Origin: a virus
Taxonomy: Duplodnaviria; Heunggongvirae; Uroviricota; Caudoviricetes
IMG/VR virus record: IMGVR_UViG_3300005253_000053
DNA: 64,000 nt
Strand: one strand, 5' to 3'
Made by a program: the position numbers and the translations under genes. Under the pieces are notes generated by a model, which was not told where the DNA came from, did no database searches, and saw only the letters and a program-made list of their open reading frames with translations. Positions 1 through 64,000 of this stretch are shown piece by piece; position 1 is the first letter of the stretch; each line of letters begins with the position of its first letter.

Positions 1-199
1 GCCGGTCCTCGCGCTTCTCGTGAAAGGCTCCCTCGGCTCGGTTCAACAGTTCGACGTACCGGTCGTTGTAGGCCTGGAGCCGCCGGACCTCGTCGATGCA
101 CTCCTCCAGGTAGTCAGCCACCGGGTCCTCACCTGTGGGACTCGCAGCCCTGAGGCGGCGCGCAGCTTGCTCCACTTCAGTCAGGCGCTCGGACGTCAT
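1..199 (-). CDS. Hypothetical protein, 3'-truncated by window edge (MTSERLSEVEQAARRLRAASPTGEDPVADYLEECIDEVRRL...)
   Basis: ATG at 199 preceded by GGAGACC; open frame to position 1; not in ORF track because it runs off the edge. Confidence 0.6.
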   Translation of the reverse strand, partial: MTSERLTEVEQAARRLRAASPTGEDPVADYLEECIDEVRRLQAYNDRYVELLNRAEGAFHEKREDR

Positions 200-280
200 G
201 GTCAGGTCTCCGTATGCAAGAACACCCGCAACCCTGGCATTTCTCACGAATATCCCGTTTAAGTGCCATTGTGGGTCTCC

Positions 281-625
281 TTACCTGGGGTCCTTCGGCG
301 GCATCGACACATTCGGCACCTTGCACTGAAGGCGGCCGGTCCGTACTCCTTCGAGATTCAGATTCGGCATCTCAGGCGGCTCCATCTTCACCGCGCACAC
401 GCCGAACTCGTCAGGCGACATCCGCACCATCGAACATTCCCCCTCGCCCTTTGGTTTGCACATGGACGTGAAGTGCTGCGGCACCGGGTACCCGCGCTTC
501 ATGCACCACTCGTTGATCCGCATCCGTGCCCCGATGTCGCCTTCCGCCAGTACCACAATCATCCCCTGGTGCTGTGGCATGTTCAGCTTCGCGAGGTACA
601 TCGTCACATCCTTATACGATTTCAT
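281..625 (-). CDS. Hypothetical protein (MKSYKDVTMYL...)
   Basis: 3' part of ORF 281..778; ATG 625 overlaps the stop of the upstream gene (ATGA). Confidence 0.55.
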   Translation of the reverse strand: MKSYKDVTMYLAKLNMPQHQGMIVVLAEGDIGARMRINEWCMKRGYPVPQHFTSMCKPKGEGECSMVRMSPDEFGVCAVKMEPPEMPNLNLEGVRTGRLQCKVPNVSMPPKDPR

Positions 626-882
626 GTCGGCTCCGGGGTGTGGGCTCTGTAGGCCAGCGCCTGTAGGTGCTCGACCTGATCCTGGTGGCTGGCGAAGTAC
701 TTCTCGCCGCCCTCCTCGATGGTGGCCAGGATCTTCTTCAGGCGGTCGATCTCGGCGTCCTTTTCCTTGATCAGGCAATCGACATGGTAGAGCTTGCCGG
801 TTTCGTCCAGGTGTTGTGCCGCACCGTAGGCAACTACTTCGTTACAGAAGGCGCAGTCTCGGTAGTTATTGGAGTCAGTCAT
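622..882 (-). CDS. Small hypothetical with CxxC...HxxC putative Zn site and coiled coil
   Basis: MTDSNNYRDCAFC...HVDC; GGAGGAG RBS upstream. Confidence 0.6.
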   Translation of the reverse strand: MTDSNNYRDCAFCNEVVAYGAAQHLDETGKLYHVDCLIKEKDAEIDRLKKILATIEEGGEKYFASHQDQVEHLQALAYRAHTPEPT

Positions 883-883
883 C

Positions 884-1087
884 TCACTCCTCCTTCGCAT
901 CTTCAGTCCGATCAAAATACCCCTTCCCATCCTTGATTGTGTACCAATGTAATTTGCACTTCCCCGGACCACTTGTATCTTCCGGATACGGAAGTCCGAT
1001 CCTGCTAGGCATTAGTCCACCGTAAAGCTCGTGAACAATCCCATCGAGCGGCCCGCCGACGAAAAGAATCTGCCGGGGGGAACTCAT
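884..1087 (-). CDS. Small phage hypothetical protein (ILFVGGPLDG motif)
   Basis: ORF track; tightly packed with neighbours. Confidence 0.6.
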   Translation of the reverse strand: MSSPRQILFVGGPLDGIVHELYGGLMPSRIGLPYPEDTSGPGKCKLHWYTIKDGKGYFDRTEDAKEE

Positions 1088-1383
1088 CCGGATACCCCGC
1101 CGTCTTCGGCCTCTCTAGCCTCTCTAGCCTCTCTAGCCTCTCTGGCCCGTATGGCTGCGAGGGCTCTGTCGCGGTCTACGTCGTTGGCGTGGACATGCCA
1201 ATGCTGCGACTTACGCGCTGCGGCCAACTCCTGCCGCAGCCCTTCGGCGTACTCATCCAGCGCGGCGGTGATGACTCTCTCAGTACAGCCACTATGGAGA
1301 CCTCCAAAACGTCGGCAACAACTCTCCAAGAGTGTCATTACAGTCTCGTCCACGATCTTGTCCCGCAGTTCGTTGGTCATCAC
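1084..1383 (-). CDS. Hypothetical, NELRDK/AALDEYAEGLR paralog 1
   Basis: Shared peptide and DNA motifs with ORFs at 1652, 2396, 2691; GGGAGGAG RBS. Confidence 0.7.
   Translation of the reverse strand: MMTNELRDKIVDETVMTLLESCCRRFGGLHSGCTERVITAALDEYAEGLRQELAAARKSQHWHVHANDVDRDRALAAIRAREAREAREAREAEDGGVSG
1109..1147. repeat. 9-bp tandem repeat (gcctctcta x3 + gcctctctg) encoding (ARE)4
   Basis: Directly visible; in-frame within 1084..1383. Confidence 0.9.
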
Positions 1384-1655
1384 TCCTCCCCTTCGTCTTC
1401 AGCCTGCGATTCGCGCCAGCGTTTGAGCAGGGCCTCGCGGGCTTTCTCGTCCATCCGCATCATCGAAAGCGGGTAGTACCGCGCGCCGTCGTCATCCGTG
1501 ATCCTCACGTGAGGCTCGGCGAATCGTTTGATCCCCTCGCGCACTCCAACTCTGTAACCCACCCCGATGCCAATCAGGAAAGCGACAAACGCGCAAACGA
1601 TCACCATACAAAACCACGACCAATCCCATAATGAGTCCGGCTTTGCCATCTTCAC
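1380..1655 (-). CDS. Small single-pass membrane protein
   Basis: Hydrophobic stretch WFCMVIVCAFVAFLIGIGVG. Confidence 0.6.
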   Translation of the reverse strand: MKMAKPDSLWDWSWFCMVIVCAFVAFLIGIGVGYRVGVREGIKRFAEPHVRITDDDGARYYPLSMMRMDEKAREALLKRWRESQAEDEGEE

Positions 1656-2266
1656 TCCTCCCCGCCGCCTTCAGCTAGCTCGGCCTCGATGCCTTCCAGG
1701 ATTTTTGTAGCGGCCTCACGCTCGGCATCGCTGACAGGTCCAGTACCGAGTACGATAAGAATCTCTCCATTATCCCCGGTTATGCCGATCTGTTGACCAC
1801 TGGCGGAATCTCGAAGAAACCCCAGCGCGTCCTTTTGGTACTGTTCTTTGGTTAGGACCTTCATTTTTCCTGTGTCGTCTTCGTCCCGCAACTTCTCCTC
1901 GTCGTCTTTGGCTTGTATGGTAGCGAGAGCTTTCTTAGCGCAGTGAGCCCACTGCGCTATGTCTAGGTACCAAGTCAAAGCCTTACGCGCGACGGCCAAC
2001 TTGATTCGGTAGCCTTCGTTTTGAACCCGATAATTCTCTGCCAACATTTTAACAGACCGCAAACAAGCAGATTGATCTTCTAGCTCGTGCCGCAACCCCT
2101 CGGCGTATTCCTTCAGCGCGGCGGCGATGATGGGACTCACCTTTTCATATGCTTTGTTCCGCAACGCCGCGTATTCTTTACAATCCATGTCGCAGCGGTC
2201 GCCGAAAACGCCGGACACAGCCGCTGTTATCTTCCGTGCGATATTTTCCTGTCGTTCGTCGCTCAT
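1652..2266 (-). CDS. Hypothetical, AALKEYAEGLR paralog 2
   Basis: IIAAALKEYAEGLRHEL motif; stop/start overlaps. Confidence 0.65.
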   Translation of the reverse strand: MSDERQENIARKITAAVSGVFGDRCDMDCKEYAALRNKAYEKVSPIIAAALKEYAEGLRHELEDQSACLRSVKMLAENYRVQNEGYRIKLAVARKALTWYLDIAQWAHCAKKALATIQAKDDEEKLRDEDDTGKMKVLTKEQYQKDALGFLRDSASGQQIGITGDNGEILIVLGTGPVSDAEREAATKILEGIEAELAEGGGEE

Positions 2267-2294
2267 CGTTCTTCCTTTCCGCCGTCTTCGACGG

Positions 2295-2399
2295 CTACCA
2301 CCATCCCGTGATGACCCCGGCGATGAGAATCATATACCACACGACTATCAAGATCCCAATAATGAGCCACACCTCCGGTGGCGGGGTGTCCGGGTTCAT
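2295..2399 (-). CDS. 34-aa membrane peptide (MNPDTPPPEVWLIIGILIVVWYMILIAGVITGWW)
   Basis: Read manually; ATG overlaps upstream stop; GGCGAGAAGG upstream; below ORF-track cutoff. Confidence 0.5.
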   Translation of the reverse strand: MNPDTPPPEVWLIIGILIVVWYMILIAGVITGWW

Positions 2400-2704
2400 G
2401 CCTTCTCGCCTTTGTCGGCCTGCATGGCTTTGAGCGCTTCACGGGCGGTGTCGGCCTGCCCCTGCGCCCAGGGTGATGCACCGCCACTATAGCGTCTGAT
2501 TTCCTTCAGTGCGGTCATCGCCACATCCAAATTATCCCGCAGCCCCTTGGCGTACTCGTCCAGCGCGTCGGCGATGATGGGAACTGCCACGTCCCAGCGC
2601 ACCGAGATATGGTTTGCGCCATAAAAAGTGCAATCTTCTTCGAGAGTCTCCGACAATGCCCGCGCGATCTTGTCCCGCAGTTCGTTGGAGTCAGGCATCT
2701 TCAT
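2396..2704 (-). CDS. Hypothetical, NELRDK/ADALDEYAKGLR paralog 3
   Basis: Shared motifs; GGGGAGG RBS. Confidence 0.7.
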   Translation of the reverse strand: MKMPDSNELRDKIARALSETLEEDCTFYGANHISVRWDVAVPIIADALDEYAKGLRDNLDVAMTALKEIRRYSGGASPWAQGQADTAREALKAMQADKGEKA

Positions 2705-3146
2705 CCTCCCCGCCGTCCTTGTAAGCCTCTTGAATGAGCTTCAATCCTTTGCGTATCTGGTCTGGGTTGTCGCTCTCGGAGATCTTGTGCAGCACGACTG
2801 AACGAATCTTGGCCAGGAATTCGACTTTATCAATGATTAGAGCCTCTTCGGGCTGCATGGCTGCGAGAGTTTCTCGGGTAATCTCGCGACACCGAATAGT
2901 CTCTTCGGACTTACCGGTAATCCATGTAGTACATATTTCTTGGATCTTACCCAATGCCTCCCGACTTACGGCCAACTTCTCTCGCAGCCCCTCGGCATAC
3001 TCGTCCAGTGCGGCCGCGACGTAGCTAGGTAACTTGTCCAGGCCTTGGATCATGCGTGGCTCGTGGACAAGCCATGCGTCGGCCCATTTATGTGACCACT
3101 CGTCCGCGACCTTGTCCCGCAGTTCGTTTTTGTCAGGCATCTCCAT
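2691..3146 (-). CDS. Hypothetical, NELRDK/AAALDEYAEGLR paralog 4
   Basis: Start trimmed to MEMPDKNELRDK; shared motifs. Confidence 0.7.
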   Translation of the reverse strand: MEMPDKNELRDKVADEWSHKWADAWLVHEPRMIQGLDKLPSYVAAALDEYAEGLREKLAVSREALGKIQEICTTWITGKSEETIRCREITRETLAAMQPEEALIIDKVEFLAKIRSVVLHKISESDNPDQIRKGLKLIQEAYKDGGEDEDA

Positions 3147-3450
3147 CTCCCACTTTCTCTTTGATCGCGTCCAGGGCATCTTGCGCGGCCAGCACGTGAC
3201 ATAAAAAACCGTGTCGAGGCTCGGTAACATCTTCATCGGTAATCACGTGCGGGCAGCTACAGCCTCTGGCGATGATGAACTTAAAAGCATTTGCAGCCAC
3301 GTACAGGGCTTCGACCTGCTTTTGGCCCCGAGAGTCTTTCAGCCTCCTCACCATCACCCCGCGATGATGAAGGCAATACCTCTTACTGTCGAGCCTTGGG
3401 TCAGTGTAGATACCAATAGTGCCACAGTCCAGAAATTCACATTTAGCCAT
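3133..3450 (-). CDS. Hypothetical Cys/His-rich protein
   Basis: ORF track; GAGGAG RBS upstream. Confidence 0.55.
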   Translation of the reverse strand: MAKCEFLDCGTIGIYTDPRLDSKRYCLHHRGVMVRRLKDSRGQKQVEALYVAANAFKFIIARGCSCPHVITDEDVTEPRHGFLCHVLAAQDALDAIKEKVGDGDA

Positions 3451-3472
3451 GCTCAGTTCTCCTCGTCGTCCA

Positions 3473-3997
3473 TCATAAGATGCGTCCGTCCTCGTAAGCC
3501 TTCGCGAACTCCTTCGCGAACTCCGGGCTCAGGTCCATCAGGGCATGTCGGATGGCGTTGGCTGTCCGGCCCGGGTCCCGGCCTTCCAGGAACGTCTCCT
3601 TGCAGCTATCCACGAAGCGCTGGAGAGGGTGGTTCAGGTCGTCTGCCCGCTCTAAAGCATTTAGCGCTCCACGGGCGATGTCATAGACTGAGCCTTTACT
3701 TCGGTCGGTCTCGGCCATGAGGATATTGATGGTGCTCTGGTCGATTTTTAGTAAGTCGTATCCATCTTGAGTCAGCTTGCGTTGCAGGTCGAGCGCCTCA
3801 GTCAAACGCTCGACCTCGGCCTGCTGGGCGTCGAGCGCATCCAGTAGCCGTCCGGACTCCTGGGCCAACTCCCACGCGAGGCGCACCGGACCGTTCATAT
3901 CGGTCAGGTTTACCCCGTGCATCGTGTTCAGCTTCTGCATGCGGGCGAACCTGCTCTTTAGGTTGTCCCGCTTTTCCTGGAGTAGCACGTCATCCAT
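3473..3997 (-). CDS. Hypothetical coiled-coil protein
   Basis: MDDVLLQ start after GAGGAG. Confidence 0.6.
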   Translation of the reverse strand: MDDVLLQEKRDNLKSRFARMQKLNTMHGVNLTDMNGPVRLAWELAQESGRLLDALDAQQAEVERLTEALDLQRKLTQDGYDLLKIDQSTINILMAETDRSKGSVYDIARGALNALERADDLNHPLQRFVDSCKETFLEGRDPGRTANAIRHALMDLSPEFAKEFAKAYEDGRIL

Positions 3998-4271
3998 CGT
4001 CAGGCTCCTCATCCATTATGTCGCCCAGCCGGTCGAACAGGTAGTCCGCCTTTAGATCGACGTTGATCGCCGTGAAGCGTAACCGCTGGCAAACATTAGA
4101 TATGGGAAACATATCGCCTTCGACACCTCCGGGACCAGCGGCTGACTCAGCCAGTGCTCGGATAATGTGGAAACACTCACGCAGTGCCTCCTCGGCGTCG
4201 CCCAGGTTCTCGATGAGGTCCATTCTGAAGCGGCCCCGGTCGTCTACGATGCTGGCGAATGATCCTGCCAT
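3990..4271 (-). CDS. Hypothetical protein (MAGSFASIV...)
   Basis: ATG overlaps upstream TGA. Confidence 0.6.
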   Translation of the reverse strand: MAGSFASIVDDRGRFRMDLIENLGDAEEALRECFHIIRALAESAAGPGGVEGDMFPISNVCQRLRFTAINVDLKADYLFDRLGDIMDEEPDDG

Positions 4272-4420
4272 CAGACTGCTCCCGTGCAGATCAGGGTGAC
4301 CAGGACCCCGGCCGCGCCGCCGAGTACGACACCGATCCAGAAGGACATCCACTGTTTGAAGCGGACCTCCCGGACCAACTGCATCGTGTGGAACTCTCTA
4401 AGCTCGTGGTCAGTGGCCAT
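4271..4420 (-). CDS. 49-aa membrane protein (MATDHELREF...WIGVVLGGAAGVLVTLICTGAV)
   Basis: Read manually; CAGGAG RBS; C-terminal hydrophobic helix. Confidence 0.55.
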   Translation of the reverse strand: MATDHELREFHTMQLVREVRFKQWMSFWIGVVLGGAAGVLVTLICTGAV

Positions 4421-4670
4421 CGGTTGACTCCTGCGGCTCGAACAAAGCGCTGGTCACGATCTCCTTCACCGCGCTCACGTTACCCATGATGACGTAGTGG
4501 CGGGCGCAGATCAGGGCGTGCCGGAGCCGGTTGATCTCGTTGACGCACTCCTTCATGTCGACGGTGTAGGTATTCTCCCAGTGGCCATCATCCGGGTCCA
4601 CCGTGGCCACGAACTTCTGGTGCTCCCGCAGGCGCTTCAAGGTCATCAGGGCTGGGGTTCCTTGCTCCAT
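4410..4670 (-). CDS. Hypothetical protein, probably leaderless (MEQGTPAL...)
   Basis: ATG 6 nt after GATAAT of promoter motif copy 1. Confidence 0.6.
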   Translation of the reverse strand: MEQGTPALMTLKRLREHQKFVATVDPDDGHWENTYTVDMKECVNEINRLRHALICARHYVIMGNVSAVKEIVTSALFEPQESTDGH

Positions 4671-4678
4671 GACCATAT

Positions 4679-4700
4679 TATCGGATCGGCAGGGCAGTTT
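4679..4700 (-). promoter_or_regulatory. Conserved phage promoter-like motif, copy 1 (AAACTGCCCTGCCGATCCGATA)
   Basis: Matches consensus; back-to-back with copy 2. Confidence 0.7.
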
Positions 4701-4718
4701 GCCCAGAATTTCTTGCCC

Positions 4719-4740
4719 AAATAGCCCTCTGAATCCGATA
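4719..4740 (+). promoter_or_regulatory. Promoter-like motif copy 2 (AAATAGCCCTCTGAATCCGATA)
   Basis: GATAAT 4737-4742, ATG at 4749. Confidence 0.8.
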
Positions 4741-4748
4741 ATACAGGC

Positions 4749-5003
4749 ATGAAGACCAAGACGGCCCGGCCCATGTATCTGATCGTGCCCGACAACGCGC
4801 CGCCCTACGTACTCAAAGGCAGGATGACTGTGGCCATCAAGGACAAGCTCGGTGGCTCGCGCAACAAGCTGCTCAAGATTGAAGACGGTGTCGCGTCGCA
4901 GCTATCTATGACCGGACACTTCACCGAGAAGGACCCGTGGTCCTGGGTCGAGGTGCCACGGCAGACGTTCGCGACGCCGGAGAAGGAGGCTCCCAGTGAC
5001 TGA
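4749..5003 (+). CDS. Hypothetical protein
   Basis: First ORF after motif copy 2; no RBS (leaderless). Confidence 0.65.
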   Translation: MKTKTARPMYLIVPDNAPPYVLKGRMTVAIKDKLGGSRNKLLKIEDGVASQLSMTGHFTEKDPWSWVEVPRQTFATPEKEAPSD

Positions 5004-5244
5004 GCCCGACGGCACACCGATCCAGCCCCTCGCCGCCGACGTGGTCCCGCGTATGATCCCCGAGCGTGAGGAGTGGCCGGATGCCTGTTGCGACGAGTGC
5101 GGTAATCAGCAGCACATTTGCAGTGGTGAGGGCTGGGTCTTTAACGAGCAGTACTACCGCGATACGAAGACGAACCGGGTGCTCTGCCCTCAGTGCGCGG
5201 TCGACGTGCTCCAGGGTGTAGAGCACGTGGAGGAGAAACCGTGA
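4996..5244 (+). CDS. Hypothetical zinc-finger protein (CCDEC...CPQC)
   Basis: Cys pairs; GGAGG RBS; GTG start. Confidence 0.6.
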   Translation: MTEPDGTPIQPLAADVVPRMIPEREEWPDACCDECGNQQHICSGEGWVFNEQYYRDTKTNRVLCPQCAVDVLQGVEHVEEKP

Positions 5245-5423
5245 AGTGTCCCAAGTGCGGAGCAGAGAACACCAGCTTGTACGGCTACTTCGATGAGCCA
5301 GAGACGATGCGCTGCAACGCCTGCCTCGACCGGCGGGAGCGCTGGGTCAGGCTCGCCATGTTGGTTGGGCTGGTGACGGCTTTCGTGATACTAATCGTGA
5401 TGCTGAGGGGGCTGCTTCAATGA
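5241..5423 (+). CDS. Zn-ribbon + C-terminal TM protein (VKCPKCG...CNAC)
   Basis: GTG at 5241 after GGAGGAG. Confidence 0.6.
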   Translation: MKCPKCGAENTSLYGYFDEPETMRCNACLDRRERWVRLAMLVGLVTAFVILIVMLRGLLQ

Positions 5424-5899
5424 CGCTTGACCTAGAGAAGATCAAAGAAGCCCTGGCGTCACGCCCGACCAACTGCCCGTACTGCAAGATCTCCGTGCCG
5501 GGTTCGGTCCAGATGGCGTGCACGAACCTGGAGGATGACTGCGAGTTTCAGATCTGGTGCAGTGGCTGTTGGGCGCACGGACCGACGTGTAGCACTTTGC
5601 AAAGTGCACTCGACGGCTGGAACAGAGTGGCTGACGCGTCAGACGACAAGGCGCTTGACGAGTACGAGATCGCGAACCTCATGGGCCTGTTGATGCGGTC
5701 GGCCGAGCATGACAACGGCGACTGGTTTTGCCAAGTCATGTACAAGCTGATCGCCGAGTGCCGGGTGCAGGGCCTGAAGATGCTCGACAACAACTTCGGC
5801 GACCGGATCAACGTGGAGACCCTCGCGCTCATGTCTTCAACCCAGTGGACGCTGCGCCCCGGCCAGCAAATGCTGAGCGGAGGCTGCCAAGATGGCTGA
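5420..5899 (+). CDS. Protein with N-terminal Lar (restriction-alleviation)-like Zn finger
   Basis: CPYC...CSGC.AHGP......ALDGWNR resembles the Lar family pattern. Confidence 0.5.
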   Translation: MTLDLEKIKEALASRPTNCPYCKISVPGSVQMACTNLEDDCEFQIWCSGCWAHGPTCSTLQSALDGWNRVADASDDKALDEYEIANLMGLLMRSAEHDNGDWFCQVMYKLIAECRVQGLKMLDNNFGDRINVETLALMSSTQWTLRPGQQMLSGGCQDG

Positions 5900-5910
5900 A
5901 GGAGATGAAG

Positions 5911-6102
5911 ATGGCGAGTGAAGTTTCCAACGAGACGATGATCGAAGAATCTCTGGAGGTCGCGTCGGATGCCCTGAACGACTGGGAGTACAAGTTTCTG
6001 ATAAGCATCAAGGAACGGGTCGACCAGGGCCGCGAACTCACAGACAATCAGCAGGACAAGCTGGACCAGATCTACAAGAAGGTCTGCGACTCTCCGTACT
6101 AA
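5911..6102 (+). CDS. Small acidic hypothetical protein
   Basis: MASEVSNET; GAAGGAG upstream. Confidence 0.6.
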   Translation: MASEVSNETMIEESLEVASDALNDWEYKFLISIKERVDQGRELTDNQQDKLDQIYKKVCDSPY

Positions 6103-6408
6103 ATGGCGCGGAACAACATGACTGTGAAGTACTTCAAGCTGAAGGTGGCAGGGCTCTCCGTGTTCTTCGTGGTGATGGTAACCTGGGGGCTCGGAGCCTC
6201 CATCAAGAACCACAACCAGCATATGGCTAACCTGTACGCTGCCGAAGACCAGCCCTTCGTCAATCAAGCAGGCCAGCACGTCGTCACGATTACCAACTAC
6301 CGACTGGCCGCGTGGCTGAAGCGGCACCCAGAAGCAGTGGTCGTCGCCTTAACGTCCCACCATGGTGGGACGGCCATCGTGGTCTACACAATTTACGAGG
6401 TGGAGTAG
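6103..6408 (+). CDS. Membrane-anchored hypothetical
   Basis: N-terminal hydrophobic helix. Confidence 0.55.
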   Translation: MARNNMTVKYFKLKVAGLSVFFVVMVTWGLGASIKNHNQHMANLYAAEDQPFVNQAGQHVVTITNYRLAAWLKRHPEAVVVALTSHHGGTAIVVYTIYEVE

Positions 6409-6573
6409 ATGATCAAGATCCCGCAAATACTCAACTGGATACTAGCCGTCACGGCCGGTACCGCACTGATCGCCGCTGCTCAGTACCACGACAGCACCTT
6501 CGTGTGTGTCATTGGCGGCGTGCTGTCGGTGTTGGGCCTGATCGGACTGCTGAAAGAGATGGCTGGCGACTGA
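6409..6573 (+). CDS. 54-aa two-TM membrane protein (MIKIPQILNWILAV...)
   Basis: Read manually; GAGGTGG RBS. Confidence 0.55.
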   Translation: MIKIPQILNWILAVTAGTALIAAAQYHDSTFVCVIGGVLSVLGLIGLLKEMAGD

Positions 6574-6628
6574 TGGGCAAGGTGAGGTGCGGTAGTCTTT
6601 GGTTAGGTCCGACATGGGAGATACAACG

Positions 6629-6850
6629 ATGACTGAGGATCGCAATTGTCGGGTGTGGGTGTCAAGGGGGGATCTGATTCTACTGCTGGCTGCGTTGGCG
6701 TTCCTGCTCCTATGCACGATCACGATTGGCCTGAGCAGCATCAACAACACCCTGGAACAGATCCGGGACCGCCTGCCCGCGCCCGTGGTTGAGAAGGAGA
6801 AGCCAGGACTGACGACAACGCCATCGTTGGCGACTGACTGGCCTCGTTGA
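6629..6850 (+). CDS. Single-TM hypothetical
   Basis: MTEDRNC...LILLLAALAFLLLCTITIGL; GGGAG RBS. Confidence 0.55.
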   Translation: MTEDRNCRVWVSRGDLILLLAALAFLLLCTITIGLSSINNTLEQIRDRLPAPVVEKEKPGLTTTPSLATDWPR

Positions 6851-6859
6851 GGAGGTACT

Positions 6860-7036
6860 ATGAAAATCTCACTCGCTGCAATCATAATCACGTTCCTGTC
6901 AGTGGCTATTTGCGTTGTCGAAGGCTTGGCTTGGTATCCTGACAATGAGGTTTTTGCTGGCATCTTCACGAACCACTTGCTTCTAGGTATTGTCCTCTTT
7001 GTAGTCATCGAGATGAGCTTTAGGAGACACAACTGA
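6860..7036 (+). CDS. 58-aa two-TM membrane protein (MKISLAAIII...)
   Basis: Read manually; GAGGAGG RBS. Confidence 0.6.
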   Translation: MKISLAAIIITFLSVAICVVEGLAWYPDNEVFAGIFTNHLLLGIVLFVVIEMSFRRHN

Positions 7037-7103
7037 TGGGCTGGATGTACTGCGGACAGGACGACTTGGGCCGGGACATCGGCTACGGCGAGGAGGTTGC
7101 GAA

Positions 7104-7349
7104 GTGCTGACTCTCTGCGCCCATATCGGATGTCCGGCAAAGATCCTGCTCACCATCGAGCACATAATGACCGAAGGTATCGTTTGGTACTGCCGTCGCC
7201 ACACGCCTGCGTCAGCCAGCAAGGCCAAGGCACAGTATCTGTTCGACAAGTGCGTGAAGGAACTGGGGGCGTTAGGCTACGAGATCCTGGACAGCCACGA
7301 GTCTCTGGAGCCGGTGGGGATCTTTCTCATCGAGGACAACGATGAGTGA
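7104..7349 (+). CDS. Hypothetical Cys/His protein
   Basis: GTG after GAGGAGG. Confidence 0.5.
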   Translation: MLTLCAHIGCPAKILLTIEHIMTEGIVWYCRRHTPASASKAKAQYLFDKCVKELGALGYEILDSHESLEPVGIFLIEDNDE

Positions 7350-7593
7350 CACTGTGGTCGACTTGGTGGCCTCGTTCAAGTACTTCAATGTCCATGGGTG
7401 GCCACGGAAGAAACACCGCAAAACCCGGGACTACACGGTCGTCTGCAAGAAGGGCTCCACCCTGGGTGAGATCGTGTTCTACAGTAACTGGCGGCAGCAC
7501 GTCCTGGTCCCAACATCGGGCACAGTTTGGAGCAAGGGCTGCCTCGCCAACGTGAACGAGTTCATCGAAGGTATTGGAAGGAAGTGGAGGTGA
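7342..7593 (+). CDS. Hypothetical protein
   Basis: ORF track; overlaps neighbour by a few nt. Confidence 0.6.
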   Translation: MSDTVVDLVASFKYFNVHGWPRKKHRKTRDYTVVCKKGSTLGEIVFYSNWRQHVLVPTSGTVWSKGCLANVNEFIEGIGRKWR

Positions 7594-7596
7594 CTT

Positions 7597-7815
7597 GTGA
7601 AAGAAGCTGAAGCGACAAACGGTGAGAAGCTGAAGGCTTTAGTGGCATCGTTTAATCTCAGATGTACCTTGACGACCGCCCTGAAGCACATAGAGCCATT
7701 TGGCCCGGAACGTACGTGCTGGGATGAGTGGGCAGACCAGCTTAAACGCTTCCAGACGGAGGCTGCATTCCCTCCCGATCCCTTCTGGTCTCCGCCACCT
7801 AAGCCTAAAGCGTAA
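7597..7815 (+). CDS. Hypothetical protein
   Basis: GGAGG RBS, GTG start. Confidence 0.5.
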   Translation: MKEAEATNGEKLKALVASFNLRCTLTTALKHIEPFGPERTCWDEWADQLKRFQTEAAFPPDPFWSPPPKPKA

Positions 7816-7838
7816 CTTTTCTACATTTTCTCCTAGCC

Positions 7839-7860
7839 AAATAGCCTTCCCAATCCGATA
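7839..7860 (+). promoter_or_regulatory. Promoter-like motif copy 3 (AAATAGCCTTCCCAATCCGATA)
   Basis: Identical to copy 7; upstream of NAD genes. Confidence 0.8.
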
Positions 7861-7906
7861 GTACTCATAGCGGGTTTAACCGATACCGCACGCATGGAGA
7901 CACCAG

Positions 7907-8836
7907 ATGAAAGAAGTCAGCCCCCCGGCGGCAGATGTCGGCGTCCTAGTCGGCAGGTTCCAAGTCCACAAACTCCACGAAGCACACCTGGAACTGATCA
8001 GGCACGTGGTCAAGCACCACGACCGCGTGATGATCTTCCTGGGCATGTCGCCGTGCCGCGTCACGAGGAACAACCCCCTCGACTTCGACGCCCGCAAAGC
8101 GATGATCCAGGACGCCTTCCCGGACGTAAGTGTCTACTACGTCAGGGACTGCCGACCCGATGACCTGTGGTCTAAGCGCCTCGACAACATGATCTATGAG
8201 CACATCAAGCCGGGCGCGAAGGTCCTGCTGTACGGTGGGCGCGACGCGTTCATCAAGCACTACGAAGGCAAGATCCCCACGCGCGAGTTGGAGCAGGAGG
8301 TCTTCATCTCGGGCACCGCCGTGCGCAACACCATCGCCAACACCGTGCCCAAGACGACCGACTTCCGCGCCGGGGTCATCTGGGCCTCCCAGAATCAGTA
8401 CCCGCGTGCCATCCCCACCGTCGACGTGGCCGTCTGGGACGAGACCGGCGAGAAGCTCCTACTGGCCCGCAAGCCCGACGAGGATCTCTACCGCTTCATC
8501 GGCGGCTTTGCCACTGGCCCAACGTACGAGTCCGACGCGCGGCGCGAGGTCGACGAGGAAGCGCACATCGCCATCACCGATCCAGTCTACGTGGGCTCGC
8601 ATCAGGTCGACGACTGGCGCTACCGCAGCGAGGCCGACAAGATCGTCACGCTCCTATTCGAGGCCAAGCGGCTCAGCGGCAACCCACGTCCCGACGATGA
8701 CATCGCTGAACTCAAGTGGTTTGATTTCGCAACACTCCGCGACGAAATGGTCGTCCCGGAGCACCGTCCACTCCTCAAGATGCTTCAATGCAAGAGGGAG
8801 ACACACCATGAAGACGAACATCGTACTGGCGACTGA
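7907..8836 (+). CDS. nadM: Bifunctional NMN adenylyltransferase / Nudix (ADP-ribose pyrophosphatase), NadM-Nudix/NatV-like
   Basis: VGRFQ...LHEAH (HxGH-like), RNPLDF, ISGT; C-terminal GGF...ARREVDEE Nudix box. Confidence 0.9.
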   Translation: MKEVSPPAADVGVLVGRFQVHKLHEAHLELIRHVVKHHDRVMIFLGMSPCRVTRNNPLDFDARKAMIQDAFPDVSVYYVRDCRPDDLWSKRLDNMIYEHIKPGAKVLLYGGRDAFIKHYEGKIPTRELEQEVFISGTAVRNTIANTVPKTTDFRAGVIWASQNQYPRAIPTVDVAVWDETGEKLLLARKPDEDLYRFIGGFATGPTYESDARREVDEEAHIAITDPVYVGSHQVDDWRYRSEADKIVTLLFEAKRLSGNPRPDDDIAELKWFDFATLRDEMVVPEHRPLLKMLQCKRETHHEDEHRTGD

Positions 8837-10190
8837 CAGCTACAAGCTCACCCACTGGAATCAGTACCCACGCGGCACGGAGAAGGTCTACTCCTACTTC
8901 GAGGCGAGGCCCGGCGCGAAGTACCGCGACACCGTGTTCTTCGGTCTCCAGTACATCATCGCCGAGTACCTCGCAGGCCACGTCGTCACGACCCAGAAGA
9001 TCGACGAGGCCGAGGCGTTGGCAGCCCAGCACTTCGGCAATCCGAACATCTTCAACCGCGCCCGCTGGGACCACATCGTCGACCAGCACGACGGCCGCCT
9101 GCCTGTCCGCATCAAGGCGGTGCCCGAGGGCACGCCGGTCCCTGTCAACAACGTGATGATGACCATCGAGAACACGGACCCGGCCTGCTACTGGCTGACC
9201 AACCACCTGGAGACGATCCTCACGCACGTGTGGTACCCGTCCACCGTGGCCACGCAGAGCCGGGAGGCCAAGCGGATCTGCAAGAGGTACCTCGAAGAGA
9301 CTGCCGAGTCCGCTGGCGGCCTGGACTTCATGCTGCACGACTTCGGCTACCGTGGCGTGTCGTCGGTGGAGTCGGCTGGCCTCGGCGGCGCTGGTCACCT
9401 CGTCAACTTCCACGGCACTGACACCATCGCGGCGATGGAACTGCTGCGTCAGTACTACGATGCCGACGTACCCGCGTTCAGCGTACCGGCCACCGAACAC
9501 AGCGTGATGACCGCGCACGGTGCAGACGGTGAGAACTGGGTGCTGTCGCAACTGCTCGATGCCTACCCTACCGGCATCCTGTCCATCGTGATCGACTCGT
9601 ACGACTACCGGAAGTTCATCAAGATGGCAGGCACGACGTTCAAGGATCGCATCCTTGCCCGCGACGGCAAGGTCGTCTTCCGTCCCGACAGCGGAGATCC
9701 GTGCGAGGTGACACTGGAGGTCCTGGAACTGCTGGGCGAGTACTTCGGGTCAGCCGACGGTAAGCCCGGCTACAAGATCCTGCACCCCCAGGTCGGCGTG
9801 ATCTGGGGCGATGGCATCGATCTCGAAGACATGGAGCGCATCCTGGCCGACATCACCTACGCGGGTTGGAGCGCCGAGAACATGGTGTTCGGCATGGGCG
9901 GCGGCCTGCTCCAGAAAGTCAACCGCGACATCCAGCGCTTCGCGTTCAAGAGCAGCTACCAGGAGCGCGGCGGCGAAGGCCACGACATCTTCAAGGAGCC
10001 CATCGACAAGACCAAGACCAGCAAGAAGGGCCGACTGAAGCTGGTGCGCCTCGAAGGCGCGCACGGCTCCACGCTGACCACCGTCGGCATCGATGATCCA
10101 CGCGAGGACCTGCTGGAGACGGTCTTCGAGGGCGGTCAGGTCCTGAAACGTTACAGCCTGGACGAGATCCGCGCGAGAGCAGCACTGTAA
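8808..10190 (+). CDS. nadV: Nicotinamide phosphoribosyltransferase (NAMPT)
   Basis: TDSYKLTHWNQYP, LHDFGYRG, SVPATEHS, SIVIDSYD, VFRPDSG, WGDGI, FGMGGGLLQ, KTSKKG. Confidence 0.95.
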   Translation: MKTNIVLATDSYKLTHWNQYPRGTEKVYSYFEARPGAKYRDTVFFGLQYIIAEYLAGHVVTTQKIDEAEALAAQHFGNPNIFNRARWDHIVDQHDGRLPVRIKAVPEGTPVPVNNVMMTIENTDPACYWLTNHLETILTHVWYPSTVATQSREAKRICKRYLEETAESAGGLDFMLHDFGYRGVSSVESAGLGGAGHLVNFHGTDTIAAMELLRQYYDADVPAFSVPATEHSVMTAHGADGENWVLSQLLDAYPTGILSIVIDSYDYRKFIKMAGTTFKDRILARDGKVVFRPDSGDPCEVTLEVLELLGEYFGSADGKPGYKILHPQVGVIWGDGIDLEDMERILADITYAGWSAENMVFGMGGGLLQKVNRDIQRFAFKSSYQERGGEGHDIFKEPIDKTKTSKKGRLKLVRLEGAHGSTLTTVGIDDPREDLLETVFEGGQVLKRYSLDEIRARAAL

Positions 10191-10198
10191 CACCCAGA

Positions 10199-10239
10199 AG
10201 CAGCCCCGGATGCACGTTATTGGCCCGGGGTTGCTTTTT
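10199..10239 (+). terminator. Intrinsic terminator after nadV
   Basis: Stem agcagccccgg / ccggggttgct followed by a T run. Confidence 0.7.
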
Positions 10240-10247
10240 ACCTGCCC

Positions 10248-10269
10248 GAATAGCCATCCCGATCCGATG
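10248..10269 (+). promoter_or_regulatory. Promoter-like motif copy 4 (GAATAGCCATCCCGATCCGATG)
   Basis: Consensus match right after terminator. Confidence 0.7.
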
Positions 10270-10289
10270 ATATGGGTGGAGACAAGCAG

Positions 10290-10742
10290 ATGCACAAGAA
10301 CTACCTGGAGATCGACCCGCGCGGCGGGCCAACCAACGTACCTGCCGGTCAGGTCTTTGGTGGCGTGCGCTTCACGTTACTGAAGGGAGCCACAGAACAG
10401 CGAGTGGAAGTCAACTCGCTGTTCTGTGGACCGGCAGTGATCAGCAGGATCAACTTGGACCCGCACGGCGCGACCTCGGCGGTGGTCTACCAGCTTGTTC
10501 ACGATGGCCAGATCACATGCGTCTGGCACCAAAGACACCTTGGGCCAGCCCTCCAGATCTTTGACCGGCGCTACGACATCTCCCGGGACCGCGAGGCCGA
10601 ACGGCGTGGCGAGAACCTGAAGGAGTTCGGCGAGCAGTCGGCCCGGGCACTGGTGGGCATGACCAGGGCCGACCGGATGAGCATCATGCACCGAGCTATG
10701 GTGCCCGGTGCAGGCGAGGAGGCGTGGACATGGGTCAAGTAA
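10290..10742 (+). CDS. Hypothetical protein (MHKNYLEID...)
   Basis: GGTGGAG RBS. Confidence 0.65.
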   Translation: MHKNYLEIDPRGGPTNVPAGQVFGGVRFTLLKGATEQRVEVNSLFCGPAVISRINLDPHGATSAVVYQLVHDGQITCVWHQRHLGPALQIFDRRYDISRDREAERRGENLKEFGEQSARALVGMTRADRMSIMHRAMVPGAGEEAWTWVK

Positions 10743-10948
10743 AGAAGGTAACCTTGGAACTCGACGTGGAACTGACCGAGGAGCAGCTTCAGAAGATCTT
10801 GATCGCCTGCGCGCAGACCATCGCAGAGAAGCTGGGCGAGGGTCACGACGTACAGGTGATACAGAATCCTGTTGCGTTCCCCACTATGACTGGCCTGTCC
10901 CACATCGTCATGGAGCACAGCATCGTGGCGGTCGACCTGGAGAGGTAA
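10730..10948 (+). CDS. Hypothetical protein
   Basis: GAGGAGG RBS. Confidence 0.65.
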   Translation: MGQVKKVTLELDVELTEEQLQKILIACAQTIAEKLGEGHDVQVIQNPVAFPTMTGLSHIVMEHSIVAVDLER

Positions 10949-10950
10949 CA

Positions 10951-11568
10951 GTGGAATACTACGAGTCACATTGCCCTGACTGTAACGCGACCTACCGTTG
11001 GGTTGGCTACAAGACTGGCATCGGCAAGACGCCCGAGCAGCTTGCTGCTATGAATCGCCTGCACACTACCTGCGAGAGATGCGGCAGCACGAACCTGAAG
11101 ACTGGGCTCGACCACGGCAGCCCGGAAGCGCAGGCGTACGACTCGGCGTTGAAAGGCACGATCAGCAGAATGCTACAGCCCACCCAGGAGGTGCGGACAG
11201 TCAAGACGACCGAGACCAAGCTCAGTGACGATGTGTGCCTGACTTGCCTTTTCTCCCACATGGAGCAGGTGTCTGTTGAGGATGGGAAGCTGAAAGTCCT
11301 TGGTCGGCTCGGCTATCCACCCGTTCTCAAGGGCTCTGTGGAGGCTGACTTTAAGATCGAGGTGGAACCTGAGACGGGCCATTTACGGGCACTCGTGGCT
11401 GGCCCGATCCGAACGGATTCTCATCCCATCAAGTACCGTGTGGACGTGGCTGAATTGGGGATGAGAGTGCACTGGATTGGAGATGCAAAAAGACGATGGC
11501 TAATGAGACGGACTGGGAAGAAACGTTGGAGGAACTTTGATGGCGGTGACCCCCCTTCGAGAACATAG
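10951..11568 (+). CDS. Zn-ribbon protein (CPDC...CERCGS)
   Basis: GTG at 10951 after GGAGAGG. Confidence 0.6.
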   Translation: MEYYESHCPDCNATYRWVGYKTGIGKTPEQLAAMNRLHTTCERCGSTNLKTGLDHGSPEAQAYDSALKGTISRMLQPTQEVRTVKTTETKLSDDVCLTCLFSHMEQVSVEDGKLKVLGRLGYPPVLKGSVEADFKIEVEPETGHLRALVAGPIRTDSHPIKYRVDVAELGMRVHWIGDAKRRWLMRRTGKKRWRNFDGGDPPSRT

Positions 11569-11616
11569 GCCCCCTCGGCGTCAATGACCACGATGTGAAG
11601 TACGGAGACAACCAAG

Positions 11617-11835
11617 ATGACACTCAACGGTGAAGCGCGAGGGATCGCAGATCTGCATCGCTGCCAGATCCAGGGCTACCTCAAGGCGGTCAAGGCTACG
11701 CTGTACTCGCTGGAGGAAGACTGCTCGCTGTTCAAGCATATGCCCAAGACGCACATTCAGATCGGTAACCTGCTCTCCCAACTTGGACACGTCATGGCTG
11801 AGTGTGACGACGAGTTCTTGACGCAGGCACGCTGA
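11617..11835 (+). CDS. Hypothetical protein
   Basis: GGAG RBS. Confidence 0.6.
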   Translation: MTLNGEARGIADLHRCQIQGYLKAVKATLYSLEEDCSLFKHMPKTHIQIGNLLSQLGHVMAECDDEFLTQAR

Positions 11836-12128
11836 TGGTCCCCCCGATCCATCTCAACGACTCCGGCCCACGCGTCGCCCACTGGATCTTCTGTCCACGC
11901 TGTGGGTGGCAGACGCCCAAGCCCAACAGCGCCTGCGCCAATACCTGTTGCGGTAATGACCTCCACTACGCTGACCTGAGTCAGGCTGACCTCGACGAGA
12001 TGGAGCGCGACGGCCTCACCGTCAAGGAGTTGGTCGACCGCTACTGGCAGAAGAGACGGGACGCTCAGCCGAAGCCTAAGAAGTTGCCGGACGAGGACCC
12101 GTACGACTGGAAGCCGCCGGAGGAGTAG
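11835..12128 (+). CDS. Zn-finger hypothetical (CPRCG...CANTCC)
   Basis: TGATG coupling. Confidence 0.6.
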   Translation: MVPPIHLNDSGPRVAHWIFCPRCGWQTPKPNSACANTCCGNDLHYADLSQADLDEMERDGLTVKELVDRYWQKRRDAQPKPKKLPDEDPYDWKPPEE

Positions 12129-12129
12129 G

Positions 12130-12333
12130 ATGAGCGAGTTGATCACGTTCTCCGAGGAACTGATCCCCCAGGTCGTCAGGATCATGCGGATGGGGATCGT
12201 CGTGGCCATGAAGCGAGAGGACAAGAGAGGCAACCGCGAAGAGCGTGCCCTTGTGAAACGTGCTGCGGTGGCGCTGGAAGAGCAGTGCGTCTCGCTTATG
12301 GAGTACTGGGACCAGATGCAGAGCGAGGACTGA
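12130..12333 (+). CDS. Hypothetical protein
   Basis: GGAGGAG RBS. Confidence 0.6.
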   Translation: MSELITFSEELIPQVVRIMRMGIVVAMKREDKRGNREERALVKRAAVALEEQCVSLMEYWDQMQSED

Positions 12334-12335
12334 CT

Positions 12336-12686
12336 GTGGGCGAAGCAAGGTCGTTGGTTCCCGGCAAGCCCCTCATCTGCCAAGTGTGCGAGAAGAACGA
12401 GGCCAAAGGCGTCTGCTGCGTGCCCAGCGTCCCATACTCGGCAGCGTACTGTCAGGAGTGTCTGAACGCCAATGCACACCCCTGGTTTATCATCGTGGCC
12501 AACACAGCCTGCGTGGGCAGCTACGAGGACTGCGCCCCGTGGTGGAAAGAGATGGTCGAGGATACCTGCAAGCACCTGGGCAAGACTCTGGAAGAGTTCA
12601 AGGCCGAGGTTCTCAAGGACGTCGAGGATATGGAGCGGAGTCTGCTGGAGCAACTGGGAGATCCGGATAACGGACAGGAGGACTGA
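12336..12686 (+). CDS. Zn-finger hypothetical (CQVC...CQEC)
   Basis: GTG start after GAGGA. Confidence 0.6.
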   Translation: MGEARSLVPGKPLICQVCEKNEAKGVCCVPSVPYSAAYCQECLNANAHPWFIIVANTACVGSYEDCAPWWKEMVEDTCKHLGKTLEEFKAEVLKDVEDMERSLLEQLGDPDNGQED

Positions 12687-12721
12687 CACGTGTACGACTA
12701 CGCAGATTTTCGTCCGGCCGC

Positions 12722-13153
12722 CTAAGCACCGTACTTCTCTCGTACGGTCTCCGCATACTTGGGCACCACAGCCACCGGGATCTGCTCGAAGCCTGCGTCA
12801 CGCAGCACAGCGAAGCGGTGGCGACCGTTGGTGAATCCGGGCAGGCCGGACTCGTACGGCCCAATCTCGGGCATGATGATCGGCACGTCCGGGTTGTCGT
12901 GGAACCACTGCTGGAACTTCTCATACCTGTTGCTGATCGTAGGCCCGGTGCCGCCGGGGCCTACGTAGTCCGACGACTGCGCCCAGGCCGCGTCGAACTT
13001 GGCCACGTCCACTACGACCTCAACATCGGTACCGGCACGTTCAGGTTTGACGAACAGACGACCGCCAACATTGAACTTCTTGTGAGGAGAACTCTCCGGA
13101 GGCCGCTCCGCTGCCTCGGTCAGGATGTGGCGTATGGCTCGGCGCGCGTCCAT
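12722..13153 (-). CDS. Leader-family protein with ParB/Srx-like domain
   Basis: MDARRAIRHILTEA leader; PIIMP...NGRHRFAVLRDAG..QIPVAV. Confidence 0.75.
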   Translation of the reverse strand: MDARRAIRHILTEAAERPPESSPHKKFNVGGRLFVKPERAGTDVEVVVDVAKFDAAWAQSSDYVGPGGTGPTISNRYEKFQQWFHDNPDVPIIMPEIGPYESGLPGFTNGRHRFAVLRDAGFEQIPVAVVPKYAETVREKYGA

Positions 13154-14145
13154 CAGTCACCTGCCTGACGCTGACGTTCCCGGCGGGCGAACAGCTTAGT
13201 CTTCTCTTTCTCCGCACGGCGTACAGACACAATCTTCACACTGGCATACTTGGTGCGTAGTTGATTGATCGCTTCGTGCCACCTGTCCACGCTTTTCATC
13301 ACGTCGGTCCAGGTGTCGAAGGCGTAGCCTCGCTTACCCAAAAACGGAAACTCCCCTGTCTTCTTCCAGTGCGGGTAAGCATCCATGTACTTCTGCTCAG
13401 GGCTGATCACCCAGATATCACTGGACTCCGGAACTTTAAGGGCACCGGACTTCACTGCCCACTCGACCTCGGCAGAGTACAACGCGCCCATGTTCTTCAC
13501 GCCCTGATGAAACCACTTCTTCCATTCGGAAGCGTCTGGGAAGTCCGGCTGGTCGTAGTCCAGGTGGCTCGTAATTGCTCTTCGGTATGGGTCGTCTGAG
13601 TTGTGCTCTTCATCCAGGAACTGCAAGAACAGCCTGACCATATCGTCGACGCTGTTTATCCTGCGCCCTGATCTCGCGATCCAGTGGCCAAAACTCTGTA
13701 GTGGCCCGCTGTACTGGAATCCGTAGTGTTGCTGCGCCGCCCCGAAATCTCTGAGCGCTTTCAGGACGTAACTTCCCATCTTCGTAAGGATCTGCTGTGG
13801 GTCTCCGGGACTGTTGAACAGACGGCCGAGGGCTTCCATGTTGTTGGCCATGAGGTACGCTGGATCGTCGTACCGGATCATCGATACGTCGTTGAGGGCG
13901 GCCACGTCATCGCCGGGCATGCGGATCAGGAGTTCGCGGAGTTGTCCCCAGTCCATGATCATGTCCTGAATGGACGTGGCCCCGATACCCTTCAGCCCTT
14001 CGAGGCGACCGCTCATCAGATTAGCGAGCATCTCGTCATAGTTATAGGACCCGAAGTCCAGCGCGAGGTAGAAGTATTGAGGCACGGCAGCGTCGGCTGC
14101 CTCGGTCAGCATGATGCGGCGCATGGCTGTGCGGGTGGGGTCCAT
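13153..14145 (-). CDS. Leader-family hypothetical protein
   Basis: MDPTRTAMRRIMLTEA; TGATG coupling. Confidence 0.8.
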   Translation of the reverse strand: MDPTRTAMRRIMLTEAADAAVPQYFYLALDFGSYNYDEMLANLMSGRLEGLKGIGATSIQDMIMDWGQLRELLIRMPGDDVAALNDVSMIRYDDPAYLMANNMEALGRLFNSPGDPQQILTKMGSYVLKALRDFGAAQQHYGFQYSGPLQSFGHWIARSGRRINSVDDMVRLFLQFLDEEHNSDDPYRRAITSHLDYDQPDFPDASEWKKWFHQGVKNMGALYSAEVEWAVKSGALKVPESSDIWVISPEQKYMDAYPHWKKTGEFPFLGKRGYAFDTWTDVMKSVDRWHEAINQLRTKYASVKIVSVRRAEKEKTKLFARRERQRQAGD

Positions 14146-14768
14146 CAGTAGTAGCTCGGGTTGTAGGGCCGGTCCTCGCCGTACTGCTCGACCAGGGCAC
14201 GCAGGCTGTCGTCCAAATGCTCGACGGCCTCGCGATACTTGCTGTTGTTGAGTGGGTAGTACAGGGTGCCTGTCCGCTCGTAGACTACGAGAATCCCCAA
14301 CGTCGCCTCGGCCAGCTTGATGACCACGTCGTAGCAGGCGTCAGCCGCCGCGCGGTACAGCGGGTCCTCCACCTGGAGCGAGCCCTTCATCCTGGTGGCG
14401 CGCTTGCGTAGCCGTGTCGCGGCCTTCTGCATCGACTCCAACGACTCGTCCTTGTACTTGCTGACCTCCAGGTGCTCGCGGTACACGTCGCGTACATACT
14501 CTTCGTTGACGTGGCGGATGATGCCCATCTCTTCGTTGATGTGGCCGACCTCGATGCGGAGCGGGCTGGCCTTCGCATAGACCGCAGAGCCCAGCGAGCC
14601 CAGGATGCAGTGGACCGCCTCGGCGATGCGCTGGAGGCCAATCTCGTACTCGGTGTATGCCTGGAACCAGCCGCCTTCTGGCAGGCCGCCGTAGATCGTG
14701 CCAAGGGCGCAGTGGTCAGGCGCAGCTTCGGTCAGCATCTGGCGTATGACGTGGCGTGTCTGGTCCAT
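14145..14768 (-). CDS. Leader-family hypothetical protein
   Basis: MDQTRHVIRQMLTEA; start trimmed from 14867. Confidence 0.75.
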   Translation of the reverse strand: MDQTRHVIRQMLTEAAPDHCALGTIYGGLPEGGWFQAYTEYEIGLQRIAEAVHCILGSLGSAVYAKASPLRIEVGHINEEMGIIRHVNEEYVRDVYREHLEVSKYKDESLESMQKAATRLRKRATRMKGSLQVEDPLYRAAADACYDVVIKLAEATLGILVVYERTGTLYYPLNNSKYREAVEHLDDSLRALVEQYGEDRPYNPSYY

Positions 14769-14772
14769 CGCG

Positions 14773-16449
14773 TTACTCGAACAGGTGGATCTCTTTCGGA
14801 TTGAACTCAGCTTCAAGGACTCCCTGAAGTTTGCCGGTCCACTTGTACTGACCGGGGTTGACAACACTGAGCCTGCCGGTGTCGCCCTCGAAGTGGCCTT
14901 TCCAACGGCTATCGACAGGAGGGTCCAAGTAGTCCCAGACTAGGTTGTGCGACCACGTGGGCAGTTCACCGTGCTCCTGAAAATACTCTTCCATGGCTTC
15001 GTCGTCTTCCAGGTCGAAGTCAACCAAGTCTTCCATGATCTGTTGATGGCGCTCGACTTGACCGTGATTCAGCACCCATATCTCATGTGTTCTTGGGTCT
15101 GTATAATCCATCTCGAACTCGTCGCCAGGATCGACATGGTACGCCTCGTTGCCATGCCCAAGCTCGAAGTAGAATATCGCTGTACTTTCGTCACCAACCG
15201 TGTGCGGGACGACAGGAGACTCGGTCAGCAGGATACCGCGCATGATCTGCCGCATCGAGTCCGCCACGTGCCGCTCGCGTCCGCGCTGTCCGTAGGCGGG
15301 CTCCCCGAACTCGTCCGGCCACGGCGTGTCTTTGTACGACTGAAACTGTGGATCATCCAAGAACGTGCCAAGGTGTTTCCACCGCAGACGCAGGAGTTCC
15401 TCAGGAAGAAGCTCGTGCGTTCGGCTTTGGTTAAGCGGCCACGGGTTGGTGGGCCTTTCCTCGTCTCCCGGCATGAGGTCGCGTACGCTGCCGGGCTTGA
15501 CGACGAACGTCGGTCCCACGCGCTCGATGTACTGCCTCCAGAACTCGGGGTCCGGCTTGCCGTAGAGTACCGTGTAGCGCTGGTACATGTCCGCGCCGGT
15601 CCTGGGCATCTGTCTCCAGTGCCATGCGTTGTCGTTCTGGACCGCCCAGAGGATCTTGTTGGCTCCCCGAAAGCCCACGTCCTGGTCAAGCCGGATGTTG
15701 CTGGCCCCAAACATCGCGCCTTTTGTATGCTTGGCGATCTGACCGCGCACGGCCCGGAGCAGCTTCTCGTGCGCCTCGCGGACGATTGGCGTCGTCTTGG
15801 CTGTCCCACTCCAAGGATCGGTTGCCTTCTCTTCAATCGCCGCGCGCATCCAAGCTCGGATCATTTCCTTGTATGGGCGGAAGAGTCTCAGGGCGAACTC
15901 GCCGGGCATGCGCCGTTCGAGCTTCTCGTTCAAGAACCCGATGAAGTCCTCGAAGCTCGGCATCATGGCCCCGTCTACCTTGTCGTACCACTCCTTGTCC
16001 CAGTGCGCTGCCCCGGTCGCCTTCCGGTAGCTCTCCCAGTCAAGACTGTCAAGCGCGATCAGGATGGCCTGGGCCGTGTCCGACGAGGGGATGTTCTGGC
16101 CCACTCGGCGCATGAAGAGCGTGAGAGGGATGCTGGCCGAAAGCTGGTCTTCGTCGAACAGCGCGGTCCGCGTCTCGACCTGGAGGCCGAACACGACCGG
16201 CGCGCCGCCGAACTTCTCGGCTGCCTTTCTGGCTTCGCTCTCTGCCGTCATCGCGTTCTGTGTAGCATAGATGCCTCCGTACGAGGCGATGGTGCCGCGC
16301 TCGGGATCGTACTGGCGCTGCTCGGGAGGAATGTCGGCACGCAGGCCCTCCTTGAAGACCAGACGGGCGCGGCCTGAAGACGTTCCGTGATAGTAGATCT
16401 CGCGGGCTTCGGTGAGCATCCTACGTATGGCTTGTCGGGCTGCGTCCAT
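14773..16449 (-). CDS. Leader-family multidomain protein: N-terminal ADP-ribosyltransferase-like domain, internal second leader, shared C-terminal domain
   Basis: MDAARQAIRRMLTEA; YYHGT...GGIYAT...PVVFGLQV...DED; internal MRQIMRGILLTES. Confidence 0.75.
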   Translation of the reverse strand: MDAARQAIRRMLTEAREIYYHGTSSGRARLVFKEGLRADIPPEQRQYDPERGTIASYGGIYATQNAMTAESEARKAAEKFGGAPVVFGLQVETRTALFDEDQLSASIPLTLFMRRVGQNIPSSDTAQAILIALDSLDWESYRKATGAAHWDKEWYDKVDGAMMPSFEDFIGFLNEKLERRMPGEFALRLFRPYKEMIRAWMRAAIEEKATDPWSGTAKTTPIVREAHEKLLRAVRGQIAKHTKGAMFGASNIRLDQDVGFRGANKILWAVQNDNAWHWRQMPRTGADMYQRYTVLYGKPDPEFWRQYIERVGPTFVVKPGSVRDLMPGDEERPTNPWPLNQSRTHELLPEELLRLRWKHLGTFLDDPQFQSYKDTPWPDEFGEPAYGQRGRERHVADSMRQIMRGILLTESPVVPHTVGDESTAIFYFELGHGNEAYHVDPGDEFEMDYTDPRTHEIWVLNHGQVERHQQIMEDLVDFDLEDDEAMEEYFQEHGELPTWSHNLVWDYLDPPVDSRWKGHFEGDTGRLSVVNPGQYKWTGKLQGVLEAEFNPKEIHLFE

Positions 16450-16453
16450 TGCG

Positions 16454-18280
16454 CTACTCAAAAACGTGAATTTCAGTCGGGCTGAACTCGGAGCGGAGCA
16501 TTCCGATCAACTGGTTGGTGAGTTTGAAGCGTCCAGGGTTCATGGCGCTGAGCCTTCCGGTGTCACCCTCATAATGACCTTTCCAGTACTGGTCGGGGTT
16601 CGGCCAGAGCATACCATGCGACCACGTGGGCAAGCCTCGTCCCTTCTCTTCTTGTTGATCGACGTAAGCCTGCAACGCTTCGGGATCGCTTAGGTCAACA
16701 CCCTCGTCCTCGATGTTAGGCATGTTAAGCTGATGGTAACGCTGGATTTCGCCGTGCATCAGAACCCAAATCTCATGGGTCAGCGGATCGGTGTACTCCA
16801 TCCCGTCGTCATACGAGGTGTTCCCGTGTCCGAGGTCGAAGTAAAATACGGATGTACCTTCATCGTCGATCTTGTGGAGCGTGACATCGCTGGCGACGAC
16901 AGATTCGGGGAGGCTCTCCTTGTCCATCACCACAAGAGCCGGAAGCGCCTCGACACCCAGGACGTGGAGAGCGTCGTACCGGTGGCTGCCCTCCAGGACG
17001 TACGGGCCTTCTTTGTCGACAACCACGATCAGCGGCACGATCCAACCACTTGCAGCGATCTGCTGCGCCAGTTCGCGGGCCGCCTCGTTGTCATCTCCAG
17101 AAGTCTCGAAAGCAGACAAGGGAACGGCGCGGATGCCGGACAGCACCTCGTAGTCCAGAAGACTGGCCGCGATGGAACTGGTATTTGGAACTTCGTCACC
17201 CACGCGGAGGCCGCTGACCTCGTCACCAGCCCGTGGGTAGAGTTCGTCCTCCTGGGCCTCGGCGAGTATTCGACGTATCACACGTCGGCTTTCGGTCAGC
17301 GCCTCGTCCTGCCCGGCGTAAAACCTGCGGATCGCACCCATGATGCGGCGCGAGTTTTCTCCGGGATCGAACATGTAGGACTTATTCCGTTCGGCCTTCC
17401 AGTAGTAGTCGTTACGCTCGTCGAATTCGCCCAGGCCGTCCTCCATATCGACCGGCATGCCCTCGGCGCTGAAGTTATCGATCCAGCCCTCCAAGGTCCG
17501 GTACTGCGCCGAGGTGGGCTGGACCATCATGTCGAGGCCGCCGTCTTCAGGCATCAGACGGATCGCGCCCAGGCTCATAAACTCCTGCATGCCGCGCGTG
17601 CCGCCCCCGCCGTAACCGATGTTCCGATGGTCAAAGCCGCGCCCGTAGCCGCCGCCCCCGCCCGAGATCATGTCGCCGTCAGGCAGCAAGTAGAACGCAT
17701 CGGTGAAGCTGCTCGTGATCCCGAACCGGCCCTTGGCTTTCTCGAACGGGTCGGCCTCGTCCTCCGCGTCCTCTACGCCGGGCCAGTCCTCCATGGACAG
17801 CGGCATCTCGTTGTCTAGCTTTCGGAGAACCTGGAGCGGGATCTCGCGGTACCTGGACTCCTGGCCGTTCTGCACACTACGGAATACGGAGCGAGCGTAC
17901 TCTCCGGCCGACCAGCCGAACTCGTCACTGATCACTCCAATGATCCGGGCGTGGAAGTCCAGCAGTATCTGGGGTTCGTTCTGGACGAGCGCAGCCATCT
18001 CTCCCGGATTCCAGTTGAGTGCGTCGTAGACCGCGCTCCAGATAGTCCGGTGCTCACCCTCGTCGAACGTAGCCAGCGTGTACTCGGGGAACAGTTCAGT
18101 GACAATCCTCTCGTAGCGCTGCCAGTCGTAGTCCCTGTCCTCCTCACGGTTTACCGCGTCCAGGAAGAACTCCCGCAGGTGATCGTACGTCATGTTCCAG
18201 ACGTGCCGAGGCTGGGTGGGAGCCTCAACGCTGGCCTGCTCGGCCAACACCTGCCGCATCACTAGGCGAGTGGCATCCAT
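16454..18280 (-). CDS. Leader-family multidomain protein: YLLPDG..DHR domain, internal leader, ParB-like domain, shared C-terminal domain
   Basis: MDATRLVMRQVLAEQ; LTESRRVIRRILAEA; IVPLIVV...VLEGSHRYDAL. Confidence 0.75.
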   Translation of the reverse strand: MDATRLVMRQVLAEQASVEAPTQPRHVWNMTYDHLREFFLDAVNREEDRDYDWQRYERIVTELFPEYTLATFDEGEHRTIWSAVYDALNWNPGEMAALVQNEPQILLDFHARIIGVISDEFGWSAGEYARSVFRSVQNGQESRYREIPLQVLRKLDNEMPLSMEDWPGVEDAEDEADPFEKAKGRFGITSSFTDAFYLLPDGDMISGGGGGYGRGFDHRNIGYGGGGTRGMQEFMSLGAIRLMPEDGGLDMMVQPTSAQYRTLEGWIDNFSAEGMPVDMEDGLGEFDERNDYYWKAERNKSYMFDPGENSRRIMGAIRRFYAGQDEALTESRRVIRRILAEAQEDELYPRAGDEVSGLRVGDEVPNTSSIAASLLDYEVLSGIRAVPLSAFETSGDDNEAARELAQQIAASGWIVPLIVVVDKEGPYVLEGSHRYDALHVLGVEALPALVVMDKESLPESVVASDVTLHKIDDEGTSVFYFDLGHGNTSYDDGMEYTDPLTHEIWVLMHGEIQRYHQLNMPNIEDEGVDLSDPEALQAYVDQQEEKGRGLPTWSHGMLWPNPDQYWKGHYEGDTGRLSAMNPGRFKLTNQLIGMLRSEFSPTEIHVFE

Positions 18281-18738
18281 CAGCCCCAGGCTTCCTTGTC
18301 GTGCTGTACCAGCGCGCGGGTCATGTCCTGGGTGAGCGGCTCGACGTTGATGGTGTCTTCCGACGGGACCGCAGCCATCCGCTTGAGCCACTGCCCTTCC
18401 GCCCCGGCCTGCGAAAGCGGGTCTGCCGTGTCGACCTCCCACTCCTCGCCGCTCGGGCTGAACGTGACAATGGAGATGTCGCCGCTCCCCATGGCCTGAT
18501 TCAGATCCCAGTCCATCTTCGAGGCCCAGCGTATGGCGTCGAACTTGTTATCGAACGCGAAGATTTCACCCTGGCCGTAGCGCTCGCCAGTCCCAGACAT
18601 GGCCCAGTTGGAGGGCTGCATCGGGACGAGCCCACGCTTCTGGATATCTGAGACCCGGTCAGTGGGGGTGACGTGGTAGTACTCGACGCCCTGGGCCTCG
18701 GTGAGTATCCGTCTGAGGGCTCTGCGGGTGGGGTCCAT
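18280..18738 (-). CDS. Leader-family protein with ART/Tpt1-like fold start
   Basis: MDPTRRALRRILTEA; YYHVT...IQKRGLVP...IFAF. Confidence 0.7.
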   Translation of the reverse strand: MDPTRRALRRILTEAQGVEYYHVTPTDRVSDIQKRGLVPMQPSNWAMSGTGERYGQGEIFAFDNKFDAIRWASKMDWDLNQAMGSGDISIVTFSPSGEEWEVDTADPLSQAGAEGQWLKRMAAVPSEDTINVEPLTQDMTRALVQHDKEAWG

Positions 18739-18797
18739 GGAGGTGAATCTTACTCGTTTTGGCATCCCCGAGTCAATTTGGTAGAAATTCCCTGCCG

Positions 18798-18819
18798 AAA
18801 TAGCCCTCCGAATCCGATG
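18798..18819 (+). promoter_or_regulatory. Promoter-like motif copy 5 (AAATAGCCCTCCGAATCCGATG)
   Basis: Consensus match; heads block containing pyrF/pyrE. Confidence 0.8.
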
Positions 18820-18839
18820 ATATAGGTATAAGCCCGGCA

Positions 18840-19256
18840 GTGGCATCCCGATGTGGGGCGACCTACTGCTTGGCACGGTACGGTGCGGTGATGATCTTCA
18901 AGGACCTGATCAAACAAGACGAGTTTGCCGGGCACATGGTGTTATGCGTGCTCACTGCGCACGCCCAGGACGTGGCCAACGGCGACTTCCGCAAGGTCCC
19001 CGGCTGGGAGAACATAGACGGCAGGGAACTCGACATCATTCTGAGCATTGACGGTGTTGAGGTTCCGTTCCAGCCCGCCATGGAGCGTATGGCCGAATGC
19101 CGCGAGGAGTGGATCAAGAAAGAGGCGTTCAATCTGTTCCAGGAGAAGCTGAGCGGCAAGTTCCCCGAAATCGGAGACCTGCTGGAACAGATCGAACAGA
19201 AGATCCGCGACGTTGCGCGCGAGACGTTGGGAATCGAACTGGAAGAGGACTACTAA
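18840..19256 (+). CDS. Hypothetical protein
   Basis: ORF track; start uncertain (18840 GTG or 18888). Confidence 0.65.
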   Translation: MASRCGATYCLARYGAVMIFKDLIKQDEFAGHMVLCVLTAHAQDVANGDFRKVPGWENIDGRELDIILSIDGVEVPFQPAMERMAECREEWIKKEAFNLFQEKLSGKFPEIGDLLEQIEQKIRDVARETLGIELEEDY

Positions 19257-19658
19257 GTGCGCAAGCCCAACCTGACCGTCGACGAGCTACTGGAGGACAT
19301 CGAGTGCGAGGGTCTGCGCGAAGCTCAGGAGATCGTTTGCAAGTTCTGCGGTCATCCCTCCCACTCGGACACCTCGATCAGCAGACTGATCGAGGTTGCC
19401 CTGAGTCGTCTGGGAAATCACGACCACCCATCGGATGCTACACTCAAAGACTCAGTTAAGTTCTACCAACTGAACTACTACATCACCCTCCTGGAGTACT
19501 GCCCGAACTGTGTCTGCGGCGGCGGGGACACCTGCTCGCCATGCCACTGGTTTCTGGTCACGGCCTCAGAGATCCTGCGCATGGCGGCGCTAGTCAAGAC
19601 GATCCGACACATCCAGAAAGACGAGGACAAACCATGGCCTACGAATACGAAACCCTGA
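19257..19658 (+). CDS. Cys-rich hypothetical protein
   Basis: CKFC, CPNC, CSPCH. Confidence 0.6.
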   Translation: MRKPNLTVDELLEDIECEGLREAQEIVCKFCGHPSHSDTSISRLIEVALSRLGNHDHPSDATLKDSVKFYQLNYYITLLEYCPNCVCGGGDTCSPCHWFLVTASEILRMAALVKTIRHIQKDEDKPWPTNTKP

Positions 19659-19900
19659 AGCCCCAACTCCTCACCGACGACGGGCAGCGCATGTTCATCC
19701 AGGGCCGCGACGAGGTACTCAAGCTGATGCCGAACCGCAGCGACTCCGTTCTTATGGGTCGGGCTTTGGATTTCTTCAAGGCCGGGGACAGTTGGCTGAA
19801 GATGGCCTGTGTGGATCGTATGGTCGAGATCGGAGACCTCCACGAGATCTCTGGCGACAACGTCGTTGCCCAACACCGAGTATTCGTGAGAGCGCGGTAA
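19634..19900 (+). CDS. Hypothetical protein (MAYEYETLKP...)
   Basis: GAGGA RBS. Confidence 0.65.
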   Translation: MAYEYETLKPQLLTDDGQRMFIQGRDEVLKLMPNRSDSVLMGRALDFFKAGDSWLKMACVDRMVEIGDLHEISGDNVVAQHRVFVRAR

Positions 19901-19902
19901 TC

Positions 19903-20385
19903 ATGCCAGAAGATCACGACTGGAAAGCGATCAGCCAACTGATGGAGCAGGCGTCCGTCCTGGCCCAGCGGTACAATCTGTGCATCTGGAACGGCATCAA
20001 AGCTGACGGCAGCAGGCACATCGAAGCCTACCGCATGAAGCGTGGCGAGAAGGACGTTGTGCTGACTACCCCGAGCATGGAAAAAATGATCGAGAAGCTC
20101 ACCGTGATGGCTGTAGAGGGGAAGCTGGAACATCACGACCGCGCCGTCGAAGACATCGACCCAGAGATCTGGCACCTGCACATCGACAGCGCTGCGTTCA
20201 ATCTGCTGCACAAGACACAGGATCTGCACCAGACGTTCAGTCATCTGATCGGCCCGGTAGGGCTGGTGTACGACCGGTACTGCGTCATCGACATGCAGCT
20301 ACGGAACCTGTGCCTATCTATCCAAAACCTAACCAGTTCGATACGCAAAGTCCCCATTCGAGAAAGAGAGAAGAAGCATGGATAA
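19903..20385 (+). CDS. Hypothetical protein (MPEDHDW...)
   Basis: Start trimmed; coupled to pyrF. Confidence 0.6.
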   Translation: MPEDHDWKAISQLMEQASVLAQRYNLCIWNGIKADGSRHIEAYRMKRGEKDVVLTTPSMEKMIEKLTVMAVEGKLEHHDRAVEDIDPEIWHLHIDSAAFNLLHKTQDLHQTFSHLIGPVGLVYDRYCVIDMQLRNLCLSIQNLTSSIRKVPIREREKKHG

Positions 20386-21052
20386 TCCGATCATCGTGGC
20401 CCTCGATGGCATCGACATGTCGAAGGCTATCGCTCTCGCGCAGCTATTGAAGGATGACGTGTGGGGGTTCAAGGTCAACGACCTGTTCTTCCAGCACGGC
20501 ATCCAGGCTGCCAACAACCTCGGGGTCTTTGGCAACGTCATGCTCGATGGGAAGTTCCACGACATCCCGAATACCGTGGAGAACACCACGAAGAAGATCG
20601 CAATCTTCGGCCACCCGGCTCCCGGCATCGTTACCATACACGCCTCCGGCGGCCCTGCGATGATACGGGCTGCTGTTGAGTACCTTCCGGGAAAGGTTGC
20701 GGCTGTCACCGTGCTCACGTCATTAGACGAGGACGCCTGCATGCACGTTTACAACGTGCGGCCTGAGGTTGCCGTCAAGCGCCTCGCCAGTATGGCCCAC
20801 GAATACGGAGCCAGCTTCATTGTGTGCAGCCCTCTGGAACTTGCCGCGCTCAAAGACATCCCTCGTCCCAAGATCGTCCCAGGCATCCGCCCGCTCTGGT
20901 ACCAGGAGGCTGACGATCAGGCGCGGAAAATGACTCCTGCCGAGGCAATGGAAGCCGGGGCCGGGTTCCTGGTCATGGGCCGTCCGATCCTGCGCGCGGA
21001 CGATCCGGTCGAAGCCGCGCAGCGCACACTCGAAGAGATCAAGAAGGGGTAA
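20378..21052 (+). CDS. pyrF: Orotidine-5'-phosphate decarboxylase
   Basis: IIVALD, GFKV, LDGKFHDIPNT (DxKxxD), TIHASGG, VTVLTS, PGIRP, DDQAR, VMGRPI. Confidence 0.95.
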   Translation: MDNPIIVALDGIDMSKAIALAQLLKDDVWGFKVNDLFFQHGIQAANNLGVFGNVMLDGKFHDIPNTVENTTKKIAIFGHPAPGIVTIHASGGPAMIRAAVEYLPGKVAAVTVLTSLDEDACMHVYNVRPEVAVKRLASMAHEYGASFIVCSPLELAALKDIPRPKIVPGIRPLWYQEADDQARKMTPAEAMEAGAGFLVMGRPILRADDPVEAAQRTLEEIKKG

Positions 21053-21054
21053 CT

Positions 21055-21873
21055 ATGTCACGCGACTGGAAGAACACAGGACTCTACCAGGAGTTCAACC
21101 AGGACGATGCGGACACCCGCGTCGAACGGTTCATTGAGGCCGCCGCCAAGCTGACCGTCGAGTTCCTGGAGGACCAGGATGCCTTCTGGCATTGGGACGG
21201 CCACAAGCACGTGGCGGAGTTGACCAGCGGCAAGCTGAGCAACTTCTTCGCCAACTGCACGCCGATCTTCACACACCCCGGCATCCAGAAGGACATCGCA
21301 CACGCACTGTGCGAGAAGCTGGTGCGCAGCGTGTACGTCGGGATGGATAAGTTCCTGGGGAAGCCCGCAGGATACCACGGTCAGCCACGTATACTCACCG
21401 ACGATAGGCTGTTCAAGACGCACCCTAACCGCTGGGTCGTCGGCTCCGCCATGGGCAGCATCGGCCTCGCGCAGTCCATCGCCTCGGTCCTGGGCCAGGG
21501 CTGGAAGGCCGCATTCGCCGACAAAGGTGGCGACGGCATGGAACTCAAGCGGTTCGACCTGGGGGAAGCGCCCATGGTCCTGCTCTGCGAGGATGTGTTC
21601 ACAACCGGTGGGACCATCAAGTCGACGATCATGGCCGTCGAGAAGAAGCACGAGGACGTTCTCTTCGTGCCCGAGGTCCCGACCATCATCAACCGCAACC
21701 CGGGCTACTCCTTCCAGGTCAAGCAGGGTGGACCCGGCTTCCACTTCCCGGCGCTCATCACCAAGGTCGCTGAAACCTGGGACGATGTCACCAGCCTGCC
21801 CGAGCGCATGAAAGGCTGCGTCCCGATCCGGCCGAAAGTAGGATGGAAAAAACTAACAACCGCGATGTTATAG
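21055..21873 (+). CDS. pyrE: Orotate phosphoribosyltransferase-like
   Basis: ELTSGKLSNFF, VLLCEDVFTTGGT PRPP-binding loop; adjacent to pyrF. Confidence 0.8.
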   Translation: MSRDWKNTGLYQEFNQDDADTRVERFIEAAAKLTVEFLEDQDAFWHWDGHKHVAELTSGKLSNFFANCTPIFTHPGIQKDIAHALCEKLVRSVYVGMDKFLGKPAGYHGQPRILTDDRLFKTHPNRWVVGSAMGSIGLAQSIASVLGQGWKAAFADKGGDGMELKRFDLGEAPMVLLCEDVFTTGGTIKSTIMAVEKKHEDVLFVPEVPTIINRNPGYSFQVKQGGPGFHFPALITKVAETWDDVTSLPERMKGCVPIRPKVGWKKLTTAML

Positions 21874-21882
21874 GGGTTTGGA

Positions 21883-22401
21883 ATGGCAGAAAACACGTAC
21901 CGTTGCTCCGTATGTGAACGAGACTTGCCGGAGTCAAGTTTCCATAAGCAATCCAGAAAAGCAGGCAAAGCAGTTCGGCGTCGTCCTGTGGGCTACAAGT
22001 GCAGGACATGCCGGACGGAGTACAGAAAGCGGTGGTACCGGAATGGCGGAAATGCCAGTGTCAAAAGCACGAATCAGCGGCAAAGGTTGACTAATCCAAA
22101 GATCAGAATGCTGCATGCCGCGCGGAAGAGAGCGAAAAAGTTGGGACTGCCGTGCTCTCTGAGCAAGGAAGACTTCGAGATCCCGAAGATCTGCCCTGTT
22201 TTAGGTATCCATCTTGAGATTACTCTCGGAGGGATTACCACAAACACACCGACCATGGATCGGGTAGATAACTCAAAGGGGTATGTTCCTGGAAACGTCC
22301 AGGTCATCTCTTGGAGAGCAAACATGATTAAGCGGGACGCAACTATCCCTGAGTTGGAAGCGATTATTCGGTACATGCGGAAATTCTCCCCGGCTGCATA
22401 A
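21883..22401 (+). CDS. Free-standing HNH homing-endonuclease-like protein
   Basis: CSVC...CRTC Zn finger; CPVLG...TPTMDRVDNSKGYVPGNVQVISWRANMIK; AT-richer codons. Confidence 0.85.
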   Translation: MAENTYRCSVCERDLPESSFHKQSRKAGKAVRRRPVGYKCRTCRTEYRKRWYRNGGNASVKSTNQRQRLTNPKIRMLHAARKRAKKLGLPCSLSKEDFEIPKICPVLGIHLEITLGGITTNTPTMDRVDNSKGYVPGNVQVISWRANMIKRDATIPELEAIIRYMRKFSPAA

Positions 22402-22438
22402 CTGGCGAGCGCTGGCCGACGAGAAGCTGGAGAAGTAG
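22400..22438 (+). pseudogene. Probable displaced original 3' end of pyrE (NWRALADEKLEK*)
   Basis: GC3-rich short frame without start; aligns to GWKKL of current pyrE end; its TAG overlaps the next GTG. Confidence 0.5.
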
Positions 22439-22650
22439 TGGGCAGCGAGACGCTACCTTACGAGTGTTGGGCGATCATGTCTACGAACGAGAGCCCACGT
22501 GTCGTGCGGATCAACGGCCAGTTGGCAGTGTACGACAACCAGCCCGCCGCGTTGTTTAAGCTGGGTGACATCCTAGAGGCCAACCCAGGCAAGCAACACG
22601 CATACGCAGTCAGGCCTGCCACCGTCACCCTGGAGTTTCGAGATGAGTAA
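22438..22650 (+). CDS. Hypothetical protein
   Basis: GGAG RBS, GTG. Confidence 0.55.
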   Translation: MGSETLPYECWAIMSTNESPRVVRINGQLAVYDNQPAALFKLGDILEANPGKQHAYAVRPATVTLEFRDE

Positions 22651-23023
22651 AAAGTTCGAGCGCGCACGCGTCCGGGTCAAGGGGAACTACGACACGGGAG
22701 GCAGGCTGGGCTGGCAAATCGGACCCGAGATCTATGCTGAGCAGTGGTGGATTCCTGTGCTCTGGGACGACGACGAAGATCCAGATTGCTTCAAGAAGGT
22801 TGGGCTCAACTTCCTGGATCACGGCCAGGAGCAGCGCGAACTCCGACAGAACATCCTCGACATAGTCACCGACCTCGTGTCTAAGTTCATGTACTACAAC
22901 CGAGAAGAAGAAGATGACACGCTCTCAGTCGAACGCCTGGAGCAGGCTTTCAAAGATGGCGTGATCACCCACGAAGAGGTGGCCGCCCACTTCCTGAAGG
23001 AACTGAAGGGCAAGAATGGATGA
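22643..23023 (+). CDS. Hypothetical protein
   Basis: ORF track, coupled. Confidence 0.65.
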   Translation: MSKKFERARVRVKGNYDTGGRLGWQIGPEIYAEQWWIPVLWDDDEDPDCFKKVGLNFLDHGQEQRELRQNILDIVTDLVSKFMYYNREEEDDTLSVERLEQAFKDGVITHEEVAAHFLKELKGKNG

Positions 23024-23411
23024 CATCCCACCACCACTACCACCACCATCACCACTAACACGCGCTGATGTCGCCGCCGAAGTCGCTGAGTCCTTCAAGG
23101 ACTACTACGACGAAGAGGATCGTGGCAAGCTGGAGGTGGCCAGCGTCGAGGGCATCGACCAGTACGTCCGCAGTCTGAACCTGTACTTCGTCATGGGCGA
23201 AATGGACGCAGACAGCGGCGGTCGTGGCTGGATTGCAGAGATCTGGGTCGACGAAGCCAAGGCCGAGGAGCGTGCTACGTACATCGAAAAACGCGGTAAG
23301 CCTATCTACAAGTACCCGACCTTCTTCAGCGTCCAGGAAATCAACCTTGGCGAGGAGTTAGAGATCCACAACGAGGACAGAGACCCCCTGCCTCCGCAGC
23401 AGCTACCCTGA
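23016..23411 (+). CDS. Hypothetical acidic protein
   Basis: ORF track, coupled. Confidence 0.6.
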   Translation: MDDIPPPLPPPSPLTRADVAAEVAESFKDYYDEEDRGKLEVASVEGIDQYVRSLNLYFVMGEMDADSGGRGWIAEIWVDEAKAEERATYIEKRGKPIYKYPTFFSVQEINLGEELEIHNEDRDPLPPQQLP

Positions 23412-23421
23412 GGATCGCATA

Positions 23422-23613
23422 GTGCACCTGTATATGCTCTACTGCCTGACGACGCACCGCGCCTTCCTGTGGCACTCGCCCAAGCGGGACGACACTGCGG
23501 CCGTCGCGAAGGCCAAGACGTTGCTGGTCAAGGGTGGGCACGGAAAGCTGTACAAAGGGCCGACCGGCGTGGACGAGATGGATTTCCTGGAGAACGTCTA
23601 TGGCCCGCTATAA
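23422..23613 (+). CDS. Hypothetical protein
   Basis: GAGGA RBS, GTG. Confidence 0.55.
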   Translation: MHLYMLYCLTTHRAFLWHSPKRDDTAAVAKAKTLLVKGGHGKLYKGPTGVDEMDFLENVYGPL

Positions 23614-23935
23614 CGATCTGCTTAACGAGCGCCCTCTCCCTGAGATGAAGTACCGCTGCTGGTTCCGTAAGGAAGATCCCAGAAAAAGGGGAGAAGTAGT
23701 CGAGGCAACCAATATCGAGGCTGCTGCCAAGATATTCGCTGAAGAGTGGGGCGATTGGGAGGAGGGTGTCTTCGACATCCTGGTCAATCCCGTGCGCACC
23801 GGTAAGATCTACAATGTCAAAGTCTCAGTGTGGCTGGAGCTAAACACTGAGACGGACAAGGTCACGCTGACCCGCATCAAGCTGGAAGGCCGCGAGAAGC
23901 CGAAGCGAAGGCCGCGCAAGAAGAAGAAGAAGTGA
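23600..23935 (+). CDS. Hypothetical protein with basic C-tail (RPRKKKKK)
   Basis: MARYNDLL start after GGAG. Confidence 0.6.
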   Translation: MARYNDLLNERPLPEMKYRCWFRKEDPRKRGEVVEATNIEAAAKIFAEEWGDWEEGVFDILVNPVRTGKIYNVKVSVWLELNTETDKVTLTRIKLEGREKPKRRPRKKKKK

Positions 23936-23954
23936 CCTGGGGATCTCCCAGGTC
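23934..23954. terminator. Hairpin gacctggg-gatct-cccaggtc at end of block
   Basis: 8-bp perfect stem at the stop codon. Confidence 0.4.
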
Positions 23955-24155
23955 GACCTGCGCCCCCGGCCATCGGCGCATTGAGGTGTGTACCAAAATG
24001 GCAGCAGACCAAAATGATGCTGACAAAGACGTTATAAAGTTTTCCCCAATCCTTGAACACGGTTATCCCCATGATGAGTTACGCGACCTAGCAGAGTTCC
24101 GGCAGAAAGTGCTGGCCAGCCTTATGATCAAGCCGTGGCAGATTTTTCCTGACCG

Positions 24156-24177
24156 ATTTAGTCCTCCCAATCCGATA
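24156..24177 (+). promoter_or_regulatory. Promoter-like motif copy 6 (ATTTAGTCCTCCCAATCCGATA)
   Basis: GATAAT then ATG 7 nt later (24187). Confidence 0.75.
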
Positions 24178-24186
24178 ATACATAGT

Positions 24187-24405
24187 ATGAGCATGACGAC
24201 AGACGAAGTTGTTGCCTGGATGCTGGAGATGGCGGAGAGGCGCGTTCCCTTCCGCTTGGAGTACAACATCAACTACGGCGCGAACAATCGCATAGGCTGG
24301 AGCGTGTCCATCTACGGTCACATTGTGGTCGAGTTCGCCCCGACGTTCACAGAAGCCATCGCAGAGGCAAAACGAAAGTACGCCGAGGTCCTGGCTGATG
24401 AGTGA
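24187..24405 (+). CDS. Hypothetical, leaderless (MSMTTDEVV...)
   Basis: Start trimmed from 23932 using promoter motif. Confidence 0.65.
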   Translation: MSMTTDEVVAWMLEMAERRVPFRLEYNINYGANNRIGWSVSIYGHIVVEFAPTFTEAIAEAKRKYAEVLADE

Positions 24406-24703
24406 CGAGAAGCAGGCCTTTGGTATACTCGGCCGGACGGGCCAGTTCGATGGACCGTGGAATTGGTACAGGTTCGACTATGCCGAGGACAAGTTAGTGG
24501 TCTCGGCAGAGCCCGTATTCCCGTGGAACACCGTGCACATGGCTCAGCAGGAAGCGATGAAGTTGATGAAGCAGGAGCCGGACCTCTGGACGACCCAGGT
24601 CGTGATCCAGCCCGATGGCTGGGGTCCGAACCTGCCGTACGAGAACAACACAACCACCGGGGAGCACCTCGGCTTTGCTCCCTCAGCAGGAGGTAACTGG
24701 TAA
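24398..24703 (+). CDS. Hypothetical protein (MSDEKQAF...)
   Basis: Coupled start. Confidence 0.6.
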   Translation: MSDEKQAFGILGRTGQFDGPWNWYRFDYAEDKLVVSAEPVFPWNTVHMAQQEAMKLMKQEPDLWTTQVVIQPDGWGPNLPYENNTTTGEHLGFAPSAGGNW

Positions 24704-25155
24704 TGGGCGACTACGACGGACCCCCGATGATCCGCGCAGACGTGCGAATCAAGGGTTTTCAGATAAGCATCATGCGTGCGCTGAGCGAGGAGGTGCGGCC
24801 CTTCGCCGAGGACATCCAGCGGCAGGTCGAGCACGCGATCCAGAACATGGATCTGGAAAAAGAGCTTGCGGATGTCGTCTCTTACCAAGCCAAAGAAACC
24901 ATCCGGGACATGGTCAAGCGCCAGTTCCGCGACACCATCCACCAGGAGAAGTGGGAACAGAAGTTCCAGGCTCTCGTCGAGGAGTACGCCGACAAGTACC
25001 TGAACGAACTCGTCGAGGCAGAGGTTAAGCACCGAGTCCGAGACACCGTGTACAGCGTGATAGGCACGAAAATGCGCGCCACGCTCGGAGAGAAGGTCGA
25101 AACCTACGTCAAGGAACTGCTACATGACTCGGAAGGAAGCGGTCAGCCTGATTAA
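24703..25155 (+). CDS. Hypothetical helical protein
   Basis: GGAGG RBS. Confidence 0.65.
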   Translation: MGDYDGPPMIRADVRIKGFQISIMRALSEEVRPFAEDIQRQVEHAIQNMDLEKELADVVSYQAKETIRDMVKRQFRDTIHQEKWEQKFQALVEEYADKYLNELVEAEVKHRVRDTVYSVIGTKMRATLGEKVETYVKELLHDSEGSGQPD

Positions 25156-25363
25156 GGCCCGGCTCGGCGATATCGAGCATTGGTCTGCGGAGTTCAAGGA
25201 GCGTTGCACGGACGGCGTCCTGCGGCGGGACTTGATCTTGTTCGAGAAACAGTGCAAGGTGTTTAGCGACGAGCTATTCATCCTGTGCCTGAAGACGCAC
25301 GGCCATCTTGTGAGAGACGACGTATGTCAGACGACAGCCCCCTCGACTACGACCGGGTCCTGA
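25124..25363 (+). CDS. Hypothetical protein
   Basis: ORF track. Confidence 0.45.
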   Translation: MTRKEAVSLIKARLGDIEHWSAEFKERCTDGVLRRDLILFEKQCKVFSDELFILCLKTHGHLVRDDVCQTTAPSTTTGS

Positions 25364-25761
25364 ACCGGATTGTCGACGGTATCGAAGGTATGCTGCCCGA
25401 CCCGTTACAGTGGAGTTCGGACCGCGTCAAGACAATCATACGAGCGATCCTGGTCGAGGTGGAAGAGGTCGTCCACATCTCCTCGCACAACGCGGGATGC
25501 GCCATCGCGGCCAACAAGCTGCTCGACATCGCCAAGACAGGCAGGCACGGCGGAACCTTCGGGGGCGAGTCCATGGAGGCTTGCGCCCAGGAGATCCTCA
25601 AGCTGCACGCCGACCACCTGCGCATGGAGAAGCTGGAACGAGGCGATTCTCTCTGCATCGAGAGAGGAACCCCGATCACCACACGTCAGTTAGTCCTTCC
25701 CGAGGGGGACACGCTGCGAGAGCAAATCGACAAGGCCGAATTTACCAACGAGGTGACCTGA
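25324..25761 (+). CDS. Hypothetical protein (MSDDSPL...)
   Basis: GC3-rich frame. Confidence 0.6.
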   Translation: MSDDSPLDYDRVLNRIVDGIEGMLPDPLQWSSDRVKTIIRAILVEVEEVVHISSHNAGCAIAANKLLDIAKTGRHGGTFGGESMEACAQEILKLHADHLRMEKLERGDSLCIERGTPITTRQLVLPEGDTLREQIDKAEFTNEVT

Positions 25762-25840
25762 TGGACGTAGACGAACAGTTCGACAAGATCATCCAGGACG
25801 CGATCACCGAGGCGTCTGGGATCGACTGCTCCATCAAGGT

Positions 25841-26362
25841 TCAGTCGTAGAAGACGTTCTCAGTCTTGCCGCCATAGAACATGTGAGCGGCGGCAAGACG
25901 ATTTCCAAAGGGTCCGTAGAAATTCTGGTTCGAGGCCAACCAGAATTCTCCACCTCTGCGGAGAATGTACGCAGCGTGCCAGTCACCGCTCTTGCTGCCT
26001 ACGTACACGCGCCAGCTTTCGGAGTACCTGTCCTTCAACACACACTCGGCGATTCGCATCATGTCGTCGCAGTCGCCGTAGTTCAGGACCACGCTGACCC
26101 AAGGCACGCTGGAGTAGTCGAGTCTGCCGCCCCAGGGGTCCTGCTTCCACTTGAAGCCGCGCTCCTTGTACCACGCTGCAAGCTGGTAGCCGGTCCGGAA
26201 CTGACCGCGCATCAGCCGCAGTTCTCGTACAGCCCGGCGGCGCTTGAAGAAGTAACGAACGTACTGGCCAAGTCCCAGGAACCAGTCCCGGACGCGAACG
26301 CCCTTGTCGAAGACGAGATCGGCTGCCTCGGGGTGGCGAGCCAGCCAGCGGGGTGCAGACAT
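25841..26362 (-). CDS. Transglutaminase-like (papain-fold) cysteine protease/acyltransferase
   Basis: YGDCDD and GDWHAAYI; TAAGGAG RBS before MSAPRW. Confidence 0.6.
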   Translation of the reverse strand: MSAPRWLARHPEAADLVFDKGVRVRDWFLGLGQYVRYFFKRRRAVRELRLMRGQFRTGYQLAAWYKERGFKWKQDPWGGRLDYSSVPWVSVVLNYGDCDDMMRIAECVLKDRYSESWRVYVGSKSGDWHAAYILRRGGEFWLASNQNFYGPFGNRLAAAHMFYGGKTENVFYD

Positions 26363-26372
26363 GTGGGTCTCC

Positions 26373-26789
26373 TTATGGCTGAATCCGGTACGCCGCCCCG
26401 TCCCACTCCCCACCCAGCTTCTCCCAGGCTCTCGCAGCGGCTTTGGTAAGCTGAACGTCGCTCCTGACTGCCAGACCATAGTATCCGGCCAGCGCCTTGA
26501 GCACACGGCCGTACAAACCCTGGCCTCGGTACTCATCATCGATGTTGGCGTTCCGGACGACCAGGAGGCCTTTATCCCAGCCGTGGAACAGGTGACCTTC
26601 GCCGACGCCCTCACCATCGTGAAACACCATCCAGTTGATGGAGTTAATGGCGTAGGGCTCGACACTGACAGTGAACCCGTCTCCGATGCTGAACTCGGCA
26701 GGCTGTTCCTTGCCGATCATGGCCAAGGTATGGTCATCGGCCTCGTGGAGTTCCCGGGTCACAATCTGGTGTACAGGCGGGGCTTCCAT
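26373..26789 (-). CDS. GNAT acetyltransferase-like protein with short ...ELHEA leader
   Basis: NIDDEYRGQGLYGRV (acetyl-CoA motif A), LTKAAARAWEKL. Confidence 0.75.
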   Translation of the reverse strand: MEAPPVHQIVTRELHEADDHTLAMIGKEQPAEFSIGDGFTVSVEPYAINSINWMVFHDGEGVGEGHLFHGWDKGLLVVRNANIDDEYRGQGLYGRVLKALAGYYGLAVRSDVQLTKAAARAWEKLGGEWDGAAYRIQP

Positions 26790-26845
26790 GCCAGAATCCT
26801 AGCATAGCGCCGATCTCTCAGCAAATCCCCAGTTTTCACCTAGCC

Positions 26846-26867
26846 AAATAGCCTTCCCAATCCGATA
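26846..26867 (+). promoter_or_regulatory. Promoter-like motif copy 7 (AAATAGCCTTCCCAATCCGATA)
   Basis: Identical to copy 3 incl. upstream cctagcc. Confidence 0.8.
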
Positions 26868-26952
26868 ACATAGTTATGGAGCCTCTCCTACAGGACCAGT
26901 TCACAGAATCCAGGCATTGAGCCGGTAGAGACAGAACCCCCGGAGTACTACG

Positions 26953-27432
26953 ATGAGTGACAAGAGTGTTGTCGCGTTTGATCCCGATGCCCTCAAGAAG
27001 GCGATCCGTGGCCGCGTCCAAGCCGCCTTCGTCGACATGATCCCGGACGAGGCCTGGGACAAGATGGTCAGCGGGGAGATCGACAGCTTCTTCAAGGAAC
27101 CGCAGAAAGTCGTCACGGCGGAGGAGAAGCGCCACAGCCGGAATCAGTCCTGGCAGAGCGACCAGTACGAAATCTCCCGCGTCGAGATGACGCCTTTCCG
27201 GCAGGTCGTCTACGATCAACTTCGGCCGCTCGTCATCGCCGAAATCGTGAAACGCATCAATTCCGCCAATTTCGAGTCTGTGTGGTTTAACGAAGGCGAG
27301 CACCGGCTCGGACCCTTTTTTGAAAAGATCCTCCGGGACTGTGTACCCGAAATGGTGGCTCTCATGTTCAAGGGCGTTTTCGCCCGTGCAGCCGGTGCCA
27401 CGATGGAGAGCCTCAGGAACCAGCAGTTCTAA
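26953..27432 (+). CDS. Hypothetical protein
   Basis: GGAG RBS. Confidence 0.7.
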   Translation: MSDKSVVAFDPDALKKAIRGRVQAAFVDMIPDEAWDKMVSGEIDSFFKEPQKVVTAEEKRHSRNQSWQSDQYEISRVEMTPFRQVVYDQLRPLVIAEIVKRINSANFESVWFNEGEHRLGPFFEKILRDCVPEMVALMFKGVFARAAGATMESLRNQQF

Positions 27433-27746
27433 TGTGCGTCCACGTCACTATGCAAGATATCCGGCTGGGCAAGCCTGACAGCCCGGCATACGGCCCAATC
27501 GCTTTGGCAGTTGGCCGCGCCCAGGGTGGCGGCGTAGCCAGCGTCTACTACTCCGACATTCTCACGACACGGGGGATCTTCGAGACGCCGGAAGAGGTGT
27601 GCCAGTGGATATTGGCATTTGACCACGGAGAGGCCTCGGGATATTTACCACCCCCATTTACCTTCACTCTAAAAAATAAAGCCCGTTTTGAAGCGTACCC
27701 GATGCCCGATCCTCCCTGGCCCCGGTGGTTGTGGAGGTGGGACTGA
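27432..27746 (+). CDS. Hypothetical protein
   Basis: TAATG coupling. Confidence 0.55.
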   Translation: MCVHVTMQDIRLGKPDSPAYGPIALAVGRAQGGGVASVYYSDILTTRGIFETPEEVCQWILAFDHGEASGYLPPPFTFTLKNKARFEAYPMPDPPWPRWLWRWD

Positions 27747-28009
27747 TGCACGACTTGTCCGAAGAACACATCGCTACGCTCCGGCTTGCGGATAAGCAGG
27801 GCGGACTCACGTTCCAATGCGAGAAGAATGGTCCCCATCTCCTAACCGTGCTCGATGAAGACGCCCCCTGCTCTCGGCCGGTCGCGGCTGACCTGTCACG
27901 TTGGGGACTCATCCAGGTAGTCGGTGCCTCGGATACACAGATAGGGTACAAACTCACTGACGAAGCCAAAGAGTGGCTTCGAGAACACCCGGAGACTGAT
28001 GATGCGTAA
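27746..28009 (+). CDS. Hypothetical protein (MHDLSEEH...)
   Basis: GGAGG RBS; TGATG coupling. Confidence 0.6.
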   Translation: MHDLSEEHIATLRLADKQGGLTFQCEKNGPHLLTVLDEDAPCSRPVAADLSRWGLIQVVGASDTQIGYKLTDEAKEWLREHPETDDA

Positions 28010-28433
28010 ACCCAGCGACGAGTTCTGGGCAGCCTTCCGTTGCGGCGGAAGCCTCGTCATCCTGTGCGAGCACTGCGGACGGACACACTTCTGTACCACT
28101 TCCGGGGCTGTCGACTACAACGAAGGTGAACTGGAAGAGCTACTGGAGAAGGCCAAGAAAGACCCCGACATGTACCGTGAAGACGGCACGTACAGCAGCA
28201 TCGAGTGGGGATACATCGGCGGGAAGCAGTCTGTCATGCACTGCCCCTGCAACGAAGAGAAGATCGCTCCCTACGAACAGTTCATCATCGTCCACGCCGA
28301 ACAGATCCTGGAGTATCTCCAGAGCCGAGCTAATAAAAAACTCAGGAGTTCTCAGAGCCTCATGGACAAGGTCAACGAGACACTTAACGCCACAGAGGAA
28401 GCAGACAATGCGAGTAACCGTAGCCCCGAATGA
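27999..28433 (+). CDS. Cys-rich hypothetical protein
   Basis: CEHCGRTHFC, HCPC. Confidence 0.65.
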   Translation: MMRKPSDEFWAAFRCGGSLVILCEHCGRTHFCTTSGAVDYNEGELEELLEKAKKDPDMYREDGTYSSIEWGYIGGKQSVMHCPCNEEKIAPYEQFIIVHAEQILEYLQSRANKKLRSSQSLMDKVNETLNATEEADNASNRSPE

Positions 28434-29616
28434 ACCGCCCGAGTCCTGGACCTCATCGGTTTTCCTCGCCGGTCCCACGCCACGCAAAGAGGGCGACACC
28501 CGCTGGCGTGACAAAGCTATCGCGGAGTTCAAGAAGAGAGGCTTCGACGGTGTGATCCTCGACCCCGAGCGTGAGGACTGGCCCGAAGACAAAGAGGGCT
28601 ACGAAGAGCAGATCCACTGGGAGCAGGAGATGCGCGAGCGGTGCGACGTAATCCTGTTCTTCGTCCCGCGCCACATGGAACTGGCCCCCGGACTGACGAC
28701 CAACATCGAGTTCGGCCAGGACCTATCAGGCTGGAAGGTCGTCTACGGCAGGCCCAACGACGCGGTCAAGATGGACTACATGGATCTCATCTACAAGCAG
28801 CGCTACAAGGTGGTCCACGAGACGTCCATCGAGGCCACGGTCCAGGCCGCCATGGACATGATCGAGACGCTCACGGAGAAGATCCACGACGTCGAGGCGG
28901 AGACGAGTGCGCTGCGTGAGGACGGCGAGACCTATGTGCCTCTTCACATCTGGTCGTCTCCCCAGTTCCAGTCCTGGTACAAGGCTCAGCTTGCCGTGGG
29001 CAACCGTCTTGACGCCGCCCGCGTGGAGTACGCGTTCGTGATGCCCAAGGCAGGGCTGCTGTTCATGTTCGTACTGTGGGTCAAGGTCTGGATCGAGGCA
29101 GAGCAGCGGCACAAGGAGAACGAGTTCATCGTCAGCCGCACCGACATCTCCACCATCGTGGCGTACAAGAAGGCGCTGTCCGGATCGCTGGCCGACACTG
29201 AACTGGTCCTGGTCCAGGAGTTCCGCAGCCCGGTCCGTAACAGCAGCGGCTTCGTCTACGAGTTGCCCGGTGGGTCAAGCATCAAGCCTGGGCAGGACCC
29301 GCTACAGATCGCGGCCGAAGAACTCCACGAGGAAACCGGCATCAAGATCGACGACCCGAAGCGGTTCGTTCAGGTCATGCCGAAGCAGCTTGTCGCCACC
29401 ATGCTCACGCACCAAGCCCACGTCTTCGCCATCGAACTGACCGAGGAGGAGATGGCTGTCGCGCGGGCCAAGGACGCGGCCGACGAGACCCACGGTCTGG
29501 AAGAGGACTCGGAGAAGACCTACGTCCGGGTCACGACGTTCGGTGAGCTTCCCGACCGCGATGTCGACTGGTCGACCATCGGGATGATCACCACGGCCCT
29601 ACGCCAGGAACTCTGA
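28408..29616 (+). CDS. Nucleoside 2'-deoxyribosyltransferase-like domain fused to Nudix hydrolase
   Basis: SVFLAGPTPR...QIHWE...PGLTTNIEFG; C-terminal ELPGG...AAEELHEETG. Confidence 0.8.
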   Translation: MRVTVAPNEPPESWTSSVFLAGPTPRKEGDTRWRDKAIAEFKKRGFDGVILDPEREDWPEDKEGYEEQIHWEQEMRERCDVILFFVPRHMELAPGLTTNIEFGQDLSGWKVVYGRPNDAVKMDYMDLIYKQRYKVVHETSIEATVQAAMDMIETLTEKIHDVEAETSALREDGETYVPLHIWSSPQFQSWYKAQLAVGNRLDAARVEYAFVMPKAGLLFMFVLWVKVWIEAEQRHKENEFIVSRTDISTIVAYKKALSGSLADTELVLVQEFRSPVRNSSGFVYELPGGSSIKPGQDPLQIAAEELHEETGIKIDDPKRFVQVMPKQLVATMLTHQAHVFAIELTEEEMAVARAKDAADETHGLEEDSEKTYVRVTTFGELPDRDVDWSTIGMITTALRQEL

Positions 29617-29617
29617 C

Positions 29618-29914
29618 ATGCCTCCAGCGATTATGATGTCTTACGACCGTGTGCAGGTCTTCCGGTTTGGCGACGGCACTGATTGGGTTGCTACGCGTGA
29701 CGTCGACGAGGCCATCAAGTGGTACTGTGCCGAGAACGGGTTCGAGGATGCCGACGATGCCGGATTCGATCCGAATCCCGTCTGCCTGATGACCGAGCAC
29801 TACATCGAAGGGAACAACCCTGAAGCAGGTCGGGAGACCTTCCTCGACTGCATCAAGATACGCATTAAGAATGGCTGGGAGTTCCCGGCCGTCATCAGCA
29901 GCGAGAACTCCTGA
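29618..29914 (+). CDS. Hypothetical protein
   Basis: ORF track. Confidence 0.55.
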   Translation: MPPAIMMSYDRVQVFRFGDGTDWVATRDVDEAIKWYCAENGFEDADDAGFDPNPVCLMTEHYIEGNNPEAGRETFLDCIKIRIKNGWEFPAVISSENS

Positions 29915-29915
29915 T

Positions 29916-30737
29916 ATGAATGATGATTACCATGGTCCTCCGCCAGGAGTTACAGCCATGAATTTCGACACCGAGCTTGTGCAGTGCATGGTCGACCGCA
30001 TCTGCGATTTTCACAGGGGCCAGACCCGTAAGGCCCTGCCGATCCCGTACACCTTTCATCTCTTCGACGTGGCCAAGACGCTGGTCAACTGGGGCATCGA
30101 AGATGCCGACGTCATTGCCGCTGGTCTGGGGCACGACCTGATCGAGGACACCAAGGACAGTCACCCCAGCCTGATCGCACAATTCGGCACACGTATCGCC
30201 GGGATGATCGACGAACTGACTTGGGTCAAGGAGGACGGCACCAGTCGGACGGCCAAGGTCAAGCACTGGAAGCAGTTCGCCGAGCACTCCACCATCCAGG
30301 CCCTGGTCATCAAGGCGGCCGACCGCTACTGCAACGTCCGGGACTACGCCCGGCAGCGCAGTCGGGACAACGAGTACGAAGGCGAGTACGCGGCCCGGTA
30401 TGCCTGCTATCTGTACCCGGTGTGGCGGGCGATCTACACTCGGCAGGACGAGGTCTCTCGGGTCTTCGGAGACAGGGCGCAGCGGCTCATGGACCCGGAC
30501 ATCCGGTGGATCATCCGCCTCATCCGCTGCGACGTGAAGATTTGCCTGGACGTCATCAACTCCAGGACGGTCCTCATCGACGGCGCTCTGGACATCGGGC
30601 TGGGCAAGGAACTTTGCGACGCTCAGGCTGATCTGGAGAGGCTGAACCACGAGCGCTCCAAGAACGAGAAGGAGATCCAGGCAGCCGAATTGAGGCTCCA
30701 TAAGCTGAATAGGCGGGCCTCCGATGAGCCTGAGTGA
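29916..30737 (+). CDS. HD-domain hydrolase, SpoT/Mesh1-like
   Basis: PYTFHLFDVA, AAGLGHDLIEDT, FG..IA.MI.ELT, IKAADR..N. Confidence 0.8.
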   Translation: MNDDYHGPPPGVTAMNFDTELVQCMVDRICDFHRGQTRKALPIPYTFHLFDVAKTLVNWGIEDADVIAAGLGHDLIEDTKDSHPSLIAQFGTRIAGMIDELTWVKEDGTSRTAKVKHWKQFAEHSTIQALVIKAADRYCNVRDYARQRSRDNEYEGEYAARYACYLYPVWRAIYTRQDEVSRVFGDRAQRLMDPDIRWIIRLIRCDVKICLDVINSRTVLIDGALDIGLGKELCDAQADLERLNHERSKNEKEIQAAELRLHKLNRRASDEPE

Positions 30738-30770
30738 CCCTCTATACATTTTTATTGGATTTGTAACCGT

Positions 30771-30792
30771 AAATACCCCTCCAAATCCGATA
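30771..30792 (+). promoter_or_regulatory. Promoter-like motif copy 8 (AAATACCCCTCCAAATCCGATA)
   Basis: Consensus match before 30809. Confidence 0.75.
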
Positions 30793-30808
30793 ATATAAGT
30801 AGTGCTAC

Positions 30809-31216
30809 ATGGACGATGAAATACTACAGCGCGAAGTGACCCTGGCCCTGGAGAAGGAACTCCAGGGCTATCAAAGCACGGTTGACCTGCTGAAGCAGGG
30901 CTTGAAGGAGGCCAAGAACCGGGCCAACATCAAGTTCAACGTGCACCTCCGCTGCATATGGGCCGACCACGGCGGCAGGGACGCCAAGGCCGAGCGCACC
31001 CGGGACCTGGAGAAGGCTCTCAAGAACGCGGTCACCCGTTACCTCAAGATCAACAAGCGGTCCGATGTCCAGGCCCAGTGGCAGGTCACGTTCCAGCTTC
31101 CCTGCGGAGCAGGCGGGAAGGTCCCCGACAAAGTATGGAAGCCTCTCGCCATCAAGGTGCTGGAGAAGTACGCACCCAGTACGTCCAGCTTGCAGCGTTG
31201 GAAGGGTGAGCTATGA
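30809..31216 (+). CDS. Hypothetical protein
   Basis: ORF track. Confidence 0.65.
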   Translation: MDDEILQREVTLALEKELQGYQSTVDLLKQGLKEAKNRANIKFNVHLRCIWADHGGRDAKAERTRDLEKALKNAVTRYLKINKRSDVQAQWQVTFQLPCGAGGKVPDKVWKPLAIKVLEKYAPSTSSLQRWKGEL

Positions 31217-31563
31217 GCACCGCCATGCAGAAGCTGAAGGAGGAGCTTGCCACGGCCGACGCCAAGGTCGATCAGATCTCAGGTGAGCTTACGAAAGCTG
31301 TCGAAATCAGGAACTCAGTCCTCGACCGCATGTTCGAGACTGACACAGGCTTCCGCATCGGGGGCGACGCTATCCAGACGCTGTCGTATGGAAGTAGGCC
31401 TCCGCGCCGTGTGAAAATCTTGCGCCTGACTAATCGCGATTGGAGCAACGGCAAAAACTGGTGGTGCGCAGTTCAAATTTACAAGAAAGACGGGACGCTT
31501 GGAAAGAACGAGGCCCGGGTATTCAGCGCCAAGGACGAACTCGCACAGGTTGACAAGGAATAG
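31213..31563 (+). CDS. Hypothetical protein
   Basis: ATGA coupling. Confidence 0.65.
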   Translation: MSTAMQKLKEELATADAKVDQISGELTKAVEIRNSVLDRMFETDTGFRIGGDAIQTLSYGSRPPRRVKILRLTNRDWSNGKNWWCAVQIYKKDGTLGKNEARVFSAKDELAQVDKE

Positions 31564-31565
31564 CT

Positions 31566-31838
31566 ATGCCTCATGGCGAGAAGACGCGAATCGGCATCGA
31601 GATCTTCAACGCTTTTGACCTGACCCGAGGTCGAGTCGAGGAAGACTTCGAGCCCGAAGCACTGGCGTACAGAGAGTGGCCGAGCGTCCCCATCAAGGGC
31701 GACCGGATCTACCTTAGCGAGACAGACAAAACGTACGAGGTCCTGTGGCGAACCTGGAGTTCCTTGGTAGACGGCAAGGCTGTGGTGATCACGACCGGAG
31801 CGTACGTCACACTCGCAGTGCAGGAGGTAGACCACTGA
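31566..31838 (+). CDS. Hypothetical protein
   Basis: AAGGA RBS. Confidence 0.6.
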   Translation: MPHGEKTRIGIEIFNAFDLTRGRVEEDFEPEALAYREWPSVPIKGDRIYLSETDKTYEVLWRTWSSLVDGKAVVITTGAYVTLAVQEVDH

Positions 31839-32476
31839 TGGCCAAAGTCACCAAAGCTCAGCGTGCCAAGGTCGCGAAGGCCCTGAATAAACTGCTGGCC
31901 GAGCGCCGGATCTCTGACGGCGGCTACGCTCCGGCCACCGAACAGGACATCGATCAAATCCACGTCCTGTTCTGCACGATCATCGAAGCCAAGTGGGGAA
32001 GCGATCCTGATGGCGATCTGCCTGTCGAATACAAGTTGATCAACCGCCACACAGAAGAGCGACTTCACTACTACCCGATCCCGTACGGCCACCGGCTCAA
32101 GGACTTCGAGGCGATGCGGAATCGGGTAAGCCTGCTGATGGCCAACTTGGACATGGCTCAGGAAGCTGTGAGCAAAATGATGCGTGGCTTCATGGACTAC
32201 GACATGCCTCGGATAGGCCTCACGTACCGGAACTGGTACATGGGAGGTGCCGCGCCGCACCAACGCGGCCACTACTGGGCCGCAAGCTCGAAGCTATTCA
32301 AGGGACGTCAGGTTGTCGAAGTTACGCACGGACAACCAACCGGTCGAGGCTTGGTCGTCCGGTTGCCGGGACAGGATGAACAGATTTCGCTGGACGAGAT
32401 CAAGCTCTGGGGTCCCCAAGTCCTGAATTTCGACAGTGGACCGCTACCTTGGGGAGATTCCAACGATGAAAAATAA
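31838..32476 (+). CDS. Hypothetical protein (MAKVTKAQ...)
   Basis: GGAGG RBS; TGATG coupling. Confidence 0.65.
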   Translation: MAKVTKAQRAKVAKALNKLLAERRISDGGYAPATEQDIDQIHVLFCTIIEAKWGSDPDGDLPVEYKLINRHTEERLHYYPIPYGHRLKDFEAMRNRVSLLMANLDMAQEAVSKMMRGFMDYDMPRIGLTYRNWYMGGAAPHQRGHYWAASSKLFKGRQVVEVTHGQPTGRGLVVRLPGQDEQISLDEIKLWGPQVLNFDSGPLPWGDSNDEK

Positions 32477-32687
32477 GTTCTTGCCTACTCTGATGGTCTG
32501 GGTAGTGGGCTACGCACTCGGTGCCGCGTCCGTAGGGTGCATTGTAGGTATTGTCCACGTGGTCTATAATCCTCCTGATCCGGGCGAAGCGCCCCTCGGT
32601 ATGCCGATAGCAGGCCTCGGGCTGTTCACCCTTGCTTTCATCCTCGGCATCATCCTAACGACGATGTACGATACGGAGAAGAAATGA
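32466..32687 (+). CDS. Two-TM membrane protein
   Basis: Two hydrophobic helices; GGGGAG RBS. Confidence 0.6.
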   Translation: MKNKFLPTLMVWVVGYALGAASVGCIVGIVHVVYNPPDPGEAPLGMPIAGLGLFTLAFILGIILTTMYDTEKK

Positions 32688-32956
32688 CCAACGAACACAA
32701 AGATGGGTGGAAACCCTCGCTCACATCGAAGTGTGCTGTCTGCAACGAGCGCCGGGCCGAGATCAACCTGAATAGCGTCACCGGGCACACCGGACAGTAC
32801 TACGACATGTCTCCCGAGGCCATGTCGCAGACCCTGCGGTTCTGCAAGAACAGTACCAAGTGCCGCGAGGTCGCGGGCGCGATGGTCCGCCTGAAGATGC
32901 CGTACGACCACCCAGAATGCTGGCGAGCGGAGCAAAAGAAGCTCGACGGCAGATGA
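32684..32956 (+). CDS. Cys-containing hypothetical
   Basis: CAVC...CKNSTKC; ATGA coupling. Confidence 0.55.
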   Translation: MTNEHKDGWKPSLTSKCAVCNERRAEINLNSVTGHTGQYYDMSPEAMSQTLRFCKNSTKCREVAGAMVRLKMPYDHPECWRAEQKKLDGR

Positions 32957-32977
32957 TTCTGTAAAATTTCCTTGCGT

Positions 32978-32999
32978 AAATACCCCTTCCGATCCGATA
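32978..32999 (+). promoter_or_regulatory. Promoter-like motif copy 9 (AAATACCCCTTCCGATCCGATA)
   Basis: Followed by ACATTGGTAGGAGG RBS and ATG 33021. Confidence 0.8.
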
Positions 33000-33020
33000 A
33001 CATTGGTAGGAGGACTGCTC

Positions 33021-34157
33021 ATGCCTGACCTGCTAAGCTCTGACGACTGGGAAAAGCGACTCTTCGGAGACTATAGACGTCAGTGGTGGGCGGGTGCAGA
33101 AGTCTATCGCATGGGCTCCACCCTCGACGAGCCTGTCCTCGAAGCAGATCAGGCTGCCCTCGATGCTTGGCGTGAGAAAGTCACCGATCCTCAGGCGATC
33201 AAGGCTTTCGAGGACGAGTACCTGTGCACGCGCCCGCGACAAGACGAGGCCCGGCAGCAGGCCAAGACCAAACTGTTCCGTGCGGCCTACGGCAAGTCTT
33301 CTCTTACTGACGCTACCAAAGTGTGGATGCAGGCGGAGATGCTGCGCAAGGAAAGGCAGGCCGACAGCGGCACCACGTCTCCCGAAAATGTCTCCGGCGT
33401 CGTCACAACCAAGTTCACCAGTGCCACGCAGGGCAAAGTCGACGTGGTCGACGGCAGTAACGACGTCCATGTCAGCACCCACGACGGTGCGACACAGTGT
33501 ACGTTCACCGTCGAGATCCCCGGCGTCGACCAGTGGATCGTCGACGAGTACCGGCGGAACCTGAAGACACTGCGGGACATCTACGGAGACCAGATCAGCG
33601 ATGTCGTCCTGCCGGAGCAGACCGAAGAGGCGCTACGTGAGTTCAACGAGAACTTCCGGCGGCACGCCAGCAGTCTGTACAGCAGTCCCGAAGTCGTGAA
33701 GACAACCGACTTGCTTGGCATGCTCCTGCTGGATACGCTGGGTACGCTGGCAACGGGAGTCAGCGTCAACTACTGGAGCCTGCAACGTTACACCTTGAAA
33801 GACCTGGGCGAAGAGCGGCAGGCACTGGGCATCCCAGTTGGGTGCGCCGCCCAAGGCCGGAACATCGTGATTCGCAAGGCCGGTAAGAACTACCCGCACG
33901 TCAACGGTCACGAGTGGCACATTGATCACACAGAGTGTAGCGCCAGTCTCATCTCCCCCGCGTTCCCGACGTATGAGCGGGCGAACGCGGTGGCCGAACA
34001 ACTTATCAACAACTGTCAGTGGGGGCTGTCAGGCTACGAACCTGGAGAGGTTTTCAACAACTTCCCCGCTCACATGGGCGAGTACATGCAGTACATGACT
34101 CGTCGTGACGTGGACTTTGTGGATTACCAGACGTGGCTGCTACGCTTCCATCGTTAA
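33021..34157 (+). CDS. Hypothetical protein (MPDLLSSDDW...)
   Basis: Long GC3-rich ORF, AGGAGG RBS. Confidence 0.75.
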   Translation: MPDLLSSDDWEKRLFGDYRRQWWAGAEVYRMGSTLDEPVLEADQAALDAWREKVTDPQAIKAFEDEYLCTRPRQDEARQQAKTKLFRAAYGKSSLTDATKVWMQAEMLRKERQADSGTTSPENVSGVVTTKFTSATQGKVDVVDGSNDVHVSTHDGATQCTFTVEIPGVDQWIVDEYRRNLKTLRDIYGDQISDVVLPEQTEEALREFNENFRRHASSLYSSPEVVKTTDLLGMLLLDTLGTLATGVSVNYWSLQRYTLKDLGEERQALGIPVGCAAQGRNIVIRKAGKNYPHVNGHEWHIDHTECSASLISPAFPTYERANAVAEQLINNCQWGLSGYEPGEVFNNFPAHMGEYMQYMTRRDVDFVDYQTWLLRFHR

Positions 34158-34558
34158 TGGCCCAGCGAGAGATCATTCATCGGCTGTCCAAATGCTTCCA
34201 GGCCCTGCCTCGCAGAGACTGGTTGGGCAACTTGGTGTGGCATGCCAAGAAGGGCAACCCGGTCCTGTGCGGGTCGACCGATCACGACTGGTACATCAAG
34301 TACGGGTTCGGATCGCCTGCTGTCATGGCCGTCACGCGCGCCGACCTCACTAAGTTCCAGCCCACCATGAAAGTCGACGAGCTTCCGGCCCATATCCGGC
34401 ACCAAGTCGTTGCGGCGTTCGAGTCGCTCTGCGTACCATACGGCTACGATGTCTACATGGATACGTTGGAAGCGGCCTCGCAAGCGGATGTCTACGAGGC
34501 CATCCTGTCGCTGGAAGGGTCGGACTTCGAGGAAGACTCAGTTCCGAAGGGCACGTAG
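34157..34558 (+). CDS. Hypothetical protein (MAQREIIH...)
   Basis: TAATG coupling. Confidence 0.65.
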   Translation: MAQREIIHRLSKCFQALPRRDWLGNLVWHAKKGNPVLCGSTDHDWYIKYGFGSPAVMAVTRADLTKFQPTMKVDELPAHIRHQVVAAFESLCVPYGYDVYMDTLEAASQADVYEAILSLEGSDFEEDSVPKGT

Positions 34559-34855
34559 GACCGTGTCCCGAACGCCGCCCTTCTTCTGGGGCGGCTCACC
34601 CAGATCCAGTTCGCCCTGAACCTCTTTCGGCTCCGGCTTGACCGGCTTCTCCTCAGGCTCCGGCTCGGAATGCTGGACTAGCTGGCCCGGCTTGGTCCGA
34701 GCGTGCACACTGCGACGGGAAGTCTCATTCTGGACGTCCTCCCAGTCCACCTTGTAGCGCTCGGACGCCTTGAAGATGGACTGCATGAAGGGAAGGCCAC
34801 GCTGGCGACGAAGCTGGGATGCGAAGTCGGCGGCTCTTTCGATACGGTCAGGCAT
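34538..34855 (-). CDS. Hypothetical protein
   Basis: GAGGA RBS; convergent overlap with 34157..34558. Confidence 0.6.
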   Translation of the reverse strand: MPDRIERAADFASQLRRQRGLPFMQSIFKASERYKVDWEDVQNETSRRSVHARTKPGQLVQHSEPEPEEKPVKPEPKEVQGELDLGEPPQKKGGVRDTVLRALRN

Positions 34856-34868
34856 GATTGGTCCTCAG

Positions 34869-35345
34869 TTATGGGCCGAACAGGGTACGGACCTGGATCT
34901 TCGACTCCAGTGTAGCCTGCTTGCTCTCGAACTTGTAGCGGCGAAGCTCTCCGGGGTTGATGATGTCGAGGAAGTCCCGGTAAGGAACCTCGAAGATCTG
35001 CATGCCCCTGCCGCCGGGACCACTGATGTCGATGTAGAACTGGGTACCCATCTCCCGGACGCCTGCGTCGAGGTAGGTCTGCTGGACTCGGCGGAGCAGA
35101 TCCTTGGTGAGCGTCTGCGCCTCAAATCCAGTCCCGACTAAGCGCGCCCAGCCCTGAGCCTTGGCCCAGTCCTCGTAGGTGCCGCCCTCCAGGTCCTTGT
35201 TGAAGCGCTCGCGGTAGTAATCCCCGGCGACCGCTTCGTGCCGACGCTGTCCGGTCACGGGCAGGATGGTCCCGTCAGGCAGGAGCCAACTGTACGTGGC
35301 GTCTGCCTCAAGCAGGAGCGTAGTGACGTCGTGCTGCGAGGTCAT
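34869..35345 (-). CDS. Short-leader protein (MTSQHDVTTLLLEA) with WLLPDG..H..GWARL domain
   Basis: Start trimmed from 35414. Confidence 0.7.
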   Translation of the reverse strand: MTSQHDVTTLLLEADATYSWLLPDGTILPVTGQRRHEAVAGDYYRERFNKDLEGGTYEDWAKAQGWARLVGTGFEAQTLTKDLLRRVQQTYLDAGVREMGTQFYIDISGPGGRGMQIFEVPYRDFLDIINPGELRRYKFESKQATLESKIQVRTLFGP

Positions 35346-35347
35346 AC

Positions 35348-35375
35348 TTGACTTTCTTCCTGGGGTTTGTACAAT
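35348..35375 (+). promoter_or_regulatory. Sigma70-type promoter of the HNH gene (TTGACT-16-TACAAT), leaderless
   Basis: ATG 6 nt after -10. Confidence 0.65.
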
Positions 35376-35381
35376 AGGATC

Positions 35382-36269
35382 ATGTACAAGACCTGCACAA
35401 ACCCGACGTGCCAACAGTCTAACCCACAGTCGGTCTCAAACTTCGCTATCGACCGGCGTGTCAAGACGAAGATATCTTATCAGGCTAGGTGCAGGGACTG
35501 CAAGCGGCAAGCCGCCCGGGAGAACAGGCGGAAACGTGTACAGGAGAGCAAGGGTCTTTATTCTCGATGGAGTACGATGAAAACTCGGTGCTATAACAAG
35601 AACTGCGACGCGTATAAGTACTATGGAGCCCGAGGGATTGAGGTATGTAAAGGCTGGAGAGAATCCTACGGAGCCTTTGAGGCGTGGGCTCTAGCCTCCG
35701 GCTACGACCCGAAGAAGACGCTGGACCGCGTAGACTGCACCGGACCGTACTCCCCAGATAACTGCCGGTGGGCGACGTGCCAGGAGCAGGCACTAAACAC
35801 TCGTAGGACGAATCCTGGAAGACACAAGCCAAAGCCCAGAAAGAGTAAGTCCAGCAGAGCCCCTCTCGAAGTAGTGATGAAAAGACGCTGGTACGATATG
35901 CGAAACAGATGCAGCAATCCGAACAACAGAGCGTACCTCCACTACGGGGGCAGAGGCATTCTCATAGCCTCAGAGTGGCAGGACTTTGCCACCTTCCGCA
36001 TTTGGCTGATCAGCCAGGGGTTCAAGGTAGAACTTACATTGGATCGTGTCGACGTAAACGGATCGTACTCCCCAGAAAACTGTCGGCTTGCAACAAGAAC
36101 ACAGCAAGCCAGAAACACACGACAGGTTAGGTTGTCCAGAGAAAAGGCAGCAGAGATCAGGATACTCTCTGCCCAAGGTGTATCCGGTAGGCAGATCGCC
36201 AAGCGATTTGGAGTTACGCCACCAACCATTTACTCAGTGCTAAACGGAAGACTTTGGCGCACGCCATAG
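35382..36269 (+). CDS. Free-standing homing-endonuclease-like protein with two tandem HNH-type domains and C-terminal HTH
   Basis: Two copies of RW..M..RC.N....Y..YG.RGI...TLDRVD..G.YSP.NCR.AT..Q.A.NTR; lower GC; opposite strand to neighbours. Confidence 0.85.
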   Translation: MYKTCTNPTCQQSNPQSVSNFAIDRRVKTKISYQARCRDCKRQAARENRRKRVQESKGLYSRWSTMKTRCYNKNCDAYKYYGARGIEVCKGWRESYGAFEAWALASGYDPKKTLDRVDCTGPYSPDNCRWATCQEQALNTRRTNPGRHKPKPRKSKSSRAPLEVVMKRRWYDMRNRCSNPNNRAYLHYGGRGILIASEWQDFATFRIWLISQGFKVELTLDRVDVNGSYSPENCRLATRTQQARNTRQVRLSREKAAEIRILSAQGVSGRQIAKRFGVTPPTIYSVLNGRLWRTP

Positions 36270-36713
36270 ACGACACCAACCTTCTGGTCGAATCCAATTC
36301 CTTATTTGTGAACATAAATTCTTCCCGTTCGAGACTTTCATGTACGAAAATTCACAATTCCCGCAGCGCTGAGTCTCGCTGGCCGACTCGTCGGTGTACT
36401 CGGCGTCGGCAGGGTCCATCTTGTACGCGTCGGTGCCGCTGCCCAGGATGTAGTAGAGCAGGGGCTCACGCATCTGGACCTCGGGCGGCAGGCGGGACCA
36501 GTCGCGGATCACCTTCTTGACCGGGGAGGGAGCCTGGGTTCCGGCCTCCGGATAGCCGCGCACCCGGACCGGCTTCTCCGGTGCAGGGTCCGGTTGCGGA
36601 TTGAGGTCGCGGGGCTCGACGGTGCCCTGCGACATCATCTCTTCGTCGTCCTCAGGCGGGAGCGGGGCCTGCTCGTTCAGCAGCTTCCGCATCGCCCTGC
36701 GTGTCTGGTCCAT
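36240..36713 (-). CDS. Leader-family protein with C-terminal HiPIP-like 4-Cys domain
   Basis: MDQTRRAMRKLLNEQ; AEY...CGNC-x13-C-SQIRNW-I-RPE-GWC-RL-W. Confidence 0.7.
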   Translation of the reverse strand: MDQTRRAMRKLLNEQAPLPPEDDEEMMSQGTVEPRDLNPQPDPAPEKPVRVRGYPEAGTQAPSPVKKVIRDWSRLPPEVQMREPLLYYILGSGTDAYKMDPADAEYTDESASETQRCGNCEFSYMKVSNGKNLCSQIRNWIRPEGWCRLWRAPKSSV

Positions 36714-37737
36714 TCATCTGCACTCCGAGTTCCTGAAGTTCCTCGTCCCAGTCCGAGGTGTCACGGTCCGAGAGTTCCTGAAGGAGCGTGGCGTCGATAC
36801 TGTAGCGGCCCTCTAGGTAGTCAGCCATGCCGCCGGTCTGGTGCGTGAGGTTGACGATCTCATTTAGCTTACCGAAAAGCTGCTGCATAGGAAACTGCTG
36901 GGCGTCGGCCTCGATCTTCTCCAGTACCTCAACCCCGTCCTCGATCCGTTCGCGCGTGGCCTCGATACCCAGAGGCTGCCAGTGATCCCACCACACGGGG
37001 AAGACGAACGTCTGGTACAGTTCCCGCAGGAAGCTGCTAGGATCGGCGTCCACGTAGTCCCAGTCCAGGCCCTCTACAAGAGCGCCCAGTGACCCGTAGC
37101 TGTCGAGGGTCACTTCAAGGTAATCGGCCGGATCATCATACGGCTCAAAGTCTTCCTCGCCTGCCATCTGCTCGTTCTCTTCTTCCATCAGCGTTTCGGC
37201 GAGAATCATCAGTGACGGCAGCATGCCTGCGCGGGCGGCTTGGGCGATCTCGGAGGTGTCGGGGCCTTTAGGAGCACCCTGGTTGTAAGGAGAAGGGCCA
37301 CCACCATGCAGAACGTAGCGGTCGTACTCACTCCACGCAGCCTCGATGGCTTCCTTGGTCAGCGAATCCAAACTAACCATGAGGTCGATTTCTTCCGCTT
37401 CACGTACGCGAGTGGCTGCCCACTCCTTGGGGTCGCCGATGGCGTGGCCGCTCAGCCACTCTTCGTAGACCACCAGGATCTGCCGGGCGAGGGACTCGGC
37501 CAGGGGGTAAGCGATGGCTTCGAGACGTTCCAGCATGCGCTCACGACGCTGGGGCACGCCCTCGAAGGGCTTCGTACGAAGCATACTGTACTTGTACTCA
37601 AGCTCGTAGAGGGCTTCGAGGTTCTCGCCGATCTCCTCGTCGTCGGCCTGGAACCCGATCAGATCTTCCCAGCCCATCTCCAGCAGCAGGCGGGGGTCGA
37701 GGACTTCGAGCACGGTTTCTTGTAGGGCCGTGGTCAT
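36652..37737 (-). CDS. Acidic hypothetical with short L-x-E-rich leader (MTTALQETVLEVLDPRLLLEM)
   Basis: ATG 37737 overlaps upstream stop. Confidence 0.7.
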   Translation of the reverse strand: MTTALQETVLEVLDPRLLLEMGWEDLIGFQADDEEIGENLEALYELEYKYSMLRTKPFEGVPQRRERMLERLEAIAYPLAESLARQILVVYEEWLSGHAIGDPKEWAATRVREAEEIDLMVSLDSLTKEAIEAAWSEYDRYVLHGGGPSPYNQGAPKGPDTSEIAQAARAGMLPSLMILAETLMEEENEQMAGEEDFEPYDDPADYLEVTLDSYGSLGALVEGLDWDYVDADPSSFLRELYQTFVFPVWWDHWQPLGIEATRERIEDGVEVLEKIEADAQQFPMQQLFGKLNEIVNLTHQTGGMADYLEGRYSIDATLLQELSDRDTSDWDEELQELGVQMNGPDTQGDAEAAERAGPAPA

Positions 37738-38474
37738 AGCTGCGGCTCTCCACCACCGACCACCATACCTGGGGACAGGCCCGCAGGCTGACGATCCTTC
37801 TGCTTGATCTGGTTGGCATTGATGTGTGGGTTCAGCATGTCGTGGATGTCGGCTTCGTAGGTGCTCTGCTTCGGGATGAACTCCTCGATCCATATAAAGT
37901 CTTCGTCAGGCACGCTCTCTTCCGGATCGTATTCGGCTTCCTCCTGAAGGAAGCCGTCGATGCGGTGCTTGGCATCGTCATCGAAACGCCCCATCTGGAA
38001 GTTAGTGCCCTGCACGCGAATCCAGTTCTCCTCCATCATCATGTACTCGCGTGCGTCGCCGCTGTTATCCTCGAACCATTTGACCGCCGTAGGGTTTGCC
38101 CCGGCACTCATCAGGATCACGGCCTCGACGTCAGTCAGCCTACCCGGCTGGATTTCTTGAGCCACCTCGCGGAAATACCGCTCAGCATCCAGAGGGCGGA
38201 TCTCGTTCGCCTCACCCTGCATGCCCAGGTCGTAAGCAAGCTCCGCTAGCTTCTTGGGGTCTTGCTTGATGGCGTCCAGAATTTCTTCCGGGTCGAGTTC
38301 GCCGTACAGGTACTCAAAATTAACACCCAAAGCAGACTCGAATGCAATGGACTCGTGGTTCTGGTCTCCGACGTCCCCGTCTGCGAACGTGGCGTTGCCA
38401 CCCTCCTCGATCCACCACTCCCCGTAGATGTGACCCTCGAACAATATGCGGGTGACTGTGCTGGTGACCGACAT
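37734..38474 (-). CDS. Short-leader protein (MSVTSTVTRILFEG) with WWIEEGG..NH..NWIRV domain
   Basis: TGATG coupling. Confidence 0.7.
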   Translation of the reverse strand: MSVTSTVTRILFEGHIYGEWWIEEGGNATFADGDVGDQNHESIAFESALGVNFEYLYGELDPEEILDAIKQDPKKLAELAYDLGMQGEANEIRPLDAERYFREVAQEIQPGRLTDVEAVILMSAGANPTAVKWFEDNSGDAREYMMMEENWIRVQGTNFQMGRFDDDAKHRIDGFLQEEAEYDPEESVPDEDFIWIEEFIPKQSTYEADIHDMLNPHINANQIKQKDRQPAGLSPGMVVGGGEPQL

Positions 38475-39382
38475 CAGTCCGGTGCCCCCACGAGCACGCC
38501 CAGTCTGCGGCGCAGCAGTTCGATCTCTTCGGGTGTGTCGATGCTGTCCTCAGCACCGAAGCGTCCACGGATGTCACGCAGCGCACTGTACAGCGCCATG
38601 TAGTTGTACCGTTCGAGCAGCTTCTGGATGACGTTGGCGGGCAGGTTGTTCCGGCTGCCGTACTGCGCGACCTCGTCCGGCGTCAGGTTGGCACCGAACG
38701 CATCCTGGCGAGCCTGCTTGATGCTCCGACCCAGGTCAATCAGGTGGCCGACCTCGTTGTCGATCTCACCCAGCTTGGCGACGATGCTGTCAGCCAGGGC
38801 GCTGACCTCTGAGTCGCTGAGCGACTGGTAGATCAGGAAGTCGGCAACGTCCCGCGACAGTTCACCCATGCTCAGGTCGAACTCCCGCGCGGCGATCAGG
38901 AAGCCGGGCATGTAGTGCTCGATGTCGACGGCGATGTCGTACGGACCCTTGACCCAGGCCTCGTTGGTCACGTCGTAGATCCCGTCGGCCCGGTCCTCGT
39001 TGTACTCGCCACGGTGTGGGAAGATCTCGATGGGGTGGTCTGTGCCCTTGAGATCCTCGCCTTCGTACGTCTCGCGGATCAGGTCGAAGATGTCGTACCA
39101 GCTATCGTCATCGATATCCTCGTCGATGATCAGCAGCAGGTCCGCGTCCGACCAGGGAAGCCACTGCTTCGACAGGATGCTGCCCTTGATGTACACGCCG
39201 TAGACCGGAGTGATGTTCTCGTTGACTTCAGCGGCGATGTTCTCAAGCTGGCGCTGGTGCTCCGGCCGCAGGACGAACTCGCCCTCCTCGGCCTCGATGA
39301 ACACGTCCGGGTCCAGGCCCTCGCGGGTCGGGTCGATGGACGCCTCGGTCAGGACTCGGTGCATGGTATGGCGGGGGTCCAC
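38474..39382 (-). CDS. Leader-family Pol-beta-type nucleotidyltransferase
   Basis: MDPRHTMHRVLTEA (GTG); IKGSILSKQWLPWSDADLLL = GS-x9-SD-x-D. Confidence 0.7.
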   Translation of the reverse strand: MDPRHTMHRVLTEASIDPTREGLDPDVFIEAEEGEFVLRPEHQRQLENIAAEVNENITPVYGVYIKGSILSKQWLPWSDADLLLIIDEDIDDDSWYDIFDLIRETYEGEDLKGTDHPIEIFPHRGEYNEDRADGIYDVTNEAWVKGPYDIAVDIEHYMPGFLIAAREFDLSMGELSRDVADFLIYQSLSDSEVSALADSIVAKLGEIDNEVGHLIDLGRSIKQARQDAFGANLTPDEVAQYGSRNNLPANVIQKLLERYNYMALYSALRDIRGRFGAEDSIDTPEEIELLRRRLGVLVGAPD

Positions 39383-39447
39383 TATATACCTTCCTAGCAG
39401 AGACCCGCTCTCCCGGGACCACAGCAGCCGGGGGTAGAATGGGTCGG

Positions 39448-39477
39448 ATGCCTCTGTGTTCGTCGCTCACAGAGCAT
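39448..39477. other. Intergenic hairpin (ctctgtg-9-cacagag)
   Basis: 7-bp perfect stem extendable by atg/cat. Confidence 0.3.
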
Positions 39478-39499
39478 TACAGGCGCACTGCGGGGCATC

Positions 39500-41107
39500 T
39501 CAGACCCCAGGGCCTCCTGGCTCAGCCTGCTCGACCAGCAGGCCGTAGACGCTATACTGGGCCGGAGTCAGGTTCTCCATGCCCGGGAAGAACTGCTGAC
39601 CCGCCGCTTTCTCGCGGGCCTTCTGCCCCTGGGCCTCGCGCTCGCGGCGCTCCTCCGGACTCTCGATGCTTAGCGTTACTCTCAGCTTTGCCCAGTCGAT
39701 GCCCTCGATGATCTTGTCCAGGTTGATTCCGTAGCTGTCGCCGTCAAACTCCCAGAACACCGATGTGGTTTCCATGGTGTTCTGGAGAAGTTCCCACAGG
39801 TCGCCGCCGTCCATATCGTCGATAGCCTCCTCCCAGTCCTCGCCGGGAGCACCCTCCAGTTCTTCATAAGCCTCGACGTATTTCTTTAGTTGGCTCTTGA
39901 AATCGTCTTCGTAGTAGCCTTCCCAGGCTGAATCGATAAGCTCTACCTCCGCGTTGGCATAGTCAGCGTCGTCGTAGATTTCATAGCTGCCCAAATCCAG
40001 GATGGCTTGCCACATGTCGTCGTCGTCAACGTCGAGGTCGATCCGAACGTATTCGTACTCTCCTCGGTCTGATACGTTCACACCAAAGCTGCTTCCGTAG
40101 TCTTTCATAAAGCCACGGATGTTTCCCAGAACCCTTGGGTCGTTGATGTTGCCGCCGAGCCCAGGCGGATCGACCGTGCCACCTACGTTGATACTGTCGG
40201 TGCTATAGCCCTGGCTATCGCGAAGATCCGCGCCCTCCATCTCAGCGACCTGACGAGCGAGCGCGCTCACGCCGCCACCCGTGACCGCCGTATCCACGTA
40301 CTCTTCGTAGGCTTCCTGCTGATCCTCGTTCCCAGGCTCGGGGGCCATCATCCCGAGGACCTCGTCACGTATCTCTCCGCCAAGTTCGCCCCACGCGATG
40401 TCGTGATCGTTGACGTCGAGGACCTCGCCGTAGTCGTGCGTGTACTGCGCGAAGGGCTTCCACTTTTCTACCTGTCCGCCGGGCTCGTAGACCAGACTGC
40501 TGACGTAGATCACGTACAGCGGGCCACGGGATGTGTAGCTGCCTGCGTGGTGAGATCCGCGCGTGCACCACTCCGTGCCCTTGCCGTGGAACATACAGGC
40601 TTCGGGCGTCTCGACCCGGACGATCTTCCATTCGCCGTCTTTGCTGACGCGGATGACCTTGGAGCCTGGGACGTTGAGCGGGTCGGCCTTCCGGCGCTTC
40701 ATTGAGCGGCGAGAGACCAGCGCCTCAGCGGGGATGTTTTGCATCTCGCTGTGGAGATCCAGCACAGTCGCGTACTTGTTGATGTCGCCTTCGTCGCCCC
40801 GCAGGTAACCGGTCTTCTTGGCCCTGTCGAAAATCGACAGGGCGTTCTGTATCTTAGCGCGGTAGTTTACGTCGGCTGGGGTTGGTACCAGCCTCGGGAT
40901 AGGTGCCTCTCTTCTGACTGCCTCGCTCTTCCACTGCTTCAGAATCCAGGTGCCATACTTGAAGTTTGGAGTCGGGTCAGAGTCCCGCGCCCAAGCCTCG
41001 ATTTGCTCCGGCGTCTGGCCAAGGCGCTGGGCCACCGAATCGATCTGAGCCTGCTGAACCTCGTCCAGTTGCAGTGCGGTCAGGACTGTCTCGAAGATGT
41101 TAATCAC
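39500..41107 (-). CDS. Large hypothetical, paralog of 41104..42222 (HGKGTEWCT motif)
   Basis: DSDPTPNFKYGTWILKQW; TPEACMFHGKGTEWCTR. Confidence 0.75.
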   Translation of the reverse strand: MINIFETVLTALQLDEVQQAQIDSVAQRLGQTPEQIEAWARDSDPTPNFKYGTWILKQWKSEAVRREAPIPRLVPTPADVNYRAKIQNALSIFDRAKKTGYLRGDEGDINKYATVLDLHSEMQNIPAEALVSRRSMKRRKADPLNVPGSKVIRVSKDGEWKIVRVETPEACMFHGKGTEWCTRGSHHAGSYTSRGPLYVIYVSSLVYEPGGQVEKWKPFAQYTHDYGEVLDVNDHDIAWGELGGEIRDEVLGMMAPEPGNEDQQEAYEEYVDTAVTGGGVSALARQVAEMEGADLRDSQGYSTDSINVGGTVDPPGLGGNINDPRVLGNIRGFMKDYGSSFGVNVSDRGEYEYVRIDLDVDDDDMWQAILDLGSYEIYDDADYANAEVELIDSAWEGYYEDDFKSQLKKYVEAYEELEGAPGEDWEEAIDDMDGGDLWELLQNTMETTSVFWEFDGDSYGINLDKIIEGIDWAKLRVTLSIESPEERREREAQGQKAREKAAGQQFFPGMENLTPAQYSVYGLLVEQAEPGGPGV

Positions 41108-42222
41108 GCTACGAGTATCCTGTAGACATCGGCCTTCAAAGACTCACGCGGGAGCGTACCACTGAACGGGAGTGTTTGCTGCTGGTGCTGGGCAGCCCAC
41201 TCGCGGCGGCGCGGGTCAAACGCAAAACGTACAGCCTCCCGGTCTGTCGCCGCCACCGCGTCCTCGATGTCCACGTCAACGTCCCAGTTATCCCCGTACC
41301 AAGTTGTAGTGATTTCGCTGCCCGCCGCGTCGTCGAACAGACCCCAGAGTCGTCCGTTGCTGACCAACTCCTCGATCTCATCTTCGAGGTCCGGGAACTT
41401 CTCGATCAGGCCGTCCCTATACTCGTCCTTAATCCACTCGTCCCAGGCTTCTTCGATGGCACCTTCGGACGCCTTGGCCCACTCCACGTACGTGCTGCTG
41501 TTGCCCGTGGTCTCAGCCGCCTTCTCGAAGAGAACCTGGACTTCGTGCGGAAGCTGGTCGTAGGCCATTTCGTTGTGGTTCGAGTCCTGTACCTCTCGGT
41601 AGTCCGATGTCGCTTGGTAGACAGCTTCGGTACGTTCTGGCGACCACACGTAGTGCACGACGATCAACGGGTTGTCCTCGCTGGCGTAGTGGCAGGCCTG
41701 ATTGCGGGCGCGTGTACACCACGGTGTACCTCGACCATGGAACATTGCCGCGTCCGGCGTGGTGACTATGTAAGCTCGGTACTTCCCTTCCTGAGCCACG
41801 AACTCAGAGCCGGGCACCAACATCGGGTCTGCCTTGCCCTTCCTTAACTGGCGGCGGCTGAGGATCGCGCCCTCGGGAACTTCCTGGAGGGCACCCCAGG
41901 CCTCTCTCCAGCTTTTGTAATCGAAGAGGTTCGGTTTGACCTCCCAATCTCCAGCCGTCTTGAGCGTGACGAGCCGAGCGTGGACGCCAAGCAGTTCGCT
42001 GATGTCGCTACGGATGTTTTCGTCCTGGAGCCTCATCGGGTCCTGATGCGAGAGCCACTGCTTCAGCAGCCACGTGCCATACTTCATGTTGGGCGTGGGG
42101 TCGGCGTCGCGGACGATGGCCTCGACCTCGTCGGGCGAGATCTCGAAGCGCCGCGCGGCCCGGTTCAACTGAGCCTGCTGCACTTCCTGGAGAAGGTCGA
42201 GGGTATCCTGGAAGACATCCAT
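41104..42222 (-). CDS. Hypothetical, paralog of 39500..41107 (HGRGTPWCT motif)
   Basis: DADPTPNMKYGTWLLKQW; TPDAAMFHGRGTPWCTR. Confidence 0.75.
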   Translation of the reverse strand: MDVFQDTLDLLQEVQQAQLNRAARRFEISPDEVEAIVRDADPTPNMKYGTWLLKQWLSHQDPMRLQDENIRSDISELLGVHARLVTLKTAGDWEVKPNLFDYKSWREAWGALQEVPEGAILSRRQLRKGKADPMLVPGSEFVAQEGKYRAYIVTTPDAAMFHGRGTPWCTRARNQACHYASEDNPLIVVHYVWSPERTEAVYQATSDYREVQDSNHNEMAYDQLPHEVQVLFEKAAETTGNSSTYVEWAKASEGAIEEAWDEWIKDEYRDGLIEKFPDLEDEIEELVSNGRLWGLFDDAAGSEITTTWYGDNWDVDVDIEDAVAATDREAVRFAFDPRRREWAAQHQQQTLPFSGTLPRESLKADVYRILVA

Positions 42223-42394
42223 GCTGCCCCTGTTATACCGCAGGCTGCCTGTACGTGTCCATATGGTGCTCCCGAGCGGAGCAAGGTGGGAATCTGGGGT
42301 AGGTTAGGTGGTGCGGATCGCCCGGTTGCTTAGGCCGGAGGTGGGTGGTTGGTGAGGCGGGTCTGTACAGTCTACCTATCGGCTGCACCTTGCG

Positions 42395-42718
42395 TCAACT
42401 TGAGTCTTTTTCTTCCTGGTGCCGCAAAATCATGCCCGTGCCCCGGCAGTGCGAGCATGGGTGGTCCTTGAGCAGCTTCAGGACGTCGCCGACTCTGCCG
42501 GTGGCTTTCAAAACTTGGCCCTCGATATCGAGACCGGTACCGTCGCACTGCTCGCACTCGTTGGGGTCCGGCTCGCGGCCGTAGCCCGCCTCGGCCAGGA
42601 TGTCGGCAATCTCGTCGCAGGTATCGGAGTCCCAGTTGCTGTCGTCACCCTCGCGGCCAGACGGCCAGAGGATTTTGCAGACCTTCTTGATCACATCGTC
42701 GGAGGATAGTTCAGACAT
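42395..42718 (-). CDS. Protein with DnaJ-type CxxCxGxG Zn finger
   Basis: CEQCDGTG...CSHCRGTG; TGATG coupling to pyrC. Confidence 0.65.
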   Translation of the reverse strand: MSELSSDDVIKKVCKILWPSGREGDDSNWDSDTCDEIADILAEAGYGREPDPNECEQCDGTGLDIEGQVLKATGRVGDVLKLLKDHPCSHCRGTGMILRHQEEKDSS

Positions 42719-43791
42719 CACGAGAGCCTTTGGAATGGATTGAACCCGTACTTGTCCCATAGAGTTATATCATATTCCCGCTCGACCGTCTCGGGTTCGA
42801 TGGCCAGTCCAAAGATCTCGTTGGCGTTCGAGAAGGTTGTCCTCAAAATCAGGTCCTCGGAAGCGCCTCGCTCTCGCAGGATCTCAATGCCGCGTGGCCA
42901 GAAGGGCAGTGCTGGAATGCCGGACGGTGGGGTGCTGGAGTCCTTGGCCTCGACCGGATGCGGCGCGTGGTCGGTGCCGATGACGTCGATCTTACCGTCC
43001 AAGTACTGGTTGAGCAGTTCCTCCTGGGACGCTGGACTGCGCAGTGGTGGGTTCATCTTGACCCGGTTTCCGTGGATGGCATAGTCGTCCCAGTTCAGCA
43101 GCAGATGGTGGAACGTCCCCTCGATGACAACCTTGTACGGCGGCTTCTCGTGATGCCTGTACCAGTCAGCGAAGTTGACCGTCTTCGGTGAGCTTGCGTG
43201 CGCGATGTAAAACGTGCCTGCGAACCCAGCCTCATGCGCCCACTTCAACTGCTTCACGATCTGGATAATCTCGGCGTTCTCATGCTGATGCGTTGAATGA
43301 GACAGGGGCTCGTCCGGATCGAACTTACCCTGGAAGGCGCTCTCCATCTCAAAGTGCCCGATGACCGGACCGGTAAAGCCAATCATGGCAATGGTCCGCC
43401 AGAGCCACTGCTGATAGGCCCCGTTCAAGATACCCATGTCGCCTGTGCTGTGGACGAAGAAGATCTTGATGGCGGTGTCCGCAGCCTTCGCGTACAGGAT
43501 CGCGGCGACGGCCTGCTCGTAGTCCGTGGTCAGCCCGATGTGGCACTTGTGGCTCACATCTCCCGAGATCGTGCCCTCGTCGTATAGGTGGCGCGAGAGC
43601 TTGTAGAATTTCACGCGACGCTCTGCGATGATGTGCCCCTTCACCAACCATGGCTTGGGGTTCGGCTGCTCCAGCAGGTACGCGACACCGGCCGCGTCAG
43701 CATCCTCGATGGCCCACTGCATGAACGAATGGTCCGGATACTCCAGGCCGCGCAGGTGCACATGTGGATCGATGGGGGTAACGTATTCCAT
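42718..43791 (-). CDS. pyrC: Dihydroorotase (amidohydrolase superfamily)
   Basis: DPHVHLR, QPN, KIF, HAS, HHL, KMNPPLR, GTDHAPH. Confidence 0.85.
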   Translation of the reverse strand: MEYVTPIDPHVHLRGLEYPDHSFMQWAIEDADAAGVAYLLEQPNPKPWLVKGHIIAERRVKFYKLSRHLYDEGTISGDVSHKCHIGLTTDYEQAVAAILYAKAADTAIKIFFVHSTGDMGILNGAYQQWLWRTIAMIGFTGPVIGHFEMESAFQGKFDPDEPLSHSTHQHENAEIIQIVKQLKWAHEAGFAGTFYIAHASSPKTVNFADWYRHHEKPPYKVVIEGTFHHLLLNWDDYAIHGNRVKMNPPLRSPASQEELLNQYLDGKIDVIGTDHAPHPVEAKDSSTPPSGIPALPFWPRGIEILRERGASEDLILRTTFSNANEIFGLAIEPETVEREYDITLWDKYGFNPFQRLS

Positions 43792-43811
43792 GAGATTCCT
43801 CCTACCCATGT

Positions 43812-43833
43812 TATCGGATTGGAGGGGCTATTT
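43812..43833 (-). promoter_or_regulatory. Promoter-like motif copy 10 (AAATAGCCCCTCCAATCCGATA)
   Basis: Followed by ACATGGGTAGGAGG RBS, directly upstream of pyrC. Confidence 0.8.
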
Positions 43834-43919
43834 CGGCAGAAGAATTTTAGTCGGTCATGCCCGTCAAGTTCTTAGACGGGTCCTCCACAACGTACCACGT
43901 CGGGGGCCGCGCGACCGTG

Positions 43920-44801
43920 CTATTCGTCGCCCAATCCGTTATCCGCTGGGTCCGGATCTGTAGCATCGGGTTCGAGGGCGGGACCTGGGTCGTCCCCGGG
44001 ATCGCTCTCGGGATCGGGGATGACTGGGATCGCTTCTTTCGTCGCGGATGGTTCCGTTTCTTTGTCTTCCCCTCCTGGTACATCATCTTTTTGAAGTCCA
44101 TCGTCGCTGTCTCCCAGGTCTAACGGCGGTGCGCTGCCCAAGTCCAGAGGCTGTACCTCGTGGGTCTCCGGCGGCTCGTCGCCGGGGTGCATGATCTGTG
44201 TGCCCTCCGGACCCTTGCGATCCGGAATGCCGTACTCGTTGGCCTCGGTCTCGTCCATCGGGTGGACCATATCGGTGAACCATTCCTGGATACGGCGCAT
44301 CATCTCAGGTGGCTCGACGGCCTCGAACTCCATTTCGAGGTCCATCATCTTCCGGTTCTTGCGGCCGTCTTTGCCTTCAGCCTGCGGCCCGAACTTCACG
44401 CGGATGGAAGCGCGCTCGACAGTCTTCATACCCTTGTCGTACTGATGCTTCTTGACGCTGGCGGCCTCCAGGCTGACAGACATGCGGACCTTGAGCCGCT
44501 TCAGTTGCAGTGTGGATGGCGGGACCAGAGCGATGAGCGGGATGTCGATGACGCGGCCCGACGGCATCCGGAGCCGCTTCTCGATGGGCTCACCGGACTC
44601 TTCATCGAAGTAGTGGTTGAGGACGTTTACGAAGTGCTGGCCGAGGATGTCCTGAGTGGACTGCGCAACGTGCTGCATGCCACGGGCGAGGTCCGCCAAC
44701 CCGTGTACACCGGGTGGGTTTTCCTCGCCCGCGTCGGCAGCGGCCTTGGAATCGCCGCCGCCATTGTCATCGTCTTTCTTACTCCAGGGCCACCAGGACA
44801 T
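43920..44801 (-). CDS. DUF2589-like protein with acidic Pro-rich tail
   Basis: LADLARGMQHV...IDIPLIALVPPSTLQLKRLKVRM. Confidence 0.65.
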   Translation of the reverse strand: MSWWPWSKKDDDNGGGDSKAAADAGEENPPGVHGLADLARGMQHVAQSTQDILGQHFVNVLNHYFDEESGEPIEKRLRMPSGRVIDIPLIALVPPSTLQLKRLKVRMSVSLEAASVKKHQYDKGMKTVERASIRVKFGPQAEGKDGRKNRKMMDLEMEFEAVEPPEMMRRIQEWFTDMVHPMDETEANEYGIPDRKGPEGTQIMHPGDEPPETHEVQPLDLGSAPPLDLGDSDDGLQKDDVPGGEDKETEPSATKEAIPVIPDPESDPGDDPGPALEPDATDPDPADNGLGDE

Positions 44802-44804
44802 AAG

Positions 44805-45410
44805 CTACTCGGTCACGCCGCCTCCGTCACCAACGGTCAGCTTCGGCGCTTTGTCTTTGTCGATGGGCTGGGTCACATCGCGGATGATCGCCTCGGTCAC
44901 GCGGGCCAGCGCTTCGGGCATCGGCTGCCGGTTGGCCTCGACATGGAAGCTGTACTTGGCGCGGGTGTCTGTCTTTCGAGTCTGCTCCCGGTGATGGCTG
45001 ATGCTGCCGGTCGCCTTCACGCCCCACGGTCCGAAGCCGTACTTGACGCCGACCTCCAGCTTGGAATCGGTTGCCGACTTGGTCTCTTCGACGTTGTTGA
45101 TATCGATCTCGAAGTCCACCTCCACCTTGTCGACGCCGAATGCAGGCATGGGCAGCACGGCGAACAGCGGCATGTCGATTACACGGTTGAGCGTCTTGCC
45201 CGTGGCCTCACCGTCGTCTGAACGCTCAGCCTGCTGGTAACCGAAGCGAACGATCCTCGCGTTGCCGTCCTCGTCCAGGCAGACCTTGTCGAAGAACGTG
45301 GCGAAGGCCGCGCATGCGACCTCGTGCGCCTCGATGGCGGCGACGATGGGCGTGGCCACCATCTTGTGGATAGGTAGCGCGTTGATCTGACCCGAGACGG
45401 GGTTGGCCAT
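44805..45410 (-). CDS. DUF2589-like protein
   Basis: ALPIHKMVATPIVAAIEA...IDMPLFAVLPMPAFGVDKVEVDF...GFGPWGVKATGSIS..REQTRKTDTRAKY. Confidence 0.75.
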   Translation of the reverse strand: MANPVSGQINALPIHKMVATPIVAAIEAHEVACAAFATFFDKVCLDEDGNARIVRFGYQQAERSDDGEATGKTLNRVIDMPLFAVLPMPAFGVDKVEVDFEIDINNVEETKSATDSKLEVGVKYGFGPWGVKATGSISHHREQTRKTDTRAKYSFHVEANRQPMPEALARVTEAIIRDVTQPIDKDKAPKLTVGDGGGVTE

Positions 45411-45443
45411 GTCATTCTCCTGGATGTGAGTTCAGACCTGTCT

Positions 45444-45962
45444 CTACGTAGCCGACATGGGATAGGCACCGGCCTGTTCCAAGTCGTCCACGTTCTTGAA
45501 CTGCATGAACTCGTGGTAACTTATGGTGGCTTCGTGGCGCTGCCCCAGGGCGTCGCCGCTGGAGTACGTGCGCAGTACGAAAGGATCGTCGGGTGTGCTC
45601 TCTGGAGGGTAGGTGTGTTCATAGAACCGTTGGAGCGGCTTGAGCAGACTGAAGATGGCGGAGGTGCGGCCCTCCACTCCGTTCAGATCCAGCATCCGGA
45701 CCCAACCATACAGGATAGCGTAGCGGACCCAGCCTTCGGTGGTCTTGAAATCGGCCGCGTTGAGCCCCAGCTTCTGCCACTGGGCCATGCTGACGTGCGG
45801 GCCGAGCAGGTCCGGGTCCACGTCCATGCGCATCGCGTAGCGGCTCCGGATCGTATCGCCATGGCTGGCAGGTGACTCGATGAAGTTGCCCTCGTCGCTC
45901 ATCCAGCCGTGCAGCGTTCCGCGCTGCTCCAGCAGATCCAGTACCGTGACCTGAACATCCAT
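45444..45962 (-). CDS. Short-leader protein (MDVQVTVLDLLEQ) with GWMSDEG..H..GWVRM domain
   Basis: Start trimmed from 45998. Confidence 0.7.
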   Translation of the reverse strand: MDVQVTVLDLLEQRGTLHGWMSDEGNFIESPASHGDTIRSRYAMRMDVDPDLLGPHVSMAQWQKLGLNAADFKTTEGWVRYAILYGWVRMLDLNGVEGRTSAIFSLLKPLQRFYEHTYPPESTPDDPFVLRTYSSGDALGQRHEATISYHEFMQFKNVDDLEQAGAYPMSAT

Positions 45963-45994
45963 GGCGCTAAGAGTACCGCAGGGTTGAGTTTGGA

Positions 45995-46333
45995 TCAATC
46001 ACTTTCGCCGCCGGGGAGTAGTCCGGCGTACGGTGGCTCGCTGCCCGGCTGATCCAGCCAAGCCTTCTCGACCTGCATCAGTGCAGCAATGTCAGCACTG
46101 TTCATCGTCCGCAGGTAGAAGGTGCCCACCCGGAAGACGTTGCCGTCCGGCGTGGCGAAGCGAACCTGCTTACCGTGGTAGCCCGCCTTGACTTCAGAGT
46201 CGCCGATGATCTCTACGATGCGGCCGGGCTGCTGGTCAAAGGGCTGTTGAGTCCCGTCAGGCATGGCCACGACGGAGGCAGGCAGGAAGACAGGTTGCTT
46301 ACAGTACGGCTCATCGATCATCTTCCGGAGCAT
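45995..46333 (-). CDS. Hypothetical, possible SH3-like barrel
   Basis: PGRIVEI...QVRFATPDG; GGACAGGA RBS. Confidence 0.55.
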   Translation of the reverse strand: MLRKMIDEPYCKQPVFLPASVVAMPDGTQQPFDQQPGRIVEIIGDSEVKAGYHGKQVRFATPDGNVFRVGTFYLRTMNSADIAALMQVEKAWLDQPGSEPPYAGLLPGGESD

Positions 46334-46504
46334 TGGGTGTCCTGTCCTTCACTGTCCATCCGTTCTCGCGGAGGATCTCAAGTAATTGGGTTCGGACTGG
46401 GATCTCGGGAAGGCGGGTAGTCTTGGTGGCCTCCTACCACAGAGTCTCAGCGCCGTGGCCTATCGTGATGGTCAGTTGCAGAATGACTGGGTAGGCCTGG
46501 AAAG

Positions 46505-46846
46505 TCACAGCGTGCCGTCCCGAGCTTTCTGCGCCCACTTCAGAGCCTTCCGGAGCATGTCCTTCTGGTCATTGTCCCAGTGCGCGTAGTCGATCTCTTT
46601 GCACAGGGCCTGGATCAGCTTGTCAATCGGCGAGAACTGCTCGTCGTCCATGATCAGGGCCACGACCGAGACGCCCAAGGCCTCGGCAATCTTCGACAAG
46701 GTGGCGCTGCGGAAACCCTGCTTGCCGTTCTCCAGGCGGGAGATCTGGGCCTGACTGATGTCCACCTTTCTGGCAAGGTCAGTCGTGGACAGATGTTGTC
46801 GCATCCGGAGGCTGGAAACGCGTCTACCGATGACTTCGTTGTTCAT
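46505..46846 (-). CDS. XRE-family HTH transcriptional regulator
   Basis: IGRRVSSLRMRQHLSTTDLARKVDISQAQISRLENGKQGFRSATLSKIAEALGVSV. Confidence 0.9.
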   Translation of the reverse strand: MNNEVIGRRVSSLRMRQHLSTTDLARKVDISQAQISRLENGKQGFRSATLSKIAEALGVSVVALIMDDEQFSPIDKLIQALCKEIDYAHWDNDQKDMLRKALKWAQKARDGTL

Positions 46847-47088
46847 CAGAGATTGATCCCGGCGTGCATCGGCGTGAGATCCACGCCACACCAGGGGCAG
46901 AAGTTGAACATGGTGCCCTGATCGCTCGCTTTCTGCTTGTAGTACGGGCCTCGAAGCTGCTGCTGGCCGGTCTTCACGTCGGTGAGCATGAGCACGGCAA
47001 GACCTTTCGTGCGCGGAGTGGCCTCGCCCAGGTTCCGTTCCATTGACGGGCACCAGCCGCCGCCTTTGGGATCGCACTTGTCTGCCAT
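46846..47088 (-). CDS. Small Zn-finger protein (FNFCPWCG)
   Basis: First ORF after motif copy 11. Confidence 0.65.
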   Translation of the reverse strand: MADKCDPKGGGWCPSMERNLGEATPRTKGLAVLMLTDVKTGQQQLRGPYYKQKASDQGTMFNFCPWCGVDLTPMHAGINL

Positions 47089-47117
47089 AGGGGGGTCTCC
47101 GGAGGTCCCATTAGTTA

Positions 47118-47139
47118 TATCGGATTGGGGAGGCTATTC
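47118..47139 (-). promoter_or_regulatory. Promoter-like motif copy 11 (GAATAGCCTCCCCAATCCGATA)
   Basis: Consensus match. Confidence 0.75.
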
Positions 47140-47266
47140 CCCCAAGTAAATTCTTGAGAGGGCAGGCAATCGCCCACGGTGATATGTTGGGGGGACCGTG
47201 TAGCCAGTGTGAGGGGAGACCGAACTGACGTATACGTTCCCTAACTTCGGCAGGATGATGGCTATC

Positions 47267-47809
47267 TCATGGCTCCATCTGCACGTTATGGTTGGCCTGA
47301 ACCTGACGGACCGTGTCGGGTATGCCTGCGTTCAGCACCATGGCGTTGAGTGGGGTCAGGATCAGGCTGCTGTCGGAGTCCAGCCGGACCTCAAACGTGT
47401 CGGGCTTGCCCACGGCCTCGGGGGTCTTGGTGATCCGCCCCGTCGTACGCTGCGCTGGGTCGTGTACGCGCACGTGTACAGGATCGTCGAAGAAGTACCT
47501 GATGCCCTCCGGATTTACGTTACGCAGCCGGAAGTCGTTGATCGTGCGGATGCTCTCAGTCCCGTCCTGGAGGAACAGCTTGACACTGCTCGCGCTCGGG
47601 ACTTCGAGAACAAGGGCGTGGATGAAGCTACGCTGTCCGAGCAGTGGATCGTTCAAGTGGACGATGACCTGATCGCCCGTGTTGAACGGCGCTATCTGCC
47701 AGGGCGGACCCAGGCCGTCGGCAGGCTGTATGATCCGCGTCTCCAGCAGCGAGCGGATGCGCGGCGCTGGTGCGGAATCAGTAGGGAAGCGTGGGTTGGT
47801 CTCGGCCAT
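47267..47809 (-). CDS. Tandem SH3/Tudor-like barrel protein (family member 1)
   Basis: GDQVIVH...VKLFLQDG; IPDTVRQVQANHNV. Confidence 0.6.
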   Translation of the reverse strand: MAETNPRFPTDSAPAPRIRSLLETRIIQPADGLGPPWQIAPFNTGDQVIVHLNDPLLGQRSFIHALVLEVPSASSVKLFLQDGTESIRTINDFRLRNVNPEGIRYFFDDPVHVRVHDPAQRTTGRITKTPEAVGKPDTFEVRLDSDSSLILTPLNAMVLNAGIPDTVRQVQANHNVQMEP

Positions 47810-48339
47810 CAGACGTTCCACCGGGATTGGACCTGCGGCACTGCGGCCGGGATACTGTCGAGGATCAGTATATCCTGCGTCGAGAAAGCCTGGGAAGTGC
47901 CGCTGTCCAGCAGCACCTGGAAGGTTCCGTCTGCGTTCTCGGCCGTGATCGTTCCAGGCTCCCGGCCTCCGGCACTGCGCGCATGCGCGGTCACCCGGTC
48001 GTCCTTGGCGTACGGGAAGCTGATCGGGCGCAGCTTCGAGTTGCCTGCGCCGATGGAGATCTCGCTGAGGTCCTGCCGTAGGAGCCTGACGTACTGAAAG
48101 TTCCCCTCCTTGAACACGCCAAGCACCAGGGCGTAGATCGACCCGTTGCGGATCGGGTCGATGTTATGCGTTGCCTGTCGAGGCGGCACGTCGAACGGAG
48201 GACTCGGGTAGAGGATTACCTGCTGCCCCGAGAACGGTTTGACCAGTCCCTGGTGACTGCCTGGGAATGGCACGAACAGGTGCTGGCTGGCTCTCTGGCC
48301 AGGACGAAAGCTCGCCGTGAATCGCGGTGTGTCGGCCAT
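47809..48339 (-). CDS. Tandem SH3/Tudor-like barrel protein (family member 2)
   Basis: GQQVILY...VRLLRQD; FQVLLDSG; IPAAVPQVQSRWNV. Confidence 0.6.
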   Translation of the reverse strand: MADTPRFTASFRPGQRASQHLFVPFPGSHQGLVKPFSGQQVILYPSPPFDVPPRQATHNIDPIRNGSIYALVLGVFKEGNFQYVRLLRQDLSEISIGAGNSKLRPISFPYAKDDRVTAHARSAGGREPGTITAENADGTFQVLLDSGTSQAFSTQDILILDSIPAAVPQVQSRWNV

Positions 48340-48351
48340 CGCAGCACGTTC

Positions 48352-48786
48352 TTACTTGAGAGCTAAAAACTGGGCAACGGTCAAGGCTCCAATGTCCAGG
48401 GATGTAGCGGAAGAGGAGGCAGCGGTAACAACCTGGGTAAACGCCGTCGGCTCTATCGCGCTGATGGGAGCCCCCACGTCATCTACTGCTACCAAGTTGC
48501 CTCCGGATACGAGGCACTGAATGAACGTAGGCCCACCGCGTGCCGCGAAGGCGAGTTTTGCGTTCAGTAGGGTAGCCGTGATACCGACAGCGATACTCCC
48601 ACCCAACGATTCTTTACCCGCTGACCTGATCAGGCGGTCATACTGCATCCCGTTGTGGGGATCGTCCTCGATATTTGTCAGTGTATCGTGTAAGTCTTGG
48701 ACAGAGATCTCTACGAGTGGGACGGGTACTGTAATGATCCGGGGAGACAGGGTGAAATCGACTGTGATTCCGTTGACCTGGGCCAC
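48352..48786 (-). CDS. Putative virion structural protein
   Basis: TVDF..RIITV...SVQDLHDTL resembles the N-terminus of 49020..51527; Gly/Ala/Thr-rich. Confidence 0.55.
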   Translation of the reverse strand: MAQVNGITVDFTLSPRIITVPVPLVEISVQDLHDTLTNIEDDPHNGMQYDRLIRSAGKESLGGSIAVGITATLLNAKLAFAARGGPTFIQCLVSGGNLVAVDDVGAPISAIEPTAFTQVVTAASSSATSLDIGALTVAQFLALK

Positions 48787-48789
48787 GTT

Positions 48790-48990
48790 CTACTCCCCCG
48801 CGCGCTCACTGCGGAGAGTGTTCAACACCTTCTCCATGGCGCGCGCTTTCTTTCTTTCCGTCTGGGCGCTTTCTTCCAAGACACTCGCGTTCTTGTAGTG
48901 CTGGACGATCTGCTTTTCCAGCGCTTCGAGTGAGTATTCCGGTTCCATGCGGGACTTTTTGGTTTCTGTCACCTCGAACCTGATCCCCAT
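48790..48990 (-). CDS. Small coiled-coil protein (MGIRFEVTE...)
   Basis: Start trimmed; GGGA upstream. Confidence 0.55.
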   Translation of the reverse strand: MGIRFEVTETKKSRMEPEYSLEALEKQIVQHYKNASVLEESAQTERKKARAMEKVLNTLRSERAGE

Positions 48991-49019
48991 CCCTGGCTCC
49001 CGTCTTCCCCTTCTCCTCA

Positions 49020-51527
49020 TCAACTTGCGATGTTGTCATCCACTCGGATGGCTGTGATGGTCAGATCGGAGTTGGTAAGCTGTCGGCCAAGAAGCTCGAA
49101 CGGCTGGATGCGCTGGCCTCCGACATCCGGATCGGAGAAGCGTGCCCGGGCAACGATCTCCGTTGTCGTGTCGAACTTGATCGACTTGGTAAGAGAGGTT
49201 CCCGTCTCCACCGTATCATCGATGAAGGGGAAGTACGCGGTGTCGGCCGCGTCGATGAGGAACTGGACCGTGTTGATCTCATAGGCGTCGGAAGTCGCCC
49301 AATCGTTCGACGTTCCACCTGTAAGCGGAGTGGTCTCAATGTTGTCGTCGTCAATACGCCTCAGGATGATTGCTTCTGAACTGTCTGTTACGTTGCGGAC
49401 CGTATGACCAACTTTGGCCTGCCCATCTTGACCAAAGTTCAAGCCCACGTTTATGTCGCTGAGGATCGTCGCCGAACCGCCAGCATCGCAAACGTCGTCG
49501 CCGGGCGATACAACGCGCAGGTTGACATTGACGCCCGCACCTGAGATGGAAGAGTACTCATACCGCTCCTCCTTACCCGGCGTACCTGTGTCGACCGCAC
49601 GAATCCAGCCAGTCGCCGGAACGTCCTGAGCCGCTGCGGCGTCAAGCACGATCAGCGAGGACCCCACTGCCCCAGAGGCCAACCCAACGACCCCCTTCAC
49701 GACATCCGTATCACCTGCCGTAGCAACCTCAAAGATGGTTGCGCGGTCGTTCACCACCAAGCCGTCGAACGTAACTGTGATGGTTGTCGGCGGCTGCTTG
49801 GCCGTGCCTGTGACGTCGATAGTCTGCCAGTTGTTGTTGTCCGCTGCCGGGACGTTGTCAAGAACGACGCCGCGAGCCACGAAGAAACGGCCACCGGCAA
49901 AGGTCCCGAACGAAGCAGCGTTCACATCGACCAGGGATTCCTGAGCGGCAGACGCCGTGACTGATCCGGCACCCTCGTCCGTAATGACGTCGTTGTTGAC
50001 GAACGAACCCTTGACGTTGGTGACGATCACGTAACCCGTGCCACTGAAGAAGTAAGCAACCAACTCACCCGTCGCTCCGGATATCGATCCGGTAACGGTT
50101 TCTCCTTCTGTGAGGGCCGTCCCCTCCGCGTCGAGCGGGATGTAAGCATCGCCTACGCCTCGATAGAACTCACCATCCTCGAATCCTGCGCCGGGCTCCG
50201 GAAGGATACTCGTTGCCGAACCTCGACGTGCCAAGAACATTAGATGCTCATACACAACTGAGAGAGCAAGGCTGTTGCAGTCGACCACGACAGCGTAGTT
50301 CTCGGGATTTCCGTCCTCGTCGATATCGAACGTGTTGTCGTCCCCTACGGTTACTGTGATACCTCCAGCAACCGCACCATTGATCGCAGTCGGTGGATTT
50401 CCATCCTTGGTCGCCGTCTGCCCGGAGGACTCGCCCGTGATAAGCTCAGCCGAACTAGCGAACTCGGTCAGGTTCTTACCGACCAGGATGTAATTGAGCG
50501 AGGTGTCGGTCACAAAGGCAGTCAGGATTGCCTTCGCACCACTCGGTGCCGTCAGGACTTCGCCAATCGTGAACGCACCTGAGAAGGAACCCGGGATCAG
50601 GACCTGACCGAAGCCATTCTGGTTGAGGTCGAAGCCCGTTGACGCGAACGGCACAACGAAGTTTCCGACAGCGCCGTTCGTCTCGAAGTGGGTGTAAATC
50701 GTACGGCCCTGACGAGCGAAGATCGCCAGCCTGCCCTGACTGGTCAGGTTCAGGTCATCGATCCACACCCCTGCGTCCCGCGTCTTGACCAGGATGTCGA
50801 AGTGTCCGGCAGAGACACCGTTGGGCGAGGCCGTGAAGTCGGAGTCACTGTCCCACCAGCTTGCCAACTTGGTAAGTATCGGGGTGGTGCCGCCACCTTG
50901 CCACTCGTTCTCCTGCCCGACGTAGATTTCGGTATCGTCCTGGATCGTGCCAACGGAGAACAAGTTGGGCCAGACACTGTCGCCAGACCGGACGCCCTGC
51001 TGCGCGCCAGAGTCAGCTTCGATGACGAAGTCTACAGTAGCACCGCCGTCTTCGACGACATTGTCACCGGCCACGAATTGGGTGGCATCGGTATTCCGCA
51101 CCCACACAACCCGGCGCACAGTGTCCACAGCCAGGATTGTGCCCTTCTTCGTGGTTGCGCCAACGATGAGGTCCTTACCAATGTCGCCTGCGACCGGGGG
51201 ATCAGCAGATCCGCTGGTCCACCAAAGCTGCGTGATGCCCTCAGACGCAGCGAAGGCCCAGGCTGACGTCTGAAGGGACCCACCGTAGAGGGCCTTCATC
51301 GTCTCGTCATCCATGAACCACTTGTTGATAATGGTGTACTGGGTTGGCGTCTGGGCGGACATCGGGACCGGGTCATCCATCTGGCCCGGCTCGTCGAAGG
51401 TGTCCTGGAGGAATGAGTACAGGGCGTTGACCGTGTAGATCGAATCAGCGATACCGTCGGTGAATCCTCCCGTGTACGTGATCTTGCGATCCACGTAGTC
51501 GATGGTGACGTCGTCAGCAATTGCCAT
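49020..51527 (-). CDS. Large beta-rich virion (tail/baseplate-associated) protein, 835 aa
   Basis: G/T/D/V-rich; repeated F/L..GE..TG..SGA.A/G motifs; in structural cluster. Confidence 0.65.
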   Translation of the reverse strand: MAIADDVTIDYVDRKITYTGGFTDGIADSIYTVNALYSFLQDTFDEPGQMDDPVPMSAQTPTQYTIINKWFMDDETMKALYGGSLQTSAWAFAASEGITQLWWTSGSADPPVAGDIGKDLIVGATTKKGTILAVDTVRRVVWVRNTDATQFVAGDNVVEDGGATVDFVIEADSGAQQGVRSGDSVWPNLFSVGTIQDDTEIYVGQENEWQGGGTTPILTKLASWWDSDSDFTASPNGVSAGHFDILVKTRDAGVWIDDLNLTSQGRLAIFARQGRTIYTHFETNGAVGNFVVPFASTGFDLNQNGFGQVLIPGSFSGAFTIGEVLTAPSGAKAILTAFVTDTSLNYILVGKNLTEFASSAELITGESSGQTATKDGNPPTAINGAVAGGITVTVGDDNTFDIDEDGNPENYAVVVDCNSLALSVVYEHLMFLARRGSATSILPEPGAGFEDGEFYRGVGDAYIPLDAEGTALTEGETVTGSISGATGELVAYFFSGTGYVIVTNVKGSFVNNDVITDEGAGSVTASAAQESLVDVNAASFGTFAGGRFFVARGVVLDNVPAADNNNWQTIDVTGTAKQPPTTITVTFDGLVVNDRATIFEVATAGDTDVVKGVVGLASGAVGSSLIVLDAAAAQDVPATGWIRAVDTGTPGKEERYEYSSISGAGVNVNLRVVSPGDDVCDAGGSATILSDINVGLNFGQDGQAKVGHTVRNVTDSSEAIILRRIDDDNIETTPLTGGTSNDWATSDAYEINTVQFLIDAADTAYFPFIDDTVETGTSLTKSIKFDTTTEIVARARFSDPDVGGQRIQPFELLGRQLTNSDLTITAIRVDDNIAS

Positions 51528-51539
51528 GGGTCCGGCTCC

Positions 51540-53279
51540 CTACGAGGCGTTTTCAGTATCTTCGGTCATCGTGACCACAATGTCCAATCCGGTGTCCTGG
51601 ATTAGCTGGGGAGTATTAACCGGCTCATACTTGGTAGACCCTGTGCTCCCCTTCCTGACTCGTACAGACACATTCACGTCCGATCCAGGGTACTCGAAGG
51701 CCTGCTCGGCGACTCCCCCAGCGATAGTGTCCTCGTTCATCAGTTCGACGTCGGAGTCGTCGTAGATTGCAGTCTGAGCGCCCACAATGCCAACTCCAGC
51801 CACATCCTTGACAGTAACCTTCAGTGTCACTGTGTTTACGACTGTGACTGTGCCACTAGCCGTGTTGTTGAACTCAGCTTGTACAGGATTTGACCCCGAA
51901 CCAGCAACTGAGTTGATTGTGACATCTGCGTTGGTTCCGGTGTTTTCCCCGTGGCGTATAGTACTGGATGCGTAACTACCAAAAAAGATGATACCGTCAA
52001 AGGATGTCGAGTAGTCCGCCGACTGCGTGAGATGGATCATATTCTGCGTGGTTGGCGTCCCTGACGTGATAAAGCTGAGGTTCTTCAGATTGTGCGTCGT
52101 GTTCGGCCATTGAAGTGCGTAGTTGCTCCCCGTACTGGATGGGTCGATGAACGCGCAGTTCAGAATCTCCGCCCCGCTGTTCGTGCTTCCCGGCGTAACC
52201 TCGCCACAGTTGATGAAAGTGCAGGAGATCACTGACGTCTTATTGCCGTCGTCGAGGGATATACCTCCGGCCGCACCAACAATCGCCAAGCCGTATAAGT
52301 CTACCGAGGACAGGTCAGCGATATCGGTAGCGAGGTCTAAGTCCCATGTCGGTCCCGCTGTCTGAATCGTTCCGCCCTGAACGCCCTGCCGATCATCTCC
52401 AGTACCGACCACGTTCCCGAAGGTGACCGAGGTATTCTGGGTCGCCGCTCCTTCTGCCGAGATAGCATAAAGAGTCGCCGCGTCGATCCGGGAAACATTA
52501 CCTGACCCAGCATCGTATGTCGGGTCCTCAAACTCGACGACAGCGCCCGTGTCGTCGTCGAACGTCACGGTCCCTGATTGCGCTGCGTCACCAATCGTAA
52601 TGCCTCCGCGCAGGTAGAAGATCGAACCCCGCTTATCGATGATCCCGTACTTGTTCGCCAAAAGGTCATCTTCGTCGAAGTAGTCCTGCCAACCTATGTT
52701 GACGTCGCCAACTGCGTCATTACTGGCTTGCAGTGCAGCCTGTCCATAGTCACACCGGTCCACGAACAAGTTATCCAATCGGGCCGTGCCATTCGATTTG
52801 ATCCCAAACCCAATCCACCGGACAGAAGTCATCGTAGCTGCGGTCGCTGCGTCCTCGGAACTCGCCTTGGACATGTCCTGAACGATACGTTCCCACTTGC
52901 CCTGCAACGTATCGCTTCCCTCCACATACCATTTGGACCAGTCATCTCCCGCAGCGTCTGAGGCAGCGATTACGTAGAGACCCCCATTGGCCTTTGTGCT
53001 CAGGAGCGCAATGACTGTCGCATTCACCCAGCCCCAGAAGTGTTTGTTTGCAGTGGTTGTGAAGTCGACTTCACTCCCTGACCCGAAGTCAAACCACATT
53101 CCTTCATCGCGGTTGGCACCTGATACCTTGATCGCCAGACAACCTGTGTTTTGGATCTTAATGTCAGTATCTACGGCAGGAGATGGATTACCACCACCGT
53201 TGTGTCGGAAGCCAGACCATCCCGTTGTTGCATCGGCAGCAGAGATGAGCGTTAAGCCCGTGGTAAATGCAAGTGCCAT
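51540..53279 (-). CDS. Putative tail fibre/spike or structural protein, 579 aa
   Basis: Beta-rich; C-terminal TLKVTVKD..G..I.GA...IY; lower GC. Confidence 0.6.
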   Translation of the reverse strand: MALAFTTGLTLISAADATTGWSGFRHNGGGNPSPAVDTDIKIQNTGCLAIKVSGANRDEGMWFDFGSGSEVDFTTTANKHFWGWVNATVIALLSTKANGGLYVIAASDAAGDDWSKWYVEGSDTLQGKWERIVQDMSKASSEDAATAATMTSVRWIGFGIKSNGTARLDNLFVDRCDYGQAALQASNDAVGDVNIGWQDYFDEDDLLANKYGIIDKRGSIFYLRGGITIGDAAQSGTVTFDDDTGAVVEFEDPTYDAGSGNVSRIDAATLYAISAEGAATQNTSVTFGNVVGTGDDRQGVQGGTIQTAGPTWDLDLATDIADLSSVDLYGLAIVGAAGGISLDDGNKTSVISCTFINCGEVTPGSTNSGAEILNCAFIDPSSTGSNYALQWPNTTHNLKNLSFITSGTPTTQNMIHLTQSADYSTSFDGIIFFGSYASSTIRHGENTGTNADVTINSVAGSGSNPVQAEFNNTASGTVTVVNTVTLKVTVKDVAGVGIVGAQTAIYDDSDVELMNEDTIAGGVAEQAFEYPGSDVNVSVRVRKGSTGSTKYEPVNTPQLIQDTGLDIVVTMTEDTENAS

Positions 53280-53292
53280 AGTCTACCCCAAC

Positions 53293-53526
53293 CTACGAGT
53301 AGGTCAGCCCCACTCGGTCATCCCAGACTTTGTCAAACTCATCGGTCCCACCGGCCCACTCTATAGAGGTTATAGTTCCAGAGACAGTAATGCGTTGGAT
53401 TTGCCACACACCTGCCGCTTCACCAGACCCCGGTTCAGCTTTACCGATGTACGACGTATTGGAATCAACTTGGTCAATGCGAACGGCATACGGCGTACTG
53501 GATAGGTCAAGAGGAAAAACTGGCAT
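53293..53526 (-). CDS. Small virion-associated protein
   Basis: YIGKAEPG...VWQIQRI...WAGG...F..VWDDR..LTY pattern seen in phage tail regions. Confidence 0.6.
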   Translation of the reverse strand: MPVFPLDLSSTPYAVRIDQVDSNTSYIGKAEPGSGEAAGVWQIQRITVSGTITSIEWAGGTDEFDKVWDDRVGLTYS

Positions 53527-53864
53527 TATGGAGTAACCTCCGCGCCATGAAATGTGAAACTGGCCCCCTGTGCCGTATCAACCTGGACTCCAAGGTTCCC
53601 ACTAAGATTGTTCATCGGCCACCAGACTTCACGTTCAAACGTCTGGCCCTTGCTAAGCTCTGCCTCGAAGTACAACGCTGTATTCTCATCGAATACGGCC
53701 CCATCGTCATCCAAAAAGATGCTAAAAGCTATCTTAGCCCCGTTGACATTGCAGACACTAACTGACTTGATGATGCCAGTCACACCGGCTGCCGGACTAT
53801 AGGCAGACACAGCCGTGATTCCTGCTGGCCGAACTTGGGCTATCTGTTTCTCTTGGAACGTCAT
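53526..53864 (-). CDS. Small beta-sandwich virion-associated protein
   Basis: IIKSVSVCNV...FSIFL; TAATG coupling. Confidence 0.55.
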   Translation of the reverse strand: MTFQEKQIAQVRPAGITAVSAYSPAAGVTGIIKSVSVCNVNGAKIAFSIFLDDDGAVFDENTALYFEAELSKGQTFEREVWWPMNNLSGNLGVQVDTAQGASFTFHGAEVTP

Positions 53865-54265
53865 TACTTCCCACTCAACATAAAGGCGTATCGACGTTCT
53901 TCTTCGAGCCGAACGTCGATCTCAGCCGCTGTCAGTAGTTCGGCCGTCGTTGTTCCCGTGTCGTCTACTCTAACTCCGGCCCCCGCGAGTTCTCCAGACG
54001 CTGTTTGTGTGACGAGATCCCCGACCACGACCGCCGAAAGGCGCTGGACGACGTCGAGGTTTGCCCTGGACGTCGGAACATCAGCTACGTCTGACAGGTT
54101 ATTAGCAATAATTAGGGCACCGAGAGCGCCAGCGATGGCGTCCAGGAGGTCCTGATTCTGAGATGCGAACCCGTCACGGATAGCCTGCGCCCGGACGCCG
54201 TTCTTGACTCCGACCGGAATGCCGTTCAAGATGTCGTTGATCGTGAGGTCGTCGCGGTCAGCCAT
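53864..54265 (-). CDS. Tail-fibre-associated protein
   Basis: IANNLSDVADVPTSRANLDV fibre-type motif. Confidence 0.55.
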   Translation of the reverse strand: MADRDDLTINDILNGIPVGVKNGVRAQAIRDGFASQNQDLLDAIAGALGALIIANNLSDVADVPTSRANLDVVQRLSAVVVGDLVTQTASGELAGAGVRVDDTGTTTAELLTAAEIDVRLEEERRYAFMLSGK

Positions 54266-54792
54266 CAGTTGAAGTCCTCGTCAAACTCAAAGGAAAACTC
54301 AGAGAATGTCGGGTCAGGAACAATGTCCTTGACATTCCAGTTAGAGTCTACCTGCGGGATGATCGGAGGCTCTCCCGCAAAGAAGACCAAGTTGTTCAAC
54401 GGTACCTCGCGCGTGCTCCCGTCAGCATCCAAAGTTACCACAAAGCGGTCGGGTACACCAAGACTGGCCACGATGATGCCACTCTGCCGGGCTGCCCGTA
54501 CGTGGACGTCAACGAGAACCGGGACGCCGGGCTGGTAAAGGACACCATTGTTACCGGCCTCCTGGAAATGCAGGTCGTCGGCCTCAACGATCTCCTCCCC
54601 GCCATCCTGGCGCAGGACGCGAACCGTGTTGATCCCTTTACTCAGTACGACGGCCTGGGTGAAGTCGCGCAGATCCGGGAAGAGCGTGAGAACCTGATCG
54701 CCGATGATGTACTCCGGCGTACCCACAGACTGAGGCCTGCGAGCCAACGGACCAGACCGAAAGGTGAACTTGCGTTCCCTACGATCCGCCAT
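54265..54792 (-). CDS. Tandem SH3/Tudor-like barrel protein (family member 3)
   Basis: GDQVLTL...VRVLRQDG; FVVTLDADG; IIPQVDSNWNV. Confidence 0.6.
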   Translation of the reverse strand: MADRRERKFTFRSGPLARRPQSVGTPEYIIGDQVLTLFPDLRDFTQAVVLSKGINTVRVLRQDGGEEIVEADDLHFQEAGNNGVLYQPGVPVLVDVHVRAARQSGIIVASLGVPDRFVVTLDADGSTREVPLNNLVFFAGEPPIIPQVDSNWNVKDIVPDPTFSEFSFEFDEDFN

Positions 54793-54795
54793 GGC

Positions 54796-55377
54796 TTACT
54801 CCATCAGCGATTCGAGGACGGTCTCGCTTACGGTGGGCTCTTGCTGTGCGGGGCGGATGGCGAAGGTGATGTGGAAGTCCTGCGCCTTGCCTTCCTCGGA
54901 CTGAGGCAGCTTCTTGAGGCCGAGGCTGCGGCGAAGCTGTTCAAGCTGTGGGCTGTCAACCTGGACGAACCAGACGCGGCTCATCTCGTCCCAGCCTGCC
55001 GGATCGAGATCGATCACGTCGCCCAGGGTGTACTCGTAGAAGCCCGCACCGACCTTGTCCTTCCACTCATCGCCGTGCTTGTCGCGAAGCTGCTTGGCCT
55101 CGTCGTTCTTCACGACGGTGATATGCGGATTGTCGAAGCTGGGGATGACATCGTCGACCAGTTTGCCCTGCGCCTTCAAGGTGGCGAAGACCATGGCCGG
55201 GATCACGTCGTCGACTTCGAGGCAAACCCAGGGCTTGTCCGGATCAGTGTCTTCCGGCTTGAGCTTGCCCATGAAGGTGAGGGGGCGGCGGTTGTGCGCG
55301 CCGTCGATCTCGTCCAGGAACTGGAGGTCGAGCCAGTCAGCCTGCATACAGGTCGCCGTAGCCTCGAAGAGCCCCAC
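54796..55377 (-). CDS. 2H phosphoesterase (two HxT motifs; Acb1/LigT-like)
   Basis: NPHITVV and DFHITFA; GTG start VGLFEA. Confidence 0.8.
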   Translation of the reverse strand: MGLFEATATCMQADWLDLQFLDEIDGAHNRRPLTFMGKLKPEDTDPDKPWVCLEVDDVIPAMVFATLKAQGKLVDDVIPSFDNPHITVVKNDEAKQLRDKHGDEWKDKVGAGFYEYTLGDVIDLDPAGWDEMSRVWFVQVDSPQLEQLRRSLGLKKLPQSEEGKAQDFHITFAIRPAQQEPTVSETVLESLME

Positions 55378-55735
55378 CTATACGTTCTCGCGCATCCCGC
55401 TCAGACGAGGCCTCGATAAATACATCGATCCAGAAGTCCCCGTGGCCGAGTCCGCCTCCTGACGCGGTGCCAGGGTGGGGACCATCGACCTCGAACTCGC
55501 GGCCCGTGCCTGAGTACCGTGGCCTGCCCAAGCGCTCCAAGTGCTGAGCAACGTCCTTGGCCAGTTCCTCCGGAGTCTCCCAGTCGCCCTCCAACTCTCC
55601 CGCGTAGCCAGCGCTGATGACGACGCGAAGCGCCCACGTGGTCGGCCCCACGTCGCGGATGTAAATGTCGCCTGGAGGCGCTTCCACCCTGGCCTCAGAA
55701 AGCACTGTCCGGATGGCTTGGCGTGCGGTGTCCAT
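55378..55735 (-). CDS. Leader-family hypothetical protein
   Basis: MDTARQAIRTVLSEA. Confidence 0.7.
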
Positions 55736-55788
55736 GTCCAAAAGTATAGCGGATGGGGCAAGGCAACGCAACTATCTAGTAAGATAGT

Positions 55789-56082
55789 CTAGTACTTGGA
55801 CTTAACAGGCTGAGCGTCTGCCTCAGCCACCTCGGCCTTATGTGCATTCCAGCCCAGGCGGAACGCCTTGACCGCCGCCCGGATCTCGTCACTCGGCTTC
55901 TTTTCGGCGTGGACCGAAAGCTCGAAGCGTCCGAAGCGGGCTGCGGGCTTGTCCAAGTGGGCGACGCCCATCCGGTTGTAGTACTCGGGGAACTGCCTGC
56001 TCAGCGTTTCGAGAAGGTTGATGAGCATCCGCTCGTCGCGAAGCGAAGCGCTCAACACGTAGATCTTCGTTTTCCTGGCCAT
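55789..56082 (-). CDS. Hypothetical protein
   Basis: GGACAGGAGA-6nt-ATG. Confidence 0.65.
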   Translation of the reverse strand: MARKTKIYVLSASLRDERMLINLLETLSRQFPEYYNRMGVAHLDKPAARFGRFELSVHAEKKPSDEIRAAVKAFRLGWNAHKAEVAEADAQPVKSKY

Positions 56083-56115
56083 GGTGTTTCTCCTGTCCAG
56101 TGGAGGCCTGTCCGG

Positions 56116-56583
56116 TTACTCCTGGGCGAGCGCCGTGGAGACCTCGTCGAAGCTGGAAGTGCTGGGCTTGTTTTCCTTGAACCACGTCTCCAGGCGGCCA
56201 TAGATGTACTGCGCCGCCGCGCCCGCGTTGCCGTAGTCGAACGTCTTCCGGATCGTGTCGTCGTACTTGGTGAAGCTCTCCGGGTAGTCCTTCCACGTGG
56301 GCGGGTCGCCGAAGCACGGCTCGTCCACATGCCATACGTCCACGCAGATCTGATCGATGTTGCGGTGCTCGACCACGACGAGGACGATGGCGGGTCCCGT
56401 GAACCCGGGGCGGAACCAGATCACGATCCCGTCCTCGCGGCCATTGTACCACGCTGCTGTGTGGATATCCTCGGCGTACAGGTACCCGCCGTTCTCGTGC
56501 GGCAGGAAGTCCGGGGCCATATCTTTGAGCATGGCCAAGACGGCCAGCGGCTGCGCGTTGATGTGAAGGCTGAGGTCAATCCT
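56116..56583 (-). pseudogene. Intact ORF whose expected start codon reads AGG
   Basis: GGACAGGAGA-ccaacc-AGG at the same spacing as ATG in 56082 and 59191. Confidence 0.5.
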
Positions 56584-56612
56584 GGTTGGTCTCCTGTCCT
56601 GTCCCACAACCA

Positions 56613-56641
56613 AGTATATCGGGACGCCCAGGGGAAGTCAA
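56613..56641 (-). promoter_or_regulatory. Sigma70-type promoter TTGACT-17-TATACT
   Basis: Near-consensus boxes, AT-rich upstream. Confidence 0.75.
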
Positions 56642-56679
56642 CATAATTTTATAGGAGTTTCTAAAAAAATTTATATGAG

Positions 56680-56937
56680 TTATCCGGGGCCTGCTACCCT
56701 CCCGAACCGTTCGTCGGCGTCAGTTCTCTCATTGGGCCATGGCACGAACTCGGCGATGATCCTGCCCGGAGCCCGGACGTAGAAGCCCTCCGCGCCTACC
56801 TGGGTGACTGTGCCACCCGGGCACCGCTGACCGGCGGCGTACTCAGCCCGCGCCCACTGGCGCTTCTGTTCGGCCCGGTGCCGCCGCTCCTGGGGGTCTT
56901 CCTGGCCCTGCTTGGGTTGTGTGTTACGTGACATCAT
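56680..56937 (-). CDS. Small basic hypothetical
   Basis: GAGG upstream; overlap with previous stop. Confidence 0.45.
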   Translation of the reverse strand: MMSRNTQPKQGQEDPQERRHRAEQKRQWARAEYAAGQRCPGGTVTQVGAEGFYVRAPGRIIAEFVPWPNERTDADERFGRVAGPG

Positions 56938-58072
56938 AACCTCTGCTTTCTGCGGCTCCATGCCCCGCTGCGGTCTTCCTGACCAGGATAGGCCAGATCC
57001 ATACCAGTTTGCGTTCCCTGCGCCCCTCGCCTATGGCCACTCTCCGGAAGTGGCCCTTGCGCCAGTGGGGCCTGGGAGACTTCCGGGAGCCCTCCCCGCC
57101 CTCGGTGGGCTCTGCTTCGACCTGATCGATCAGGGGCTTGATCTTGACCGAGGAGCCCACCACGACCTCCTGAGGAATCATGCCCTCCTCGATCTGACGC
57201 CTGACCGATTTGCGTCGTTTGGAACTGGTCTTTCGTTTCTTGAAGTCTTGGAGCCGGACGTAAAGCTCGTGCGGGTTCTCCAGGATGTCGGCGTCCGGGC
57301 AGGACATGTAGAGGAACAAATTGGCCACCACACGGACCAGGATCGAGTCCACGTCTGTCCGCTGCCAACGCATCTGTCCACCGGCCAGGAGGTGCGCGAT
57401 TGGATCGAAGACCTGGGCCTGATCCAGCTTGTCCTGCTGCTCTATGCCGAGCATTACGAGGTTATCGACCGAACGGGTCTCACCCTCGTCCCAGCCGATG
57501 TTCTGAAACCGTACCGTCCAGTCGTGGTGTGTCTTGTCCTGCTCCCCGCGAGCCACGTAAAGCACGCGGCACTGGTAGTCGATGTCTGCCAGTGTCTTTC
57601 CGCCGGACGAGGTGAAGACCTGGGCCATAGGTCCCGGTTCCCCGACCGGTCCCCAAGACACGTAGCAGCCCTCGGCCTCGACGTACCCCCCACGAACTCC
57701 AGGAAAGCGTACGCGGTTGGGCGGCAGCGCAATATAGACGGCGGGAAACGGCGGGTGAATCTCGCTTATTGCCAAGCGGGCCTCAGTCTCAACCAGTAAA
57801 TCAAACAGATCGGCCGAAGGCCTGATCACGTGACGACCGCAGGCGTCCCAGACTGCTGTTTGATAGATCTCGTTGACCGCTGGAGAGTGCCCAGCCGTGC
57901 CTCGGATCATCGTCTTGACAGCCTCGGACTCTACGAAGTAGGCAAAACCCGTGCGCTCCGAACTCACATGGCTCCTGGCCTCATCCCAGTCCACGCCCAA
58001 CATCCGCATCAGCGGGTGTTTCATCATCCGGTCGCGGAAGGATTTCCAGTGCGTGAGTTTCTCTTTGGCCAC
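56924..58072 (-). CDS. Hypothetical phage protein with C-terminal PRPHWRKGHFRR...RKLVWI.P motif
   Basis: 382-aa ORF; GAGGA RBS, GTG. Confidence 0.7.
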   Translation of the reverse strand: MAKEKLTHWKSFRDRMMKHPLMRMLGVDWDEARSHVSSERTGFAYFVESEAVKTMIRGTAGHSPAVNEIYQTAVWDACGRHVIRPSADLFDLLVETEARLAISEIHPPFPAVYIALPPNRVRFPGVRGGYVEAEGCYVSWGPVGEPGPMAQVFTSSGGKTLADIDYQCRVLYVARGEQDKTHHDWTVRFQNIGWDEGETRSVDNLVMLGIEQQDKLDQAQVFDPIAHLLAGGQMRWQRTDVDSILVRVVANLFLYMSCPDADILENPHELYVRLQDFKKRKTSSKRRKSVRRQIEEGMIPQEVVVGSSVKIKPLIDQVEAEPTEGGEGSRKSPRPHWRKGHFRRVAIGEGRRERKLVWIWPILVRKTAAGHGAAESRGYDVT

Positions 58073-58081
58073 GGTGTGTCC

Positions 58082-58396
58082 TCATCTCCTCTTCGGAAAC
58101 ATCCTGTCGATTTCCTCGTCGCTCTTGCCCAACCGTTTGAACTCTGAGCGGAGGAACTCTTCGTGCCGGTACTCCTGTAACCTGCGGTCGCGCTGCGTGT
58201 TCATAGCGCTGAACGCCGCCAGCAGACCGTTACCTGCCTCAAGTCTGCGCATGGCCTGGGCACTGCGCCGCAGAGACTCGGACCGATCTTCCGGAGTCTC
58301 CTTTGGATCTGATTCCGGTGGCTTGCCCAGGCAGCACTTCTTGAACTTCTTGCCGCTGCCGCAGTGGCACGGTGAGTTGCGTCCGAACTTAGGCAT
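58082..58396 (-). CDS. SEC-C motif protein
   Basis: GRNSPCHCGSGKKFKKCC. Confidence 0.85.
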   Translation of the reverse strand: MPKFGRNSPCHCGSGKKFKKCCLGKPPESDPKETPEDRSESLRRSAQAMRRLEAGNGLLAAFSAMNTQRDRRLQEYRHEEFLRSEFKRLGKSDEEIDRMFPKRR

Positions 58397-58397
58397 G

Positions 58398-58886
58398 TCA
58401 GCCGCCCTCTCGGGTGTAGACATGCTTTTCGATGAGCTTTCCGTACGTGTACCCTTTCAAGACTATAAACTCCTGGGCTTCAGCCAACGTATCGAACTTC
58501 TGCTGATCCCCGAGTATCTTGACGTGGAAGTGGTCGCCGGGAACAAACTTGGAAACTGTAGCGAATTTCCGCCGGTCTCCGCCGCGCCAGTTCCACCAAT
58601 AATTTACATGCTTCCTAAAGGCCAAACAGTCTTCACGCATGATGCAGGCAAGAAGCATCTGTCTCCGGCAGTAGCCAGAGTCGCTATATTGGTATCGTGA
58701 TTCTGCGTCACATCCCTCCATCAACTCTTCTATTGCTTCATCCCTAAAGTGTATTGCAACACTGGGCTCTATCCCATACAGCGACCATGCCGAAAATGCA
58801 GACTTCAGTAATTCCTCGCCGTTTCTAGGAAGCGGATGTGACGGATCAAAGCCGGGCGGGAAGTCTTGTGGATAATTCCGTGCCAT
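58398..58886 (-). CDS. Hypothetical protein (lower GC)
   Basis: ORF track. Confidence 0.55.
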   Translation of the reverse strand: MARNYPQDFPPGFDPSHPLPRNGEELLKSAFSAWSLYGIEPSVAIHFRDEAIEELMEGCDAESRYQYSDSGYCRRQMLLACIMREDCLAFRKHVNYWWNWRGGDRRKFATVSKFVPGDHFHVKILGDQQKFDTLAEAQEFIVLKGYTYGKLIEKHVYTREGG

Positions 58887-58954
58887 CTGGTTTTCTCTTC
58901 AGCAATCCACTGCCAAGCCCGCTTTCGCAGGCCCGGCGGTGGGCCGCCCACGCC

Positions 58955-59191
58955 CTAGTAATTCAGTGTGACAAATTTTCCGCGATACTTCTCAATCGTG
59001 TCGTAGTTGAGGCTGATTGTGAACACTTCGCCACCGTGACGGTCGGCATTTCGCTGCGCGCCTGCCCGGGTCTTCCACTGCTTGGCGGAGTGATTCGAGC
59101 CCAGACCGACAAAGCGGGCGCTGAGCCACTCGCCCGTCGTGGTCCAGAGTGCGGTGCCCTTACCCAGTGTCTTCTTGATTCCGTACTGCAT
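58955..59191 (-). CDS. Small hypothetical protein
   Basis: GGACAGGAGA-6nt-ATG. Confidence 0.65.
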   Translation of the reverse strand: MQYGIKKTLGKGTALWTTTGEWLSARFVGLGSNHSAKQWKTRAGAQRNADRHGGEVFTISLNYDTIEKYRGKFVTLNY

Positions 59192-59220
59192 GGCTAGTCT
59201 CCTGTCCCTGTCCGCTACTT

Positions 59221-59249
59221 ACTATATCGGGAGCCCTCCGTATTTGCAA
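59221..59249 (-). promoter_or_regulatory. Sigma70-type promoter TTGCAA-17-TATAGT
   Basis: Near-consensus; spacer ends CCCGA like the 56.6 kb promoter. Confidence 0.7.
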
Positions 59250-59275
59250 GAGTATTTTATATGATTTTCCAATAA

Positions 59276-60250
59276 TTATTCCAGGAGTTCCAGCACCCTA
59301 TGGACGAACCGGGGACCCGCATTGGGACCCCGTACGAAGCCGTTGTAGACCTGGACCAGTGGAGCCCCGGCCTTCAGGTATTGGAGCACCTCAACGGCGC
59401 TGAAGATCCCGCCGCAGCCGATTACGACCTTCTTGATATGCGCCGTCACGTAATGCACCAGCGCCACACTCAGGCCCCGGACAGCGTCTCCGCTCCGACC
59501 GCCCTTGCCGTACTTCTCATGGACCGAGGGAAGCGTGTTCGAGCAGATGAAGCCTGACAAGTTGAAGTCGTCGGCGAGGATCAGGATCTGTTCGAGGTCA
59601 TCGCCTTGGATATTGGGCGACAATTTGACCAGGAGTGGTCGGCCCCTGCGATACAGGCAGCAAGCGTTCAGGAGTTCTCTCAGTGCGCTGGGGTCCTCGA
59701 ACGTCTTGCCCTCGGCCGTGTTCGGACAGCTTATGTTGAGAACCGTGTACGCCCCAAGGCCGCCCAGGAGCCGGTAGCTCTCGCTTATGTCCTCGATGGC
59801 CGCGTCGCCCATGATGTTGGGATCGTGCGTCTTGGCGATGTTGACGCCGTAGGCCTGCGAGCGGCACATCAGCAGGCGTTCCCGGACCATCCAGGCAGGC
59901 TCGCCGTTGAGACCCATCCGGTTCATCACGTCGCGGTCGCCGACACGGAACATCCTGGGCCGCTCATTACCTGGGCCACCCTGACAGGTCACGCTGCCCA
60001 CCTCGACCCAGCCGAAGCCGTAGTCCTCGGCCACGTCCACAAGAATGCCATTCTTATCGAAACCGGCCGCGAGGCCGATGGGGTTGTTGATCTCGGTACC
60101 GAAGAGATGGGTCTTGAAGATGTCGGGATTGTTACCTTCCGGCTCGTACAGGCCGGGGGCTAAGCGCCGCTTCAGCATGCCCCGCACAGCGATATCGTGG
60201 GCGCGCTCAGGATCGAGAAGGGTAAGAAGGAGGTGGGCCAGTCTTTCCAT
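59276..60250 (-). CDS. pyrD: Dihydroorotate dehydrogenase, class 2 (quinone)-like
   Basis: NPIGLAAGFDKNG, EVGSVT, RPRMFR, NRMGLN, LNISCPN, VKLSP, SNT, GCGGI. Confidence 0.95.
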   Translation of the reverse strand: MERLAHLLLTLLDPERAHDIAVRGMLKRRLAPGLYEPEGNNPDIFKTHLFGTEINNPIGLAAGFDKNGILVDVAEDYGFGWVEVGSVTCQGGPGNERPRMFRVGDRDVMNRMGLNGEPAWMVRERLLMCRSQAYGVNIAKTHDPNIMGDAAIEDISESYRLLGGLGAYTVLNISCPNTAEGKTFEDPSALRELLNACCLYRRGRPLLVKLSPNIQGDDLEQILILADDFNLSGFICSNTLPSVHEKYGKGGRSGDAVRGLSVALVHYVTAHIKKVVIGCGGIFSAVEVLQYLKAGAPLVQVYNGFVRGPNAGPRFVHRVLELLE

Positions 60251-60430
60251 GGCGAGTCCTCAAATAAGTCGGCCCCCCGAACAACCGGCGGTGGGGGGGT
60301 TTCGCCGTCATCCGGGGGACCAGTGCGGTGACAGCCCAGTCGTTTTGAACTGCACCACGACCTCATCCTACCGTAAGCGCCCCACTTCGTGCAAGCTGTC
60401 TGAGTCAGCGGTTTATCCAGGTCCAGTATA

Positions 60431-60847
60431 TCATCGAACTGCGTCCGCCATGTTCCGGATGACACCCTGGACGAGGTCGCTCTTGAAGTACTGCTGGAGC
60501 ACCATGCGAAGTTCGTCCGCGTTCTCCAGTAGGGACTTCTCACCGACGATGTCGTTGGAGACCGGGTACGCGGCCTCGGAGACGTGCGAGAGCTTCAACA
60601 GGGTACGGCTGATGTCGGGCACATCGATACTGATGGCAAAGCTATGGTGCAGCCGGAAGTTCGGAGTGACCCTTTCCTCCTCCATGTCGGCAGAATCGGT
60701 ACGCTCTTCCGTCTTCACCCAGGCTTCCAGATCGTGGCGGCCCTGGGATGTCTTGTGCTGCTGGTTGAACTGCTTCGCGGCTTCCCGAAGGATGGTGATG
60801 GGAGCATCCGGGTGGGCGTCGACTTTGATGTTGGGCCAGAAGTCCAT
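60431..60847 (-). CDS. Hypothetical protein, leaderless (MDFWPNI...)
   Basis: ATG 6 nt after GATATA of motif copy 12. Confidence 0.7.
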   Translation of the reverse strand: MDFWPNIKVDAHPDAPITILREAAKQFNQQHKTSQGRHDLEAWVKTEERTDSADMEEERVTPNFRLHHSFAISIDVPDISRTLLKLSHVSEAAYPVSNDIVGEKSLLENADELRMVLQQYFKSDLVQGVIRNMADAVR

Positions 60848-60855
60848 ACTCTCTA

Positions 60856-60877
60856 TATCGGATTGGGCAGGCTATTT
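60856..60877 (-). promoter_or_regulatory. Promoter-like motif copy 12 (AAATAGCCTGCCCAATCCGATA)
   Basis: Consensus match; T13 tract upstream (A13 at 60886-60898 on +). Confidence 0.8.
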
Positions 60878-60912
60878 GGTCAGATAAAAAAAAAAAAACC
60901 GGGGTAGGGATA

Positions 60913-61518
60913 TTATCGGCCCAAACCGAAGAACCCGCGCTTCCGTTTGGGCTTGCGCTTGCGTGGAGGTGAGGGCTCAGGCGGAGCGGTCGGTTCGAGG
61001 ACGTTGTACGCGCGTCGCAGGTTCTCCAGGGCCGCATCGACCGCGCCTGCGATCTCTCGGCTGCCCTGGGGATCACTACGCAGCGCCAAGCGCAGGCCAG
61101 ACACGTGGGCGATGGCGTTCGCCATCCGCGACTTGACGCTGCCGTGCTTGGGCGCACGCGGCGGCCGGGCGGCAGGCTGCTGCGGTTCCTCGGGAGCTTC
61201 CTCACGCTGCCAACCTGGAATCGACGGAGCTTTCTCGTAATCCAGACGGTACTGCTGCTGACCGGTGTTGAGCGTAGCTGTCAGCGGACCCGTCTGCGTG
61301 AGTTCAGCGTTGACAGTTCCCAGCCGGTTGAGGATCTCCACAAACTGACGACCGCCAATCCGGTTACCGCTAGGTCCAGTGATGGTGCCTGTCTCCGGAA
61401 CCAGATCGACGTTGATGTCACCGCCCAGCGTGAGCGGTATGCGGACGGACTGGGAGAACTGCCCTTCCTGCTCGGCGAGGCGCATGCGTTCGTTCAATGT
61501 GGCGCGGAGAACCTTCAT
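60913..61518 (-). CDS. Hypothetical protein with basic C-tail
   Basis: ORF track; N-terminus LNE...RLAEQ. Confidence 0.65.
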   Translation of the reverse strand: MKVLRATLNERMRLAEQEGQFSQSVRIPLTLGGDINVDLVPETGTITGPSGNRIGGRQFVEILNRLGTVNAELTQTGPLTATLNTGQQQYRLDYEKAPSIPGWQREEAPEEPQQPAARPPRAPKHGSVKSRMANAIAHVSGLRLALRSDPQGSREIAGAVDAALENLRRAYNVLEPTAPPEPSPPRKRKPKRKRGFFGLGR

Positions 61519-61564
61519 GCTCGCGGCTGCTCTGGACGTGTGAGTTGTCTCTCGGTGATGCGCA

Positions 61565-62137
61565 TCAGTACCCGCCGCTGGCTGGCTTGACGCTCCTCGG
61601 GTCGCTGTCCACGTTGCCGTGACCGGCAGCAGTGCTGCCCTCAGCGTCCGGGATGTCGGCCGGATCTTCTCCGTGTTCGGGATCGGTGTTCGCGCCGTCG
61701 TCCGTGTAGGCCGGGGCGTGGCCAGGGGCGGTGCTGCCTGCGGGCTCGGGGATGCCCGCGATGCCCATGTCCTCCTGAACCTTGATCAGGCCGTTCTGGG
61801 CAAGCTGCATCGCCGTGGTGGTGTACTGCCCGCCCAGGTGACCGAGCAGACCGGAGTCCACCAGTTCCTGGAAGAGGCTGACGACCTCGGCCTGCGGCAT
61901 GTCGCCGGACTCGAAGGCCTTCAGCTTCTCTGGCAGACCCTTCTGGAGTTCGCCGTATCCGGTGACGGGCTGGCCGTCGACCTCGGCAGCCGACGGCCCG
62001 ATGGCAGCAAGGCATGCGCCTGCGTCGCCGCCGCACCCGCACCCGCACTCGTCGAGCATCTCGTCGATGCGGACGCTCTCCTGCATAGGCTGGCTGTTCG
62101 GAACCATTCCACGGATCACGGATCTGGGATCGCTCAT
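61565..62137 (-). CDS. Acidic low-complexity protein (CGCGCGG; LFQELVDSG domain)
   Basis: GGGAGAC RBS; SDPRSV at both ends. Confidence 0.65.
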   Translation of the reverse strand: MSDPRSVIRGMVPNSQPMQESVRIDEMLDECGCGCGGDAGACLAAIGPSAAEVDGQPVTGYGELQKGLPEKLKAFESGDMPQAEVVSLFQELVDSGLLGHLGGQYTTTAMQLAQNGLIKVQEDMGIAGIPEPAGSTAPGHAPAYTDDGANTDPEHGEDPADIPDAEGSTAAGHGNVDSDPRSVKPASGGY

Positions 62138-62200
62138 GGTCTGTGTCTCCCTGTTGCTGTCAGGATTCTACAGCAAGGAGGCCCCGCAAGGCAAATTGAA

Positions 62201-62626
62201 TCAGGATTTGGGTTTGGGAGGCGACTTGTCGAGGGTGAAGTGGCTGAACTCGGCGTCCTCAACGACCTGGGTACCGTCAGGGAGCGTCGTAACCGAGCCG
62301 TAGCTGACCGGATTGACCTCGGCGATGCCTTCCTCGATCAGCTTTACGAGGGGAACATCGTTTGGCCCGAAGTCCTGAATCTCCACTGTGATCTGGCCGT
62401 CGTCAAACTCGCTGCCGCTGACCAGCCCTACGGCATCAAGCAGATTCGGCGGCTCTCCCGGGGGAGGGTCCCTGTAGACCAGGAGCGTCCCGTTGCGGGC
62501 CTTCTCCCGGATCTGCTCAGCGAGCTTCTCCATCGCTCCCTGCGTGTACACCCGACCGTTCCGGTTCGGCGTGTCCGTCTGCATCGGCAGGGTGACCTCC
62601 ACCGTCTCCTGATTCCGCTTGCTCAT
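62201..62626 (-). CDS. T4 gp21-like prohead protease homolog lacking catalytic residues
   Basis: QTDTPNRNGRVY...EK; GELxHP replaced by VYRDPP; GVSSRGxGS replaced by EVNPVSYGS. Confidence 0.6.
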   Translation of the reverse strand: MSKRNQETVEVTLPMQTDTPNRNGRVYTQGAMEKLAEQIREKARNGTLLVYRDPPPGEPPNLLDAVGLVSGSEFDDGQITVEIQDFGPNDVPLVKLIEEGIAEVNPVSYGSVTTLPDGTQVVEDAEFSHFTLDKSPPKPKS

Positions 62627-63965
62627 CTTTGCGCTCCCAGTAAAGTTTCAGCGCCTCAGTCCCACAGCGGTCCTGAAACTGGTCGATAGTGTCCTCGTTA
62701 TCCAGGCCCTTCCGGATCATGTCGTCAACAATCTCGGGGCAGTCCACCAGTATACGCTCCGCGAGCCTGCGCAGTCCAGACTCTTCGGGGTTTGGGATTT
62801 CCAGTATCCGATTGATCCGGCCGGGGCGGGAAGCGATTTCTCCGCTCTGCCTCCCGGACAAGGCCGGGTCGAGCACGTCGAGCCGGTTCGTGGTGACGAT
62901 CAGGAACAGGCCGTCCACGCGCTCGACCCCGTCGATTCGGTTGAGCAGGCAGTCAAACGTGAGCGGTTGCTTCATCTGGGACTTGATGACGTTCTCGCGG
63001 CCCTCGAAGACTGTGTCGATATCTTCGAGCAGCGCCATACAAGGCGTGTCGTCGAGCATGTCGTTCCACTCTTTGCTGAACTCGGAGTTGCTCATGCTCG
63101 CCAGATCGTAGACGTAGACAGGTAGGTTGAGATCCTCCGCCACTGCACGGGCCAAAGTCGTCTTGCCGTTGCCGGGCCTGCCGTGAAGAAGCCAACCGCG
63201 TCTCCAGGGCAGGCTCCGCTCGAAATACCAGTCCCGACTCTTGTGCCAGCGCTTCGCCTCTTCCACGACGTCGACTAGAGCGCTGTGGATAATCAGACTA
63301 TCAAGCGCATCCTCGTCTTCGCTAACCTTCTGAGGGCCGAAGTCATCGTGGGTCCATACCAGGGGTCGGTGTTGACGCATAGAGAGCAGGTAGCCAGCGC
63401 TGTCGTCGTCCTCTCGGCCAGCGAGAACAGGACCTTGACTCGTATCTTTATCGACGGTGTACTGAGAACTTCCTGAGATGTAGATCACTTCGTAGCGGTT
63501 GAAGCTCTTGTCCGTGCGAAAGGAGTTGTACATCTCCGCAGCTTTGACAGCCAACTCATCCGGATCGAACGTGCCACGCAGGTAGCGCACCACGAAGCCC
63601 TTACGATTACCTTCCTCGCTATCGGAATTGCCGGATTCGCTAACCCAGAGAAAGCGCCAGCCCTTTCGGAAGATTTTGACATTGGTGGACAGTTTCTCGA
63701 AGGCGACCAGAACGCGACGCCGCTCCGGTCGGACAAATAGCTCGTCACCAAAGAATGTTCGGGACGTGTAGCGGGAGGCTGTGAACTCCCGGAACAGGTA
63801 CATCTTGAATCCCTGAGTCAGCTCCCCCCGTTGAAAGGTGGTGGTCCGTACAACGTGCTCAACGATCTGTCCGAGGAACGTCTTGATGTGCCTCCAGAAG
63901 CCGACGATCAGACCGCCGATGCCTACGCCGCCAAGGATTGCGAGTGGGTTGCTGAGGAGGTCCAT
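62517..63965 (-). CDS. BCS1-like AAA+ ATPase with N-terminal TM
   Basis: RRGWLLHGRPGNGKT, LLEDID, LTFDCLLNRIDG, TTNR..LDPAL..RPGR. Confidence 0.85.
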   Translation of the reverse strand: MDLLSNPLAILGGVGIGGLIVGFWRHIKTFLGQIVEHVVRTTTFQRGELTQGFKMYLFREFTASRYTSRTFFGDELFVRPERRRVLVAFEKLSTNVKIFRKGWRFLWVSESGNSDSEEGNRKGFVVRYLRGTFDPDELAVKAAEMYNSFRTDKSFNRYEVIYISGSSQYTVDKDTSQGPVLAGREDDDSAGYLLSMRQHRPLVWTHDDFGPQKVSEDEDALDSLIIHSALVDVVEEAKRWHKSRDWYFERSLPWRRGWLLHGRPGNGKTTLARAVAEDLNLPVYVYDLASMSNSEFSKEWNDMLDDTPCMALLEDIDTVFEGRENVIKSQMKQPLTFDCLLNRIDGVERVDGLFLIVTTNRLDVLDPALSGRQSGEIASRPGRINRILEIPNPEESGLRRLAERILVDCPEIVDDMIRKGLDNEDTIDQFQDRCGTEALKLYWERKDEQAESGDGGGHPADADGHAEPERSGVHAGSDGEAR

Positions 63966-64000
63966 CAGATCTCGAAAGTCTGCCCGACCTCAACGAAGCC

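Follow-up and report, generated by a model that had tools for sequence, protein, structure and literature searches.

The window analysed here, a whole stretch of 64,000 nucleotides, is part of the 152,928-bp record of an uncultured, distantly T4-like giant phage from marine-sediment metagenomes. A sequence-only reading had described nine minus-strand genes in it with unrelated bodies behind a common short leader, and all nine leaders (starting at 13153, 14145, 14768, 16449, 18280, 18738, 36713, 39382 and 55735) are encoded as it quoted them. The features referred to below are as follows; a slash marks the end of the leader.

12722..13153, minus strand: tagged gene 1, 143 aa; leader MDARRAIRHILTE/A, a 13-residue variant
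13153..14145, minus strand: tagged gene 2, 330 aa; leader MDPTRTAMRRIMLTE/A, one residue longer
14145..14768, minus strand: tagged gene 3, 207 aa; leader MDQTRHVIRQMLTE/A
14773..16449, minus strand: tagged gene 4, 558 aa; leader MDAARQAIRRMLTE/A
16454..18280, minus strand: tagged gene 5, 608 aa; leader MDATRLVMRQVLAE/Q
17255..17299, minus strand: internal leader copy in tagged gene 5, in frame, LTESRRVIRRILAE/A, without Met-Asp
18280..18738, minus strand: tagged gene 6, 152 aa; leader MDPTRRALRRILTE/A; predicted ADP-ribosyltransferase-fold body
36240..36713, minus strand: tagged gene 7, 157 aa; leader MDQTRRAMRKLLNE/Q, Pro/Glu-rich linker, HiPIP-like four-Cys module
38474..39382, minus strand: tagged gene 8, 302 aa; GTG start; 13-residue variant leader (M)DPRHTMHRVLTE/A
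54796..55377, minus strand: untagged 2H-SAK phosphoesterase gene (PF22547, 2e-9), directly downstream of tagged gene 9 in the same operon
55337..55735, minus strand: tagged gene 9, 132 aa; leader MDTARQAIRTVLSE/A; heads its operon
55743..55750, minus strand: GCTATACT box, 7 nt upstream of the tagged gene 9 ATG
62201..62626, minus strand: degenerate gp21-like protease paralogue, 141 aa; NRNGRVY kept, catalytic His and Ser absent

Tagged gene 6 opens a six-gene cassette that tagged gene 1 closes, the start of the latter overlapping the stop of the upstream gene (cTGATG).

The leader peptide and its conservation

For a genome-wide scan, a profile was built from the leaders of the earlier reading and run in six frames over the entire 152,928-bp record. 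It returned 18 N-terminal copies at 16.6–33.8 bits, and the best unrelated six-frame match scored 6.5 bits. The 13-residue variant at 39382 was missed by the gapless profile and counted separately, which brings the total to 19 tagged genes (nine in the window), all on the minus strand, with the consensus M-D-x-T-R-x-A-I-R-x-h-L-x-E/A. The same search found the in-frame internal copy (LTESRRVIRRILAEA, window 17299-17255, 11.3 bits); its first codon is CTG, and it is therefore not a start. No small plus-strand gene carries the leader.

Across the 19 copies M1, D2, R5, L12 and E14 are invariant, position 11 is always hydrophobic, R9 occurs in 18 and A or V at position 7 likewise in 18, and E14 is followed by A15 in 14. 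Synonymous codons differ at the conserved residues (Arg CGC, CGA, CGT, CGG or AGA; Leu CTC, CTG, CTT or TTG; Glu GAG or GAA), and selection therefore acts on the peptide, not on the DNA or RNA. The tagged proteins, of 111–608 aa, come from separate genes, and once the leaders are stripped similarity is left in only 4 of 171 protein pairs, the bodies being almost all unrelated. The leader forms a predicted separate amphipathic, Arg-bearing N-terminal helix, with M1, D2, R5 and R9 and a hydrophobic face of A7, I8, h11 and L12. In the AF2 model of the 152-aa protein (pLDDT 89.4) the leader is a helix of residues 3–15 (pLDDT about 75, below that of the body), detached from the body, which begins at residue 20 after a 4-residue linker. 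Short linkers, often rich in Ala, Pro or Asp, join leaders to bodies.

A peptide at the start of so many genes could also serve expression or turnover, either as a downstream-box-like translation enhancer on leaderless mRNAs or as an N-terminal degron or stabiliser that sets one lifetime for all these proteins. Several tagged operon heads indeed have a -10-like box exactly 7 nt before the start codon. The box of tagged gene 9 belongs to this promoter-like class, here P2 (G[GC]TATACT-N7-start), whose 7-nt spacing implies mRNAs that are leaderless or nearly so. The GCTATACT 8-mer occurs nine times in the record, four times exactly 7 nt before a tagged start. The P2 boxes are distinct from the P1 motif of small genes (about 35 copies), the six-gene cassette is preceded by a TTGACT-17-TAAGAT box, and a GGAAGG ribosome-binding site stands upstream of tagged gene 8. 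Yet most tagged genes are operon-internal and coupled through overlapping stop and start codons (cTGATG), the tag is missing from about 35 further genes that look leaderless (class P1), the synonymous variation indicates a conserved peptide rather than RNA, and the in-frame internal copy is conserved in a relative. A role of the leader in expression or turnover thus appears quite improbable.

Bodies behind the leader and their relatives

The effector functions proposed for the tagged bodies held up unevenly. The 152-aa body was confirmed as a predicted ADP-ribosyltransferase (ART) fold: in Foldseek searches against the PDB its top match was Tpt1/KptA, followed by DarT, Arr and toxin ARTs (best E 3.7e-4, probability 1.0 for the top matches, TM 0.4–0.5), atlas leads pointed to ART families, and H22, a conserved His in the N-terminal strand, is invariant in 55 homologues. 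The HiPIP label of tagged gene 7 also stood (2.4e-5, 25 bits, above the cut-off of 22 bits). Two others are weak labels, namely ParB_N for residues 397–451 of tagged gene 5 (Pfam, 2.2e-4) and NTP_transf_2 for the nucleotidyltransferase-like body of tagged gene 8 (6.2e-4, 20.5 bits, missing the cut-off of 21). The window genes named as GNAT (26373-26789, a weak Pfam match of 4e-3) and 2H-phosphoesterase are untagged; a GNAT with the tag does occur outside the window (record 16890-17327, 1.3e-11).

The phosphoesterase begins MGLFE/A and falls into a looser class of h-x-E starts that the earlier reading had set beside the leaders, a class that proved to be at chance level. Hydrophobic-hydrophobic-x-E was found within residues 3–25 of 10.2% of untagged genes vs. 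9.6% of internal windows, and [LIM]-x-E in 25.8% vs. 25.5%.

Tagged gene 1 has a ParB/sulfiredoxin-like GRHRxA motif, and the helical body of tagged gene 3 a conserved core, C-P-[LI]...YGGLP...AEAVHCILGSLG. Tagged gene 5 consists of the leader, an N-domain, the internal leader copy, a ParB_N-like module and a C-terminal module that also forms the last ~150 aa of tagged gene 4 (50% identity over 158 aa). The N-terminus of tagged gene 4 was considered as a further ART owing to a weakly similar YYHGT motif, an assignment that was not established (hhalign E 0.011, probability 3.8%).

The ART-fold body has 394 homologues, and the homology begins at residue ~13–20, right after the leader. It is about 50% identical to domains embedded in proteins of 1.2–4.3 kaa, which agrees in part with the earlier idea of a 'distributed polyvalent protein'; the effectors of the phage itself are separate genes. 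Four of these giant homologues showed no known domains in Pfam, and their identity as polyvalent proteins is thus not established.

In two related contigs, L026 and L030, the leader is kept on orthologues (79–84% and 57% identity, respectively). For tagged gene 3 the identities are 84% in L026 and 57–58% in L030, where a neighbouring gene has a variant leader (MDATRKAMRHIMLGE) like that of tagged gene 2. The internal leader copy has a conserved counterpart in L026 (LTECRHVIRRMLTER), and the ParB-like module, which lies behind the internal leader here, is a stand-alone gene with its own leader there. The tag is thus conserved in both contigs while bodies diverge and modules are rearranged. Owing to its portability, the tag is the point at which related phages gain, lose, fuse and split cargo modules. 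Given that C-terminal modules recur in a few tagged proteins and that modules have changed places between relatives, the leader-coding DNA could act mainly as a recombination joint, the leader being a functionless relic spread by recombination or duplication among paralogous cassettes. This explanation is very improbable: five positions are invariant and four nearly so in the 19 copies despite free synonymous change, and orthologues with bodies down to 57% identity preserve these positions too.

More distant homologues carry other leaders. An h-x-E was present in 20 of 28 ART-body homologues with an N-terminal extension of 9–32 aa, compared with 16 of 60 control segments upstream of internal domain copies (Fisher p 1.4e-4). 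One of the homologues has the leader MKTFKQFLSE/A, and its translationally coupled neighbour starts MKTFKQFILE/Q; both resemble the T4 internal-protein tags MKTYQEFIAE and MKTFKEF. Distant homologues of the 207-aa body have MNFKDWLIQE/A, ..AHLVE/A, ..RIIAE/A or ..DFFE/A just before the conserved core. It is conceivable, though we hold this only tentatively, that each T4-like phage lineage uses its own h-x-E-ending leader as an interchangeable 'capsid zip-code' for cargo from a shared pool of effector domains, with the leader DNA as the joint for swapping, splitting or fusing modules and internal copies marking polyprotein cargo that the head protease cuts once it is loaded. Elsewhere, effector domains of this shared pool would be fused into giant multi-domain proteins. 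If the zip-code reading is true, sequence alone could reveal which proteins uncultured T4-like phages inject.

Head genes and the putative role of the leader

In head assembly the phage resembles T4, as judged from predicted homologues of gp20, gp21 and gp23. The same source contig encodes Portal_T4 (gp20; 3.4e-41) and the Gp23 capsid protein (6.5e-43), and directly upstream of gp23 an 868-aa protein opens with a gp21/S77-like protease domain. Residues 29–196 of this protein match PF03420 with E 1.5e-4 and 21.8 bits, short of the curated cut-off of 27, and BLASTP of the domain against T4 gp21 gave 7e-6; inside the 153-kb record, PF03420 (S77) was not found. The predicted catalytic His (GHIEHP here, GELNH85P in T4 gp21) and Ser (GASSRA here, GVSS140RG in T4) align, as does the start MRTLLE/D with the N-terminal LLIE of T4 gp21, a site flagged as LIE-9 (PMC9026906). 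The C-terminal part of the 868-aa protein is highly charged, and no gp22-like scaffold gene was recognised. Per 100 aa, [LIM]-x-E occurs 3.2 times in the 868-aa protein and 4.4 times in residues 1–90 of the capsid protein vs. 1.4 in the proteome, and FLTE/A of T4 aligns to QMDE/A in the gp23-like protein.

The end of the tag, h-L-[TNS]-E/A, fits gp21-type cutting after Glu. In T4 such sites are FLTE/A in gp23 and FIAE/A in ipII and ipIII (PMC9026906, PMC5694885), the former identical to the tag ending L-T-E/A. Only in this terminal h-x-E/A does the leader match the T4 capsid targeting sequence (CTS; MKTYQEFIAE or MKTFKEF); by this comparison it counts as an analogue of the T4 CTS or as a highly diverged form of it, not as a sequence homologue. 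In the T4 CTS, targeting depends on residues 4 and 7 and processing on residues 8 and 10 (PMC9026906). Conservation of the leader here reaches 10 residues upstream of the cutting motif, which fits a binding epitope as in T4. As h-x-E is frequent by chance, a cleavage-site match alone is weak, and the argument rests on the combination of these points.

Short peptides common to unrelated proteins are also known as hub-binding motifs and as encapsulin cargo-loading peptides. The leader might in the same way dock to another shared partner or compartment, such as a replication or transcription hub or a membrane, the L-x-E/A being coincidental. Its amphipathic helix with two Arg (R5 invariant, R9 in 18 of 19) would suit such docking. 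The boxes before tagged operons look like usual sigma-70-type promoters, so that the genes could be expressed early instead of late, compatible with a non-late role; the box before gp23 is only loosely similar (GCTACACT). Docking outside the capsid leaves unexplained, however, why every copy of the tag closes with the cleavage motif of the T4-type protease that the phage itself encodes, why homologous bodies elsewhere carry T4-like tags or other h-x-E leaders, and why an internal copy is conserved at a module boundary, and we consider it unlikely.

The leader probably serves both as the capsid targeting sequence of this phage lineage and as a propeptide for its prohead protease. A T4-like tag for capsid targeting and protease maturation, as first put forward from the letters, is supported wherever sequence can speak to it (head genes, cut motif, homologue leaders and conservation). 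During head assembly the leader helix would bind a component of the prohead core, likely the 868-aa protease-scaffold protein, and so bring each tagged protein inside the gp23-like capsid shell. The gp21-like serine protease would then cut after E14 (P4 hydrophobic, P3 Leu, P1 Glu, P1' usually Ala) and free the mature enzymes within the head. In the 608-aa protein the internal leader copy would be a further cutting site, giving two pieces. At infection the cargo (the ART-fold enzyme, ParB/Srx-like, nucleotidyltransferase-like and GNAT proteins, the HiPIP-like module and others) would exit with the DNA and act on the host ahead of any phage gene expression. The principle is already known from T4; what differs is that at least 19 mostly unrelated proteins are tagged here, vs. 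few in T4.

Comparison with known systems

As among the T4 internal proteins, a short N-terminal peptide ending in hydrophobic-x-Glu and then Ala is borne by otherwise unrelated proteins of one phage, next to gp20, gp21 and gp23 homologues, and the genes lie in variable, tandem, translationally coupled cassettes. The ART-fold cargo parallels Alt, an ADP-ribosyltransferase among the T4 head cargo (PMC9026906). Unlike the 10-residue T4 CTS, the leader here has 14 residues with invariant Asp2 and Arg5 and near-invariant Arg9. T4 tags about four proteins, whereas the at least 19 here are in many cases enzyme-sized (up to 608 aa), and one has a second, internal copy.

In the giant phages phiKZ, 201phi2-1 and SPN3US, head and ejection propeptides are cut after (S/A/G)-x-E by gp21-related proteases (PMC5694885, PMC7411985). 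Processing of many head-internal proteins after Glu by a diverged gp21-type protease is thus common to them and, as a prediction, to this phage. The giant-phage paralogues gp53 and gp54 have an identical 15-residue N-terminus, comparable to the shared N-terminus here, and a diverged protease paralogue is found there as it is at 62201-62626 of the window. Their propeptides, in contrast, are mostly long (>100 residues) and protein-specific with P3 Ala, Ser or Gly, while those proposed here are short with P3 Leu, and no single short tag extends across unrelated proteins in those phages.

Polyvalent proteins of phages and conjugative elements, reportedly described by Iyer et al. in 2017, have effectors thought to enter the cell with the DNA, and Pfam holds polyvalent-protein families such as ART-PolyVal and MPTase-PolyVal. 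The effector repertoire here (ART, ParB-like and nucleotidyltransferase domains) is similar, but the effectors are encoded one by one, each gene supplying its own address tag, instead of as parts of a giant fusion. Encapsulins take up diverse enzymes into an HK97-fold shell by means of a short conserved peptide at one terminus of the cargo. As a rule this peptide is C-terminal; it contacts the shell directly and stays on the enzyme, whereas the leader here, which has no sequence relationship to them, is N-terminal and putatively cleaved.

The leader in the record and in its relatives

The sequence-only reading had reported nine minus-strand genes in the window (starts at 13153, 14145, 14768, 16449, 18280, 18738, 36713, 39382, and 55735) that share an N-terminal leader of about 14 aa, and each of these starts does encode the leader quoted for it. 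The scan with a leader-motif profile that it had called for was run on the six-frame translation of the whole 152,928-bp record and found 18 N-terminal copies at 16.6–33.8 bits and one internal copy, in frame, at 11.3 bits, with no other match above 6.5 bits; the copy at 39382, a 13-residue variant with a GTG start, was missed by the gapless profile. The nine-gene observation holds, and the record as a whole has 19 such genes, all on the minus strand, in clusters of 1, 4, 3, 2, and 6 genes and as three singletons. A looser class of genes, proposed at the same time for their h-x-E endings (h, hydrophobic), did not rise above chance: 10.2% of untagged genes vs. 9.6% of internal windows, or 25.8% vs. 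25.5% when written as [LIM]-x-E. The adjacent genes at 39500-41107 and 41104-42222 (both minus strand) are paralogues with 38% identity over 250 aa, and their common N-terminus (...L(Q)LDE/LLQE-VQQAQ) is a matter of paralogy, not of the tag.

The aligned leader reads M1 D2 x T4 R5 x A7 I8 R9 x h11 L12 x E14 A15, with a putative cut (↓) after E14. All 19 copies have M1, D2, R5, L12, and E14 and a hydrophobic residue at position 11, and 18 of them have R9. Synonymous codons vary freely at the conserved residues, which indicates selection on the peptide; that the leader is a functionless relic seems highly improbable. The helical hydrophobic moment of the leaders was 0.53 vs. 0.32 in shuffled leaders, and Ala, Pro, and Asp are overrepresented in the 20 residues beyond the tag. 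Once the leader was removed, similarity was left in only four protein pairs. The leader is best, and in our judgment likely, explained as a lineage-specific capsid targeting sequence (CTS) joined to a propeptide site of the type cut by gp21, the prohead protease of T4.

It could instead be an expression or turnover signal, which we regard as quite improbable. Promoter analysis found two motif classes, neither of which could be placed as early or late. The 8-mer G[GC]TATACT occurs nine times in the record, four of them exactly 7 nt before the start codon at the heads of tagged operons, and TTGACT-17-TAAGAT is found at the six-gene cassette (window starts 13153 to 18738). Both boxes look like sigma-70-type promoters that would yield leaderless mRNAs; upstream of the gene for the gp23-like capsid protein there is just a loosely similar box. 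Boxes like G[GC]TATACT also precede the window starts 42222 (GGTATAAC) and 45962 (GGTACTCT). A separate, highly conserved promoter-like motif of ~45 nt, ttTnCCTGnCCAAATAGCC-N6-ATCCGATAAYA, occurs about 35 times in the record, on either strand. The genes that follow it include small genes and the MVP-like gene, and no tagged gene is among them. An ATG usually follows it by 5–6 nt, implying leaderless mRNAs, and it may represent a phage-specific promoter class.

Promoter-like motifs (window positions unless marked as record)
55743-55750, minus strand; record positions 17342, 39716, 48041, and 30376: G[GC]TATACT class, promoter-like
4684 (minus), 4735 (plus), 7855 (plus), 24172 (plus), 26862 (plus), 30787 (plus), 32994 (plus), 43817 (minus), 47123 (minus), and 60861 (minus): ttTnCCTGnCCAAATAGCC-type motif

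Degenerate DNA patterns of the leader gave no match in the viral_contigs collection. In the metagenome scan they gave 10 single matches, which were rejected as chance-like, being one per contig and not at ORF starts; the match in contig L021 (MDDTRQAIRRLLCE), for example, is inside a longer frame. These collections lack the relatives that were later found by protein searches. A word-index protein search limited to residues 1-40 of one tagged protein returned the query alone. Two contigs of relatives do carry the same tag. An 8.8-kb NCBI contig (L026) encodes orthologues of the tagged genes 6 (start 18738; 79% identity) and 3 (start 14768; 84% identity) with the same leader, as well as two further tagged genes and a conserved internal leader copy (LTECRHVIRRMLTER). 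A JGI contig (L030) has a gene 3 orthologue with 57–58% identity, whose call had started at an internal Met and whose true start is MDTTRQVIRRMLTE↓T; its neighbor starts MDATRKAMRHIMLGE. In these relatives the conserved leader positions are unchanged and the x positions vary.

We also compared L026:3-1055 and 5422-5817 with window 16454-18280. In the 608-aa protein of the window the ParB-like module stands behind the internal leader, whereas in L026 it is a separate tagged gene after the ADP-ribosyltransferase (ART) gene, and the big protein has the order N-domain, internal leader, shared C-terminal module. The module order thus differs between relatives, and the tag marks boundaries where cargo modules are exchanged. 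Cleavage at its internal copy would make the 608-aa protein a polyprotein of two parts.

Phage type and head operon

The window covers bases 51,879-115,878 of the IMG/VR viral record, which is linear, has 59.5% G+C and is 65% complete (CheckV). The same phage is also present on a 224,854-bp contig of the protein collection and on a 40-kb ENA marine-sediment contig reaching beyond the start of the record. When 12 kb of the window was compared with cultured phages by megablast, nothing matched. The portal protein is similar to T4 gp20 (Portal_T4, 3.4e-41), and its gene adjoins that of the large terminase subunit. Pfam models of T4 gp21 and gp23 had no match within the 153-kb record. The head operon was reached by tracing one exact protein onto the longer sediment contig, where a gp23-like capsid protein is encoded (Gp23, 6.5e-43).

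Directly upstream of the gp23-like gene, at 10001-12607 of the sediment contig, lies the gene of an 868-aa protein, the first ~200 residues of which resemble T4 gp21 (Peptidase_S77, E 1.5e-4, below cut-off; BLASTP vs. T4 gp21, 7e-6). The alignment keeps the catalytic His, within GHIEHP (T4, GELNHP), and the catalytic Ser, within GASSRA (T4, GVSSRG), and places the N-terminal MRTLLE against MNEPQLLIE of T4 gp21, a site that fits gp21's own cleavage logo (PMC9026906). The remainder of the protein is helical or of low complexity and has long stretches of acidic and of basic residues; a gp22 gene apart from it was not recognized. The motif [LIM]-x-E occurs 3.2 times per 100 residues in the 868-aa protein and 4.4 times in the first 90 residues of the capsid protein, vs. 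1.4 in the proteome, and QMDE↓A of the capsid protein aligns to the T4 gp23 maturation site FLTE↓A.

Within the window, a 141-aa protein (62201-62626, minus strand) aligns with the gp21-like protease domain (NRNGRVY motif) and has neither the catalytic His nor the Ser. It is probably a diverged, inactive protease paralogue and recalls the diverged protease paralogue of SPN3US (PMC5694885). Its gene overlaps the start region of an AAA-type ATPase gene (62517-63965).

Candidate cargo bodies and their homologues

Neither PHROGs nor Pfam was informative on most tagged bodies, on the large window proteins (835, 579, 535, and 372 aa), or on the genes that surround the tagged gene at 55735. Pfam matches of the tagged window bodies were limited to three: HIPIP at 2.4e-5 (above cut-off), ParB_N at 2.2e-4, and NTP_transf_2 at 6.2e-4. 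Two other labels, the 2H-SAK phosphoesterase (54796-55377, 2e-9) and a weak GNAT (26373-26789), belong to untagged proteins of the looser class; a well-supported tagged GNAT was found outside the window. For the 558-aa protein the "ART-like" label is unproven, its similar YYHGT start being insufficient: no significant similarity to the ART family came out of a profile comparison (E 0.011, probability 3.8%).

The 152-aa tagged protein was modeled with AlphaFold2 at a pLDDT of 89.4 (55-sequence alignment). The leader is modeled as a helix of its own, spanning residues 3-15 (pLDDT ~75), with four linker residues between it and the body. The top Foldseek matches of the model in the PDB were ART superfamily members only (Tpt1/KptA, then DarT, Arr, and toxin ARTs; best E 3.7e-4), and Atlas leads agree with this assignment. 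An Atlas search with the 207-aa body gave no usable family. The HiPIP-like four-Cys module (CGNCE...C...GWCxLW) at the C-terminus of the tagged protein encoded at 36240-36713 (minus strand) is also found at the N-terminus of a 555-aa head-operon protein (sediment contig, 3000-4667, plus strand) that begins MPRLEE↓V, so that the virion may contain a metal or iron-sulfur module. Two adjacent DUF2589 proteins (43920-44801 and 44805-45410, minus strand; Pfam 2e-10 and 2.7e-22) are encoded downstream of a 363-aa gene driven by P1, one of the two promoter-like classes.

The strongest new result is the comparative evidence from homologous cargo bodies. An exhaustive profile search found 394 homologues of the 152-aa protein, with homology beginning at residue ~13–20, just past the leader; many are domains within proteins of 1.2–4.3 kaa, others are small and stand-alone. 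Among 28 homologues with a 9–32-residue N-terminal extension 20 had h-x-E, vs. 16 of 60 control segments taken upstream of internal domain copies (Fisher p 1.4e-4). One extension is MKTFKQFLSE↓A, and a translationally coupled neighbor begins MKTFKQFILE↓Q, both closely similar to the tags of T4 internal proteins. Further extensions read MKFKQFLLE↓T, MKFKEYLKE↓A, MRSKEFIVE↓S, and MRAKQFLCE↓S. In homologues of the 207-aa protein the conserved core directly follows MNFKDWLIQE↓A, ..AHLVE↓A, ..KLVLE↓G, ..RIIAE↓A, or ..DFFE↓A. The ..AHLVE↓A homologue is on another myovirus-like contig (JGI Ga0307031_1000051, 118 kb), where consecutive coupled genes at 8650-10890 have the N-termini ..RRRLNE↓S, ..AHLVE↓A, and ..RRALQE↓A and may represent a looser, Arg-rich leader family related to the present one. 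The same cargo bodies thus carry lineage-specific leaders with an identical type of ending. Their occurrence under different tags elsewhere and as domains of giant proteins points to a shared effector pool with alternative routes into the cell. Pfam recognized no domain in six homologues of the ART-fold body (four giant, two mid-size), so the link to polyvalent proteins is one of architecture only.

Comparison with the T4 system

T4 internal proteins share a 10-residue CTS, and Alt has a short propeptide; through the CTS, which gp21 removes, the proteins gain affinity for the prohead core. Its residues 4 and 7 are important for targeting and 8 and 10 for processing, and a foreign protein fused to the CTS is likewise packaged and injected (PMC9026906, PMC3012670, PMC5694885). 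In the T4 sequences ipII and ipIII start MKTYQEFIAE↓A and ipI starts MKTFKEF. The present leader has in common with this CTS only the terminal h-x-E↓A, but its L-T-E↓A recurs unchanged at the maturation site of T4 gp23. The leader is strongly conserved up to ten residues upstream of the cutting motif, which is what a binding epitope would show beyond a mere protease site. Another docking function of the leader is rather unlikely in our estimate. A complex prediction for residues 1-330 and 515-700 of the 868-aa protein with the 152-aa tagged protein, run without controls, scored 0.00 and speaks neither for nor against binding.

Proteins that are injected together with phage DNA act ahead of any phage gene expression and form the first line of host takeover and counter-defence. 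To our knowledge, they have been identified experimentally for only a few phages. If the capsid-targeting reading is true, a recognizable lineage-specific tag would allow the cargo of uncultured phages to be listed from sequence alone. The candidate list here runs to 19 or more proteins, roughly fivefold the T4 set; among them are the ART-fold enzyme, a parallel to T4 Alt, and ParB-like, nucleotidyltransferase-like, and acetyltransferase proteins. The 14-residue tag and its matching protease would also be a possible second, orthogonal protein-packaging system for the engineering of phage capsids.

The principle is already known from T4, and the CTS has been suggested before to enable T4-like phages to package a variety of proteins (PMC9026906). 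New here are a tag distinct in sequence, a far larger and enzyme-rich set of candidate cargo, an internal copy of the leader, and the sequence evidence of cargo bodies moving between tags and giant proteins.
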